Shown piece after piece: positions 1 through 64,000 of a stretch of DNA of 64,000 bases (positions are counted from its first letter, which is position 1; each line of letters begins with the position of its first letter). The notes beneath the pieces were generated by a model that saw nothing but the letters and a program-made list of their open reading frames with translations, was not told the DNA's origin and made no database searches. A program made the position numbers and the translations under genes. Source of the DNA: Scyliorhinus canicula (Eukaryota). The stretch spans positions 32,587,810-32,651,809 of the forward strand of contig NC_052152.1 in assembly GCF_902713615.1 (NCBI RefSeq), read 5' to 3'.

Positions 1-80
1 CGAATCCCATTTTCTAGCACTTAATCCATAGCCTTGTTTGCTGTGGCATTTCAAGTGTTCATCTAAATGCTTCTTAATTA

Positions 81-392
81 CATAGAACATACAGTGCAGA
101 AGGAGGCCATTCGGCTCATCGAGCCTGCACCGACCCACTTAAGCCCTCACTTCCATCCTATCCCTGTAGCCCAACAACCCCTCCTAACCTTTAACTAAGG
201 GCAATTTATCATGGCCAATCCACCTAACCTGCAGGTCTTTGGACTGTGGAAGGAAACCGGAGCACCCGGAGGAAACCCACGCAGACACGGGGAGAAATTG
301 CAGATTCCGCACAGTGACCCAGCAGGAAATCGAACCTGGGACCCTGGCACTGTGAAGCCACAGTGCTATCCACTTGTGCTACCGTGCTGCCG
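81..392 (-). mobile_element. HE1-like SINE (CR1-type tail)
   Basis: tRNA-like head, ccggtttcc.cccacagtccaaaga core, (ttctatg)n tail. Confidence 0.85.
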
Positions 393-429
393 CTTGTTGT
401 TTGGGTTCCCGTCTCTGCCACCCTTTCAG

Positions 430-2560
430 GCAATGTGTTCACCCTCTGAGTGAAAACACTTTTCCTCAAGTCCACTCAAAATCTTCTGCCCATTACCTGA
501 ACTCTATGCCCCCTGGTTATTGACCCCTCAGCCAAGTGGAAAAGTTTATTCCTATTGACATTATCTATGCCCTTCATACTTTTATACACCTCAATCAGGT
601 CTTAGCTTTCTCTGCTCTAAGGAAAACAACCCCAGCCTAACCATAACCCCATAGCTGAAACACTTCAGCCCAGTCAACATCCTGGTGAATTTCCGTTGCA
701 CCCTTTATAGTGCAATCACATCCTTCCTCTTGTGTGGTGACCAGAACTGCACACAATACTCTAGCTGTGGCCTAATGAGTGTTTTACACAGCTCCATCAT
801 AATCTCCCTGCTCCTATATTCTGTGCCTCAACTAATAAAGGGAAGTATTCCGTATGCCTTCTGAACCACTTTATCTACCTCTCCTGCTGCCTTCAGGGAC
901 CTATGGCCATGCATCCCAATATTCCTCCAGCAGTGCTAATCATTGTGCCACTGTTCTGCCCATCTGACCAGCCTGAGTATATAACCCTGTAGTCCAAGGC
1001 TTTCCTCGTCACTCTTTACCATACCACCGATGTTTGTGTCATCTAGGAACTTACGTATCTTACCACACACATTCCCATCTAGATCATTAATGTACACTGA
1101 AGATTCTATACCCCGGAATATTGAGCTGCCAGTCCTGCCCCTCCCTCAGCCATGTCTTTGTGATAGCAATAATATCATACTCCCATGTGTTCATCAATGC
1201 CCTCAGTTCATCGGCCTTACCCGTAAGACTCCTTGCAATAAAATAAATGTCATCCAGCCCTGCCACATCCCCTTGTGGCTTAATATGTCTATCTTTGCTC
1301 TGCCTTCCAGACTGACTTGGGTTTTCTTCTATTTATTAGCTGTACATGACCCCCTACTGTACCTCCACACTGTGATCTATCTCTCTGCCAAATTAGTTCA
1401 AACCCCCACCCCCTCAGCAGCACAAGCAAACCTCCCCACAAGGATATTGGTCCCATTTTGAATCAGGTGCAACTCATCCGACTTGTACAGACCCCACTTT
1501 CCCCAGAAATGGACCCAATGATCCAGAAACTACAGCTCTTCCTCCTGCACCATCGCTTCAGCCGCACATTCATCCTCCTATTCCTATACTCACTGGCATG
1601 TGACACTGGGAATGATCCAGAGAATACATCCTTTGAGATCCTGCTTTTCAATCTGCTACCTAGTTCCTTAAATTCTTGCTGTAGGACTCATTCCTCTTTT
1701 TACCCACATCTTTGGTACCAATGTGAACCATGACCTCAGGCTGTTCACCCTCCCCCTTCAAAACACCCTGTAGCCGTTCAGTGACATCCTTGATCCTGGC
1801 ACTGGGAAGGCAGCACATCATCATGGAGTCATGTCTGCAGCTGCAGAAACACCATCTGCAGCCTTCACTATTGAGTCTTCTATTGCCCTTCCACTCTTAC
1901 TCCTCTTGTGCAGCTGAGCTGAAATGAAAAAAAATGAAAATGAATGAAAATCGCTTATTGTCACGAGTAGGCTTCAATGAAGTTACTGTGAAAAGCCCCT
2001 AGTCGCCACATTCCGGCGCCTGTCCGGGGTGGCTGGTACGGGAATCGAACCGTGCTGCTGGCCTGCTTGGTCTGCTTTAAAAGCTAGCGATTTAGCTGAG
2101 TGAGCTAAACCAGCCCCTAAACCAGCTAGCCACAGTGCTGTGAGTCTGGGTGTAGCTGCACCCCCCAGAGGAACCATCACTCTTACTTTTCCAACACAGA
2201 AAAACAGTTATCAAGCGAGATGCACTCTGGGGCTTTCCTGACTACCTGCCTGCCCTCCTCCAGACTGGTGGTCACACATTCCCTGTCTGACTGCACTTAC
2301 TTAAGGTGCGGGGTGCCCACATCTAAAAAACGTGCTATCCACAATCCTCTCAGCCTCACGCATGCACCGCTATGCCTCCAACCGATGCTCAAGCTCTGAA
2401 ATCTGGCTCTCAAGCTGATTAAACTGGTGTCACTTCCTGCAAATGTGATCATCCCGATTACACGGAGGTTCTAGGAATTCCCACATACTGCAGGCTGGGC
2501 AAAACACGGGTCTGAGCTCCGTAATACTTTCAATTAAAAAATGTTGCATTAATTCTATTC
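430..2560 (-). mobile_element. Degraded, internally deleted CR1-clade LINE
   Basis: SGNH-esterase ORF1 remnant (KSRISKDVFSG..PVSHASEYRN) and RT/3' remnants similar to the CR1 copy at 36.5-40 kb. Confidence 0.7.
1921..2118 (-). mobile_element. tRNA-derived SINE, family 2 (gggctggtttagc head, (atttc)n tail)
   Basis: Near-identical to copies at 19177, 28502 and 53278. Confidence 0.85.
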
Positions 2561-2764
2561 CAAGTCAAAGAATTATTTAAGTTATTTTTTGAAAAGCTGG
2601 AACTCTTACCTTTCCTTAACATAGCTTTAAGTTGGTGAAAAACAACTTACCCATTATTTACCAATCATCTCTCTCCTTTGTAGCCCCTACTCCAGCTCTA
2701 GGTGTTGCTGACTGTTCTAGAGTTCTCCTCTTGCACTCTCCTCTAGATGCTGCCACTACTACAC

Positions 2765-3822
2765 CTCTATCTCTCTGCTCTTTATTGAAGTCTTGCCTCC
2801 CTCTCTCTCCGCTCTTTATTGAAGTCTCACCTCTCTCTCTCTGTTTGTTATTGAAGTTTCACCTCTCTCTGTGTTCTTTATTGAAGTCTCACCTCTCTCT
2901 CCCTCTGCTCTTTATTGAAGTCTCACCTCTCTCTCCCTCTGCTCTTTTTTGAAGTCTCACCTCTCTCTCCCTCTAATCTTTATTGAAGTCGCACCTCTCT
3001 CTCCCTCTGCTCTTTATTGAAGTCTCACCTCTCTCTCTCTCTGTTTGTTATTGACGTCTCACCTCTCTCTCTGTTCTTTATTGAAGCTTCACCTCTCTCT
3101 CCCTCTGCTCTTTATTGAAGTCTCACCTCTCTCTTTTATTACACTCCTGTATTATCTTGATATACTACGGAGCGTAATATGTGTTACTCAAACCTTGGTT
3201 ACTGATGAGGTCTTCTGAATCTCGATGAAGTAGACTCAAACTCGTCCAGTAGTAACAAAAGGTTTATTGAGTAACTGTAACAATAATTGTGTGAGTTCTT
3301 TACTTTAACATTGATACTAGTGATAAGGTTAACAAGATCTAACTACAAGTAACTGCACTTGACTCCACTAACCATCTGAGCTAATCCGATCCTCCTGTCC
3401 TGGTCACAGTCCATCCGAGAGAGAGAGAACTAATGTGGTTGCCTTTATACCTCTGTTGGTCCGGCCCTCTAGTGATCATGTGGTGCTACTGATTACACAT
3501 TAACTCCTTATATACAGGCACATACAGAGGTCACTACACTTTCTGCGCTCTTTATTGAAGTCTCACCTCTCTCTGTTCTTTATTGAAGCCTTGTTTCTTT
3601 CTCTGCTCTTTATTGAAGTTTCACCTCTCTCTCTCTCTTCTTTATTGAAGTCTCACCTCTCTCTCTCTTTGATCTTTATTGAAGTCTCACCTCTCCCTCT
3701 CTCTCTTCTTTATTGAAGTCTCACCTCTCTCTCTCTTCTTTATTGAAGTCTCGCCTCTCTCTCTGCTCTTTATTGACGTCTCACCTCAAGTCTCGCCTCT
3801 CTCTGTGCTCTTTATTGAAATC
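2765..3822. repeat. Minisatellite, unit about 34 bp (tctttattgaagtctcacctctctctccctctgc), interrupted by a solo LTR
   Basis: Direct inspection. Confidence 0.9.
3137..3538 (-). mobile_element. Solo LTR
   Basis: Begins TGTAGTG on the minus strand; TATA-like site at about 3445, then AATAAA at about 3265; candidate CTTT TSD at 3133-3136 and 3539-3542. Confidence 0.6.
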
Positions 3823-3849
3823 ACAATAGCTCAATAATTATGTGCCCAT

Positions 3850-4556
3850 GTTGATTGAAGCATCAGTTGCTTGGTAGATACAAATGCCAGCAACTATAAT
3901 GCAATGTTCGCTGGATATGAGGTGCGCGCCCAGCAGGTGAGGGTGACAACTTTGCAGTTCAGGTGTCTTTCAGCCATGTGGGAATTCAGAACTTTGGGGT
4001 ATTAATCTGTCTTGGATGGGACTGCAAGATGGGCAATAGTGCAATCAGGAGTTTGTTCTGCACTCTGTTTAACATTCTTTCCAGTCAATACCCCATTGAC
4101 TACACACCACAAGCAGGCAACCAGCCCCCCCCCCCCCCCCCCCCCAACCGCACCACCAGTCTGAACCTTGTTTTTATTCCTTCTGATACACAAGAACTGC
4201 TACCTGGTTAAGCATTGGTGTGGGAAGATAACGTACAAAAGGAGAAAGAGACTGATGAAGAAGAAATACCATAGCTGAATCTGACACTCTCAGCCACCGT
4301 TAGAGGCACCCCATGTACTTTACGGGGTAGCATATAGAGGCACTGGTGAGTCACTGGGCTCAATTGGGCAATAGCCAAATTAAGTTGAAAGGATGGTACA
4401 ACTGTCAGCTCTCCATGCAGGGGACATAGTCTCAGATGGGTTCTGCCGTAGGGGACTCAGATAAGGACTTTGATAGAATGCAGTACAAGAGAAGACTGAT
4501 GAGCATGCACACAGAAATACTTGATGCATTTTCAGGTCTGCTAGAAGATCTGATGT
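3850..4556 (+). mobile_element. Old repeat fragment, possibly Harbinger-related (Myb/SANT accessory ORF remnant)
   Basis: The peptide DSDKDFD...YKRRLMSMHTEILDA resembles a shark interspersed repeat from memory only. Confidence 0.25.
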
Positions 4557-4557
4557 C

Positions 4558-6145
4558 GACTTCCGGTTGCGGCTATGCGGAGCTAAGCCGCACGATCAGC
4601 GGCTCCCGCTATCATCGGACTCTTGGGCTCTTTTTAGGGCCCGTATCGGCACTTGACAGACTTTTCCCGGTGCGGGAAGGCATCAACAATGCTTCCCTGC
4701 CGGTGGATGGACTGGACCAGGAGCGGGGCGATAAAGAAATCGGCACTGGAGCAGAGAAAGGTGCGAGGGAGGAAGACCAAGATGGCTGTGGGCGGGGAAC
4801 CGGCAGCGTGGACGCAGTGGCCGCAGGTGCAGCAGGAGCTGCTCCAACACTGCTTCAGGGAGCTTCAGGCTGAGCTGCTGGAACCGCTAAAGGCCTCATT
4901 AGACAAGCTCCTGGCGACCCAGACGGCCCAGGGGGCGGAGCTCCGTGAGATCCGGCAAAAGGCCTCAGAGAACGAGGATTAAATCCTAGGCCTGGCGGTG
5001 AAGGTGGAGGCGCACGAGGCGCTCCACAAGAAATGGCAGGCGAGGCTGGAGGAAATGGAGAACTGCTTGCGGCGGAAGAATCTGCGGATCCTGGGCCTCC
5101 CGGAGGGATCGGACCTGGGGGTCTATGTGGTCACCATGCTGAACTCGCTGATGGGAGCGGGGTCCTTCCAAGGGCCCTTGGAGCTGGTGGGGTCCCCCCG
5201 GGTGCTGGTGAGGAAGCCCAAGCCCAGCGAGCCGCCAAGGGCAGTGCTGGTGTGGTTTCGCCGGTTCGTCGATCGAGAATGTGTGCTCAGGTGGGCCAAG
5301 AAGGAGCAGAGCAGCAGGTGGGAGAATGCGGAGGTCCGAATCTACCAGGACTGGAGCGCGGATGTGGCGAGGAAAAGGGCCGGTTATAATCGGTCGAAAG
5401 CAGTGGTGCACAGGAGAGGGGTGAAGTTTGGCTCGTTACAGCCGGCGCGCCTTTGGGTCACCTATAAAGACTGTCATCATTACTTTGACTCCCCGGAGGA
5501 GGCCTGAGGCTTTATTCAGGCAAAAAAGCTGGATTCAGATTAAGGGTTGAGGTGTGGTCGGGGATTGTTGTATAGTGTTTTGGGTATTTTCTTCCTTGTT
5601 CCTTTGTTTCTGAGGGAGTTTGTGGGATGTTTTGTATGCCCGTCGGACGGGCTCGGGGGAAGGGGGGGGAGGGTGTTGGGTTGGGAGGGGTTGAAGGTCG
5701 GTGAAGGTGGATGGGGTCTCGGGGGAGGGTTGGGGGGTCTGGGGAGTTTGTCCTGGAAAGGGAGCAGCGCCAGAGAGGGCGGGGCCGGCCGAGCGGGTGG
5801 CGCGGGCTTTTTCCCGCGCTACCAAAGCGGGAGGGTAGGAGCAGTGTTACACTGAGGAGGGGGGGGGGGTCATTGGCGTGGCGGGAGCGGCCAGGGTCAG
5901 CAGGAGTCGGCTGACTTATGGGAGTACAATGAGAGGAGCAACGCAGCTAGGGGGGGCCCAAGCTAGGGTGGGAAGGGGGGTAGTGGGGGGGGAGGGGGGT
6001 ACCGGGTTGCTGCTGGAAGGGCCGAAGGGGAACTGAGGCCTTTAGGATGGGTCGGGATGAAGATTTGCCACTGTGGGGAACGGGCCGTGCGGGGGACGTG
6101 GGCATGTGGCTGGCCTCGGAAGAGCTATGGCTGATGGGCGGCGGG

Positions 6146-6178
<33 letters not shown>

Positions 6179-7040
6179 GAATAGCCCCCCCGATTCAGCT
6201 GGTCGCCTGGAATGTGAGGGGTCTGAATGGGCCGGTCAAGCGGGCCCGGGTGGTCGCGCATCTGAAGGGGCTGAGGGCGGATGTGGCCATGCTCAAGGAG
6301 ACTCACCTTAGGGTGATGGATCAGGTAAGATTGAGAAAGGGGTGGGTTGGGCAAGTGTTCCATTCGGGGTTAGATGCAAAGATCTGGGGGGTGGCGATTT
6401 TGGTGGGGAAGAGAGTGTCGTTTGTGGCATCGAGTGTGGTGGCGGATAGCTGTGGCAGAAATGTGATGGTAAGAGATAAGCTCCAGGGTGAGGGTGGTGC
6501 TGGTCAATGTGTACGCCCCGAACTGGGATGATGCGGGCTTCACATGGCGTATGTTGGGCCGGATTCCAGACCTTGAGACAGGGGGTTTAATATTGGGCCC
6601 AGCACTCGATCGCTCTCGGTCCAGGACGGGTAGGAGGCAGGCGTGGGCCAAAGTGCTGAGGGGGTTCAGATGGGAAGGGTGGATCCTTGGAGATTCATGA
6701 GGCCGGGGGTTAGGGAATTTTCGTTCTTCTCCCATGTCCACAAGGCTTATTCCCGGATTGACGTTTTTGTTTTGAGCAGGGCGTTGATTCCGAGGGTGGA
6801 AGGTGCGATAGTCATTTCATGCTCCGCATTGCGTAGACCTTGAGTTGGGGGAGGGGAGGGACCAACGTCCGATGTGGCGGTTAGAGGTGGGGCTGCTGTC
6901 GGACAAGGAGGTGTGCGGGCGGGTCCGGAGGTGTATGGGGGGTACCTAGAAATTAACAATAACGGGGAGGTCCAGGTGGGGGTGGTCTGGGAGGGGCTGA
7001 AGGTGGTGGTTAGGGGTGAGCTGATCTCCATCAGGGCGCA
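4558..7040 (+). mobile_element. L1-clade LINE, 5' part (5'UTR, broken ORF1, ORF2 APE endonuclease), 3'-truncated
   Basis: ORF1 motifs LEEMENCLRRKNLRILGLPEG and IYQDWSADVARKR; ORF2 motifs WNVRGLNGPVKR, LKETHL, NVYAPN, YSRIDVF; stops and frameshifts present. Confidence 0.9.
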
Positions 7041-7150
7041 TATAGAACATAGAACATAGAGTGCAGAAGAAGGCCATTCGGCCCATCGAGTCTGCACCGA
7101 CTCACTTAAGCCCTCACTTCTACCCTATCCCGGTAACCCAATAACCCCTC
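7041..7150 (-). mobile_element. HE1-like SINE 3' fragment
   Basis: Matches 81-185. Confidence 0.8.
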
Positions 7151-7232
7151 TGTGGATGCGGTCGGTTCCGATGGTGGTATATCCGGGAGCATGGTTGACT
7201 GAGCCTTTGCCCACCTTGGGGGGGGGGGGGTA

Positions 7233-9278
7233 TCAGGGGTGATTAGGGTGATCGGTGCCGGCTGGGGGGCAGAGGGCGCTATGGGGGGGCGCCGTCGGAG
7301 ACGGCGGTCGGTGCGGGGCGGGGAGCGTCGGTAGGGGGGGGGGGTCAGTGGGGAAAACGTCGGGGTCGGTGGGAGAGTCGGTGGGGTCGGTGGGAGAGCC
7401 AGCGGATGCCAGGTCTCGCAGGGAGACGGTATCCTGCCTGCCGTCGGGGTGCTCGACGTAGGCGTATTGAGGGTTTTCGTGCAGCAGGTGGACCCTCTCG
7501 ACTACTGGATCCATTTTATGGCTCCTCACGTGTCTCCGGAGTAGGACTGGACCCGGAGTCGTCAGCCAGGGTGGAAGCGAGACCCCAGAGGTGGACTTCC
7601 TGGGGAAGACAAACAAACGATTGTGAGGGGTCTCATTCACGGCCATACAGAGGAGTGACCTAATGGAGTGCAGGGCATCGGGTAGGACCTTCTGCCTGCG
7701 GGCGATTGGGAGACTCCTTGACCGTAGGGCTAGGAGGACAGCCTTCCAAACTGTCGCGTTCTCCCTCTCCACTTGCCCGTTTCCCTGCGGGTTATATTTC
7801 GTCATTCTGCTCGAGCTGAGCAGGTACCGACGCAACTCATCGCTCATGAACAATGTACCCCGGTCGCTGTGGATATAAGTGGGGAAACCAAACAGTGTGA
7901 ATATGTTGCGCAGTGACTTGATCACGGAGGCAGAGGTCATATCGGGGCAGGGGACAGCAAAAGGGAAGAGGGAGAACTCATCGATGACGGTGAGGAAATA
8001 GATGTTGCGGTTGGTGGATGGGAGGGGCCCTTTGAATTCCACACTTAGTCGCTCAAAGGGCCCAGAGGCCTTTATCAGGTGGGCCTTGTCTGGTCGATAG
8101 AATTGCGGTTTGCATTCCGCACAGATCTGGCATGCTTTAGTCATGGCCTTGACCTCCCCTGTGGAGTAGGGTAGGTTGCGGGACTTGATGAAGTGGGCAA
8201 GCTGGGTGACCCCCGGGTGGCAAGGGTCATCGTGGATGGATCTCAGGTGGTCCAATTGCACATTGGCGCACGTGCCGCGGGACAGGGCATCTGGGGACTC
8301 GTTGAGCTTCCCCGGGCGATATTTAATATCGTACGTATAGGTGGAGAGCTCTATTCTCCACCTCAGAATTTTGTCATTCTTTATTTTGCCCCATTGCGCG
8401 TTATCGAACATAAAGGCGACCGACCGTTGGTCGGTGACGAGGGTGAACCTCCTACCGGCTAGGTAGTTCCTCCAGTGTCGCACGGCCTCCACTATGGCTT
8501 GTGTCTCCTTCTCGACTGCAGAGTGCCGGATATCCAAGGCGTTGAGGGTTCGGGAGAAGAACGCTACTGGTCCGCCCGCCAGGTTGAGGGTAGCAGCCAG
8601 GGCGACGTCTGATGCGTCGCTTTCTACTTGGAAGGGGATGGCTTCGTCCACCACGTGCATGGCAGCCTTGCTGATGTCGGCCTTGATACGGCTGAAAGCC
8701 GACTGGGCCTCAGCCGTCAGGGAAAAAAACATGGTCTTAATGAGTGGTCGGGCTTTGTCCGCATACCTGGGGACCCACTGGGCGTAATAGGAGAAAAGGC
8801 CCAAGCACCATTTGAGTGCCTTGAGGCTACGGGGAAGTAAAAGTTCCTTTAGGGGACGCATGCGGTCGGGGTCTGGGCCTAGGACCCCGTTTTCCACGAC
8901 GTAGCCGAGGATGGCTAGCCGGGTTGTGTGAAACACGCATTTCTCTTTGTTGTACGTGAGGTTGAGGGCCCGGGCAGTCTGGAGGAACCTCCTCAGGTTT
9001 GCTTTGTGGTCCTGCTGATCATGGCCGCAGATGGTGACGTTGTCCAAGTACGGGAAGGTGGCCCGTAAGCCGTACTGGTCCACCATATGATCCATTGCCC
9101 TCTGGAAAACGGAGACTCCGTTTGTGACACCAAAAGGGACCCTGAGGAAGTGAAACAGCCGACCGGCTGCTTCGAAAGCTGTGTAGGGGCGGTCCTGTGG
9201 GCGGATAAGGAGTTGACGATAGGCCGATTTAAGGTCGACTGTGGAGAATACCCGATACTGGGCGATTTGGGTCACCAT
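7233..9278 (-). pseudogene. Gypsy pol (RT, RNase H, integrase)
   Basis: DLKSAY, VPFGVTN, YLDN, RNase H and integrase motifs; separated from the upstream ORF by a stop and apparent 1-bp deletions. Confidence 0.88.
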
Positions 9279-9358
9279 TTCTGCTATGCGGGGAAGTGGA
9301 TACGCATCGAGTTGCGTAAACGGTTTATGGTCTGGCTATAATCCACGACCATTCGCTG

Positions 9359-10912
9359 CTATTCCCCGGAGCGGACTACCAATACTTGAGCCCTCCAAGG
9401 GCTGTTGCTGGCCTCTATGACCCCCTCTTTTAGTAGCCGCTGAACCTCTGACTTGATGAAAGTCATGTCTTGGGTACTGTACCGGCGACTCTTGGTGGCG
9501 ACGGGCTTACAGTCGGGAGTGAGGTTCGCGAAGAGGGAGGGTGGCGCAACTTTGAGTGTCGCCAGGCTGCAGACGGTGAGTGGGGGCAGGGGCCCACTGA
9601 ACTTCAGTGTCAGGCTCCGGTGGCTGCACTGAAAGTCCAGACCAAGCAGCGGGGGGGAGCAGCGGCGAGGGAGGATGAAAAGTTTAAATTGGATGTATTC
9701 AGCGCCTTGAATTGCGAGGTCAGCGACACAATACCCCGTGATTTGTACCGAGTGGGACCCCGAAGCGAGGGCGATAGTTTGGGAGCCGGGGTGGGTGCAC
9801 AGGGAGCAGCGCCTTACCGTGTCTAGATGGATAAAGCTCTCCGTGCTCCCGGAGTCGAATAGGCAGGGAGTGTCGTGGCCGTTGACTTGAACCCACATCA
9901 TCGAGTTCCGCAGGTGCTTTGGCCGCGATTGATTGAGTGTGATCGCTCCTAGTTGTAGGCCGTCAGAGTCGAACTCACAAAATGGCCACCCGGAGTCACA
10001 AGATGGCCGCCGCCGCCGGTCGAACGTGTCGGGTTTCGAAGATGGCCGCCGCCAAGATGGCCGCTGCCATGACTTGCACGAGGTTGATGACGTGTCGGAG
10101 GTCGGGTTGCGGGGTCGGTGAGACCAGGAGCTTGATTTCTGGGCCTTGTGGGGATTTTGTTTGTGGCCTTTGGGCCCAGCCAGGCAGACTTTAGCGAAGT
10201 GCCCTTTCTTCCCGCAGTCATTGCAGATCGCGGAGTGGACCGGGCAACGCTGACGTGGGTGCTGACCTTGCCCACAGAAATAGCATGGGGAACCCCCGGA
10301 GTGGGCGGATCGCCGAGCGGCACAGGCCTGTAGCGTGGCCGAGTCTGGAGGGGATCGAGAGGGGTTTGCAAGGTCCACGGAGTACGTACGGAGGTTACGG
10401 TGTGCCGTTTCGAGAGAAGAGGCGAGCGTTAACGTGCCCTGGAGATCCTTTGCCCCATCTTCTGGGAGCCGCTGCCGGATGTACGAGGACCTGATACCAG
10501 ACACAAGGGCGTCGCGAATATGCAAGTTCCTGTGGTCTTCTGCCGTCACTGCTTTGTGGTCGCAGTTCCTCGCGAGCGCAGTGAGTCTTTCCACGAACTG
10601 GTCCAGTGTTTCCCCAGAACGCTGGCTGCAGGTTGAGAGCAAATGTCTGGCGTGTACCTTGTTAGTAGGTTTTATGAAGCGTTTCTTCAGTATTTCGACC
10701 GCCGCATCATAGGCCGTAGCGTTCTCGATCACGACGGAGAGTCGGTGGCACACCTGGCCATGTAGTAAACGCAGCTTGCGAGTGCTGTCGACATCAGTCG
10801 TTGAGGAGTTCAGATAGTCCTCGAAACACCGGAGCCAATATTTAAACATTTCAGGGGCTTCTGGCGACCTGGCGTCCAGGTTGAGTTTCTCCGGTTTTAG
10901 AACGCTGTCCAT
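9359..10912 (-). pseudogene. Gypsy gag-protease-RT N-terminal part, ending at a premature TAG
   Basis: CYFCGQGQHPRQRC, CNDCGKKGHFAKVC, LFDSGS, SNSPW. The RT motif MVVDYSQTIN continues after the TAG. Confidence 0.85.
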
Positions 10913-12960
10913 CTTGATATGTCTGTAGATTAAATTGAGGCACCCTCAATTACGACGCGAGAGCGAGGTCGGTAATCAAAAGGCTTTAATCTACAGAGAA
11001 CTGAACAGCATCCGAGAGAAGTGTGCTCACCAGATGGAGCCTTATCCTATATACCGTTTCCTGGGGGCGTAGCCAGAGGCGGAGTCCCCCAGGGTTCCAA
11101 GCCTCTTAAAGGGGCAAGGTATTAAAGGTCAGGTACCGTTTACGGCAGTTATTAATACCGTTCATCACAGCCTCATAGCTAGATGTAGTACGTTTATAAA
11201 ACCAAAAGCCAATGCCCAACTTGATCATGAATCTGTCCTTCAAAGATTTGCCTCCTTTACATGACCTCTATCAGACTGATGCATATTACTGAAGGAAGGT
11301 GAATTGCCAAAATCACCGAGATCATATTATAAAATAATCAAGCAGTGTAAAATTTAAAAGCAAAGTTCCACTTGCTACAGATGACAAAGTTCTGCGATAG
11401 TCATTAGTTTCCTAAGGTCTGCAGGTATACAACCGGTACATATTAATGAAAGAGTTTCAACTACCACAGCTGCTGAGAACATCCAATTGAAATAAATAAG
11501 TAATATAACATTTAAATTCAAAGTTCCACTTGCTACAGATGACGACGCTCTGCAACAGTCATTGGTTTCCCCAAGGTCTACAGGCATGTTCTAATTCCTG
11601 CTGATCACCCTAGCATGTCTTCTTTCACCTTGTATCACCTCAAGCGTGAAATATACTATCCGAGGCATTTAACACAAACTTGTGCTGCTTAAAAACGTGT
11701 ACTTCCCAAAGTATTTATAACAGTGCAGTGATAAAAAAAAAGTGCTTCACACATTGCACACTAAAGCTTAAAAAGGCTGTTTTAAAAAAAACTGCAGACT
11801 CGTTCAGAAAACATTTTTGCCTCAAATAGATCACTTGTAATCCATGAATCAATAATATTTTATGTCAGGACGGCATAAATTTTATGTGGATTGGTCATGC
11901 TAAATTGCCCCTTAATTGGGAAAATAAAATGAATTGGTACTCTAAAAATGTTTTTCAATAATAGTATTTTATCTCTCCTGCACCTTACTTTTATATTTAT
12001 CTCGTTACATCATGCTATTTCTTTAAACATCCCTCAGGAACAATCAGGAGAGAATTTGCGCAGAGGTTCAAAATCAGGTCATTTCTGTGATAGACCATCT
12101 ATGCCATTCCTCAAAGGTTTCTGTGGATCTTCCTCCTTTCCCTCCTCTCACCCTCAACTGTGCAAAAATCCAGGAAATCTCTTGCCTTGTTCTCTTCATT
12201 ACTTCATTAACATATGTAGTTGTTGACATCGAGGACCAACAATGGGATTAAATTCATTTCTTGGCGATGTTTGGTGCACGCATTGGTAAGTTTTCATAAG
12301 TTTCTGTCACGTAAATTATTTCAAACGTGTTAATGACATTATTAAAACAGCATCTACTGTAATTTTATATGAACACATTGTACATTATTTTTAATGAACA
12401 GGTCTACCTTAATTGTTCTTTTTGAAAGATCAGTATGTCTTAAGGAAAAAACCATTAGTAGTAGGGTAGGTTCTCTCACAAAAATAGTGCACTTCAGCCA
12501 TTTATTATCCTTTAAAAATATTTTTATTAAGAAAACTTTTCATTATAACACAGTAAGACACATAACAAATACAACTCAAAACATAACCACCTTCCCAATC
12601 ACACCCCCTCAAATAGAGAACAAAACTTAACTAACCACCCCCCCCCCCCAAAACAGCTGACAGTGACTAGCTCCTTAAAATAGGAAATTAATGGCAGCCA
12701 TCTCGACTAGAACCCTTCTAATCCTTCATGATGTACTTGACCTTCGCTAAATACAAAAACACAATAAGGTCACTCAACCGGGATGAGGGACTGGGTGGAA
12801 CCGGAGTCTTCACCCAAGCAGAACCTGCCCCCGGGCTAACAATGAGGCAAAGGTGAGTGCATCTGCCTTTACCCGTCTGCAGCTCCGGCGAGTACGAAAT
12901 CCCGAAAATGCCCACCAGCGGACAAGGTTACAGCTCAATTCCAAGAATCCCTGACGTAAA

Positions 12961-13162
12961 GGGTAGCACGGTGGCACGGTGGTTAGCACTGCTGTCTCAC
13001 GGCACCAAGGACCCGGGTTCGATCACTGTCCTTGTGGAGTTTACACATTGTCTGCGTGGGTCTCACTCCCACAACCCAAAATGTTGTGCAGGGATTGGCC
13101 ACGCTAAATTGTCACTTAATTGGAAAAATAGAATTGGATACTCTAAGTGTATTTTTTTTTTA
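12961..13162 (+). mobile_element. Short HE1-like SINE with A/T-rich tail and 15-bp TSD
   Basis: TSD aagaat(c/t)cctgac(g/a)t at 12943 and 13163. Confidence 0.8.
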
Positions 13163-13765
13163 AAGAATTCCTGACATTGTGTTGAGAAGGAGACCCAGAC
13201 GCTTCCAAGTTTAGGACATGACCAGGACACGCGCGCATGATTGGCCAGCCCCCTAGAACAACGCTTGCAGCTATCTTCCAGCCCCAGAAAAAACTCACTC
13301 ATCAGCGTCCTGGTCCGATGTGACCTGTGCACCACCTTAAACTGAATCAAGCTGAGCTTTGCACATTAGGAGGCAGCATTGACCCTGTGAAGAGCCTCAC
13401 TCCACAACTCGCCCCCACATCAAAAACCGGACCCAGCTCCCTCTCCCATTTCCTTTTTACCTCATCGAACGGAGCCTGCTCCATTGACAAGATCTGACCA
13501 TAAATATCAGAAATCCTCCCCTCTCCAACTCAGCCAGCAAAAGGATCGTCTCCAAAAGAGAAGATAAAGATGCCAGAGGAAAAGAAGGAATCTCCTTCTG
13601 CAAAAAGTCACGGACCTGAAAAAAAATCTAATTGGGAGTTGGAATTTATCGAGCAGCTCCTCAAACTGGTGAATTTCCCCTCTATAAACATGTCCCCAAA
13701 CCTCTCCAACCCCTCCCTGCCCATGATAGGAATGACAAATCCAAACCCTCCACTACAAAGAGATG

Positions 13766-14268
13766 GGGTGGGATTCTCCGACCCCCCCCGCCGGGTTGGA
13801 GAATCGCCGGGGGGGCGGACTGAATCCCACCCCCGCCGGCCACCGAATTCTACGGCACCGGAGATTCAGCGGGGGCGGGAATCGCGCCGCGCCAGTCGCT
13901 CATAGCGGCCCCCTTGGCGATTCTCCGACCCGCGATGGGCCGAAGTCCCGCCCGTTTTTTGCCAGTCCCGCCGGCGTAGATCAGACTAGGTCCCTTACCG
14001 GCGGGACCTGGCAGCACGAGCGGGCTCCGGGGTCCTGGGGGGGGGGGCGCAGGGTGATCTGGCCCCGGGGGGTGCGATCGGGGCCCACCAATGCACGGGC
14101 GGGCCTGTGCCATGGGGGCACTCTTTTCCTACGCGTCGACCGTGTCAGCCTCTGCGATGGCCGATGAGTAGGTGAACCCCCCCCTGCGCATGCGCGGTGA
14201 TGACGTCAGCAGTCGCTGACGCTCCCACGCATGCGTGGACCCACGCCGGCCGGCGGAGTCCCTTCGGA
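13766..14268. mobile_element. GC-rich non-autonomous DNA element (MITE-like), one end truncated
   Basis: Interrupts L1 ORF2; begins gggtgggattctcc; contains internal GATTCTCC/GGAGAATC inverted repeats. Confidence 0.5.
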
Positions 14269-17200
14269 CCCTCCCGCTGCAGAAACGTTTTACGTATCTG
14301 CAGGGTCTTGCCCACCCAATTAAGGAAGATATCATTTTATTAACCTTAAGAAAGAAAGACTTGGGAAGAAAAATGGCGTGACACTGAAACAAAAATAAAA
14401 CTTGCGGGAGGACATTCATTTTTACCGATTGGGCCCTACCCACCAAATACAGAGAGAGGTTGTCCGACTTTTTCCAAGTCAAACTTAACCCCATTCACCA
14501 GGCTAGCAAAACCGAGTCTATGGAGCACGGCCCAGTCGTGGGCCACCAGGCTTCCCAGATAACGAAAGTTAGACCTGGTCAAGCAAAAAGGCAACATCCC
14601 CAAATTGACTCCCCTGCCCAGTGAATTCACCATAATGTATTTGCTTCTGTCCAGATTCAACTTATACCCCAAGGATGGGTCAAAATTCCGAAGTAGCTTC
14701 ATTATCTCCCCTACATTAGAGAGAGGATCTGTTATATACAATGGCAGATCATCGGCATAGGACACCCTAGGCTCTCTCTCTCTCCCCTCCGTCCCACAGA
14801 TGGCCTCACTGCTATGACCAGTGATTCAATTGCCAAGGTAAACAATAACGGGGACAAGAGGCAACCCTGCCCTATTCAACTGGCTCAGGGCATTCATGTG
14901 AACACTTGCAGTGGGCGGCCCTGTACAGAATATGGGTCCATGGTATAAACCTAGCACCAAAACCAAACTGGCCAAGGATCTCAAACAGCTACGCCCACTC
15001 TACCGTTTCAAATCGTTTTTCAGCATCCATTGAAATAATTACCTCTGGCTCAGGGACTTGAGAGACCCACTAGACAATATTAAGTAGTTGACATATGTTG
15101 GTCGATAGCTGCCAGCCCTTGACAAAACCAGTCTGTTATTCCGAGATCACCCTCATGATCCAAACGCATTACCAGAATGTTCACCAACAACCTAGAGTCG
15201 CCGTTCAGTAATGAGATGGGACAATATGACTCTCACTCTGTCGGATCTTTATACTTCTTCAAAATCAAGTAGTTCGATGCCTGCACTTGTGTGATTGGCA
15301 ATACCCCCCACAGGACATGGAATCGTCAAACATGTTCGAACAACAATGGGATTAGTTCACCTGCAAATTTCTTCCAAAATTCAATGGGGAATCAATCTGG
15401 GCCCGGAGTCTGACCCGACTACATTAAACCCAGACATTTAATGATCTGCTCCAGGATCAACGGGGACTCCAACTCTTCTTCTCTCCCGCTCCACCACTGG
15501 GATGGACAAGCCATTCAAAAATTCCATTATGGGCAACCTCTCCTCCGGGGGCTCTGATTTGTAGAGGCTTCGGTAAAGGCCGCAAAGGCAGCACTGACCT
15601 TCGACCCATATTTATATAATGTCGCCCCCAAGCGTCGCGGCTGGCTTACTGACTTGCCTGTTGAGAGCAGCTCAAATTCCTTCTGCAACTTCGTCCTACT
15701 CGCCAATAACTCCCCTGTCGGGGCAAGTGAGTACTGGCAGTCCACTCAAGGGTGGAGTTCACCAACCTCTGGCTCCTCACCCTTTCACTGTTCTCCTTAT
15801 GTGCCTTATAGATTATCTTCCCCCCCTTAATGACCTGCATGGAAGGCGAGAAAGTCTCACTCCTATTACACTTAATATACTCCTCAATGGGGTGTCCCAC
15901 TCACAGAACCCTTTATCCGCCAGCAACGCCGTATCCAGCCTTCACGACGGCGTTGAGAGGGGCCTGGCTCCAACACCAAATCCATAAAATATGGAGCATG
16001 ATCGAAATAACTATTATCCAATTATCCCGCCATCTTCACCCCAGAAAGAGACCTGGCACCACAAAATAATCAATCCGAGAGTGAGGGAAAAGTAAAGTCC
16101 TCACTTGGATGTAAAAATCACCACAAGTCTGCCCCCCACCCCCCTCCTTCGGTTCCATAAAAGCTAATTATGCCTTTACCACTCCCGAAGGACTCAAAGA
16201 CTGAGGTATCGATGTATCCAGTCCAGGGTCCAATACACAATTAAAGTCCCCCACCCCAGATTTAACTGGTGTGTATCCAGGTCAGGAACAGAAATTAGCA
16301 ACTTGCTAACGGCAGCCCTACGATTCTCAGCTTCTGCCATATGGAGTGATTCTCCAGATCGTCCACTTTGGTCCTAAGCGCTTTGTTATCCCAAGTCACC
16401 CGTGCCATCTCCACTTCCCGGACGCGACCTGGCCACTCTGCCTCGAGAGGGCCACCTCCACACCCTGTATCACCTCGCCTAGCACCGTTACCGTCTGATC
16501 CGCTTTTGCTAAGGCTGCACGAATGGGGGCCAGGGCCTCTTTGATTGCTCTAGATTGAGGCCTTCAGCGACAGCCTGCTGGAATTAAGCTCCACCAGCAG
16601 GATGCCTGTAAGCATCTCAGCGTTTAGTGGAGTGGCCAAAGTCGCAGAAAGAGACTCTGCCATTTTCTCAGCAGACGAAACTCGAGAGGCTTCCGAGTCT
16701 CACGACGATTCTTTACTTCTCCGCTGCCTTGTCTGGTACTTTTTAGACATTTCTTTGACGTGAGAACCTTATCCCATCGAACTAATAAAATTCCACCCCA
16801 AAAGCACTCCCCAAAACCAGGCGAAAAGGGCCAAAATCAAAATAAGCCTCCAAATAATCTACCGACACAACCCTTTTGTTTATACCAATCAATGGATTCT
16901 TGTTATTTGAGCTGACATCCAAAGCAGGACATTGTAAATGGAAAGATGTTATAGACTCAATTTTGAATCTGTCGGCTAATCAGTCTTTAAAGGCATGCAG
17001 AAGGGCAGTGGCATTTGCTGAACTGATACTACTACCATCATCATATTAAATTCAGAAAATATCATTTAAAAGTTTATTTGAAAAATATGTATCCAATTTT
17101 AAAAGAAAGAGGAACTTTTTATTCTCAGATAGAATTAGCATGAGATCGATCACAGACATTTTTTTTCACTTCATAAGATCACAAGATAGATTCAGATGAA

Positions 17201-17520
17201 AAAATGATCTTTAGCCCATTTGGTCACATCCATTGAGAAGACCAAGGACATTGACTTCCAATTGTAGCATCTGTTTCTTAAATGAACCCTGTCTTCTTCA
17301 CCTTTCCTGATGGTAATCCATTGCAATCTTTGGACAACATTGGAGTAAAATGCAATCCATGATCACTCAACACACTCTCCCCAATCTTGAAACAGTGCCG
17401 CTCTTTATTGCTACCCTGTTGTTTCTGAAAGTATTATTCCAGACATATGCACTATATTCCATTAAGAATCTTATATGCCTCAAAAGACATTTATTATTGT
17501 GCCTTAAGATTGCCTGAAAA

Positions 17521-17850
17521 GGGATGGCACAGTGGTTAGCACTGCTGCCTCACAGCACCAGGGACCCAGGTTCAATTCCTGGCTTGGGGCACTGGCTGTG
17601 CGGACCCTGCACATTCTCCCTGTGTCTGCGTGGGTTTCCTCCGGATGCTCCGGTTTCCTCCCACAGTCCAAAGATGTACAGGTTGATTGACTGGCCATGC
17701 TAAATTACCCCTTGTTGTCCAAAGATGTGCAGGTTAGGTGAGGTTATGGGGTTACAGGAATAGGTCGGGGGAGTGAGATTAGGTTTTTCCAGAGGGTCGG
17801 TGCAGACTCAATGGGCTGAATGGCCTCCTTCTGCACTGGAGGAATTTTAT
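17521..17850 (+). mobile_element. HE1-like SINE
   Basis: Head, core and tail similarity to other copies. Confidence 0.85.
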
Positions 17851-18094
17851 AATAGGAAGTCAACCAGAAATGCTGGACTATTTATTCTGGGAGCATGATG
17901 AGAAGATAGGAATTATTTTAGACAAAATGAACTATTAACATATTATTCCTAATTGTTCACATTAATATATAATAAAAATAATTGTTCAAGAGTACCATTG
18001 CATGTAAATATAAATGTGCAAAAAGAGCTTGAGTAACAGAATTTTGCAGTTCATTCTAAAATGCGATAATTTGTGTGCACTCATTAAACTTGAT

Positions 18095-18100
18095 TTTATT
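18095..18100 (-). terminator. Candidate polyadenylation signal (AATAAA) for gene B
   Basis: tttatt on the + strand, about 180 nt downstream of the stop codon. Confidence 0.4.
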
Positions 18101-18281
18101 TAGCAAAGCCTTTGTAGGTTGGAGTACTTTAAACTACAGAAGCTATGGGGATCATTTTCAATTTTGCTTCCTAGGAGTAACCTGTTGGTGTTGATTGCAT
18201 CCCTGTGGTAGAAATTTCATTCCATCCACCAGCTTTCCAACCAGGGCTGCAAAGTTGAAGATGATCTATTTTTACACTAAA

Positions 18282-18848
18282 TTACTTGAAAAGTACACTT
18301 AATTCATTGAGATGGGCCATTAGTGCAGGCTGCTCAAGAGATAAACTGGGTTGGGTGATTTCCTGCTGACCGCTCAAAGTTTTCATCTGAAGGTTAACAT
18401 ATTTGATTTTCAAGGTGCTTCTACCAACTGGCGTACAGCCAATTCCAAAGAGCTGCTCAAAAATTCCGAGGCACTGTGTGTTCTTGTGAATGGTGCCAGC
18501 CACCGCTACAGCAACGAACCCATGTTTAGAAGTTACACTTCTCATGCCGTTCTTGCTGATGTTGGGATTGAAGAGCAGTTGTTCATCCTTCACCAGGGAC
18601 AGCAAGCGCTGACTGACCATTGCCGAACTCTGGTAATGCTCGGTTTTCTGTTGCTCGCTTTTGTGTTCCCGGACAGAATAAGCAAAGTGAAGTATTGCAT
18701 CCTCCCAAAAGTGTTGTGGACCCCACTCTTCTGGTTGTTGGCCAAAGGAAGGATTTTGGGAGTTCAGAAGGATAAAGAACCATTGGCAGAACTTCTCCCC
18801 TATCATTTGGGAGTCAAAGTATCCATCTGTCTGCGATGGTGTCTCGCA
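18282..18848 (-). CDS. C3orf38-like paralog, gene B, terminal coding exon (DUF4518 C-terminal region)
   Basis: Phase-0 acceptor ctttccag|TGC; KFCQWFFILLNSQNP, EWGPQHFW, AVAGTIH, CLGIFEQLFG motifs; TAA at 18284-18282. Confidence 0.88.
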   Translation of the reverse strand, partial: CETPSQTDGYFDSQMIGEKFCQWFFILLNSQNPSFGQQPEEWGPQHFWEDAILHFAYSVREHKSEQQKTEHYQSSAMVSQRLLSLVKDEQLLFNPNISKNGMRSVTSKHGFVAVAVAGTIHKNTQCLGIFEQLFGIGCTPVGRSTLKIKYVNLQMKTLSGQQEITQPSLSLEQPALMAHLNELSVLFK

Positions 18849-19176
18849 CTGGAAAGTTATAAGGAGCAGGAATAAAATCAAATCATTAGAACAGCATACA
18901 AATGAATAGCAATGATAAATATATTTAAGGTATAAAATATGCACTGGGTAAGGAATAAAAGGAGGACATTGCAACCTTGTCCTTCCTTTGTTCTGAGAAC
19001 TAATAGTTGGAATTGGGACCAATGATTGTGTTGTGAACATAGAGGAAATTTAGCTAATGCTTGAGAGGATCTAAAGTAAGGAATAAAAACCAGTGTGGTC
19101 TTTAGATCATGAGAGAATGTAAATGCAGCTTTCTACCATAGCTCCCCAAGGAACATCCACATCTACTTGACATCGA

Positions 19177-19340
19177 GGGGCTGGTTTAGCTCACTGGGCT
19201 AAATCGCTGGCTTTGAAAGCAGACCAAGCAGGCCAGCAGCACGGTTCGATTCCCGTACCAACCTCCCCGGACAGGCGCCAGAATGTGGCGACTAGGGGCT
19301 TTTCACAGTAACTTCATTGAAGCCTACTCGTGACAATAAG
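19177..19340 (+). mobile_element. SINE family 2
   Basis: Similarity to other copies. Confidence 0.85.
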
Positions 19341-19385
19341 TGATTTTCATGTTCATTTCAAATTGAAAATGATGGGAAAATACTC

Positions 19386-19775
19386 AGATCATTAGAAAGG
19401 CAAAGAGCAGAACACACCACCAGACCCCACCATAATCACAGGCCCCTCTCACCCAGGTTATTCTCTCTTCCAACCTCTCCCATTGGGAAGAAGATACAAA
19501 TGTCTGAGAACACGCACTAATAGATTCAAAAACAGCTTCTTCCCCGGTGTCACCAGACTCCTGAATGACCCTCTTATGGACTGAACTGATCTCTACACGC
19601 ATCTTCTCTACTGAGTAGTACTACACTCCGTATGCTTCACCCGATGTCATATTTACATTGTATATCTATCAAGTATCCTTTTTTCATGTATTGACCGATC
19701 TGACTGGACCGTACACAGAACAATACTTTTCACTGTACCTCAGAACACATGACAATAAACCAAAATCTAATCCAG
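19386..19775 (+). mobile_element. Rex1-like LINE 3' fragment
   Basis: Similar to 34590-34935 (RTRTNR.KNSFFP coding stretch and cactgtacctc..gacaataaac tail). Confidence 0.75.
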
Positions 19776-19984
19776 ACTGTCTAGAGCATGAAATGCTCAA
19801 ATAAGAAATCCTCCTTTAATCGGGAATATTAGGTTGCCGTGGTGTGAAAGAAAGATGACAGTTTCACGCACAAGAATACAGAAAGGAAATATAAGAACAT
19901 AGGAAGAAGAAAAGGCCACTCAGGGGCAGCATGGTGGTGCAGTGGGTTAGCCCTGCTGCCTCACGGCACCGAGGTCCCAGGTTC

Positions 19985-21100
19985 TCTTTTCAGAAAGCCT
20001 CAGCTACCCACCTGGGACTACAGAGGCCTGGAGACAAACCACAAGCTGAAAGTTGCTGTGAGCAATATAACCCTCTCCAGGAAGCTGCTAAAAGTTGTAA
20101 GTATTGCATCTTGAAACCACAGAACTGAATCAATCTACAGGAATGTCATTGCAGGCTGTAGACAAGGACAAGGATCTACTTTTTCTCCAGAGAGACTGAG
20201 AGTGTTTATTTCTAAAACCACAGATACCTGAATTAATCCACAGTAAAAACATTGAACGGAAGGCCAGAATTGAAAAAAAGCTTCCGTAAATCTGAAGCAA
20301 AGACTCTTATCTATTCACTTTCCTTTTTTTTAAATAAATTTTAGAGTACCCAATTATTTTTTCCAATTAAGGGGCAATTTAGCGTGGCCAATTCACCTAA
20401 CCTGCACATCTTTTGGGTTGTGGGGGCGAAACCCACACAGACACGGGGAGAATGTGCAAACTCCACACGGACAGTGACCCAAGGCCGGGATTCGAACCCG
20501 GGTCCTCAGCGCCGTAGGCAGCAATGCTAACCACTGTGCCACCATGCTGCCCCACTTTTCTTTTTTAAATAAATTTAGAGTACCCAATTCATTTCTTCCA
20601 ATTAAGGGGCAATTTAGCGTGGCCAATCCACCTATCCTGCACATCTTTGTATTGTGGGGACGAAACCTACGCAAACACGGGGAGAACGTGCAAAGTCCAC
20701 ATCGAACCTGGGACCGCGGCGCCGTGAGACAGCAGGGCTAACCACTGCACCACCGTGCTTCCCCCTATTCACTTTCATCCTTATTATTTTTCACCCCTTC
20801 CCCTCCTCTGTTTGTCTGTCTTGCCTTGTGTTTGTGGGTAGATTGTGGAGACAGTGAAAGTGGGAGTCAGGAGTTAAATGATAGTTAACCAATTGTATTT
20901 ACTGTGTATGTTATTATAGTTCTTGTTATAAATAAACAGCAATTGTGTTTAAACCTGGTGACTGTAATTATTGGACAGTCAATGGCCAAAGACTCAGGGT
21001 ACTTTCATACGAATTATTGGTTAATTTGTCAACACTTTGTGTTGTAACTCCAAGGCATGTGGGCTGGAATTGACCGTGCACTAGCCCAGGGTGTCGTAAC
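19985..21100 (+). mobile_element. LTR fragment (3' part) interrupted by two SINEs
   Basis: AATAAA at about 20931 and a gtcgtaaca terminus. Confidence 0.5.
20323..20764 (-). mobile_element. Two tandem short HE1-like SINEs inside one 12-bp TSD
   Basis: ctattcactttc at 20311-20322 and 20765-20776. Confidence 0.85.
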
Positions 21101-21185
21101 AACTACGCCAATTTTTGATTAGTGCTGTATAGGCACAATGGCAGAATTACTTTTGTCTGATAAATATGAACATATACAAATATAG

Positions 21186-21723
21186 GAGCTGGTTTAGCAC
21201 AATGGGATAAACAGCTGGCTTGTAAAGCAGAACAAGGCCAGCAGCGCAGGTTGAATTCCCATACCAGTCTCCCCGAACAGGCGCAGGAATGTGGCGACTA
21301 GGAGCTTTTCACAATAATTTCATTGAAGCCTACTTGTGATAATAAATGATTATTATTATTATTATTAACCAAGAGGGCAGCACGGTAGCATGGTGGTTAG
21401 CATAAATGCTTCACAGCTCCAGGGTCCCAGGTTCGGTTCCCGGCTGGGTCACTGTTTGTGCGGAGTCTGCACGTCCTCCCCGTGTGTGTGTGGGTTTCCA
21501 CCGGGTGCTCCGGTTTCCTCCCACAGTCCAAAGATGTGCGGGTTAGGTGGATTGGCCATGCTAAATTGCCCGTAGTGTCCTAAAAAAAGTAAGGTTAAGG
21601 GGGGGGGGGTTGTTGGGTTACGGGTATAGGGTGGATACGTAGGTTTGAGTAGGGTGATCATTGCTCGGCACAACAGCAAGGGCCGAAGGGCCTGTTCTGT
21701 GCTGTACTGTTCTATGTTCTATG
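21186..21723 (+). mobile_element. SINE family-2 variant (21186-21365) followed by an HE1-like SINE (21376-21723)
   Basis: Similarity to other copies. Confidence 0.85.
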
Positions 21724-21794
21724 AAACAATATTGCAGAGTTTAGGATACAAAATCTCTGAGGTGCTAAACATTTTTTGATGTGAAATGAATTAC

Positions 21795-23587
21795 CTGTGT
21801 AACGTTCAAATGTATATTCATTTGTATTTCCAGTTGTCTCTTTGCCTCATCCTGTGCTTGCTCCCTCATTTGTTCTTGCACTTGTCTCTTAATTTGCTCT
21901 TCCAGGTGTCTTCTCGCCTTCTGCTCTGCTTGTTTCATAATTTGCTCATCCACTTCTCTTTTCCTCTGTTCTTCTGCTTGTCTTGCCTGTTCCTCCACTT
22001 GTCGTTTCCTCTGTTCTTCTGCTTGTCTTGCCTGTTCCTCCACTTGTCTTCTCCTCTGTTCTGCTGCTTGTCTTGCCTGTTCCTCCACTTGTCTTCTCCT
22101 CTGTTCTGCTGCTTGTCTTGCCTGCTCCTCCACTTGTCGTTTCCGCTGTTCTTCTGCTTGTCTTGCCTGTTCCTCCACTTGTCTTCTCCTCTGTTCTGCT
22201 GCTTGTCTTGCCTGTTCCTCCACTTGTCTTCTCCTCTGTTCTGCTGCTTGTCTTGCCTGCTCCTCCACTTGTCTTCTCCTCTGTTCTTCTGCTTGTCTTG
22301 CCTGTTCCTCCACTTGTCTTCTCCTCTGTTCTGCTGCTTGTTTTGCCTGCTCCTCCACTTGTCTTCTCCTCTGTTCTGCTGCTTGTCTTGCCTGTTCCTC
22401 CACTTGTCTTCTCCTCTGTTCTGCTGCTTGTCTTGCCTGTTCCTCCACTTGTCTTCTCCTCTGTTCTGCTGCTTGTCTTGCCTGCTCCTCCACTTGTCGT
22501 TTCCTCTGTTCTTCTGCTTGTCTTGCCTGTTCCTCCACTTGTCTTCTCCTCTGTTCTGCTGCTTGTCTTGCCTGTTCCTCCACTTGTCGTTTCCTCTGTT
22601 CTTCTGCTTGTCTTGCCTGTTCCTCCACTTGTCTTCTCCTCTGTTCTGCTGCTTGTCTTGCCTGTTCCTCCACTTGCCTTCTCCACTGTTTTTCTGCTTG
22701 TCTTGCCTGCTCCTCCACTTGTCGTTTCCTCTGTTCTTCGGCTTGTCTTGCCTGCTCCTCCACTTGTCTTGCCTGCTCCTCCACTTGTTGTTTCCTCTGT
22801 TCTTCGGCTTGTCTTGCCTGCTCCTCCACTTGTATTCTCTTCTGTTTTTCTGCTCGTCTTGCCTGCTTCTCCACTTGTCGTTTCCTCTGCTTTTCTGCTC
22901 GTCTTGCCTGCTCCTTCACTTGTCGTTTCCTCTGTTCTGCTGCTTGTCCTGCCTGCTTCTCCAGTTGTCTTCTCCACTGTTTTTCTAGTCTTCTTGCCTG
23001 CTTCTCCACTTGTCTTCTCCTCTGTTTTTCTGCTTGATTTGCCTGCTTCTCCACTTCTCTTTTCCGCTGTTCTTCTGCTTGTCTTACCAGCTCCTCCACT
23101 TGTCTTCTCTGTTTTTCTGCTCGTCTTGCCTTCTTCTTCAGTTGTCGTTTCCTCTGTTCGTCTTCTTGTCTTCCCTGCTCCTCCACTTGTCTTATCCTCT
23201 GTTCTTCTGCTTGTCTCCTCTGCCCCATCTCTCGTCTCCTTGCCTGCTCCTCCACTTGTCTTGCCTGCTCCAATTCCCTTTGTGCCACCTTGAATTCTTG
23301 TGCCTTGGCTTTTACCTTTGCTTTTTCAATTTTCCCCTGCTCCAATTCTTGTTTCCTAACTTGCAGCAGAAGGTTGTGATTTGTATTGTCTGTTACCTTT
23401 TTTTTCTTCCATTCTTCCTGTATCCAGTATAACAAAGCTTTGTTAATAAGTTGCTGTTTGTCTGCTGAAGCTGATATGACAATGTCATGCCTGAATAAGT
23501 ACTTCATTATTGCCTCTCGGACAACCTTCCGCCGTTTTAGTAGTTCTTCTGCACTTTGGCTATAATTTAGAATGACACTGATGGTTT
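21795..23587 (-). CDS. C3orf38-like paralog, gene B, coding exon 2 (1793 nt; YSQSAEELL domain followed by the long 15-aa repeat)
   Basis: Acceptor tttccttgtag|AA; ILNYSQSAEELLKRRKVVRE motif; no stop across 597 codons; phase-0 donor CAG|GTAATT at 21795/21794. Confidence 0.85.
21950..23270 (-). repeat. Coding minisatellite, 45-bp unit (QVEEQARQAAEQRRR), about 28 units
   Basis: Units counted directly from the translation of exon 2B. Confidence 0.95.
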
Positions 23588-23644
23588 CTACAAGGAAATC
23601 AAAAAAGAAGTTTAATTTGTATATATAACACTGGAATAACAATG

Positions 23645-25110
23645 ATTACAGCACAGAAGGAGGGCATTTATCCCATCATGTCTATTCAACAGCAACTTAG
23701 CTAGTCCCACTTTCCTTAGCTTTTTCCTTAGCCCTGATTTTTTTCCTCAGCTGCAATTCAAAATTGAAAGGTATCATTTGATCATTGTGTTCAGCAAAAC
23801 ATTCCGGTTGTAACCACTCATTGCGTAAAAGGGTTTCCTCATGTCAGTTTTGGGTTTTTGCCATTCTTAAATAGACTTTGGTTCTTGGCTCTACTGCCAA
23901 TGGGAAGTTTTTCTCTATCTGTTCTGACCAGAACCTCTCAGGACTTTAAACATCACTGTCAACTCTCCTCTCCACCTTCTCTTCTCCAAGGGAAACAAGT
24001 CCAACTTCTCCAATCCATCCACTTGACTGAACTCCCTCATTTCTGGAACCATTCTCATTTATCTGCATCCAGTCTTCACACCGTGAGGAGCCCAGAATTG
24101 AAAATGATACTCCAATTGAAGCAGAACCAGTATTTTATAAAGACTTATTACTAAACCCCTGGCTTTTCTACTCTCTGCCTTAATTTATAAAGTTCAGGAT
24201 CCTGTACACCATTTTAACTACTGTCTCAACTTACCCTGCCACCTTCAATAATTTGTATTGTTTCGAAAAGCTTTCCTGCCACTGCGGTTACACAGACAGG
24301 CCTGTACTTACTGAGTTTATCCTTACACCCCTTTGTTAACAAAGGTGTCTTCTGAGACTACCTCAATATCGAAGGAGTATTGGAAAATTATAGTTAGTAT
24401 TTCTGCAATTTCCAACCTTATTTGCCTCGGTATCCTCAGATGTATCCCAGCCAGTCCCTTCAACTTAAAGTACAAACAACCTTCCTAATACTGATCTGAA
24501 TTTTTAGCTCATCCAGTATCCCCCCTTTCTGTTGGAAACTTTAAGAGTCCCTTTTGGTTAGCTCCCAATTTCTTCTTATATTCTCTGCTACCTTCTCATT
24601 TCCTTTTTCACTTACCCACTGAACTTTCTATATTTAGCTTGATCCTCACTTGTATTATCAACTGGCACCCCTCTTTCTGCTTCACCTTAATCACTACCCT
24701 TTTCATTATGCTTCGCTCAGCAAAAGAAATCGGAGACCATTCAACACCACTTTCCCACCTACTCACAATATCCAAAGATTCCTTGGGGAGCAAGAAACTG
24801 TCAACCTCTACCTTAAATATATTCAAGAAAGGAACATCCACAACCCTCAGGGATAGACTTTCACAACCCTTTGAGTGAAGCTCTGGGGTTGTTTGTTCTA
24901 CCTTTACCCATCTTGTGAAAATAAAATGACTGTATCCACAGTATCGCCTCTTTAAAGGCAACCAGTTGTTCCATTACAGTTTTGCCTGACAATCTATGAT
25001 TCATTTTATCTGGGGTCAGATCTGTTCTCACCTCACTGAAATTGGCTCTCCTCCAATTCTATATTTTTACTCGATTGTTCCGAGCCTTTCTCTTTGCCTA
25101 ACATAAAATT
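23645..25110 (-). mobile_element. Old CR1-type LINE fragments
   Basis: Degenerate similarity to CR1 ORF2 and 3' end. Confidence 0.5.
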
Positions 25111-25971
25111 TGGTTTCTTAACAAACCAAAATGGCTGAACTGTTTTGGCAAGTGCCAACATGAACTCCCTTCTGTCCTTTTCAATTAAAACCAAATAAGG
25201 CTGAAACACCCTTGGAACCTCCAGTGGACTCCCTTCAAGTCAGCAGAACTGCTAGAAAATAGACAGCATTCCAGATATGCAGTCTCTTCCCCATCTGGGG
25301 CCATGTGTGAGAGTTTCCTAAACTTGGAATTCCCATACACAAGCTCCTTATAGGGCTGGATTGCGACCAGAACTATAACCCTACTACTCTCACACATACA
25401 GCCCCATATCCCCCAGATCTCTTGATGGTCGGGGTTTGTTCATTTCCAGAGATGAGGGGAGCTAATTGGCTGTGGTGCATGCTTTCGGAATTTTGCTGGA
25501 GGTTGGGAGCTTTCGATGGATGTTTTAGCCCAATTAGCCCACAGTTTAATTTTAGGAACAGCGTGTTCATGTTACGCCAACAAATTTAAATAATTTGTGG
25601 TGGAAAGAAGATTGTGTTCTTTCGACATCCCAACCGTCCCAATTATAGGGAATCATAAGGCTAATTGTGTTTGTGAGGCAATGTTTTATTCACTCTGTCA
25701 GTTGTTGAAATTACGTTGCTACCCAAGCTGAGTTCCATGGTAACAACATGCTTCCATTCCTTCATTTTCTGGTTGGTTCTGCAGATGGATTTACATTTGA
25801 TGTTGCCATACCTCATTATAGTCTGATATGCACTTCCTACAGTAATGTCGTGCATGCATTATTTAGAAATACTGGGTGAATTTAATGTTAATGTCAATTC
25901 TTCAATGCATGCCCATGCAGGATCTATATAGATGCTGGCAAGGCATTAGTTGTGCATTGATATGTACTTTG

Positions 25972-26630
25972 CGCACTGGTTAGCACTGCTGTCTCATGGC
26001 ACTGAGGACCTGCGTTCGATCCTGGCCCCGGGTCACTGTCCATGTGGAGTTTGCACATTCCCCCCCGTGTCTGCCTGGGTCTCACCCCCACAACCCAAAG
26101 ATGTGCAGAGTAGGTGGATTGGCCACGCTAAATTGCCACTAATTGGAAAAAAATAATTGGGTACCCTAGTAGAAAATAAAACATTACATTTTAGGAACAG
26201 CGTGTTTATGTTACGCCAACAAATTTAAATAATTTGTGGTGGAAAGAAGATTGTGTTCTTTCGACATCCCAACCGTCCCAATTATAGGGAATTAGAGGGG
26301 CCTCACGGTGGCATGGTGGTTAGCATCAATGCTTCACAGCTCCAGGGTCCCAGGTTCGATTCCCGGCTGGGTCACTGTCTGTGGAGTCTGCACGTCCTCC
26401 CCGTGTGTGCGTGGGTTTCCTCCGTGTGCTCCGGTTTCCTCCCACAGTCTAAAGATGTGCGGGTTAGGTTGGATTGGCCATGATAAATTGCCCGTAGTGT
26501 AAGGTTAATGGGGGGAAGTGTTGGGTTACGGGTATACGGGTTACGTGGGTTTAAGTAGGGTGATCATTGCTCGGCACAACATTGAGGGCCGAAGGGGCCT
26601 GTTCTGTGCTGTACTGTTCTATGTTCTATG
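25972..26630 (+). mobile_element. Short HE1-like SINE (25972-26165) and full HE1-like SINE (26297-26630)
   Basis: Similarity to other copies. Confidence 0.8.
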
Positions 26631-27439
26631 TATTTTTCTTTGGAATGCTACAAATTTAGAATTTTCTGTAACCATTTTTAGAAAATATTTTGAGGCATTT
26701 ATAATTTTAACATTTTAAACAGAGAACTCCAACACATGCAAAAACCTACAATAGCATACCCAACTCCCCCCAACCTTAAACCCTAACGAGCTATACATTA
26801 AATTCCCTGCACTTATTCGGCACTTCTATGCCTCCCCCTTTCCCCCTCCCCACCCCCCTCCTGCTGACGGTCAATTCTCCTTGAAGAAGTCGATGAACGG
26901 CTATCACATCCAAGTGAACCCCTGTAATGAACCCCTTAAGGCTAACTTAATTTTCTCTAGCCTAAGAAATCCTGCCACATCACTGACCCAAACCCCCGAC
27001 TTTGGAGGCTCCGAGTCCCCCCATCCCAGCAAAATCCGTCTCCGGGCCACCAGTGAGGCAAAGGCCAAAACATTGGCCTCTCTCCCTGCCTCGGGCTCCC
27101 GGATCTTCCAACACTCCAAATATTGCCACATCTGGACTCGGAGTCACCCTCTCTTCCAGGACTTCTGACATGACATCCGAAAATCCCTGCCAAAATCCCC
27201 TCAGCCTCGGACACACCCAAAACAAATGTACATGGTTTGTAGGACCTCCCGCACAGAGTGCACACCTGTCCTCCACTTCCTCAAAAAACCTACTCATCCG
27301 GATCACAGTCAAATGAGCCCTGTGGATCACCTTGAACTGGATCAGGCTAAGCCTGGGACATGACGAGGATGCATTGACTCTCCTCAGGGCCTTCTCCCAT
27401 AACCAGACTTCCAACTGTCCTCCCAGCTCTTCCTCTTGA

Positions 27440-29322
27440 ATCCTGCGGGTGGACTCACTTTGGAGCATCTGCGATGCTGAGGACGTCGTGGATAGCACGT
27501 TTAGCGAGTTGGTCACACTGCAGGTTAAAGTTACTGAGGGAGATAGAAAATGGGTGACCAAAAGACAGAGCAACAGTAGGAATGCAGTGCAGGTGTCCAC
27601 TGCGGTCATCTCCCTGCAAAACAGATATACCGCTTTGGATACTGTTGAGGGAGATGGCTCACCAGGGGAAGGCAGCAGCAGCCAAGTTCATGGCACTGTG
27701 GCTGGCTCTGCTGCGCAGCAGGGCAGGATGGAGAATGGTAGGGCTATAGTGATAGGGGACTCAATCGTAAGGGGAATAGACAGGCGGTTCTGCGGACGCA
27801 ATCGAGATTCCAGGATGGTATGTTGCCTCCCTGGTGCAAGGGTCAAGGATGTCTCAGGGCGGCTGCAGGACATTCTGGGGCGGGGGGGGGGGGGGGGGGT
27901 GAACAGCCAGCTGTCGTGGTGCACATAGGCACCAACGATATAGGTAAAAGAAATGGGACGAGGTCCTACAAGCCAAATTCAGGGAGTTGAGTTAAACTAA
28001 AAGGTAGGACCTCAAAAGGTAGCAATCTGAGGATTGCCACCTGTGCCACGAGCTAGTCAGAGTAGGGATGTCAGGATAGATAGGATGAATGCGTGGCTTG
28101 AGAGATGGTGCAAGAGAGAGTGTTTCAGATTCCTGGGGCAATGGAACCGGTTCTGGGGGATGTGGGACCAGTACATACCGGTTGGTCTGCATCCGATGTC
28201 CTGGGAGGGGGGGGGGGGGGGGGGGGTCTGCTCTGAGCTGCTGGGGAGGGTTTAAACTAATATGGCAGGGGATGGGAACCAATCCAGGAAGTCGGAAGGT
28301 AGTAAAACAGGGACAGAAACAAAAGGCAGTAAGGGGGAAAGTGTAAGGCAGAGAAGTCATAGTCAAAAATCAAAAAGGGTGACAATACAAGGTACAGTGA
28401 CTGAGGGGAGCTCAGTGAATAGGCCCAGTAATACTAAAAGGAATAAAACGGGAAGTAAAAACGTAAATGGTAAGTGATGTGGCAGGTTGTTACATGAAGA
28501 TGAAATGAAAATCGCTTATTGTCACGAGTCGGCTTCAATTAAGTTACTGCAAAAAGCCCCTAGTCGCCACATTCCGGCGCCTGTCCAGGGAGGCTGGTAC
28601 GGGAATCGAACCGTGCTGCTGGCCTGCTTGGTCTGCTTTAAAAGCCAGCGATTTAGTCCAGTGAGCTAAACCAGCCCCTAATGGAATTTTGTCCTTCATT
28701 GCTAGAGGGATGGAGTTTAAGACTAGGAAGGTTATGCTGCAATTGTATAAGGTGTTAGTGAGGTCACACCTGGAGTATTGTGTTCAGTTTTGGTCTCCTT
28801 AGCTGAGAAAGGACATACTGGCACTGGAGGGTGTGCAGAGGAGATTCACTAGGTTAATCTCAGAGTTGAAGGAGTTGGATTACGAGGAGAGGTTGAGTAG
28901 ACCGGGACTGTACTCGTTGGAATTTAGAAGGATGAGGGGGGATCTTATAGAAACATATAAAATTATGAAGGGAATAGATAGGATAGATGCGGGCAAGTTG
29001 TTTCCACTGGCGGGTGAAAGCAGAACTAGGGGACATAGCCTCAAAATAAGGGGAAGTAGATTTAGGACTGAGTTTAGGAGGAACTTCGTCACCCAAAGGG
29101 TTGTGAATCTATGGAATCCCTTGGCCAGTGAAGCAGCTAAGGCTCCTTCATTAAATGTTTTTAAGATAGACATAGATAGTTTTTGAGGAATAAAGGGATT
29201 AAGGGTTATGGTGTTCAGGCCAGAAAGTGGAGCTGAGTCCAAAAAGGATCAGCCATGATTTCATTGAATGGCGGAGCAAGCTCGAGGGGCCAGATGGTCT
29301 ACACCTGCTCCTAGTTCTTATG
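27440..29322 (+). mobile_element. Internally deleted CR1 LINE (ORF1 esterase plus ORF2 3' end)
   Basis: IVIGDSIVRG; QRRFTRLI...LYSLEFRRMRGDLIE; tcttatg tail. Confidence 0.85.
28502..28679 (-). mobile_element. SINE family 2, nested in CR1
   Basis: Similarity to other copies. Confidence 0.85.
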
Positions 29323-30005
29323 CTCTCTTCCCCTCCCCAATTGGCACCCTTCCCACTCTATCAGTTCCTTGTATATTTCCGAGACCCTCCCCTCCCCAAC
29401 CCCTGTTTTAGACATCACCTTATCCGGTAGTTAGCATGAGGCGAGAGAAGCTCGGGACCTGCCTCCGTCGGGAAACCCTCCTCAATGAAGACATCTCCAA
29501 ATCTCTCAATCCCTGCCCGTTGCCACCTCCTGAAGCCCTCGTCCAGCCCTCCCGGAGGGAACCGGTGATTGTTACAGATCAGTGACCACACCGACGCCCC
29601 CTCCCAGTCTCATGTGCTGCCAGTCCATTGCCCCCAAACTCTCAGGGCTGCCACATACCACTGGGCCTGTGGAGTACTGAGCCGGCGAGAACAGCAGAAG
29701 TGCCGTTAACAAAGCTTCAAACTCGTGCCCTTACAAGATGCCATTTCCACTCGCTCCAGCACCAACCCCTCCCCACTACCCATTTTTCCGAACCATCGAT
29801 ATATTAGCCGCCCAGTAGTAATGAATAAGTTGGAAGGGCCAGAGCCCCCAGCCCCCCCACCCCCCACCGCCCCCCGCGCCCCCCACCGCCCCACCCCCAC
29901 CGCCCCCCCCCCACCGCCCCCGCCCCCACCCCGCCCCCCCGCCCCCGCGCCCACCGCACCGCCCCGCCCCCACGCCCCCGCGCCCCCACCGCCCCCACCG
30001 CCCCC

Positions 30006-30595
30006 NNNNNNNNNNNNNNNNNNNNNNNNNNNNNNNNNNNNNNNNNNNNNNNNNNNNNNNNNNNNNNNNNNNNNNNNNNNNNNNNNNNNNNNNNNNNNNN
30101 NNNNNNNNNNNNNNNNNNNNNNNNNNNNNNNNNNNNNNNNNNNNNNNNNNNNNNNNNNNNNNNNNNNNNNNNNNNNNNNNNNNNNNNNNNNNNNNNNNNN
30201 NNNNNNNNNNNNNNNNNNNNNNNNNNNNNNNNNNNNNNNNNNNNNNNNNNNNNNNNNNNNNNNNNNNNNNNNNNNNNNNNNNNNNNNNNNNNNNNNNNNN
30301 NNNNNNNNNNNNNNNNNNNNNNNNNNNNNNNNNNNNNNNNNNNNNNNNNNNNNNNNNNNNNNNNNNNNNNNNNNNNNNNNNNNNNNNNNNNNNNNNNNNN
30401 NNNNNNNNNNNNNNNNNNNCCCCCACCCACNNNNNNNNNNNNNNNNNNNNNNNNNNNNNNNNNNNNNNNNNNNNNNNNNNNNNNNNNNNNNNNNNNNNNN
30501 NNNNNNNNNNNNNNNNNNNNNNNNNNNNNNNNNNNNNNNNNNNNNNNNNNNNNNNNNNNNNNNNNNNNNNNNNNNNNNNNNNNNNNNNNNNNNNN
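30006..30595. other. Assembly gap (N runs) within a poly-C low-complexity tract
   Basis: N characters. Confidence 1.
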
Positions 30596-31239
30596 CCCCA
30601 CCCACCCCCCACCCCCGCCCCCCCCCCCACCCCCCCCCCCCCACCCCCCCCCCCCACCCCCCACCACCCCCCCCACCCCCCCACCACCCACCACCCACCA
30701 GATGCCCCACCCCCTCATCTCTCCCGCCAAATGTTCGATGCCCTCAGCGTCATTGCCAAAGGCTCTATGGCCAGGGCAAACAGTAGTGGGGAGAGTGGAT
30801 ACCCCTGTTCTCATCCCCCGGCACAGACTAAAATATTCTGATCAAACCCTATTTGTCCTTACATTTGCCACCGGTGCCAAAGAGTCATCGGACTCGAAAC
30901 TTGAACTCTTTTCTCTCCCTACGTATGCTGCCAGACCTGCTGAGATTTTCCAGCATTTTCTTTCAATGTCATCCCAATTCAGGGCATATATATTTACCAA
31001 TACCGCAGCCATTCCCTTCAGCTTCCCAGAAACCATAACATATCTACCCCCCAAGTCCGCTTCTATATTCCCCACCAAAACCAACCTTTTGTTATTTTTA
31101 TTGAAATGCAAGGCGACTCTCTACAAACTCTCCCCAACAGATCCACTTTTAACTTAACTTATACTCGTTCTAACCTTTTAAAAATGAATTCTAAAGCTAA
31201 CATTATTACTAACCTCTCTTTTATCTTCCCTGCAGGCTT

Positions 31240-34200
31240 GAAGATCCTCCAGGCTTGAAGATCCTCCGAGGCCCTTGGAGACCTTTTGACCCGACCCGCC
31301 CTGACCTCCGTGACCTGGAAGAAGATCGGGCCCAAACCGGAAGTGAAGCCCCGACCTCGATTTGGAGCCGACCCGGGCCTCGGAGCTCCAAACCCGGCCT
31401 AACTACCGACGCCAGCCCCCGGATCTCCCGGCCTAGTCCCCGGAGCTCCCGACCCGACCCCCGACGGCAAGACCCGACCCAACGCGACCCCGAGAGACCC
31501 GCCAAGCGACCCGACCCGGAGAGGCCCGCCCAGCAACCCGACCTACCTGGTGATGGAAGAAATAAAAATCCACATGGAGGCCCCACAGTGCCGACTTCAA
31601 GATCCGACCCCAGGAGCGCCCAGGGAGGGAACAGACCATGGGACCTAGCCCAACCTGCCCCAGGAAGCCCCCGCCCACGACCCAGGACCCCAGAAACAAC
31701 GGAGACCGCGCGCGAGGACCCGAACACGCTGCAAGGTATTCCCGCGCCCGCAGAACGCCGGGACCCATCCGGATCGCAAACTCGCCCCCCCAGCAATCCC
31801 TTTACCTCAACCAGCGCCCGGGACCCTGCCAGACGCGACCCCGGAAACGTAAACAGCGCCCTGGGCCCCACCAGCGCCCTGGACCCCGCCAGACGCAACC
31901 ACCTACCTTCCACAAGGGCTGACGTCTCCCATTGGATCCCAGGATCATCCAGCAGCAGCCGCCGACCGAGGAAGCGAGGGAAACGCAGCGATCTGCAGGT
32001 TAGACTGAAGTAACGCGGTTTCAAGACCCCTCTCCCGAGCATACTGTGTTGTTCACCGCACATACTCCTGGCAAACGTCCAAGCGATTGAAAACAAGCTG
32101 GATGAACTTAACGCCATACTTACCTCTCAGAGGGAAGTAAGAGACTGCTGTGTGCTCTGTTTCACAGAGACATGGCTCACCCCCGCCTCACCGGACTGTG
32201 CCATACAACCTGAAGGCTTCTCTATTCACCGGGCGGACCGCACGGCATCTTCAGGCAAAGCGAAGGGTGGAGGGGTTTTTCCTCCTCATCAACTCCTCCT
32301 GGTGCTTGGATGTGGTGACCCTGGCGATCTACTGCTCCCCAGACCTGGAATGCTTGACCGTAAAGTGCCGCCCATACTATCTTCCACGTGAGTTCACTTC
32401 AGCCATTATCACAGCGGCCTACATCCCACCCCAGGCAGAAGTGAGGAAGGCGCTGGATGAACTTACACAGTCATAAACATCTATGAAACAGAACACCCGG
32501 AGGCCTTGTTCATTGTGGCCGGAGACTTCAACAAAGCCAACCTCAAGAGTGTACTGCCAAAATTCCACCAGCACATCTCCTGTCCCACCAGGGGCGACAA
32601 CACTCTTGACCACTGCTACTCAAAAATCCAGGGCGACTACCGTTCCATCCCCCGACCGCATTTTGGGAAATCAGACCATAAGACTGTGCTCCTTCTCCCG
32701 GCTTACAAGCAGAAACTCAAGCGGGAGAATCCAGCTAAGAAGGTTGTGCAGTGCTGGTCCGAGGAGACAGAAGAGCTCTTACGTGACTGCTTAGAGACAG
32801 TGGACTGGTCCATATTTAAGAACTCAGCGACTAACTTAAATGAGTATGCCACCACCGTCACAGACTTCATCAGCAAATGTGTGGACGACTACGTGCCAAA
32901 GAAAGCAGTACATACGTTCCCCAACCGGAAACCATAGCTCAACCGCGAGATTGACTCCCTACTGAAGGACAGATCTGAGGCATTCAAGGCAGACGACCCT
33001 GTCCTATACAAGAAATCCAGGTACGACCTCCGCAAAGCCACCCGAGATGCCAAGAGAGAATATCAAACTAAGCTAGAGTCACAGACAGACTCTCGGCGAT
33101 TGTGGCAAGGACTAAACAACATAACGGGCTACAAAGCGAAGCCGAGCAGTATCTCTGGCAGCAGCGCACCCCTCCCCGATGAACTTAATGCATTCTATGC
33201 TCGGTTTGAGCAGGTAACCAACAATCCGCTGTTGAGTGCCCCAGCAGCCCACAATTCACCCATACCCACCATCACAGTTTCCGAAGTCAGATCGGCCTTC
33301 CTGAAAGTGAACCCACGGAAGGGCATGGGCCCGGACGGGATCCCTGGTCGTGCACTCAGAGCCTGCGCATACCAGCTGGCAGAGGTATTCACAGACATCT
33401 TTAACCTATCCCTACTCCACTCCGAGGTCCCCACCTGTTTCAAGAAGACCGGTACCAAAGAAGAACCAGGCAACATGCCTCAATGACTACCGCCCGGTGG
33501 CCCTGACGTCAGTTGTAATGAAGTGCTTCAAGAGGCTGATCATGAAGCGCATCACCTCCATACTCCCGGAACGCCTTGACCCACTTCCATTCGCATACCG
33601 TCGCAACCGGTCCACATCAGACGCCATTTCCCTGGCCCTACACTCATCCCTAGAGCATCTTGAAAACAAGGACTCCTACATCAGACTCCTATTTATTGAC
33701 TACAGCTCTGCCTTCAACACCATAATCCCAGCTAAGCTCATATCAAAGCTCCAAAACCTAGGACTTGGCTCTCCACTCTGGAACTGGATCCTTGACTTTC
33801 TGACCAACAGACCACAATCAGTAAGAATGAACACCAACACCTCCTCCACAATAGTCCTCAATACCAGTGCCCCGCAAGGCTGCGTACTTAGCCCCCTACT
33901 CTACTCCCAGTACACACAAGACTGCGTGGCAAAACTTGGTTCCAACTCCATCTACAAGTTTGCTGACGATTCGACCATAGTGGGCCGGATCTCGAATAAC
34001 GACGAGTCCGAATACAGGAGGGAGATAGAGAATCTAGTGGAGTGGTGTAATGACAACAATCTCTCCCTCAATGCCAGCAAAACTAAAGAGCTGGTCATCG
34101 ACTTCAGGAAGCAAAGTACTGTACACACCCCTGTCAGCATCAACGGGGCCGAGGTGGAGATGGCTAGCAGTTTCAAATTCCTAGGGGTGTGTTATGTTTC

Positions 34201-34935
34201 TTAAATGATGGTGGTACTTCCATTTCCCATCAGCCCCTTCTGTACATACTCAGGCGAGGATCACTACAGGATGCACATCACCAAAAATCTGTCCTGGTCC
34301 ACTCACGTCGACGCTATCACCAAGAAAGCACAACAGCGCCTATACTTCCTCAGGAAACTAAGGAAATTCGGCGTGTCCACATTAACCCTTACCAACTTTT
34401 ACAGATGCACTATAGAAAGCATCCTATCGGGCTGCATCACAGCCTGGTATGGCAACTGCTCGGCCCAGGACCGCAAGGAACTTCAGAGAGTCGTGAATAC
34501 CGCCCAGTCCATCACACGAACCTGCCTCCCATCCATGGACTCCATCTACACCTCCCGCTCCCGCGGGACAGCGGGCAGCATAATCAAGGATCCCTCCCAC
34601 CCGGCTTACTCACTTTTCCAACTTCTTCCATCGGGCAGGAGATACAGAAGTCTGAGAACACGCACGAACAGACTCAAAAACAGCTTCTTCCCCACTGTCA
34701 CCAGACTCCTAAATGACCCTCTTATTGACTGACCTCATTAACACTACTCTGTATGTTTCAACCGATGCCAATGCTTATGTAGTTACATTGTATATCTTGT
34801 GTTGCCCTATTATGTATTCTCATGTATTTTCTTTAATTCCCTTTTCTTCCATGTACTGAATGATCTGTTGAGCTGCTTGCAGAAAAATACTTTTCACTGT
34901 ACCTCGGTACACGTGACAATAAACAAATCCAATCC
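31240..34935 (+). mobile_element. Rex1/Babar LINE, near full length, frameshifted
   Basis: [61 protein letters not shown] motifs; caatc-type tail. Confidence 0.9.
34190..34268. mobile_element. 79-bp LTR-like insertion (TGT...ACA) in Rex1
   Basis: Splits FLGV|HIT; flanked by gggtg / ggatg. Confidence 0.7.
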
Positions 34936-35388
34936 TTAGTGTTCAAAATTGCCCTTCGTGTTGGGTGATGGGTGAGGTTACTGGGTTATAGGGATAGGGT
35001 GGAGATGTGGGCTTGGGAAGGGTGCTCTTTCAAAGAGCCGGTGCAGACTCGAGGGACAAAATGGCCTCCTGCTGCACTGTAAATTCTATGATTCTATGAA
35101 GATTGTTTTAGTAAGATACAATGTAATTTTGTATCTATGCAATTTAGTATCTTTACACAAAAATAGCTTTCAAAAGTTTGTGTATTGCATCTGTGAAGCT
35201 TTGTTCCATTGAATAGTCTGAAGAGAAAACGTTGCCTGTACTTATTTTCAAAATACTGGTTTAAATGTTTCACCAAATCTGGCCTATTTATCTTCCAGTT
35301 AATTAAAATTAGAAATCACGTACAGCTACGCATTTTCTAGACACATTGTGGTAGCTTGATACACAAGTAAGTGCCTGTTTGTACCTAC

Positions 35389-35512
35389 CTTCTGTAGTCG
35401 ATACGTTCATCTTGTTGTTTATAGTGTCCTTCAGTGCAAACAAATCACTGTAGCTTAAGAATTGTAGGATTTCAGTGCACCCTGTTTCTTGCATCACAGA
35501 AAAATTAGGCAT
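35389..35512 (-). CDS. C3orf38-like paralog, gene B, coding exon 1 (MPNFSVMQETGCTEILQFLSYSDLFALKDTINNKMNVSTTE)
   Basis: Aligns with gene A exon 1 (GC.EILQ.L...L..L.DT..N.M). Phase-1 donor GAAG|GTAGGT at the equivalent position. Confidence 0.85.
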
Positions 35513-36134
35513 GTTTTTTTCCCCTGTTCAGTTTAATAAAATGTTTAAAATTAACTATACTGGAGTAACAAAACAAAAATAAATCGCAAATTTGCCTTTA
35601 AACAGTCCAAGTAGCTCACGTTGCGATGGTTTCCCGTATCCAAGAAGAGCTTCAAAATACTGATTCAGTGCACTCACAAAATGCAGTCAGGGTAAAGTGA
35701 AACTTAAATTATGCAAATAAATTGCATCATGGAAAATTGATACTCAAAGCCAGCTGACGTGAACAGGATGTATCAGACACAAAAACACAGCCACAAGAAC
35801 TGAATAAATAATTCCTTTCACTTCCCCGAACTGACATTTGAAACTTTGTAGAAACTTCATTTCATTTTAAGTTTACTTTTAAAAAGTACACATGAATTTT
35901 CAGGAAAACCTTCAGGGTGCTTTTTGGCTGGTACATCGATTGTGGAAATTAATTCTGACTGCCAAGATTTTGGTGCTGCACGGTTCAAGGTGCCTTCATA
36001 ATAACTAGGCTACAGTCCCCGGTCCTGTGGTTGGGGTGGTTTTGGGGTTTAGAGGAGGAAGGGTGGCTGCAGTAAGGGCAGGAGCAGCAGAAGATGGTTT
36101 TGAGTGTAACATATCTTTTCCGGGAAGAAGGCTG

Positions 36135-36470
36135 CAGAGTGGAGCTACTGATTGGCTGTTCCGGGGAGATTTGCATACGTGCAGTGTGGTCAGCGTAATT
36201 TGAAGGTGTACCTGTGCAAGAGACCCGAGGTGTTCAAGTGAAGGCAAGCATCCAGCAGAGGGCAGCAGAGTGGACCTACTGATTGGCTGTTCCGGGGAGG
36301 TTTGCATACGTGCAGTGCGGTCAGCGTAATTTCAAGGTGTACCTGTGCAAGTGACCCGAGGTGTTCAAGTGAAGGCAAGCATCCAGCAGAGGGCAGCAGA
36401 GCAGAGCTACTGATTGGCTGTTCTGGGGAGATTTGCATATGTGCAGTGCGGTCAGTGTAATTTGAAGGTG
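36135..36470 (+). repeat. About 2.6 tandem 131-bp monomers at the 5' end of a CR1 LINE
   Basis: Unit starts at 36135, 36266 and 36397. Confidence 0.9.
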
Positions 36471-39400
36471 GTTTGTGAAGGGGCTGTTGTCAAGTGACAG
36501 TTTGGATACGGGGGGGGGGAGATGACTCACCAGGGGAAGGCAGTAGTAGCCAGGCTCATGGCACCGTGGCTGGCTTTGCTGCACAGAAGGGCAGGAAAAA
36601 GATTGGCAGGACTATAGTCATAGGGGATTCAATCGTAAGGGGAGTAGACGGGCGTTTCTGTGGTCGAAAACGAGACTCCCGAATGGTATGTTGCCTCCCA
36701 GGTGCATGGGCCAGGGATGTCTCCGATCGGCTGCAGGACATACTGAAGGGGGAGGGTGAACAGCCAGTTGTCGTGGTGCATATAGGCACCAACGATATGG
36801 GTAGAAGACGGGATGAGGTCCTACAATCAGAATTTAGGGAGTTAGGAGATAAGTTAAAAAGTAGGACCTCAAAGGTAGTAATCTCAGGATTGCTACCAGT
36901 GTCACGAAACAGTCAGAGTAGAAATTTAAGAATAGTCAGAATGAATACGTGGCTTGAGAGATGGCGCAGGAGGGAGGGGTTCAGATTTTTGGGACATTGG
37001 AACCGGTTCTGGGGGCGGTGGGACCATTACAAATCGGATGGTCTACACCTGGGCAGGACTGGAACCAATGTTCTCGGGGGTGCTTTTGCTAACACTGTTG
37101 GGGAGGTTTTAAACTAATGTGGCAGGGGGATGGGAACCAGATTAGGAAGTTAGAGGTCAGTAAAGAAGCAGCAACTAAAGCCAGTAAGGTACTGGATAAT
37201 AAACTCAATGTGACTAAGGGGAAGAGTAGACAGGGAAGAGATGATGATCGCAAAGGGACAGGTGGTCTGAGGTGCATTTGTTTTAATGCAAGAAGTGTAG
37301 CAGGTAAGGCAGATGAATTTAGGGCTTGGATTAGTACCTGGGAATATGATGTTATTGGTATACTGAGACTTGGTTGAGGGATGGGCAAGACTGGCAACTA
37401 AATATCCCAGGGTATAGATGCTTCTGAAGGGATAGAGAGGGAGGTAAAAGGGTGGAGGAGTTGCATTACTGGACAGAGATGATATCACAGCTGTGATTAA
37501 GGAGGGCACGATGGAGGATTCGAGCACTGAGGCAATATGGATAGAGCTAAGAAATAGGAAGGGTGCAGTAACATTGTTGGGACTTTACTATAGGCCTCCC
37601 AAAAGCGAGCATGAAGTAGAGGTACAAATATGTAGACAGATTATAGAACAATGTAGGAGCAATAGGGTGGTTGTGATGGGAGATTTTAACTTCCCCAACA
37701 TTGAATGGGACTCATGTAGTTGGAGGCGTAGATGGAGCAGAATTTGTAAGGAGCATCTAGGAGAGTTTTTTAGAGCAGTATGTAAATAGTCCAACTCGGG
37801 AAGGGGCCATACTGGACCTGGTATTGGGGAATGATTCCGGACAGGTGGTTGACGTTTCAGTCGGCAATTACTTTGGGAATAGCAATCACAATTCCATAAG
37901 TTTTAGAATACTCGTGGACAAAGACGAGTGTGGTCCTAAAGGAAGAGTGCTAAATTGGGGAAAGGCCAACTATAACAAAATTCGGCAGGAGCTCGGGAAT
38001 GTGGATTGGGAGCAGCTGAATAAGGGTAAATTCACATTTGAAATGTGGGAGTCTTTTAAGGAAAGGTTGATCAGAGTGCAGGACAGACATGTTCCTGTGA
38101 AAATGAGAGATAGAAATGGCAAGATTAGGGAACCATGGATGAAGAGTGGAATTGTGAGACTAGCTAAGATGAAAAAGGAAACATACATAAGATCGAGGCG
38201 ACTCAAAACTGATGAAGCTTTGGAGGAATATCGGGAAAGTAGGACAAATCTCAAACGCATAATAAAGAGGGCTAAAAGGGGTCATGAAATATTGTTGGCT
38301 AACAGGGTTAAGGAAAATCCCAAAGCCTTTTATTCGTATATAAGGAGCAAGAGGGTAACTAGAGAAAGGATTGGCCCACTCAAAGACAAAAGAGGGAATT
38401 TATGCGTGGAGTCAGAGGAAATGAGTGAGCTTCTTAATGAGTACTTTGCATCGGTATTCACCAAGGAGAGGGACATGATGGATGTTGAGGCTAGGGATGG
38501 ATGTTTAAATACTCTAGGTCATGTCGGCATAAGGGGGAGGTTTTGGGTATTCTAAAAGGCATTAAGGTGGACAAGTCCCCAGGACCGAATGGGATCTATC
38601 CCAGGTTACTGAGGGAAGCGAGGGACGAAATTGCTGGGGCCTTAACAGATATCTTTGCAGCATCCTTGAGCACAGGTGAGGTCCCGGAGGACTGGAGAAT
38701 TGCTAATGTTGTTCCTTTGTTTAAGAAGGGTAGCAGGGATAATCCAGGGAATTATAGACCTGTGAGCTTGACGTCAGTGGTAGGCAAACTATTGGAGAAG
38801 ATACTGAGGGATAGGATCTATTCATATTTGGAAGAAAATAGACTTATCAGTGATAGGCAGCATGGTTTTGTGCAGGGAAGGTCATGTCTTACAAACCTAA
38901 TAGAATTAGAATTCTTTGAGGAAGTGACAAAGTTAGTTGATGAGGGAAGGGCTGTAGATGTCATATGAGGTTCAGGGTGTACTAGCTAGATGGATAAAGA
39001 ACTGGCTGGGCAACAGGAGACAGAGAGTAGTGGTGGAAGGGAGTCTCTCAAAATGGAGAAAGGTGACTAGTGATGTTCCACAGGGATCCGTGCTCGGACC
39101 ACTGTTGTTTGTGATATACATAAATGATCTGGAGGAAGGTATAAGTGGTCTGATGAGCAAGTTTGCAGATGATACTAAGATTGGTGGAGTTGCAGATAGC
39201 GAAGCGGACTGTCAGAGAATACAGCAAAATATAGATAGATTGAAGAGTTGGGCAGAGAAATGGCAGATGGGAGTTCAATCCAGGCAAATGCGAGGTGATG
39301 CATTTTGGACGATCTAACTCAAGAGCAGACTATATGGTCAATGGAAGAGTCCTGGGGAAAATTCATGTACAGAGAGATCTGGGAGTTCAAGTCCATTGTA

Positions 39401-40066
39401 CCCTGAAGGTGGCAACGCAGGTCGATAGTGGTCAAGAAGGCATACAGCATGCTTACCTTCATCGGACGGGGTATTGAGTACAAGAGTCGGCAGGTCATGT
39501 TACAGTTGTATCGGACTTTGGTTATGCCACATTTGGAATACTGCGTCGCCACATTACCAGAAGGATGTGGATGCTTTAGAGAGGGTGCAGAGGAGGTTCA
39601 CCAGGATGTTGCCTGGTATAGACGTTGCTAGCTATGAAGAAAGGTTGAGTAGATTAGGATTGTTTTCATTGGAAAGACGGAGGTTGAGGGGAGACCTGAT
39701 TGAGGTCTACAAAATTATGAGAGGTATGGACAGGGTGGATAGCCACAAGCTTTTTCCAAGAGTGGGGGTATCAATTACAAGGGGTCACGATTTCAAGGTG
39801 AGAGGGGAAAGGTTTAAGGGAGATGTGCGTGGAAAGTTTTTTACGCAGAGGGTGGTGGGTGCCTGGAATGCTTTGCCAGCGGAGGTGGTAGAGGCGGGTA
39901 CGATAGCATCATTTAAGATGCATCTGGACAGATATATGAACGGGTGAGGTACAGAGAGAAATAGACCTTGGAAAATAGGCAACAGGTTTAGATAAAGGAT
40001 CTGGATCGGCGCAGGCTGGGAAGGCCAAAGGGCCTGTTCCTGTGCTGTCATTTTCTTTGTTCTTTG
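36135..40066 (+). mobile_element. CR1-clade LINE, near full length (SGNH esterase ORF1, frameshifted APE-RT ORF2)
   Basis: IVIGDSIVRG, VHIGTND, DGLHL; GDFNFP, NYRPVSLTS, PQGSVLGP, FADD; (ttctttg)n tail. Confidence 0.92.
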
Positions 40067-42152
40067 GGAAGGCCTTTACAAAATGTTTGTAATGTTCTTT
40101 CAGATATTTTACGAATAAAGTATATTTTTTGCAAAAAAATATTTATGGAGAGCTTTCAAACGTATTTTTATACCGATGCACTTTTGCAGTTGTAGTCCTC
40201 AGGCAGACAGTTTGTAGTACAAACGACAGCTGTTTAACACTTTGACTTTATTCTGGTTAAAGGCTTGAGCAAGTTAAACCACAATAGCTCCAAGTAACAA
40301 TGTAAAACAAAACCTCCAGAGAATTAAATATTTCCAGCAAAACTATCCCATCTGTTACTATAGTCAAATGCTGACTTGGATACCAGTTTACTTCTGTTTG
40401 TTGAAATATGATACAGTATCTGCAAATTAAGCACACACAAAAGGCATTTTACTGAGTGTACTTATAATGCATTTACATTTCATTAAGTCCACAATATATT
40501 TTCTGAATACTAACATTCATCAAATATCAAAGATTGGATTAATAATTAACAGAAATATAGCAACAAGCATGACTTTCTACACAAGAATGTTGGAATGTGC
40601 ATTTAATAAGAAGCCAAACCTGTTTATGTAACCGGTACCAAATATATCATTGACTTCCACTGCTGCTCTTACTCTTAAGTGGAGTGTTAACACAAAAGAA
40701 CATCACATTCAATTTCCAGCTGTCTTTAGGGGTAGATGTGAAATTGAGGTTGAGTACTCGGAAGTGTGAACAGTTTACAGACATCTGTCCACATCATTCA
40801 TGATGTACACCAGTGAGTCCTCAGCATGTTAGACAGCAAAATTATACTGTAAAATTGAACAGGATCAAATTTAAACACAGCAGGCACTTTACAGATCAAC
40901 TATGATCTCATTAAATGGCAGACAGACTGAATGGCCTACATCGTTTCTATATTGAAGACGCCTGGAAGCAGCAAAATGGGTCTTGTATATGTGGTAGTTA
41001 GATCTTTAAATGGTTTATCAAGCTTCAGAGCGTTTCTTAACCACTTATCTAAGCCCCAATATTTTCACTTTATCGGTGGTTATTATAGAGGAAAATAGTA
41101 CTCTGCTTCAATCAATTTTAGAAGAAAACTTTAATTTATTAACACTTACAGTGGGCAGATAGTGCTGCACAAAAGAAAATACAACAATATTTTCTAATCA
41201 TTTTTCATGAATGTATCTCCCGAGGAGTTACCAGACATGGGAAGAACAGAGACCCCAGCGGGACACCATGACTGGCTCAGGAAAGCGAGCTGCAGCCCAT
41301 GGCCAAAGCCTATCAGCCCTGGAAATGAGCAGGGGAAGGTACAAGTACAGTTGACAATGCCATCAAGGACCGCCTGGTGGCTGCTATGGGGGTCAGTCAC
41401 GATTTACCACTTTCTTTTCTTATACTATCCGGTTTGGGTGCAAATTGAAGTGGAAAACTCTCACAGCAACAGGAAGGAAGCCAAAGTTACCTTTCTGCTC
41501 CTCTGAATGATTATGTTTCTATTACAAAGCTCACGTATGAGACAACTTTGAAATAATCAGGGAAGCCAATAGCAAGGCAAACATAAAAAGCCTCCCATAC
41601 ATTAACTCTTTGCTTCTGAGTGCAGTGAATATTAACAGTATTTCCAGCATTTTCTATCGTTAATTTTGGATATCGCCTGAAGAACAAGCAGATTCAGCCA
41701 TGCGATATTCCCTCAGCGCTGTCAATTGCAGTGTCAATCTTGTTCATCTCTTCCAGGAATTGGAGTGGGGCTGAATGCCAATCTTCTTACTCAAGCCAAA
41801 AATGCCAGTAAGAGACAAAGAGTCACCATAAACTGAAGAAATACATCTTTATCAAATAAATTTAGCAATTACAATCTAAAAAGAGAGCTAATGTATTCGT
41901 AACCAGCAAAAGTGGGGCAAGGCAAAAAGAGAATTTTACACTTATCCTTCAGCAAGGGCCAGTTTGGTAACATTTCCTCACTCAAGATTTTTGACAATAC
42001 AGCAAATGCCAGTAGTTTGCTGCATGGGAAAGGAGTGCAGTCTGTTTTCATTAGCTATATTGGCACCAGTATTTACATACCAGCTTGAATTAGGCTACTG
42101 GTTGCTTTGCAATATATTATATTGAATTTTAGCACAAATATAAAGCTTCATT

Positions 42153-42158
42153 TTTATT
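42153..42158 (-). terminator. Candidate proximal polyadenylation signal (AATAAA) for gene A
   Basis: tttatt on the + strand, about 60 nt downstream of the stop; more distal signals are also possible. Confidence 0.3.
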
Positions 42159-42219
42159 TTATAAAGCATTCATGGCAGGTGCGCCAATCTTTCACCAGGG
42201 CAGAACAGGGTACACAGCC

Positions 42220-42888
42220 TCAATCACAAATTCCTACAATGTGTTCTTCAAAAACTTGCAGCAACTCATTAGATTCATATTTGATGACGGGGAGCTCGGA
42301 ATCCTCATTGGGCTGGACATTTGCTGGCGCTGCTCCGCCTTGACCAGTGATCTTTAGGTGGACAAATTTCATCTTCCAATTGTTCTCGCTGCTTGGACAA
42401 CGGATAAGACCAAAGATTTGCTCAAAAATCCCCAGGCAGATTGACTCTCTGTGAATGGTACCAGCCACTGCAATAATAACTAATCCATGAGGAGAATGGA
42501 TACACTTCAGTCCATTGCCAGTCAGGTTAGGATTCAGGAATAGATGTTCCTCTTTTGGCAGTGCTAATAAACGGAGGCTAACCATAACTGCACCAGTGTA
42601 CACCTCCAACTGCTGCTCAGAAGTTCTATAGGAAAACTTAAGTATAACATCTTCCCAAAAATGCTGAGGGCCCCATTCTTTCGATTGTTCTTGCAGCAAA
42701 GGATTCTGGGAGTTCAGAAGCTGATAAAACCACTTGCAGAATTCAAGTCCCATGGTTTGGTAATCATCCTTATAATTTGCTGCTATGTCACTTCGTGGGG
42801 CATTATTTCCAGATGTGCTTCCAGAAGAATAATTTCTCTGAAAGGAAGAATATGTATATTTATCCTTAGCTGGGAATATACTGTGCAT
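42220..42888 (-). CDS. C3orf38: C3orf38 homolog, gene A, terminal coding exon (DUF4518 C-terminal, NTF2-like region)
   Basis: EFCKWFYQLLNSQNP, EWGPQHFW, HGLV..AVAGTIH, CLGIFEQIFGLIRCP motifs; TGA at 42222-42220. Two phase-0 acceptors (exon start 42888 or 42837). Confidence 0.92.
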   Translation of the reverse strand: MHSIFPAKDKYTYSSFQRNYSSGSTSGNNAPRSDIAANYKDDYQTMGLEFCKWFYQLLNSQNPLLQEQSKEWGPQHFWEDVILKFSYRTSEQQLEVYTGAVMVSLRLLALPKEEHLFLNPNLTGNGLKCIHSPHGLVIIAVAGTIHRESICLGIFEQIFGLIRCPSSENNWKMKFVHLKITGQGGAAPANVQPNEDSELPVIKYESNELLQVFEEHIVGICD

Positions 42889-42949
42889 CTGAATAAACAC
42901 AATAACCAGAGGATTACATAAGACAATGAGCTAATGCTCCTTTACCAAT

Positions 42950-43260
42950 TGTATGAGGTGAGATGGGGCGGGGGGAGGTGAGATGGGGCGGGGGGAGGCG
43001 AAATGGGGCGGAGGGAGGCGAGACAGGGGAGGGGGAGGCGAGACGGGGGTAGGGAGAGGCTAGACAGGGCGACGGGAGGCAAGACGGGGGGAGGCAAGGC
43101 AGGGAGAGGCGAGATGGGGAGGGAGGTGAAATGGAGGTGGGGGGAGCGAGGTGGGGTCGGGGTTAGAGGTTGTCGGAGCTGGTGCCGGGAAGGGGATTGA
43201 GATGAGGACGGCACCGCGTGGTGGTGGGGTCAAGTGACGGGGGTGGGGGGTGGTGGGGCG
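42950..43260. repeat. Purine-rich low-complexity repeat (gggaggcgagatgggg-like)
   Basis: Direct inspection. Confidence 0.7.
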
Positions 43261-43858
43261 GAAGAAGAGATATTACCTGGGTGGGGTGTGGAGGGGAGCT
43301 AGTACCAAGACAGAGATAGGGGGAGTGTGAGGGCGAAAGGGAAAAGTGAGGGAATGTGCATGAGAAGAGCGTTTATGAGGGGCAGAATATGTCTATAAAT
43401 CTGGTGCAAAACCACTATCAGGGTTCCTATTCACCAGAACCCACACACACCATCAAGCATTTCCAGTGCAGACTAATGAGTGAGCACCCTGAGCCTGGGA
43501 ATGAGCCAGGAACATGCCCTCTTACCCTATAATATTCAACACTACTTATGACTTTCTTGCTCAGCAACTTGCTTGTTTTCATACCTCAGTTGATTTAAAA
43601 TTCATGTTTGATGTTGTGCCAAGCTATCTTTATGAAATTTGCTTATTGGGTCCTTGTGAGAAAAAAATTGAAAGGCGGCCCACATGCAAAAAGGTTGAAC
43701 AAGCCTGCCCTGCTCTCACCTCCAACAAAAGGTGTGGAGAGCTCATGGGTACTGTCAGGAAAATAGTGAGAACATGAAAATTAAGGAAATCCAGTAAATT
43801 GGAATGCGCTCTGCTGGTTATACGCTTTTAAAAACCATTTTAAAAATGGAAGGTGTTT

Positions 43859-44040
43859 GGGCAGCAGGGTGGCGAGGTTCCAGGTTCCAGGCCCTGGGGC
43901 ACTGTCCGTGTGGAGTTTGCACATTCCCCCGCATGTTTGCGTGGGTCTCACCCCCACAACCCAAAAGATGTGCATGATAGGTGAATTGGCCACGCTAAAT
44001 TAGCCCTTCATTGAAAAAAAAAGAATTGGTCATTCTAATA
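43859..44040 (+). mobile_element. Short HE1-like SINE
   Basis: Similarity to other copies. Confidence 0.75.
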
Positions 44041-44044
44041 GCTG

Positions 44045-44501
44045 TTTGAAATTCCTGTGTCAGTGAAGAAAGCCTGCTTGAAAAATCAGTTGTTTTGTCC
44101 TATATCAGAAGCAACCGCTAAATATATAACTGCCTGGTGTGGTAACAATTACTCGACTTTGCTTATACCTTTTACAAAAAAATAAAATAAAAGATGTTGT
44201 CTGGGGAGAATCAGCTCTGAGGTTAGGGAACTTAAGGTCTTTGGAACTGGTTAAGACAAAGGGTACTATGTTTAGCTGTTGAGTTAAGTATATTTCTAGT
44301 TGACTTTATTTTATTGTTTTATTGTTTAATAAATAATTACTTTATTTAAAATCATCACAAAACATCTGGGACATTATTCTCTGGTTTTCAAATTCTTCCT
44401 CACATTGTATCAAATTCCAAAATACAGTTGAGGAAATATGTTTCAAGTTTCCCTCTGGGATTTTGAATACCCTGGTGTTTACCATCAGCCACGCTCACAA
44501 C
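44045..44501 (+). mobile_element. LTR 3' fragment
   Basis: AATAAA at about 44328 and a cacaaca terminus. Confidence 0.35.
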
Positions 44502-44676
44502 AGTATCCTTGTCACTAAGATCAAGGCCTTCGATCAATTGTTTCTGCCACTTCCCTGCCTTCCCCGAGTCCATTGAGTCAACCTTTCTCCAAAGACCTGC
44601 CTGACCCCTGAACTTACACCTTGCTCTATTTTCTCTGTCTTCCTTTTCCAAGCTCGTCTTGTCCATGAGATCGACT

Positions 44677-44860
44677 TAGAACATAGAACAGTACAGCACA
44701 GAACAGGCCCTTCGGCCCTCGATGTTGTGCCGAGCCATGATCACCCTACTCAAACCCACGTATCCACCCTATACCCGTAACCCAACAACCCCCCCCCCCC
44801 CCCTTAACCTTACTTTTTAGGACACTACGGGCAATTTAGCATGGCCAATCCACCTAACCC
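44677..44860 (-). mobile_element. HE1-like SINE 3' half
   Basis: Matches 21545-21723. Confidence 0.8.
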
Positions 44861-45119
44861 TTCTTACTCCCTCCACTCTGTTTCCATTAGACTATGGAAG
44901 ACCAAACTTCCCTTTCTGGCTCCAACATTACCTAACATTGTTAATAGTTTGCTCACCTCAGGAACCTTTACCTTCTCCTTGAGAACAGTGGTCTAGATTG
45001 AAGAGACTGAAAATCTAAGCCAATATCACCTCAGGTCCCTCAATACTAAATTCTGTTTTACAATGCTGCGAAGAAGTGTCTATGTTAACAGGTGCTACAT
45101 AAATACATATAGCACAAAT

Positions 45120-46500
45120 GGGTGTGGCCATTGGAGGTCAACCATTTTAGTACTGGGATGTCATTGCAGGAATTCCTCAGGGCAGGAATTCCTTAGGGCA
45201 GCGTCAAGACCCAAGCATTTTCAGCTACTTCATGAGTGACCTTCCCTCTATCATAAGATCAGAAGTGTGGATGTTTGCGGGTGATAATAATAATTTTTAT
45301 TAGTGTCACAAGTAGGCTGACATTAATATTGCAATGAAGTTACTGTGAAAATCCCCTAGTCGCCACACTACGGCACCTGTTCGGGTACACTGAGGGAGAA
45401 TTCAAAATGTCCAATTAACTGAACAAGCACGTCTTTCGTGAGTTGCACAGCACCCTTGGCGACTCTTCACATACTGAAGCAGTTCATGTTCATATGCAGC
45501 AGCAAGACCTGGACAATTTTCAGGCTTGGATTGATAAGTGACATGCACACCACACAAGTGCCTGGCAATGACGATTTCCAATAAGAGATATCTCCCATTA
45601 CCATTACTGAATCCTGGGGGGTTACTACTGATCATTTAATCCCTACAGTGCAGAAGGAGCCATTTCGGCCCATCGAGTTTGCACTGACCCTCTGAAAAAG
45701 CACCCCACTTGGGCCAACTCACCAATCCTATCCCTGTAACCTCACCTAAACTGCAAATCCCTGGACACTAAAGGGCAATTTTATCGTGGCCAACATACCT
45801 AACCTGTACATCTTTGGATTGTGGGAGGAAATCGGAGCACCCGGAGGAAACCCATGGAGACACGGGGAAAATGTGCAAACTCCACACAGTCAGTCATCCA
45901 AGGCTGGAATTGAACCCGAGCTGTGAGGAAGCAATGCTAACCACGGCCGACCAGAAACTGAACCTGACCAGCCATATAAATACTGTTAAAAGAGCAGGTC
46001 AGAGGCTGAGAATTCTGCAGAGACTAACCTGACGACCCGAAGCCTGTCCATCATCTACAAGGCACAAGTCAGGAGTGTGGTGGAATATTCTTCACTTGCC
46101 CGAATGAGTGCAGCCCAACAACACACAAGATCAACGCCATCTAGGACAAGACAGCCTCTTGATTGGTACCCCATCCACCACCTTCAACATTCATTCACTC
46201 CCTCCACCACCGACACACAATACAAGATGCCCCGTGGAAACTCATCAAGGCTCCTTCAATGGGGCCTTCTGGGCCAGAGACCTCCAAAAGTGAGAAGGAT
46301 CAGGGCAGCAGATGCATGGTCATGCCAGCACCTCTAAGCCATACACCATCCTTACTTGGAACTATATCACTGTCTCTTCACTGTCACTGGGTTGAAATCC
46401 TGGAATTCCCCCTCCAACAACATTGTGGGTGTACCTATGTCACAATAGGTGCAGCAGTTTAAAATGGGCAATAAATGCTGGCTCAGCCAGTGACAACCGT
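45120..46500 (+). mobile_element. Degraded CR1/L2-type LINE 3' part with nested SINEs
   Basis: G.PQG..., F.....NDLP and IYKAQVRS..EYS remnants. Confidence 0.55.
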
Positions 46501-46509
46501 ATCTTGTAA

Positions 46510-47520
46510 GACCATGAGAAATAGAAACATGAATAGGCCATTCAGCCCTTCGAGCCTGCTCCAACATTTAATAAGATCATGCCTGATCAACACTCACTAA
46601 GTCCACTTTCCTGCCTCCTCTCCGTGACCCTTAATTGCCTTACAGATTAAAAACCTATTGATCTCCCCTTGAAAATGTTCACGGACTCGGTCTCCACAGC
46701 TTCCTGGAGTAATGCATTCCAAACAGTCACCACGCTGAGAAGATACATTCTTCCTTAAATCAGTCTTATATGAGCACCACCTTATTCTGCGATTGTCCTA
46801 CACTCTCACATGAGTGAAAACATCCTCCCAACATTTACCTTGTCTAACCCCCAAAGAATCTTATATGTTTCAATTATATCACCTGTATAATAAGAATAAT
46901 CTTTATTGTCACAAGAAGGCTTACATTAACACTGCAATGAAGTTACTGTGAAAAGCCCCTAGTCGCCACATTCCAGCGCCTGTTTGAGTACACGGAGGGA
47001 GAATTCAGAATGTCCAAATTACCCAACATCACGTCTTTTGGGACTTGTGGGAGCACCCGGAGGAAACCCACGCAGACACAGGCAGAACATGCAGACTCCA
47101 CACAGTCAGTGACCCAAGCCGGGAATCGAATGCGGGTCCCTGGTGCTGTGAAGCAGCAGTGGTAACCACTGTGCTAATCCTTCTGAACCCCAAGGAGTAC
47201 AGACCCAACCTATTTAATCTTTCCTCACACGGTAGTTTCTCATACATGGGATCATCCCAGTAAACCTCTTCCGTACTGCGTCCAATGATCATATATTTTT
47301 CTTTAAATAAGGGGCCAAAATTGTACTCAGTATTCTAAATGTGGCCTGCTAGTACCTTGTACAGTTGCAGCATTCGAAAAATTAGCCACAGTACACTCTG
47401 TTCCTTTCTCCGAATCATTAATATATATTGTAAAGAGCTGCGGTCTCAGCACTGATTCTTGTGGCACTCCACTGGTTACTGCCCTCCAACGTGAGAAAAT
47501 CCCCTTTATCGCTATTCTCT
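46510..47520 (-). mobile_element. CR1 3' fragment with nested SINE
   Basis: EERLNRLGLYSL remnant. Confidence 0.6.
46886..47176 (-). mobile_element. SINE with an HE1-like head and a family-2-type tail
   Basis: HE1 head joined to gtggcgactaggggcttttcacagtaacttcattg. Confidence 0.7.
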
Positions 47521-48504
47521 ACGAACAAATAAAATTAAGCACAACGCATACCAAGCTATATTTGAAGCTGGTGGTTGCAGAGTGTACAAAAGCCCAATGG
47601 AATTGCAGAGAGTAGATATCCACAGCCCACTCTTTTTGCTCCAGTCAACCCAATAAGTGACTCAATCGATGGTTGGATTTCTGCATCGAGTGGCCAGCTT
47701 GTTCTAACCAAGGTAAAAGTTATTCAGACAAGATCTCTATAGGCATGTGCGGTTGCTTGTAAACTTTTTCTGTGAGTATCTAAATTCAGGTAGATATTAA
47801 AATAGTTCAGAGAAAGGGTTGCACGGTGGCCTGGTGGTTAGCACAGCTGCCGCACGGCGCTGAGGTCCCAGGTTCGATCCTGGCTCTGGGTCGCTTTCCG
47901 TGTGGAGTTTGCACATTCTCCCCGTGTCTGCGTGGGTTTCGCCCCCACAACCCAAAAGATGTGCTCTACATACATCGCTGTATTAAATTTTATCTGCCAC
48001 GTATTTGCCCATGTCATCCTCTTGAAATGCTACTCCCTCATGTTTACAATACTTCCACGTTTGGTGGCATCAGAAATTTTTGAAACTGCGCCCTGTACAC
48101 ACAAGTCCAAGTAATTAATATAGCTAAGGAAGGTAGTGGTCTGAATACCAACCTCTGAGGAACCCCACTGTATATTTTCCTCCAGCCTGAAAAACAACCG
48201 TTTCCCACCAATTTGTTTCAATTCTCTCAGTGAACCTACCTCTATGCAGCCACTGTCCCTTTTCTTCCATTTTAGAATTTGCTTGCAAGCCTGTATGTGC
48301 CAGCCCCCTAATGAGCAAGACGCCCCCCCCCCCCCCCCCCCCCCCCCTCCACCTGCTCCCCCCACACACACACACAAAACCAAGATCATCTAATAAAGGC
48401 AATCTGGCTGGATACTATTGCAATTGCCTCCAAAGTTTCTTCGCTTAATCTTTACTGTGTTTGGATAGGGCAGGGTAACCAAAGCCACACAGGCATCAAT
48501 TTGA

Positions 48505-48853
48505 ACACATACAATTTACAGTGCAGAAGGAGGCCATTTGGCCCATCGAGTCTGCACCGGCTCTTGGAAAGAGCACCCTACCCAAGGTCAATACCTCCAC
48601 CCTAGCCCCATAACCCAGTAACCCCACCCAACACTGACGGCAATTTTGGACACCAAGGGCAATTTATCATGGCCAATCCACCTAACCTGCACATCTTTGG
48701 ACTGTGGGAGGTAACCGGAGCACCCGGAGGAAACCCACGCACACACGGGGAGGATGTGCAGACTCCGCACAGACAGTGACCCAAGCCGGAATCGAACCTG
48801 GGACCCTGGAGCTGTGAAGCATTTGTGCTATCCACAATGCTACCGTGCTGCCC
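48505..48853 (-). mobile_element. HE1-like SINE
   Basis: Full-length similarity to other copies. Confidence 0.85.
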
Positions 48854-49387
48854 ATAACTAGAAGGTCGGTGCCACAGAGATTTTGCCAACATGTTCTGCA
48901 TCACCATTGAATTGGGAGCATTTCTTCACAGGCTCCTAGCTTTGACCCAAAGGCACTGCTGAGAACAACAGGATACAAGATTTTACCTGGTTCCCTTTTT
49001 AAAACAGACCCCCAAAATGTTTTTAGGTTATCCTTTAATGAGGAGGGACTCTGGTGACTATGTTCAAGTTATTGTAGTTTGAAAAAGAAGTGACTTCCTT
49101 TTAGCTATTAACTGGAAGTTTGATTTTTTTTGTAAAACCTGGTCAGTCTCTATGGGGATATGAACATAACTCTGCCAAAAGAATATCCCATATTAAAAGA
49201 AATGTTTTACAACTTAGATCAGTTGGAAATTAGTATTTGCAAAATATAGCACTCACTGAAGAGAGCAACCCGAATTGTAAAATCACCGCTTTCAAAGTTA
49301 ATTTCATTTTTAATTGCACTGCAAAAGTAATTGAAAGTAAAAATGTACATGTTATATTATAAGATGATGCAGTTTCAAATTCAATAC

Positions 49388-49575
49388 CTGGGATGCAGTG
49401 CTGCCTTCTCTCCAATATTCTATAACTTTTTGAACAAGTAGGCATTTCTCTGCATTAGATGGCATAACAATATTATGTTTTGCTAAATATTGAAATATTA
49501 TCTCACGGTGGATCTTCTTCCTTTTCAGCAGCTCTTCGGCACTCTGACTGTAACACAGTATGGCATCCATGGCTT
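49388..49575 (-). CDS. C3orf38: C3orf38 homolog, gene A, coding exon 2 (EAMDAILCYSQSAEELLKRKKIHREIIFQYL...EYWREGSTASQ)
   Basis: Acceptor cctgcag|AA completes GAA with exon 1. YSQSAEELL.R.K.HRE.IF.YL motif of C3orf38. Phase-0 donor CAG|GTATTG. Length 188 nt. Confidence 0.92.
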
Positions 49576-49837
49576 CTGCAGGTGATAAAGCAACAATAAT
49601 ATTGCTAACAAAGGAAAAATGCCTCATCGAAGACATATAGGAATTGTTTTAGCTAGACAGTTATGAATATGTGGAAACTCAACATTGTATTACATTCCCA
49701 CTGCTGCAGTTATCTTTTAATGTAGTCTGTCCAGATGCAATATTCCTCACATCCCCTTTTTTGCCCTTTCCCCGCAAGCCTTGATTTGCTTACTAATCAA
49801 GAATATATCTATCTCAGCCTTAAGTATACTCAGGACA

Positions 49838-50065
49838 GGGCGGCATGGCGGCACATTGGTTAGCACTGCTGCCTCACGGCGCTGAGGACCCGGGTTCGAT
49901 ACCGGTCCCTGGTTCGATACTGGCCCCTGGTCACTGTTCATGTGGAGTTTGCCCATTCTCCCCCTGTCTGTGTGCATCTCACCCCTACAACCCAAAAGGA
50001 TGTGCAGGGTAGGTGAATTGGCCACGTTAAATTGTCCCTTAACTGAAAAAAAAGAATTGGATACT
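49838..50065 (+). mobile_element. Short HE1-like SINE
   Basis: Similarity to other copies. Confidence 0.75.
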
Positions 50066-50999
50066 TGATAGGAATCGACTATTTATAGATCTGATAGGTA
50101 AAAGAAGGCTATTTAGTGTAAATATTAAGTCCCAGTTTTAATACCCATTTTAAATTGAGGATTTCAGCACTCATAACCTCAGGTCATGATAAAACACATA
50201 GCTTCAACAGAGATACAAGAAGCCTGTCATAAACTCATTGGAGATTAAAACAACATTTTTACTAAGCAAAGATGAAAATGCTATTGTTCTAACAAACATA
50301 TTTTCAAAGACAGTTTGACATTCAAACATGAGCGGTACCAGTAATCTGATCAAGGACGAAGCAGGCACCACAGCAACATGAAGGCACCATTGTTCATAAT
50401 GTGGATAAAGCGAAGTCAGCAGAAAACCAGTAGAAACCAGTCTTGATAATAGCACAGAATCACAGTCCATAACATACACAAATATTCAAACATGAAACAT
50501 TTAGAACTTACGTTGCACATTAAGGATTGACAGCTAACCGTCGAATCAAATACATTTGATTCTAACCCAAACCAATTAGGACGACATGGAGGCGTAGATA
50601 GATGGCTCACAACAGATAAGATTTCCTATAAATGTGATGGTCCGTACGGCCATCTTTATCCAGGATCATTCTATACTTTGATCTAACTATTCGCTATCCT
50701 TATTTTCATATTTTCACTTTTCCACTCTGCTGTTTTGCCGTAAGCAAGAAACCATTTCTGTATTATTTTTAAAGTTAAATTGTTTATAAGTTACTTCTCT
50801 TTAAGTCCTTTTGCTAGCCGGACTTTATTGAGAATAGATTTAAGTTTCTCCTAATTGTAATCAAATAGAGACAATAAAGATTCTTGTTTGCATCCGAGAA
50901 GTTTAACTCAAATTTCTACTGAGTTTTAGTGTCGCAAGACCTCACTAGTTCCGAATGGTAAATCTCATCAGTACTCTAAATTTTAAAATATAGTCAATG

Positions 51000-53000
51000 A
51001 CTCTGTCCCCATGGATCTCTGTGGCAAGGAGTTCAACCCTCTGCGAAAAGTAGTTCCTCCTCTCAGTCTTAAATCAGCACCCCTTTATCCTGAGACTATG
51101 CCTTCTGGTCCTAGACTCTCCCATGAGGGGAAACATCCTCTCAGCATTTACCCTGTCAGGCCCCTTAAGCATCCTATATGTTTCAATGAGATCACCTCGC
51201 ATTCTTCGAAATTCCAATAAGTCCCAACCTGTTTAATCTTTGCTCATAAGACAATCTCTCCATAACAGGGATCATTCTAGTGAACCTTCTCTGAACCACC
51301 TCCAATGAAATAATACATCTTCTTAAATAAGGGGATCAAAACTGCTCACAGTACTCCAGATGTGGTCTCACCAGTACCTTGTACATTTACAGCAAGACTG
51401 CCCTACTCTTATACTCTAACCCCATTGAAATAAGGGTCAACATTCCATTAGCCTTCTTGATAACCTGCACTATGTGCTAGCTTTCTGTGTTTCATGCACA
51501 AGTAGCCCCAAGACCTTTTCTACAGTTTTTCTCCATTTACTGAAAAAGTAGCGACACAAGAGTTTTCCGTCCGGAGTTACTTTCTTCCGTATTGCTCTAC
51601 ATGTTAAAATGTTACAAAGGTCCCTGCTGTAGAATAAAAACTAGATTTTGTTCCGATTGTTGAAACTTCTAGACATTCCTTTCCTCTTCATGGTTTGAGA
51701 AAGGCGAATAAATATACACTGGTACCACAAAAGTATCAGAAGCCTGTGCTAATATCTACTGATTTTCCTCATTTCCTCTGGTCACTCCTTTTCCTCCTTC
51801 TTTATGATAAGGCCAAATACTGAAAAGGTATTCTTTTACCTATCAATTATCCCCATGACCTTGCACAAAAACTTGAAGCTAGACTGCAATACGCATCTCA
51901 ACCTCCAAAATGAGGATTCCAAGCTTTCCACTAACAGAGACACCTTTCTCACTTGGGCTCTCATTTATACAAGCTGCACAGTTGATGGATATTTACACCA
52001 GTAGACATCCTCTGGCAGTTAGGTGAATCAACCTCTGCCATAGACGTGAAACAATGTCATTGCTCCAATTCAACCAATTGCTCCAAAACACATTCTACAA
52101 ACTAATCTACAAACAAATAGACCATTTCTGCCAATTTGATTGCCCTGTCTATGTGAAGCTTAAAGCCCTCCACAATTATTACACTGCCTTTGTTACAAGC
52201 TCTGATAATTTTGTATTTAACATTCTGTGAAATGGTATAACTGCTGTAAGAAGGGCTACAAAACCGGCCCACTGGTGTTTCCTGATTCTTGCTGTCCCTA
52301 ATTTCACCCATACTGATTTTACTTCATGATCTTTTCAGATCGTGTCCTTATATCATGTCATATTGTACTATCAAAGCTACCCTTCCTAGGGCAGCACGGT
52401 GGTGCAGTGGTAGCACTGCTGTCTCATGGCGCCGAGGTCCAAGGTTCGATCCCAGCTCTGGGTCACTGTCCGTGCGGAGTTTGCTCATTCTCCCCGTGTT
52501 TGCGTGGGTTTTGCCCCCACAATCTAAAGATGTGCAGGGTAGGTGGATTGGCCACGCTTGCCCTTAATTGGAAAAATGAATTGGATACTCTAAATTTATT
52601 TTTTAAAAAGCTACCCCTCCTCCTTTGCCAATCTGTTTGTCTGTCTTTCCAAAATATTGGAATACTTATTTTCCAATCTTGATCACCTTGTAACCATGTT
52701 CTGTAATGACGATTAGATCAGTCATTTACCTCTATTTGTGCCACTAGTTCTTCCATCTTATTCCAGATGCTTTGTGCGTTCAGATAATTTCATTTTCTAT
52801 TCCCCGCAGTGACATTACTTCCTGATGTACAATTTTTGTTAAACTTCCTTCTCTTTTCTTGTCCCATTCTGCTTGCCTTTACACATATTGAAATATCGTT
52901 CCGAATTCTTGACCGATTTTTGGATTTCTAAATCCCCCTTTGCCAAACCTGCCCTCCCCCCACCCTGATCTCTTTTGTTAGTTTAAAGCTCCAATATTCT
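51000..53000 (-). mobile_element. Old CR1 fragments
   Basis: Degenerate ORF2 remnants. Confidence 0.55.
52389..52606 (+). mobile_element. Short HE1-like SINE with 15-bp TSD
   Basis: aaagctaccc(t/c)tcct at 52373 and 52607. Confidence 0.85.
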
Positions 53001-53277
53001 AAACCACCCAAATATTAATCTATTTTTGCTTTTACAGATGATTATGAGGCTAATGTATACTGTCTGCAGGTTACCCTTTTAGGCCATGATTCCCTGATTA
53101 TAAAGCAAATTCACTGGTACTTTTATGCAGTATAGTAGTGATTCTATTAAATTCAGAGCCAGTATTTTAAACCTTTCTTTTACTTTACATTATGCAGAAT
53201 CTCCCACTTCTGCAATCACAACCTCTTCAAATCATTCATGCTTTGAATGAATGCAAAATCACAGGTTGATGAATAAA

Positions 53278-53454
53278 GGGGCTGTTTAGCACAGGGCTAA
53301 ATCGCTGGCTTTGAAAAGCAGACCAAGCAGGCCAGCAGCACGGTTCAATTCCCGTAACAGCCTCCCCAAACAGGCGCCGGAATGTGGCGACTAGGGGCTT
53401 TTCACAGTAACTTCATATGAAGCCTACTCGTGACAATAAGCGATTTTCATTTCA
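53278..53454 (+). mobile_element. SINE family 2
   Basis: Similarity to other copies. Confidence 0.85.
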
Positions 53455-53699
53455 TAAAGAGTTCAGGTAGCAGATGGGCCATCCAGAGCAAGGAAAATTC
53501 TCCCAGATGCAAGTCACAATTTCTGTTGAGGCAAAGGAAGGGTATTGCAACTGGTTTCAGAGTTTGTGGAACAGTAGGGAGTACAAAAAACAGTTGGGAT
53601 CCTCTGCTCCTGGTCCCTATTCAGGTGCACACATGTGCCAAGGACAAGATATGTCAGGGGTAGGTGGGAACGAGGAGCAAACATACACAGAAGCACAGA

Positions 53700-54480
53700 G
53701 AATATAAGGAGGAGGTCTTTTAGCCCTTTGAGCCTGCTCCGCCATTCATTATGATCATGGTTGATCATCAAGTCCAATACCCTGACCCCACCTTCCCCCA
53801 TACTCCTGGATCCTTTCGCCCAAGAGCGATATCTAATTCCTTCTTGAAATTACACAATGTTTTGGCCTCAACTACTTTCTGTGGTAGCAAATTCCAGATT
53901 CACCACTCTCTGGGTGAAGAAATTTCTCCTCACCTCCTTATCCTCAACTATGTCCCATAGTTCTGGACTCCCCCACCATCAGGAACATTCTTTCTGAATC
54001 TACCCTATAAGGGGCCTCACGGTAGCATGGTGGTTAGCATCAATGCTTCACAGCTCCAGGGTCCCAGGTTCGATTCCCGGCTGGGTCACTGTCTGTGTGG
54101 AGTCTGCACGTCCTCCCCGTGTGTGCGTGGGTTTCCCCCGGGTGCTCCGGTTTCCTCCCACAGTCCAAAGATGTGCGGGTTAGGTGGATTGGCCATGCTA
54201 AATTGCCCGTAGTGTAAGTTTAATGGGGGGATTGTCGGGTTACGGGTATACGGGTTCCGTGGGTTTAAGTAGGGTGATCATTGCTCGGCACAACATCGAG
54301 GGCCGAAGGGCCTGTTCTGTGCTGTACTGTTCTATGTTCTATGTTCTATATAACTGTGTTAGAATTTTCGAAGTTTCTATGAGATCCCATTTCACTCTTC
54401 TAAACTCCAATGAATACAATCCTAACCTATTTAGTCTCTCCTCATGCGACAGTCCCGCATGCCAGGAATCAGCCCAGTAA
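53700..54480 (-). mobile_element. CR1 3' fragment with nested SINE
   Basis: Similar to the other CR1 3' ends in the window. Confidence 0.65.
54011..54348 (+). mobile_element. HE1-like SINE
   Basis: Near-identical to 26297-26630. Confidence 0.85.
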
Positions 54481-54556
54481 ACCTAACATATTATTAATAT
54501 GTCATTATTATTAATTATTAATCTTTATTAGTGTCACAAGAAGGCTCACATTAACA

Positions 54557-55380
54557 GTGTTGGGGGGGGGGGGGGGGGTGTCAGTGTGGGGGGGTGTCAG
54601 TGTGGGGGGGGTGTCAGTGCGGGAGGGTAGTCAGTGTGGGGGGGGGGGCGGTGGTCAGTGTGGGGGGGGCGGTGGTCAGTGTGGGGGGGGCGGTGGTCAG
54701 TGTGGGGGGGGCGGTGGTCAGTGTGGGGGGGGCGGTGGTCAGTGTGGGGGGGGCGGTGGTCAGTGTGGGGGGGGCGGTGGTCAGTGTGGGGGGGCGGTGG
54801 TCAGTGTGGGGGGGGGGGGTGGTCAGTGTGGGGGGGGCGGTGGTCAGTGTGGGGGGGGCGGTGGTCAGTGTGGGGGGGGGGGGCGGTGGTCAGTGTGGGG
54901 GGGGGCGGTGGTCAGTGTGGGGGGGCGGTGGTCAGTGTGGGGGGGGCGGTGGTCAGTGTGGGGGGGGCGGTGGTCAGTGTGGGGGGGGCGGTGGTCAGTG
55001 TGGGGGGGGCGGTGGTCAGTATGGGGGGGGGTGGTCAGTGTGGGGGGATCAGTGTGGGGGGGTCAGTGTGGGGGCGGGGGGGTCAGTGTGGGGGGGTCTG
55101 TGTATGGGGGTCAGTGTATGGGGGTCTGTGTGGGGGTGGTGTTAGTGTGGGGGTGGGGTCAGTGTGGGGGGGCGTCAGTGTGGGGGGGTGTCAGTGTGGG
55201 GGGGTGTCAGTGTGGGGGGGTGTCAGTGTGGGGGGGATTAGTGTGGGGGGGTCAGTGTGTGGGGGGTTCAGTGTGGGGGGGGGGGGTCAGTGTGGGGGCG
55301 GGGGGGTCAGACTGTTTTTGTGTGTGTGTTCGGGGGTCATTGGGGGGGGGGGGCATTGGGGGGGGGGGGGGGGGGGGGTC
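54557..55380. repeat. G-rich minisatellite, unit about 21 bp (ggtggtcagtgtggggggggc), at the 5' end of gene A intron 1
   Basis: Direct inspection. Confidence 0.95.
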
Positions 55381-55393
55381 AGCCGCCACCCAC

Positions 55394-55520
55394 CTGTTCC
55401 GTTCTGTATCTTTAACATGCGGTTGGTGACGGTGTCTGCCAGCGGGTACAGCTCCCCCGGGCCCAGGCTCTGCAGGATCTCCCGGCAGCCGCACCGCTCC
55501 TTGTCCGTCAGCAGCGCCAT
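55394..55520 (-). CDS. C3orf38: C3orf38 homolog, gene A, coding exon 1 (MALLTDKERCGCREILQSLGPGELYPLADTVTNRMLKIQNGT)
   Basis: Strong Kozak context gtcgccATGG at 55520. The peptide matches the recalled C3orf38 N-terminus (GCRxxL...LxDTVTNR). Phase-1 donor G|GTGGGT at 55394/55393. Confidence 0.9.
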
Positions 55521-55527
55521 GGCGACC

Positions 55528-55892
55528 CACACCCGCCCGCTGCCGCGCGCTCCCCGTCCCCGGGCACCCGCCCGCTACCACGCGCTCCCCGTCCCCGGGC
55601 ACCCGCCCGCTGCCGCGCGCTCCCCGTCCTTGGGCACCCGCCCGCTGCCGCGCGCTCCCCGTCCCCGGGACACACGCCCGCTGCCGCGCGCTCCCCGTCC
55701 CCGGGACACACGCCCGCTGCCGCGCGCTCCCCGTCCCCGGGACACACGCCCGCTGCCGCGCGCTCCCCGTCCCCGGGACGCACGCCCGCTGCCGCGCGCT
55801 CCCCGTCCCCGGGACACACGCCCGCTGCCGCGCGCTCCCCGTCCCCGGGACACACGCCCGCTGCCGCGCGTTCCCCCGTCCCCGGGACACCC
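55528..55892. repeat. GC-rich minisatellite, unit about 36 bp, about 10 copies, immediately upstream of the gene A ATG
   Basis: Repeats of cacgcccgctgccgcgcgctccccgtccccgggaca. Confidence 0.95.
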
Positions 55893-55894
55893 GC

Positions 55895-56180
55895 ACAAAG
55901 GTTCCGCTCCACTGTCAATCTTTATCAGTAACAACAGGCGGTCACAAGAAAGGACGAACTCTCTTCCCCGCCCCTAGCCAGCTGGGATTTGTATCTGGTT
56001 CGGGCACTTCTGGTTGGATCACTGGGAAAGGCAGAGTTTTGAAAATCCCCGCAGTGATGGTGCGGCCACCCAGCCGGAAGCATTTACCGCGGGAATTGCT
56101 CGCCGGACTTTCGGACCCGGGGGCAACCTCAGGCGGAGCTTCAGAGACCGTGAGCTGGGTGAGAAAATCCCCAATTACAC
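55895..56180 (-). promoter_or_regulatory. Probable CpG-rich promoter of gene A
   Basis: Short unique GC/CpG-rich spacer between two arrays. It holds a GC box (ccccgcccc, about 55965) and an ETS-like ccggaag (about 56074). Confidence 0.55.
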
Positions 56181-59100
56181 CGGGAATGTCAGTGTGGACC
56201 GGGAATGTCAGTGTGCCCGGAAATGTCAGTGTGTCTGTGCACCGGGAATGTCAGTGTGTACAGGGAATGTCAGTGTGTCTGTGCCCGGGAATGTCAGTGT
56301 GTACCGGGAATGTCAGTGTGCCCGGGAATGTCAGTGTGTCTGTGCCCGGGAATGTCAGTGTGTCCGGGAATGCCAGTGTGTCTGTGCACCGGGAATGTCA
56401 CTATGCACCGGGAATGTCAGTGTGCCCGGGAATGCCAGTGTGTCTGTGCACTGGGAATGTCAATGTGCCCGGGAATGTCAGTGTGTCTGTGCACCGGGTA
56501 TATCAGTGTTCCTGGGAATGTCAGTGTGAACCTGGAATGTCAGTATGTCAGTGCATCGGGAAGGTCAGTGTGTACCGGGAGTGTCAGTGTGCACCGGGAA
56601 TGTCAGTGTGTCTGTGCAGTGGAAATGTCACTATGCACCGGGAATGCCAGTGTGACTGTGCACCGGGAATGTCAGTGTGTACCGGGAATGTCAGTGTGTA
56701 CCGGGAATGTCACTATCCACCGGGAATGTCAGTGTGCCCAGGAATGCCAGTGTGTCTGTGCACCGGGAATATCACTGTGCACTGGGAATGTCAGTGTGCA
56801 CGGGAATGTCAGTGTGTCTGTGCACTGGGAATGTCAGTGTGCACCGGAAAGGTCAGTGCGCACGGGGAATGTCAGTGTGAACCTGGAATGTCAGTGTGTC
56901 TGTGCAGTGGGAATGTCACTATGCACCGGGAATGTCAGTGTGCACGGGAATGTCAGTGTGCACGGGAATGTCAGTGTGTCTGTGCACCGGGAATGTCAGT
57001 GTGCACCGGAAAGGTCAGTGCGCACCGGGAATCTCATTGTGTCTGTGCACTGGGAATGCCAGTGTGCCTGTGCCAAGAAATGTCAGTGTGTCTGTGCACC
57101 GGAAATGTTACTGTGCACCGGGAATGTCGGTGTGTCTGTGCACCGGGAATGTCAGTGTGCACCGGGAATGTCAGTGTGCATCAGGAATGTGACTATGCAC
57201 CGGGAATGTCAGTGTGCCCGGGAATGTCAGTGTATCTGTGCACCGGGAATGTCAGTGTGCCGGGAATGCAGTGTGCACCGGGAATGTCATTGCGTCCGGA
57301 AATGTCAGTATGTCTGTGAACTGGGAATGTCAGTGTGTACTGGGAATGTCACTGTGCACCGGGAATGCCAGTGTGTCTGGAAATGTCAGTGTGACCGGGA
57401 ACGCCAGTGTGTCTGTGCCCGGGAATGTCAGTGTTCCTGTACCTGGGAATGCCTGTGTGACCGGGAATTTCAGTGTGTCTGTGCCCGGGAATGTCAGTGG
57501 GCACCGAGAATGTCAGTGTGCCCGGGAATGTCAGTTTGCCCGGGAATGCAAGTGTTCCTGGGAATGTCAGTGTGTCCGGAAATGTCAGTGTGCCTGAGAC
57601 TGTCAGTGTGTCTGTGCCCGGGAATGTCATGGTGTCTGTGCCTGGGAATGTCAATGTGCCCGAGAATGTCAGTGTACCCGGGAATGTATGTGTGTCTGTG
57701 TCCAGGAAGGTCAGTGTGGATTGGGAATGTCAGTGTGTCTGTGCCCGGGAATGGCAGTGTGTCTGGGCCCGGGTATGTCAATGTGCCCGGGAATGTCAGT
57801 GTGTCTATACTCGGGAATCTCAGTGTGCACCGGGAATGTCAGTGTGCCCGGGAATGTCAGTTTGCCCGGGAATGCAAGTGTTCCTGGGAATGTCAGTGTG
57901 TCCGGAAATGTCAGTGTGCCTGAGACTGTCAGTGTGTCTGTGCCCGGGAATGTCATGGTGTCTGTGCCCGGGAATGTCAATGTGCCCGGGAATGTCAGTG
58001 TACCCGGGAATGTATGTGTGTCTGTGTCCAGGAAGGTCAGTGTGCATTGGGAATGTCAGTGTGTCTGTGCCCGGGAATGGCAGTGTGTCTGGGCCCGGGT
58101 ATGTCAATGTGCCCGGGAATGTCAGTGTGTCTATGCTCGGGAATGTCAGTGTGCACCGGGAACGTCAGTGTGCCTGTGTCCGGGAATGTCAGTGTGCACC
58201 AGAAATGTCAGTGTCTGTGCCCGGGAATGTCAGTGTACATCAGGAATGTTAGTGTGTCTGTGCACCGGGAATGTCAAAGTGCCCGGGAATGTCAGTGTGT
58301 CTGTGCCCGTGAATGTCAGTGTGGACCGGGAATGTCAGTGTGTTTGTGCCCGGGAATGTCAGTGTGTACCGCGAATGTCAGTGTGTCTGTGCCCGGGAAT
58401 ATTAGTGTGCCCAGGAATGTCAGTGTGTACTGGGAATGTCCGTGTGTCTGTGCCCGCTAATGTCGGTGTGCCCGGGAATGTCAGTCTGTACCGGGAATGT
58501 CAGTGTACCCTAGAATGTCAGTATGTCTGTGCCCGGGAATGTCAGTGTGTACAGGGAATGTCAGTCTGCCCAGGAATGTCAGTGTGTACCGGGAATGTCA
58601 GTGTGCCTGTGCCCGTGAATGTCAGTGCGCCTGTGCCCGGGAATGTCAGTGTGCCCGGGAATGCCAGTGTGTCTGTGCACCGGGAATGTCACTCTGCACC
58701 GAGAATGTCAGTGTGCTCGGGAATATCAGTGTGTACCTGGAATGTCAGTGTGCACCGGGAATGTCAGTGTGCATCGGGAATGTCAGTGTGTCTGTGCACC
58801 GGGAATGTCAGTGTTTCTGTGCCCGGGAATGTCAGTGTGCCCGGGAATGTCAGTGTGTACCGGGAATGTCCGTGTGTCTGTGCCCGCTAATGCCGGTGTG
58901 AGAGGGAATGTCAGTGTGTCTTTGCCCGGGAATGTCAGTGTGCCCGGGAATGTCAGCGTGTACCGGGAATGTCAGTGTGCCCTGGAATGTCAGTATGTCT
59001 GTGCCCGGGAATGTCAGTGTGTACCGGGAATGTCAGTGTGCCCGGGAATGTCAGTGTGTACAGGGAATGTCAGTCTGCCCGGGAATGTCAGTGTGCCTGT

Positions 59101-62100
59101 GACCGGGAATGTCAGAGTGTGCCCGGGAATGTCAGTGTGTACAGGGAATTTCAGTGTGCCCGGGAATGTCAGTGTGTAACGGGAATGTCAGTCTGCCTGT
59201 GCCCGGGAATGTGAGTGAGCCTGTGCCCGGGAATGCCAGTGTGTCTGTGCACCGGGAATGTCTGTGTCTGTGCATCGGGAACATCAGTGTGCACCGGGAA
59301 TGTCACTATGCACCGGGAATGTCAGTGTGCCCGGGAATGTCAGTGTGCCCGGGAATGCCAGTGTGTCTGTGCACCGGGAATGTCAGTGTGCACCGGGAAT
59401 GTCAGTGTGCCCGGGAATGTCAGTATGTCTGTGCCCGGGAATGTCAGTGTGTACCATGAATGTCAGTGTGCCCGGGAATGTCAGTGTGTACAGGGAATGT
59501 CAGTCTACCCGGGAATGTCAGTGTGCCTGTGACCGGGAATGTCAGAGTGTGCCCGGGAATGTCAGTGTGTACAGGGAATGTCAGTGTGCCCGGGAATGTC
59601 AGTGTGTACCGGGAATGTCAGTCTGCCTGTGCCCGGGAATGTGAGTGAGCCTGTGCCCGGGAATGCCAGTGTGCACCGGGAATGCCAGTGTGCCCAGGAA
59701 TGTCAATGTGTCTGTGACCAGGAATGTCATTGTGTCTGTGCACGGGAATGCCAGTGTGCCTAGCCCGGGATGTCAGTGTGTGTCTGTGCCTGGTAATGTC
59801 AGTGTGCACTGGGAATGCAAGTGTGTCTGTGTCTGGGAATGCCAGTGTGCACCAGGAATGTCAGTGTGACCAGGAATGTCATTGTGTCTGTGCACGGGAA
59901 TATCAGTGTGCCTCGCCCGGAATGTCAGTGTGTCTCTGTCCGGGAATGTCAGTGAGCCTGGGAATGTCAGTATGCCCGGGAATGTCAGTGTATCTATGCC
60001 TGGGAATGTCAGTTTGCCGTGTCCGGGACAGTCAATGTGCCCAGGAATCTCAGTGTGTCTGTGACCAGGAATATCATTGTGTCTGTGCACGAGAATGTCA
60101 GTGTGCCTAGCCCGGAATGTCAGTGTGTGTCTGTGCCTGGGAATGTCAGTGCGTCTGTGCCCGGGAATGCCTGTGTGCCTGGGAATGTCAATGTGCACCG
60201 GGAATGTCAGTGTGTCTGGGACTGTCAGTGTGCCTGTGCCCGGGACTGTCAGTGTGTCCGGGAATGTCAGTGTGTTTGTGCCTCGGAATGTCAGTGTGCT
60301 CGGGAATGTCAGTGTGTCTGTGCCCAGGATTATCAGTGTGCCTGGGAATGTCAGTGTGTCTGTGCCCTGGAATGTCAGTGTCTGTGCCTGGGAATGTCAG
60401 TGCGTCGGTGCCCGGGAATGTCAGAGTGCCCCGGGAATGACTGTGCACGGGAATGTCAGTGTGCCCGGGAACGTCAGTGTGTCTGGGACTGTCAGTGTGT
60501 CTGTGTCCCGGAATATTCCTGTGCCCGGAATGTGTCTGTGCACCAGGAATGTCAGTGTACACTGGGAATGCCAGTGTGCACCGGGAATGCCAGTGTGCCC
60601 AGGAATGTCAATAATTCTGTGTCAGGGAATGTCAAAGTGTCTGTGCCCGAGAATATGCCTAGCCGGGAATATCAGTGTTCCTATGCCCGGAATGTCAGTG
60701 TGTCTCTGTCTGGGAATGTCAGTGTGCCTGGGAATGTCAGTGTGCCTGTGCCTGGGAATGTCAGTGTGCCTGTGCCTGGGAATTCCAGTGTGCACTGGGA
60801 ATGCCAGTGTGCACCGGGAATGCCAGCGTGCCCAGGAATGTCAGTATGCCCGGGAATGTCAGTGAGCCTAGCTGAGAATGTCAGTGTTTCTGGGAATGTC
60901 AGTGTTCACTAGGAGTGTCAGTGTGTCTGTGCCCGGGAATGTCAGTGTGTCTGTGCCAGGGAATGTCAGTGTGCCTGTGCCCGGGAATGTCAGTGTGCCT
61001 GTGCCCGGGAATGTCAGTGTGTTTGTGCCCGGGAATGTCAGTGTGTCGGTGCCCAGGAATGTCAGTGTACCCGGGAATGTCAGTGCGTCTGTGCACTGGG
61101 AATGTCAAAGTGCCCGGGAATGTCAGTGTGTCTGTGCCTGGGAATGTCAGTGTGTCTGTGCCAAGAAATGTCAGTGTCTCTGTGCTCGGGAATGTCAGTG
61201 TGCCCAGGAATGTCAGTCTGTCTTGCCCGGGAATGTCAGTGTGACCAGGAATGTCATTGTGCCTGTGCCCGGGAATGTCAGCTTGCCCGGGAATGTCAGT
61301 GTGCACCGGGAATGCCAGTGTGTCTGTGCCCGGGAGTGTCATTGTGTCCGGGAATGTCAAGGTGTCTGTGCCCGAATATGTCCATATGCCCGGGAGTAAA
61401 GCCTAGCCAGGAATGTCAGTGTTCCTGTGCACCGGGAATGTCAGTGTGCACCGGGAATATCAGTGTTCCTGGGAATGTCATTGTGACCGGGAGTGTCAGT
61501 GTGTATGTGCACCCGGAATGTCAGTGTGTCTGGGAATGTCAGTGTACACCGGGAATGTCATTGTGCATCGGGAATGTCAGTGTGCATCGGGAATGTCAGT
61601 GTGCTTGGGTATGCAAGTGTTACTGGGAATGTCAGTGTGCCCGGGATAGTCAGTGTGCCTGAAACTGTCAGTGTGTCTGTGCCCGGGAATGTCAATGTGC
61701 CCGGGAATGTCAATGTGCCCGGGAATGTCAGTGTGTACCGGCAATGTCAGTGTGCACCGGCAATGTCACTGTGCACCGGGAATGTCACTGTGCACCTGGA
61801 ATGTCAGTGTGTCAGTGCACCGGGAATGTTAGTGTGTGCGGGAATGTCAGTGTGCCCAGGAATGTCAGTGTGCACCAGGAACATTAGTGTGCCCGGGATA
61901 GTCAGTGTGCCTGAAACTGTCAGTGTGTCTGTGCCCGGGAATGTCATTGTGTCTGTGCCCGGGAATGTCAGTGTGTACCGGCAATGTCAGTGTGCACCGG
62001 CAATGTCAGTGTGCCCGGGAATGTCATTGTGCACCGGGAATGTCACTGTGCACCTGGAATGTCAGTGTGTCAGTGCACCGGGAATGTTAGTGTGCACGGG

Positions 62101-64000
62101 AATGTCAGTGTGTCTGTGCACCGGGAACGTCAGTGTGCACCGGAAATGTCAGTGTGCACCGGGAATGTCAGTGTGCCCGGGAACGTCAGTGTGCCCAGGA
62201 ATGCCAGTGTGCCCAGGAATGTCAGTGTGCACCGGGAACATTAGTGTGCCCGGGATAGTCAGTGTGCCTGAAACTGTCAGTGAGTCAGTGCCCGGGAATG
62301 TCATTGTGTCTGTGCCCGGGAATGTCATTGTGTCTGTGCCCGGGATGTCAATGTGCCCGGGAATGTCAGTGTGTACCGGCAATGCCAGTGTGCACCGGCA
62401 ATGTCAGTGTGCCCGGGAATGTCACTGTGCACCGGGAATGTCACTGTGCACCTGGAATGTCAGTGTGTCAGTGCACCGGGAATGTTAGTGTGCACGGGAA
62501 TGTCAGTGTGTCTGTGCACCGGGAACGTCAGTGTGCACCGGAAATGTCAGTGGGCACCGGAAATGTCAGTGTGCACCGGGAATGTCAATGTGTCTGTGCC
62601 CGGGAATGTCAATGTGCCCGGGAATGTCAGTGTGTACCGGCAATGTCAGTGTGCACCGGCAATGTCAGTGTGCACCGGCAATGTCACTGTGCACCGGGAA
62701 TGTCACTGTGCACTGGGAATGTCACTGTGCACCTGGAATGTCATTGTGTCAGTGCACCGGGAATGTTAGTGTGCACGGGAATGTCAGTGTGTCTGTGCAC
62801 CGGGAACGTCAGTGTGCACCGCGAACGTCAGTGTGCACCGGAAATGTCAGTGTGTCTGGGACTGTCAGTGTTTTTGTGCCCGGGAATGTCAGTGTGCCTG
62901 TGCCCGGGAATGTCAGTGTGCCTGTGCCCGGGAATCTCAGTGTGCCTGTGCCCGGGAATGTCAGTGTGTTTGTGCCCGGGAATGTCAGTGTGTCGGTGCC
63001 CAGGAATGTCAGTGTACCCGGGAATGTCAGTGTGTCTGTGCACTGGGAATGTCAAAGTGCCCGGGAATGTCAGTGTGTCTGTGCCTGGGAATGTCAGTGT
63101 GTCTGTGCCAAGAAATGTCAGTGTCTCTGTGCTCGGGAATGTCAGTGTGCCCAGGAATGTCAGTCTGTCTTGCCCGGGAATGTCAGTGTGACCAGGAATG
63201 TCATTGTGCCTGTGCCCGGGAATGTCAGCTTTCCCGGGAAAGTCAGCTTGCCCGGGAATGTCAGTGTGTCTGTGTCCGGGAGTGTCATTGTGTCCGGGAA
63301 TGTCAAGGTGTCTGTGCCCGAATATGTCCATATGCCCGGGAGTAAAGCCTAGCCAGGAATGTCAGTGTTCCTGTGCACCGGGAATGTCAGTGTGCACCGG
63401 GAATATCAGTGTTCCTGGGAATGTCATTGTGACCGGGAGTGTCAGTGTGTATGTGCACCCGGAATGTCAGTGTACACCGGGAATGTCAGTGTACACCGGG
63501 AATGTCAGTGTGCATCGGGAATGTCAGTGTGCTTGGGTATGCAAGTGTTACTGGGAATGCCAGTGTGTCTGGGAATGTCAGTGTGCCCAGGAATGTCAGT
63601 GTGCACCGGGAAACATTAGTGTGCCCGGGATAGTCAGTGTGCCTGAAACTGTCAGTGTGTCTGTGCCCGGGAATGTCATTGTGTCTGTGCCCGGGAATGT
63701 CAGTGTGCACCGGCAATGTCAGTGTGCACCGGCAATGTCAGTGTGCCCGGGAATGTCACTGTGCACCGGGAATGTCACTGTGCACCTGGAATGTCAGTGT
63801 GTCAGTGCACCGGGAATGTTAGTGTGCACGGGAATGTCAGTGTGTCTGTGCACCGGGAACGTCAGTGTGCACCGGGAATGTCAGTGTGTCTGGGACTGTT
63901 AGTGTGTCTGTGCCCGGGAATGTCAGTGTGCCTGGGAATGTCAGTGTGCCTGTGCCTGGGAATTCCAGTGTGCACTGGGAATTCCAGTGTGCACTGGGAA
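56179..64000. repeat. Long satellite of 18-25 bp units (ccgggaatgtcagtgtg[tctgtg]c), running off the window
   Basis: Hundreds of units. Internal block duplications at offsets 326 bp (57771 vs 58097) and 1946 bp (61371 vs 63317). Confidence 0.97.

Follow-up and report, generated by a model that had tools for sequence, protein, structure and literature searches.

The locus studied here raises the question of whether Scyliorhinus canicula carries a second, intact C3orf38-like gene with an 827-amino-acid reading frame and, if so, how the two domains of its product came to be so far apart. The window, the whole stretch of 64,000 nt that was analyzed (GCF_902713615.1 NC_052152.1:32587810-32651809), contains a minus-strand tandem of two three-exon DUF4518 (C3orf38/Din) genes, A at 55520-42220 and, immediately following it in the direction of transcription, B at 35512-18282. 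Their features, in window coordinates, are as follows.

55394-55520, minus strand: gene A exon 1 coding sequence, 127 nt, ATG at 55520, phase-1 GT donor; PF15008 match (5e-06); in a CpG island
49388-49575, minus strand: gene A exon 2, 188 nt, N-domain; PF15008 match (2.7e-20)
42220-42837, minus strand: gene A exon 3 coding sequence and stop, 618 nt, NTF2-like C-domain; PF15008 match (1e-61)
35389-35512, minus strand: gene B exon 1 coding sequence, 124 nt, ATG at 35512, phase-1 GT donor; B-type N-terminus common to orthologs
30006-30419 and 30431-30595, no strand: two assembly gaps in poly-C/G simple repeat, B intron 1; no exon touched
21795-23587, minus strand: gene B exon 2, 1793 nt, remaining N-domain, then a predicted E/R/K/Q/A helical spacer; first 70 amino acids match PF15008 (6e-15)
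18282-18848, minus strand: gene B exon 3 coding sequence and stop, 567 nt, NTF2-like C-domain; PF15008 match (3e-50)

All four introns are GT-AG, and the intron phases are 1 and 0 in both genes. Together with the PF15008 matches, this bears out an earlier note on this DNA, which had described two minus-strand three-exon genes with the same intron positions and phases. The PF15008 scores were 209 bits for exon 3A, 73 for exon 2A, 171 for exon 3B and 55.5 for the N-terminal part of exon 2B, against a Pfam gathering score of 27 bits. Exon 1B by itself scored 16.5 bits, under the gathering score. No third DUF4518 copy was found in the window by tblastn.

Exon 1 of gene A lies in a CpG island with a GC content of 0.73 and an observed/expected CpG ratio of 0.68, and an AATAAA is present at 42158. 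The product is 310 amino acids long; in the exon 3/orthologue comparison it is 98% identical to S. torazame A, and it is ~60% identical to tetrapod proteins. Judged from its sequence, gene A is an ordinary C3orf38/Din orthologue. An alternative in-frame acceptor at 42888, giving 327 amino acids, was set aside because the junction of the 310-amino-acid form is matched by all shark and ray A orthologs. Thus, of the range of 310-327 amino acids given earlier for A, only the lower figure was retained.

The exon 1 region of gene B is AT-rich and without a CpG island. The coding sequence has 2484 nt, or 827 codons and a stop, with no internal stop codon, and the first AATAAA is at 18100; the exon models agree with the earlier report of an uninterrupted frame spliced through GT-AG sites. 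Exon 3B is 90% identical to that of S. torazame B. The C-domains of A and B, previously estimated by eye as roughly half identical, are 46% identical, and the N-domains 45-53%. The gaps in B intron 1 lie 4.8 kb away from the exon 1 donor and, on their other side, 6.4 kb away from the exon 2 acceptor, and are crossed by no reading frame. They bear only on the length of this intron and on the scaffold join of exon 1B to exons 2-3B. The sequence of exon 1B is of the B type, and the order A then B is also found in Mustelus asterias, where a 311-amino-acid A gene ends 3.9 kb before a 423-amino-acid B gene on the same strand. The gene pair, as annotated from the sequence, is real; the giant form of B is a predicted product.

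Intact B orthologs of 383-453 amino acids are annotated by NCBI in eight other sharks and rays: Mustelus asterias (423 amino acids), Carcharodon (398), Cetorhinus (406), Rhincodon (407), Heptranchias (453), Mobula (409), Hypanus (383) and S. torazame (428, partial). These proteins, named 'C3orf38 homolog/-like', are true orthologs of B here, with common spacer flanks, the same exon 2/3 junction, which is read through as in B here, and the tandem place behind A. In the gene tree, B groups with these long shark and ray proteins and with the Callorhinchus B-type protein A0A4W3K6L9 in a separate chondrichthyan clade (support 100/99), apart from the chondrichthyan A clade (100/100) and from bony-vertebrate C3orf38. 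Since B orthologs are present in sharks and rays and a B-type protein in Callorhinchus, the tree places the A/B duplication before crown Chondrichthyes, that is, before the split of sharks and rays from chimaeras. This agrees with the earlier view of B as an old duplicate. The placement of the duplication relative to bony vertebrates had a support of 85/56 (AU p = 0.39). The statement that C3orf38 is generally single-copy does not apply to cartilaginous fishes, where the paralog is annotated in sharks and rays and a B-type protein without the long spacer exists in Callorhinchus. As to its novelty, no publication on the chondrichthyan B paralog was found in the literature searched, but the NCBI annotation already holds its orthologs.

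Long DUF4518-C proteins of frogs (Eleutherodactylus coqui, 589 amino acids; Lithobates pipiens, 528-653 amino acids) are a second case of an NTF2-like C-domain preceded by a long repeat, in their case Gln-rich and helical. They have a different N-terminus, lacking the YSQSAEELL domain, form very long branches within bony vertebrates and are not B orthologs.

The distance between the domains differs widely in the family. The linker has 37-44 residues in A, 37-46 in C3orf38/Din (mouse 4930453N24Rik, PF15008), 52 in the Callorhinchus B-type protein, 126-208 in the other elasmobranch B proteins and 565 in B here, 2.7 to 4.5 times longer than in its elasmobranch orthologs, with a 15-amino-acid unit present ~28 times. 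B shares with C3orf38/Din the N-terminal helical domain, the NTF2-like C-domain and three coding exons with the same phases; it differs in its predicted 565-residue helix, its identity of only ~46% to A, its non-CpG promoter region and its separate clade. The dumbbell or tether architecture proposed earlier is not unique to this gene: from the ortholog sequences, an E/R/K/Q helical linker of 126-208 residues is common to elasmobranchs, and what sets this lineage apart is only the length of 565 residues.

The extra length of B is a young coding minisatellite with a 45-nt unit. The features within exon 2 are as follows.

21949-22770, minus strand: young 45-nt (15-amino-acid) coding minisatellite, 18.3 copies, 93% identity, from tandem-repeat analysis
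22763-23271, minus strand: older, diverged copies of the 45-nt repeat, about 10 of them at 22763-23216, ~80% identity, with higher-order periods of 90 and 135
23086-23090, minus strand: candidate internal in-frame GT donor CTG/GTAAGA, last exon base 23088; would skip the array, giving 396 amino acids

Half of the young units (9 of 18) are the consensus or one synonymous change away from it, mismatches fall 9/15/9 on the three codon positions, and the young array can be read through in each of the three minus-strand frames. An open frame is expected here without selection, because near-identical units of a stop-free 45-nt sequence keep it open, and the earlier claim that the duplicate is kept under selection is not borne out for the giant repeat. 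The older copies, which are 20% diverged, have no frameshift or stop despite a nonsense/missense ratio of 0.11 for their codons, which speaks for the explanation favored below. The sequences on either side of the spacer are conserved across sharks and retained here. In-frame expansions occurred independently with units of 8 amino acids in Heptranchias, 7 in Mobula and 15 in Scyliorhinus.

The 540-residue spacer has no proline and four glycines; Q, R, E, A and K make up 85% of it (E, 0.20; R+K, 0.28), and its net charge is +39. Opposite-charge i+3/i+4 pairs number 0.49 per residue as against 0.01-0.05 in the domains. It resembles in this the SAH (ER/K) domains of myosin VI/X, INCENP, the CAF-1 KER region and drebrin, which are likewise Pro-free and E/R/K-rich, with dense i/i+4 opposite charges; like them it lies between two modules and is predicted to form one continuous helix. 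It differs from them in having much more Gln and Ala, Arg well above Lys and a strict 15-residue period. SAH domains serve as spacers and springs (PMC4183817, PMC4571873, PMC5812594 and PMC10335832), and charged single helices are common building blocks, found in about 1.5% of genes (PMC5812594). The predicted helix of B would be far longer than such characterized examples as are cited here, among them the 128-angstrom CAF-1 helix (PMC10335832).

The folds were assessed in an AlphaFold monomer model of the Mustelus orthologue, not of the 827-amino-acid protein. In this model a continuous helix spans residues 86-180 (95 residues) with a pLDDT of ~90, and both end domains exceed 90; since N-domain, helix and NTF2-like domain are each predicted confidently, the model supports the earlier suggestion that the two domains are separable modules. 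The C-domain matched NTF2, G3BP1, NXF1 and Bre5 in Foldseek (E ~1e-5, probability 1.0, TM by target 0.7-0.8), and no sequence-level PDB match was found for it. Its predicted fold resembles those of NTF2, G3BP1/2, NXF1-NXT1 and Bre5, although sequence identity is only 11-17%. The model superposes on human C3orf38, with a TM of 0.94 for the N-domain alone. For the N-domain, Foldseek gave no significant match. The top VIA-align matches were AIM2 PYD (Z 6.1 over 81 residues), vFLIP DED (5.9) and FADD DD (5.7), and more than 20 of the 50 matches listed were death-fold domains (PYD, DED, DD, CARD), all with Z below the caution level for helical bundles.

The explanation that we favor, and hold with moderate confidence, is that B is an ancient paralog in which a single alpha-helix, able to change its length in evolution, separates an NTF2-like domain from a six-helix N-domain. 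The paralog arose before the shark/ray-chimaera split and keeps both folded modules, an N-terminal six-helix bundle of ~100 residues and, at the C-terminus, the NTF2-like domain. A proline-free, E/R/K/Q-rich segment would then have been gained at the 3′ end of exon 2 in the elasmobranch stem. It would fold into a single long helix, in all likelihood a charged single alpha-helix that acts as a semi-rigid tether spacing the modules. The core of the segment is a short purine-rich codon repeat (RRQVEEQ-like) that grows and shrinks in frame. In this genome, recent slippage or unequal exchange of the 45-nt unit has probably brought it to ~28 units, and thus to a 565-residue linker, a predicted 827-amino-acid protein and a helix that would span ~80 nm. 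We infer a monomeric helix, production of the full-length protein in this species and a functional role for the length of the spacer. A point against this reading is that no B fragments were found among Logan-derived proteins. By analogy with other NTF2-like domains, one end of B could serve dimerization or peptide binding and the other a homotypic or partner contact, and, by analogy with mouse Din, for which localization and a knockout phenotype are given in a preprint (PMC12136219), B may act at the nucleus or nuclear envelope.

The same composition could instead belong to a long dimeric, non-heptad coiled coil (15-residue, right-handed or straight) that is zipped by dimerization of the NTF2-like domains, a reading that we consider somewhat unlikely. 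The Val, Ala, Ala and Arg of each unit are spaced 4-3-4-4, so that every 15 residues contribute one Val and two or three Ala to a stripe, and the NTF2, G3BP and NXF domains are dimers in the listed structures. However, strongly hydrophobic residues (LIVMFWY) make up only 11.5% of the spacer, and Ala and Arg predominate in the seam; the high net charge and the density of i/i+4 salt-bridge pairs also count against this reading.

The sequence of B in this genome bears marks of accelerated or relaxed evolution. Seven singleton changes fall at sites that do not vary among nine other B orthologs, as against 0-4 in the others; four of the seven cluster at residues 775-785 and include the replacement by Leu of a Trp that at least 90% of the family share. 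Such unusual replacements at conserved sites set it apart from its elasmobranch orthologs. Lineage-specific changes numbered 24 in B here and 11 in S. torazame B (p = 0.04). Within Scyliorhinus, domain change per site was 0.091 for B and 0.021 for A, and the B/A rate ratio was about 4-5 as against ~1.2 on the Mustelus branch (Fisher p = 0.004). These changes, with the very young array, could be explained by relaxed constraint on B, in which a runaway minisatellite and the loss of conserved residues mark early pseudogenization while the stop-free unit keeps the frame open; the intact frame is not decisive, as its probability under pure neutrality is ~0.13. We regard this explanation as unlikely. 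The 827 codons, start codon, four canonical splice sites and poly(A) signal are all intact, the domains still score 171 and 55 bits, and the conserved spacer flanks are kept. With Carcharodon as the outgroup, the acceleration of B here was not significant (p = 0.17). S. torazame B likewise evolves rapidly, and the acceleration may therefore reflect a functional shift across the whole genus.

A stronger form of the favored explanation holds that the 45-nt minisatellite is an evolvable length dial used by selection, giving a single alpha-helix of ~540 residues and ~80 nm that serves as a molecular ruler, with a death-fold-like N-domain at one end and the NTF2-like C-domain at the other. We think this distinctly unlikely. 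If it were true, the helix would be one of the longest natural single alpha-helices, the independent re-expansions in Heptranchias, Mobula and Scyliorhinus would mean that reach has been selected for repeatedly, and individuals of the species could differ in spacer length, with graded effects on function.

B might also be functional with the array normally spliced out, through the donor at 23088 or one of 23 in-phase CAG/GCAAGA GC-type sites, so that the main product has ~400 amino acids. The CTG/GTAAGA site is in phase 0 upstream of the array, and its junction to exon 3 gives an open 396-amino-acid frame, close to the ortholog range of 383-453. This donor would, however, also delete the conserved C-flank of the spacer (...QMNIHLNVTQ), which is kept here and in all sharks; the site is missing from S. 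torazame B, and the distal donor is used in all annotated orthologs. Purine-rich repeats usually favor exon inclusion, which counts against skipping of the array, and we take this splicing to be improbable. That the copy number is an assembly artefact, over-expanded or collapsed, with a true length other than 827 amino acids, is very improbable despite the near-identical units and the estimated gaps nearby in the scaffold, as EK-type and AR-type variant units follow an ordered pattern, no gap lies in or beside the array, and the short-read assembly of S. torazame, which would tend to collapse units, already has at least five.

Few conserved vertebrate proteins have been studied as little as C3orf38/Din. 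Among the selectively essential genes in DepMap, it is listed as one of the most understudied (PMC9576728), and it is needed for mouse incisor stem-cell homeostasis according to the same 2025 preprint (PMC12136219). Cartilaginous fishes keep a second copy in which the interdomain distance has been varied naturally from about 50 to about 565 residues. This natural linker-length series indicates that the domains are separable, and its members could be used directly as constructs to find out what binds at each end and whether the spacing matters. The locus also illustrates cleanly how a coding minisatellite can build up a long charged helix, here a predicted one.

Two DUF4518 genes lie in tandem on the minus strand of the window: the ordinary C3orf38/Din orthologue (gene A) and a paralog with an 827-aa frame (gene B).

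Coding exons of the two DUF4518 genes
Gene A, minus strand: exon 1 55520-55394, exon 2 49575-49388, exon 3 42837-42220; 310 aa
Gene B, minus strand: exon 1 35512-35389, exon 2 23587-21795, exon 3 18848-18282; 827 aa

Every intron of both genes had GT-AG borders, with phases 1 and 0 in each gene, and the 2484 nt of gene B coding sequence contained no internal stops. PF15008 was matched by every coding piece in the Pfam search (3e-50 for exon 3B, 1e-61 for exon 3A), and the C-terminal NTF2-like modules (C-domains) of A and B were 46% identical. The exon and splice models and the Pfam matches confirmed the tandem three-exon pair with shared intron phases and an uninterrupted B frame described in the earlier note. 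Its size range for gene A, 310-327 aa, held at the lower end, where the junction is matched by every shark and ray A orthologue, but not for the 327-aa variant, which needs an in-frame acceptor at 42888. A third DUF4518 copy in the window, or pseudo-exons and stray exons, was ruled out by tblastn.

Exon 1 of A was within a CpG island (GC 0.73, o/e 0.68) and exon 1 of B was outside one (GC 0.37, o/e 0.48), a contrast that would fit broad expression of A and restricted expression of B. Several repeats and mobile elements were also seen around the two genes.

Repeats and mobile elements at the locus
7233-10912, minus strand, downstream of B: Ty3/gypsy-like LTR retrotransposon with two ORFs of 681 and 517 aa (gag, aspartyl protease, RT, RNase H, integrase)
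32150-34732, plus strand, B intron 1: a further LINE-type copy with RT
36494-39947, plus strand, between A and B: LINE-type ORF with a GDSL esterase-like domain and, after it, RT fragments
54641-55096, A intron 1: 21-bp G-rich repeat
55529-55894: 36-bp repeat, 10 copies, 95% identical, stopping 9 bp short of the ATG of A
56179-63950, upstream of A: 7.8-kb satellite of 18-19 bp units, about 380 copies

The paralog is not peculiar to this species. When the part of exon 2B encoding the N-terminal helical module (N-domain) was used as a query against proteins of 328-1045 aa, eight proteins of 383-453 aa were found, in Scyliorhinus torazame, Mustelus, Rhincodon, Carcharodon, Cetorhinus, Heptranchias, Mobula and Hypanus. 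In all eight, a segment rich in E/R/K/Q separates the two domains. NCBI labels them 'C3orf38 homolog' or 'C3orf38-like', so the B paralog is already annotated there; in the titles and abstracts of the literature mentioning C3orf38, we found no paper with a C3orf38 paralog as its subject. The 827-aa form itself was not among the database proteins of 328-1045 aa, which held only the eight shorter orthologs and in which the species of the window is apparently unrepresented. With exon 3B as the query, an exhaustive HMMER search also found a protein of Callorhinchus milii, A0A4W3K6L9 (297 aa), which is B-type in both domains; the part encoded by exon 1 is missing from it, so that the annotated N-terminus seems mis-modelled.

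Species with a long B also have an A-type protein of 307-317 aa, on the same chromosome-scale contigs where this is visible. The view of C3orf38 as a generally single-copy gene, given in the earlier note, is therefore false for cartilaginous fishes. Both the B clade, with Callorhinchus in it (support 100/99), and the chondrichthyan A clade (100/100) were well supported in a maximum-likelihood tree, so the duplication is older than the split between sharks/rays and chimaeras. The claim that the duplicate is old was borne out by this tree, and B has been kept across Chondrichthyes. The duplication may also be older than bony vertebrates: in the free tree, B fell outside A and bony C3orf38 (support 85/56), but a chondrichthyan A+B clade was not rejected by the AU test (p=0.39).

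The linker between the domains, measured from the conserved Trp at the end of the N-domain to the WF..LNS motif at the start of the C-domain, varied greatly in length.

Linker length between the N-domain and the C-domain
A-type proteins: 37-44 residues
Callorhinchus B: 52 residues, containing Pro
Other elasmobranch B proteins: 126-208 residues
Window B: 565 residues

The two flanks of the spacer show conservation in sharks and, in part, in rays, which places the origin of the helical linker in the elasmobranch stem. The earlier note had described B as a two-domain dumbbell with a helical spacer. The separable domains and the tether joining them stand, as a trait of elasmobranchs in general; only the 565-residue length is specific to the B protein of the window.

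The middle of the spacer is a short repeat, expanded separately in three lineages: an 8-aa unit, EEQTRRQV, in Heptranchias (5-6 copies), a 7-aa unit, EEDLRRQ, in Mobula (3-4 copies) and 15-aa units in Scyliorhinus. The array in the window has 18.3 young copies of 93% identity and about 10 older copies at 80%. Nine of the 18 young units are identical to the consensus or one synonymous change away from it, which makes this part of the array very recent. For S. torazame, at least 5 units were counted, a lower bound if the assembly collapsed the array, as its short contigs suggest. The 827-aa form results from a recent coding-minisatellite expansion of an already variable spacer.

The composition of residues 101-640 of the window protein (Q 0.235, R 0.20, E 0.198, A 0.135, K 0.078, V 0.065; no Pro, 4 Gly, net charge +39) and the frequency of opposite-charge i+3/i+4 pairs (0.49 per residue, compared with 0.01-0.05 for the domains) are those typical of a charged single alpha-helix, which would span about 81 nm if each residue adds 0.15 nm. 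Single alpha-helices, found in about 1.5% of genes (PMC5812594), are known to serve as spacers and springs and, in some cases, to bind nucleic acids or microtubules (PMC4183817, PMC4571873, PMC10335832). The spacer unit has a Val/Ala/Ala/Arg stripe at 4-3-4-4 spacing, with which a dimeric coiled coil of 15-residue period would also be compatible. No Pfam family matched the spacer. The only PDB sequence matches, a helical repeat of designed origin and IF-2 in its charged region, were set aside as compositional.

For the structure, the Mustelus B ortholog was modelled at full length with AlphaFold (59-sequence alignment, mean pLDDT 83.8) in place of the 827-aa protein. The model has an N-domain of short helices, a continuous helix at 86-180 (pLDDT around 90), a second helix at 193-229 and an alpha+beta C-domain. 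The C-domain resembles NTF2, the NTF2-like domain of G3BP1, NXF1-NXT1 and Bre5 (probability 1.0, TM 0.7-0.8). In extra frog proteins, one of 589 aa in Eleutherodactylus coqui and some 30 isoforms of 528-653 aa in Lithobates pipiens, the DUF4518 NTF2-like C-domain follows long Gln-rich helical repeats, with an N-terminus unlike that of B. They are a second, independent case of the C-domain behind a long repeat, and their placement in the tree is unsure because their branches are very long.

Function of the giant B in this genome is the weak point of the interpretation in the earlier note; the 827-aa form may be expressed and useful, may be neutral, or may be on the way to being lost. At sites invariant in the nine other B orthologs, window B has 7 singleton replacements, the other elasmobranchs have 0-4 and A has none. 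Four of the 7 are within residues 775-785, including a change of Trp to Leu at a site with at least 90% conservation among 59 family members. With Mustelus as outgroup, window B has 24 lineage-specific changes and S. torazame B has 11 (p=0.04); the corresponding numbers for A are 1 and 4. Within Scyliorhinus, the folded domains changed at 0.091 per site in B and 0.021 in A, while the A and B rates were similar on the Mustelus branch (Fisher p=0.004 for the contrast with the genus); with Carcharodon as outgroup, the rate contrast was not significant (p=0.17). No B-type fragment was found among the proteins of 103-329 aa searched with exon 3B (best match in Acipenser, 51% identity).

The open frame of the young array is uninformative on selection, because its unit is a multiple of three and stop-free, with all three minus-strand frames open. 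The older copies and the flanks, about 20% diverged with no stops or frameshifts, weigh more as evidence; the nonsense/missense ratio of the codons they use is 0.11. Independent variants among the units (12 young, 24 old) were too few for codon-position or synonymous/nonsynonymous counts. Since about 2 nonsense changes are expected under neutrality for 24 missense changes, the probability of an intact frame is about 0.13, so that the intact frame would be a suggestive but not decisive sign of constraint.

The array may instead be spliced out through an internal donor, yielding a short product. A candidate GT donor, CTG/GTAAGA, with 23088 as the last exon base, precedes the array and is in phase, and joining it to exon 3 gives an open frame of 396 aa, the ordinary size in sharks. 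However, its use would delete the conserved C-terminal flank of the spacer, and the site is not in the S. torazame protein. Within the repeat (21987-23265, minus strand), CAG/GCAAGA occurs 23 times, always in phase 0 like the 23088 donor, and fits the GC-AG donor consensus.

An assembly gap disrupting the B frame was rejected, because the gap is intronic and no frame crosses it.

N runs in B intron 1, within a poly-C/G simple repeat
30006-30419
30431-30595

The repeat flanks the gap on both sides and also occupies the 11 bases separating the N runs; the gap is several kb from both exons. Nothing depends on the scaffold join except the length of intron 1 and the linkage between exon 1B and exons 2-3B. 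This linkage is plausible, because the N-terminus in exon 1B is B-type as in the orthologs, and the order in Mustelus is also A then B on one strand.

Of the selectively essential genes, C3orf38 is listed as one of the most understudied (PMC9576728). The mouse orthologue of gene A is Din (4930453N24Rik). According to a preprint, incisor growth is arrested in Din knockout mice, the Din-GFP signal is nuclear or at the nuclear membrane, and a link to Rho GTPases was proposed (PMC12136219). The Mustelus B N-domain modelled alone (pLDDT 93) matched human C3orf38 with TM 0.94, and Foldseek gave no significant match for it outside its own family. In VIA-align, a search independent of Foldseek, death-fold domains (PYD, DED, DD, CARD) ranked first, with SAP-like partial matches, at Z of only 4-6 (AIM2 PYD 6.1, vFLIP DED 5.9, FADD DD 5.7), values which the tool treats as inconclusive for helical bundles. 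The possible death-fold resemblance of the C3orf38 N-domain is a lead, rather than a result, as to what the whole family does.

Follow-up and report, generated by a model that had tools for sequence, protein, structure and literature searches.

What is encoded by the long run of near-identical 15-residue units on the minus strand of this part of the Scyliorhinus canicula genome, and what might such a sequence do within a protein? In the window (the whole 64,000-nucleotide stretch of DNA analysed here), the unit QVEEQARQA(A/E)EQR(R/K)R is read in a minus-strand frame continuing from a conserved domain exon, exon 2 of the gene described below. Tandem Repeats Finder (TRF), translation and unit parsing place the whole 15-residue (45-bp) array at 21957..23258, corresponding to exon-2 residues 110-543 (434 amino acids). 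TRF reports a period-45 array of 18.3 copies with 93% matches at 21949-22770 and ~10 further copies (~80%) at 22763-23216/23271. At the protein level there is a core of 18 near-identical units (21957..22766, minus strand, residues 274-543), whose unit types follow one another in the order EEAEAEAAAAEAAEAAEE, and a set of older, degenerate units (22767..23258, minus strand, residues 110-273). There are 28 full units in residues 110-543, one of them a 14-residue unit, together with one isolated 8-mer (residues 125-132) and a free heptad, QVEEQAR (residues 267-273), and the 597-residue exon 2 contains no proline and four glycines. The first-pass annotation of this DNA had described about 28 such units, a single free QVEEQAR heptad, no proline and almost no glycine, all of which is borne out.

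At the DNA level, the 18 core units share a mean pairwise identity of 94% and comprise nine distinct variants, each of either the QAAEQRRR or the QAEEQRKR type. The array has three indels, of 24, 21 and 3 nt, all divisible by three. The near-identity of the units suggests that the expansion is probably recent, or that the units have been homogenised by concerted evolution. The extreme length is best explained by a 45-bp coding minisatellite that slipped in frame or underwent unequal exchange, with the 45-bp unit itself being a higher-order, 7+8-residue unit of an older Q-x-E-E-Q-x-R-R motif. As the array is purine-rich (82%), T-poor and open in several frames (two sense frames out of three, and two antisense), an open frame alone is no proof of coding. 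Comparison of codon positions in the core units gives 8, 6 and 9 variable columns at the three positions, the units being too alike to say more. The coding status of the array rests on the gene model and on the orthologues.

Searches made with the repeat itself returned no family. Scanning the 625-residue ORF containing the repeat against Pfam at E <= 1 gave no match to any family, TPH included, and the ESM Atlas gave no usable match. Sequence matches in the PDB were restricted to designed helical repeats and apolipoproteins, and were rejected as compositional similarity. A phmmer search against 1.84 billion representatives yielded 312 weak matches; since these lie in proteins of unrelated architecture (caspase, AsmA, response-regulator) they point to convergence and not to a family.

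Most likely, the repeat forms the translated central part of the 827-residue product of a three-exon gene, here called gene B, that is a paralogue of C3orf38 (DUF4518). All three exons lie on the minus strand. Exon 1 (35389..35512; ATG at 35512-35510; 41 codons plus 1 nt; donor AAG/gtaggt) was found by tblastn with the N-termini of shark orthologues (E about 1e-15). Exon 2 is an internal exon of 1,793 nt (21795..23587; 597 codons plus 2 nt), with acceptor tag/AA (phase 1) and donor CAG/gtaatt (phase 0), and its junction residues agree with those of annotated shark orthologues, as in ...NITQ/CETLSQ in P0001. It is continued in phase by exon 3 (18282..18848; 188 codons plus stop), which encodes the NTF2-like C-terminal part of DUF4518, and the assembled model is free of stop codons. 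Both ends of the protein match Pfam family PF15008, for which the gathering cut-off is 27 bits: the start of exon 2 (23376..23582, residues 2-70; the N-terminal part of DUF4518) with E = 1.2e-14 and 54.7 bits, and exon 3 with E = 3.2e-50 and 171 bits. The repeat thus lies between an N-terminal helical domain and an NTF2-like domain. It is flanked within exon 2 by a non-repeat helical lead-in that is kept in S. torazame (23259..23381, minus strand, residues 69-109) and by a non-repeat linker tail (21795..21956, minus strand, residues 544-597), ending in ...QLEIQMNIHLNVTQ, that is conserved across sharks. Foldseek matches the C-terminal domain of an orthologue model to G3BP1, NTF2, NXT1 and Bre5. 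Domains with the NTF2-like fold typically form dimers and recognise short peptide motifs.

The window also contains, in tandem with gene B, a canonical C3orf38 paralogue of 310 amino acids (gene A; 42220..55520, minus strand; exons 55520-55394, 49575-49388 and 42837-42223 plus stop). The two genes share N-terminal helices and an NTF2-like domain, a three-exon structure and matching intron phases. They differ in what joins the domains: exon 2 of gene A has only 62 codons, and ~35 S/G/N-rich residues stand where gene B has a 549-residue helical linker containing the repeat. Canonical C3orf38 has orthologues throughout vertebrates; gene B, as judged from the sequences compared, is an elasmobranch-specific paralogue. 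Gene B sequences form one clade with 100/100 support, the tree giving no settled placement of this clade relative to shark gene A or to bony-vertebrate C3orf38. Human C3orf38 has been flagged among the most understudied selectively essential genes (PMC9576728), and we found nothing mechanistic in the literature on C3orf38 function.

Eight annotated orthologues of gene B from sharks and rays (383-453 amino acids, carrying the PF15008 annotation) have the same architecture and junction residues. At the matching place, all eight have an E/R/K/Q-rich linker of 110-192 residues, built from units of 7, 8 or 15 residues, such as the 8-residue QVEEQTRR or the 7-residue RRQEEDL. With S. canicula included, linkers span 110 to 549 residues, and the non-repeat flanks are kept in frame in the three shark orders sampled. 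As assembled, the S. torazame copy has roughly 6 units, a number that assembly collapse may have lowered.

Might the array nevertheless be absent from the mature S. canicula protein, either because it is skipped, for example by way of an AAG/gtaaca site that follows ...EEWKKKK near 23395, or because the gene is decaying? We consider this very improbable. The AAG/gtaaca site lies roughly at the place of the gene A exon-2 donor, but all eight orthologues read through the donor-like position into the linker and no short gene B isoform was seen among database proteins of 103-329 amino acids. It was on these grounds that we rejected the site as a retained ancestral donor skipping the array in the main form of the transcript. 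Indirect transcript evidence comes from 14 contig sets, probably RNA and drawn from nine or more studies: they contain 71-82% of sampled exon-2 words, compared with only 38-50% of sampled words across 18200-23700 and ~27-39% outside exon 2, much of the latter being attributable to exon 3 and the UTR. Five clustered replacements in the S. canicula NTF2-like domain, one at an otherwise invariant tryptophan, might be taken as signs of decay, as might the fact that no S. canicula gene B protein was found in the protein database, and the array is open in several frames regardless. Against this, the full model is stop-free and a relative-rate test with S. torazame gives 15 window-specific versus 9 sister-specific changes, a difference that is not significant. 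We infer that the array is translated in S. canicula.

If translated, what would the array look like? Its charges are far from randomly placed. The core makes 0.60 opposite-charge i+3/i+4 pairs per residue (z = 14 versus shuffles) and almost no like-charge pairs. Compared with permutations of the unit, its actual residue order ranks among the best 0.08-0.28% for such pairing. The same pattern is present in the orthologue linkers (z = 2.9-10.5). A simplified score for single alpha-helices (SAHs), using unit weights in place of the published matrices and normalised to EEEEKKK, lies between 0.30 and 0.37 along the array, the default cut-off in Waggawagga being 0.25 (PMC5812594). Charged residues and glutamine account for 76% of the core (49% and 27%, respectively), set against roughly 80% charged plus N/Q in predicted SAH domains (PMC5812594), and V/I/L/M/F/W/Y for only 7%, with one valine per 15 residues. 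Classical SAH domains contain up to 80% E/K/R; with only 49% of its residues charged, the catshark helix would lean on glutamine and alanine. Wound into a helix, the unit would display three stripes: an alternating R-E-R-E-R-E ladder (E3, R7, E11, R14/R15, E4) able to form an unbroken i+3/i+4 salt-bridge chain, a stripe of glutamines (Q1, Q5, Q8, Q12) and a weak stripe of small residues (V2, A6, A9, A10) together with R13.

The charge balance is not uniform along the array. The net charge is +36 in S. canicula, with the core part contributing +11 and the older units (residues 110-273) +23, and a strongly basic stretch of ~90 residues within the older units (residues ~151-240, window ~22866-23135) has a net charge of +19. 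Over residues 181-240, which make up its two most basic 30-residue segments, like-charge i+3/i+4 pairs are as frequent as opposite-charge pairs. That the older units are more basic and less SAH-like had not featured in the first-pass annotation, nor had the gene context or the net charge of +36. AlphaFold2, given the exon-2 protein alone, predicts helix at residues 69-241 and 245-596 with pLDDT 60-80, with a break at residues 242-244 and a dip in confidence around the basic stretch. For the Mustelus orthologue, modelled with an alignment, a single helix is predicted from residue 86 to 205 with pLDDT mostly 86-97 (58-78 in the last 25 residues), and a confident domain is seen on either side. 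Going by the model, a hinge or partial unfolding of the rod may occur at the basic segment (~60-90 residues, most clearly 181-240).

The reading we favour, at a little over even odds (roughly 55%), is that the repeat is a monomeric, salt-bridge-stabilised SAH of the ER/K type that acts as a spacer or tether between the two domains of gene B. Its monomeric state, real helicity and function are what we infer from the computational evidence. Under this SAH reading the helix would hold the N-terminal helical domain apart from the NTF2-like domain. Of the up to ~79 nm spanned by the predicted-helical residues 69-596 of exon 2, ~65 nm would belong to the repeat proper and ~40 nm to its near-perfect core. 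The first-pass annotation had proposed a long helix stabilised by E-R/K pairs, forming a rod of about 65 nm that might serve as ruler or tether. Both the helix and its length hold up computationally, through a charge pattern beyond chance, the AlphaFold2 helix and the domains found on either side. Of the two suggested functions the tether stands and the ruler does not: linker length differs between species (110-549 residues) and the core units are ~94% identical, a sign of recent or homogenised expansion, both of which disfavour a fixed ruler. Sivaramakrishnan et al. (2009) reportedly put the persistence length of ER/K helices at ~15 nm. The gene B protein would contain a long, semi-flexible spacer or tether.

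Could the helices instead be paired? A pentadecad (15/4) right-handed or other non-canonical coiled coil would bring two or three chains together on a V2-A6-A9-(R13) seam flanked by the glutamine stripe, with NTF2-like dimerisation perhaps setting the register; a variant is an antiparallel two-helix stalk. A pentadecad coiled coil had been put forward in the first-pass annotation, and the 15/4 seam itself is real: the top spectral peak for hydrophobic plus small residues is a clean period of 3.75 residues (z = +5.8 versus shuffles), and the C-terminal domain resembles dimeric NTF2-like domains (G3BP1, NTF2, Bre5, NXF1-NXT1) that could align two linkers. As a foundation for a coiled coil the seam is poor, however, offering one valine, two or three alanines and an arginine per 15 residues in a sequence with 7% large hydrophobics, and parallel chains with a net charge of +36 would repel one another. 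Nor is the register common to the orthologues. These use 7- and 8-residue units and have a hydrophobic period of about 4.0 (z = 3.2-4.9), none being significant at 3.5 or 3.67, so that no coiled-coil register is conserved; heptad or hendecad periodicity was found in no orthologue. The single break at residues 242-244 in the single-sequence AlphaFold2 model might suit the hairpin variant, but there is no glycine or proline turn site. Homodimer prediction with two 10-unit copies scored 0.00 against a mark of 0.32, which by the tool's own terms is no evidence either way. On balance we think pairing of this kind quite unlikely.

Two further readings concern what the translated repeat does, or whether it folds at all. 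By analogy with known basic helices, the main role might be binding as opposed to spacing, the Arg/Gln-rich helix (its older units in particular) contacting nucleic acid or else an acidic polymer, for example tubulin tails, a role compatible with an SAH. The net charge of +36 and the ~90-residue stretch of +19 are in keeping with this, and there are precedents in the binding of DNA by the CAF-1 KER helix (PMC10335832) and of microtubules by the INCENP helix (PMC4571873); DNA is bound by the basic SAH and not by the neutral SAH of myosin-7a (PMC10335832). The eight orthologue linkers, by contrast, are near neutral (net charge -5 to +6), which argues that the basic character is not conserved but a recent side effect of the spread of E-to-A and E-to-K unit variants, and makes a primary binding role unlikely. 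Alternatively, the array could be translated as a largely disordered, low-complexity polyampholyte without a stable helix, the product of a neutral runaway minisatellite that is tolerated in a linker insensitive to length. The near-identical units and unconserved length, indicative of recent or homogenised expansion, would fit, as would a charged share lower than in classical SAH domains, a pLDDT of only 60-80 and the compositionally similar phmmer segments from unrelated proteins. Yet the order of residues within the unit is, beyond composition, near optimal for helix-stabilising pairs, proline is absent and glycine almost so, E, Q, A and R all favour helix strongly, and AlphaFold2 predicts helix throughout, with high confidence for the orthologue. 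We regard a disordered linker as distinctly improbable.

Should the predicted helix form, few natural SAHs would be as long, and it would be one built from a nearly perfect repeat. It would then offer a convenient natural scaffold for studying the length dependence of SAH stiffness and stability, the replacement of charge by glutamine and alanine, and the tuning of tether reach by coding minisatellites, as well as a first structural handle on a C3orf38 paralogue. More tentatively, the elasmobranch gene B linkers might constitute a natural SAH length series running from 110 to 549 residues, assembled independently from 7-, 8- and 15-residue units, the catshark lying at the far end at ~80 nm, several times the length of any characterised SAH, with a glutamine stripe adding side-chain-to-backbone stabilisation. 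Together with a dimerising NTF2-like domain, this could produce a two-armed tether of ~150 nm, with minisatellite copy number setting how far it reaches.

How does the catshark repeat compare with known systems? Trichohyalin and other E/R/Q-rich repeat proteins have long been proposed to form single-stranded helical rods, and likewise consist of tandem repeats dominated by E, R and Q, but neither the host protein nor its domain context is related. Coiled coils of the right-handed pentadecad type, for instance in trimeric autotransporter adhesin stalks, have cores of Ile, Leu or Val. They share the 15-residue period and 15/4 seam with the catshark array, whose seam is instead V/A/A/R. The closest resemblance is to known SAH and ER/K linkers, which share with the repeat uninterrupted networks of opposite charges 3-4 residues apart, few large hydrophobics, a position between two functional domains and a single long predicted helix, and for which roles as spacer, constant-force spring or 'dog leash' have been proposed (PMC5812594, PMC4183817, PMC4571873). 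The basic SAH of the CAF-1 KER is also a spacer, one in which excess positive charge can confer nucleic-acid binding (PMC10335832); it has no sequence relationship to the catshark repeat, whose basicity is particular to this species and lies mostly in the degenerate units. Other SAHs are irregular in sequence, whereas the catshark array is a near-perfect 15-residue tandem repeat (49% charged, 27% Gln, net +36), and at 434-528 residues of predicted helix it is far longer: 90 residues has been called the longest SAH described (PMC10335832), and the INCENP helix is thought to reach ~80 nm only if stretched (PMC4571873). The catshark repeat is most likely an unusually long case of a known kind of linker and not a new kind of element.

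The 15-residue repeat lies in the second of three exons of gene B, a linker-bearing C3orf38 (DUF4518) paralogue on the minus strand. Exon 2 (21795-23587) is flanked by good splice sites, tag|AA as acceptor (23588/23587) and CAG|gtaatt as donor (21795/21794), and its initial 70 residues match Pfam DUF4518 (PF15008; E = 1.2e-14). The remainder of that domain (Pfam E = 3.2e-50) is encoded by exon 3 (18282-18848, acceptor ccag|TGC at 18848), whilst exon 1 (35512-35389) was located with the N-termini of shark orthologues. The exons join in phase to give a protein of 827 residues without a stop. Upstream on the same strand lies gene A, the canonical C3orf38 paralogue (310 amino acids; exons 55520-55394, 49575-49388 and 42837-42223), with the same intron phases as gene B and an exon 2 of 62 codons in which the connector is merely short and S/G/N-rich. 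Over the aligned part, gene A shares 98% identity with C3orf38 of Scyliorhinus torazame, and it clusters with the C3orf38 proteins of all vertebrates. The two genes form a head-to-tail tandem (A, 42220-55520; B, 18282-35512; both minus), and Mustelus, Carcharodon, Heptranchias and Hypanus likewise carry the pair on a single chromosome-scale record.

Retroelement open reading frames (ORFs) at 7233-10912 (minus), 32100-34730 (plus) and 36490-39950 (plus), some within gene B intron 1 and some between the two genes, encode LTR-type gag and pol (517 and 681 amino acids) and LINE-like endonuclease and reverse-transcriptase pieces. SINE-like copies are present at 12857-13174, 48602-48907, 52289-52682 and, in gene B intron 2, at ~20393-20674. 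Intron 1 also contains runs of N in G-rich, poly-Gly/poly-Pro-coding low-complexity sequence (29800-30600; 579 N in the window). Beside gene A exon 1 begin long GC-rich satellite-like arrays (54500-64000; 55-66% G+C, positive GC skew), open in several frames with translations such as 'GNVSV.../CQCV...'.

Tandem Repeats Finder resolved the gene B array into 18.3 copies of a 45-bp unit with 93% matches (21949-22770) and around ten more copies with ~80% matches (22763-23216/23271). A minus-strand open frame (21765-23642) translates these as reiterated QVEEQARQA(A/E)EQR(R/K)R. Parsed in register, exon-2 residues 110-543 comprise 28 full units (one of 14 residues) together with a lone 8-mer (residues 125-132) and a free QVEEQAR heptad (residues 267-273), and the 597-residue exon product contains no Pro and four Gly, so that the sequence description in the first-pass annotation was accurate in every particular. 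All three length irregularities in the array are multiples of three bases. The final 18 units (the core, residues 274-543) share 94% pairwise DNA identity; nine different DNA sequences occur among them, representing two types, QAAEQRRR and QAEEQRKR. Because the array is rich in purines (82%) and poor in T (19 per 810 bases), two sense and two antisense frames are also open across it, and the open frame is therefore by itself no evidence of coding.

Better evidence comes from other cartilaginous fishes. A search with the non-repeat sequence that opens exon 2 identified eight annotated proteins of 383-453 amino acids, six from sharks (Scyliorhinus, Mustelus, Heptranchias, Carcharodon, Rhincodon, Cetorhinus) and two from rays (Mobula, Hypanus). 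All eight contain PF15008 and share the architecture and junction residues of the gene B model (e.g. ...NITQ|CETLSQ in S. torazame), and in every one an E/R/K/Q-rich linker of 110-192 residues occupies precisely the position of the gene B repeat. The non-repeat flanks of the linker, such as ...EEQIKRQVQEQMREQAQDEAKRQLEIQMNIHLNVTQ and, at the opposite end, the lead-in that follows YW(I/V)QEEW, are kept in frame across Carcharhiniformes, Lamniformes and Orectolobiformes, whereas Heptranchias retains the tail motif only in part. Of all the evidence, this in-frame conservation argues most strongly that the region is coding.

Transcript data are consistent with this. In 14 probable RNA contig sets (43-219 Mb each, from at least nine studies), 71-82% of sampled words from exon 2 were present, compared with only 38-50% of those from 18200-23700 as a whole. 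Subtracting the exon-2 share leaves ~27-39% for the rest of that interval, of which exon 3 and the 3' UTR would make up ~17 points; in four DNA-looking sets the corresponding shares were ~80% (exon 2) and 90-95% (18200-23700). This pattern, expected of a spliced mRNA, suggests a transcript carrying all of exon 2, with splice junctions and repeat number beyond the reach of word shares. No short gene B isoform was found among database proteins of 103-329 amino acids. A possible array-skipping donor near the position of the gene A donor (AAG|gtaaca after ...EEWKKKK) was rejected as the main form, all orthologues reading through it. At 1.8 kb, exon 2 is a long internal exon with a 78% purine sense strand; GAR-rich sequence is typical of exonic splicing enhancers and may help to define so long an exon.

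The charge pattern of the core fits a single alpha-helix (SAH) of the ER/K type. E-to-R/K pairs occur at 0.16 per residue at both i+4 and i+3 and R/K-to-E pairs at 0.19 and 0.09, with practically no like-charge pairs at these spacings. The net charge-pair score is 14 standard deviations above same-composition shuffles, and only 0.08-0.28% of 5,000 permutations per unit match the real order. On a helical wheel the unit forms three stripes: a charged ladder (by angle, R14-E3-R7-E11-R15-E4), a Gln stripe (Q8, Q12, Q1, Q5) and a stripe of mainly small residues (A9, R13, V2, A6, A10). Scored by a simplified Waggawagga-type scheme (unit weights, normalised to EEEEKKK), the array gives 0.30-0.37 throughout, against a published default cut-off of 0.25 (PMC5812594). 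Charged residues plus Gln make up 76% of the core (E/K/R alone only 49%), close to the roughly 80% charged plus N/Q of predicted SAH domains (PMC5812594). Single helices can gain stability from Gln side-chain-to-backbone hydrogen bonds, which can be combined with salt bridges (PMC9674830). The four-residue spacing of Q8, Q12, Q1' and Q5' may likewise add to helix stability.

As the first-pass annotation anticipated, an AlphaFold2 model of the exon-2 protein alone is helical (residues 69-241 and 245-596, pLDDT 60-80). For the Mustelus orthologue, modelled from an 88-sequence alignment, a single helix (residues 86-205; pLDDT mostly 86-97, 58-78 in the last 25) is predicted, flanked by a confidently modelled N-domain and an NTF2-like domain, the closest solved folds to the latter being G3BP1, NTF2, NXT1/NXF1 and Bre5. 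The first-pass annotation had also proposed a coiled coil of the 15/4 (pentadecad) type. The 15/4 periodicity of small and hydrophobic residues is real (top peak, z = +5.8), and NTF2-like domains, which commonly dimerise, could bring two linkers together. The seam, however, is V, A, A(, A) with one Arg, and large hydrophobics are only 7% of the core. A periodicity of 3.5 or 3.67 is significant in no orthologue; most sharks have a period of ~4.0 (z = 3.2-4.9), which cannot give a continuous coiled-coil seam. The linker's net charge, +36, argues against parallel pairing. On these grounds we place the predicted SAH well ahead of the coiled coil, which is the unlikely alternative.

The predicted SAH is not a uniform rod. 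The older units (residues 110-273) have a net charge of +23, with +19 in 90 residues at ~22866-23135 (minus; residues ~151-240). In the most basic part (residues 181-240) like- and opposite-charge pairs at i+3/i+4 are equally frequent, and the basic stretch coincides with a dip in AlphaFold2 confidence (~50) and the sole helix break. The stretch could act as a hinge or as a patch that binds, for example, nucleic acid.

The B proteins form one clade (100/100 support), in a tree compatible with divergence from gene A either within cartilaginous fishes or before them. Their repeat units differ: 15 residues in Scyliorhinus, an 8-mer (QVEEQTRR, seven copies) in Heptranchias and a 7-mer (RRQEEDL, four copies) in Mobula. 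These units indicate that the linker expanded independently more than once, and they bear out the 7- and 8-residue halves noticed at first pass, the 15-mer being a 7+8 higher-order unit of an older Q-x-E-E-Q-x-R-R motif. Orthologue linkers are three to five times shorter than that of gene B and near neutral (net -5 to +6). The variant that adds positive charge, QAAEQRRR, is absent from the S. torazame protein, a partial record in which the repeat may have collapsed in assembly. Because of these short, neutral linkers, the near-identity of the core units and the absence of QAAEQRRR, the length and basic charge of the gene B linker appear to have arisen recently, by slippage or unequal exchange in a coding minisatellite with a frame-preserving 45-bp unit. 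Conservation among orthologues extends to having a charged helical linker at all and to its salt-bridge pattern (z = 2.9-10.5 in every one).

Replacements specific to the sequence of the window number 15, versus nine specific to S. torazame; the difference is not significant and the protein is not obviously decaying. Five window-specific replacements (L>I, V>G, R>C, N>T, W>L) cluster in a 13-codon segment of the NTF2-like domain (~18395-18440, minus, exon 3), the replaced Trp being otherwise invariant in 88 aligned homologues. This cluster could reflect locally relaxed constraint, adaptation or sequence error.

Allowing 0.15 nm for each residue, the repeat itself (434 amino acids) would, if helical, span ~65 nm, the rod length originally proposed; the near-perfect core (270 amino acids) would span ~40 nm and the whole predicted helix (528 amino acids) ~79 nm. 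Taking a persistence length of ~15 nm for ER/K helices, an 80-nm worm-like chain would have a root-mean-square end-to-end distance of ~44 nm. On this estimate, of the two roles suggested in the first-pass annotation we favour a semi-flexible tether, not a rigid ruler. No mechanistic information on C3orf38 was found in the literature. From the anatomy of the protein and known SAH linkers (PMC5812594, PMC4183817, PMC4571873), the most likely mechanism is that of a spacer: the helix would keep the N-terminal domain at a distance of tens of nanometres from the peptide-binding, probably dimeric NTF2-like module, giving reach and low-force extensibility with no need for the linker to oligomerise.

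No Pfam family covers the repeat, its sequence matches in the PDB are designed helical repeats and apolipoproteins, and a phmmer search of 1.84 billion representatives returned 312 weak compositional matches in unrelated architectures; at the level of sequence, then, the repeat is without a homologous family. A 90-residue SAH has been called the longest described (PMC10335832), and the INCENP SAH is thought to reach ~80 nm only on stretching (PMC4571873). Set beside these, the gene B repeat would, by its modelled properties, be an extreme SAH of unusual regularity in a host protein new to the class; the kind of element is a known one, and the predicted helix would offer a natural model for SAH length scaling and minisatellite-tuned linkers.
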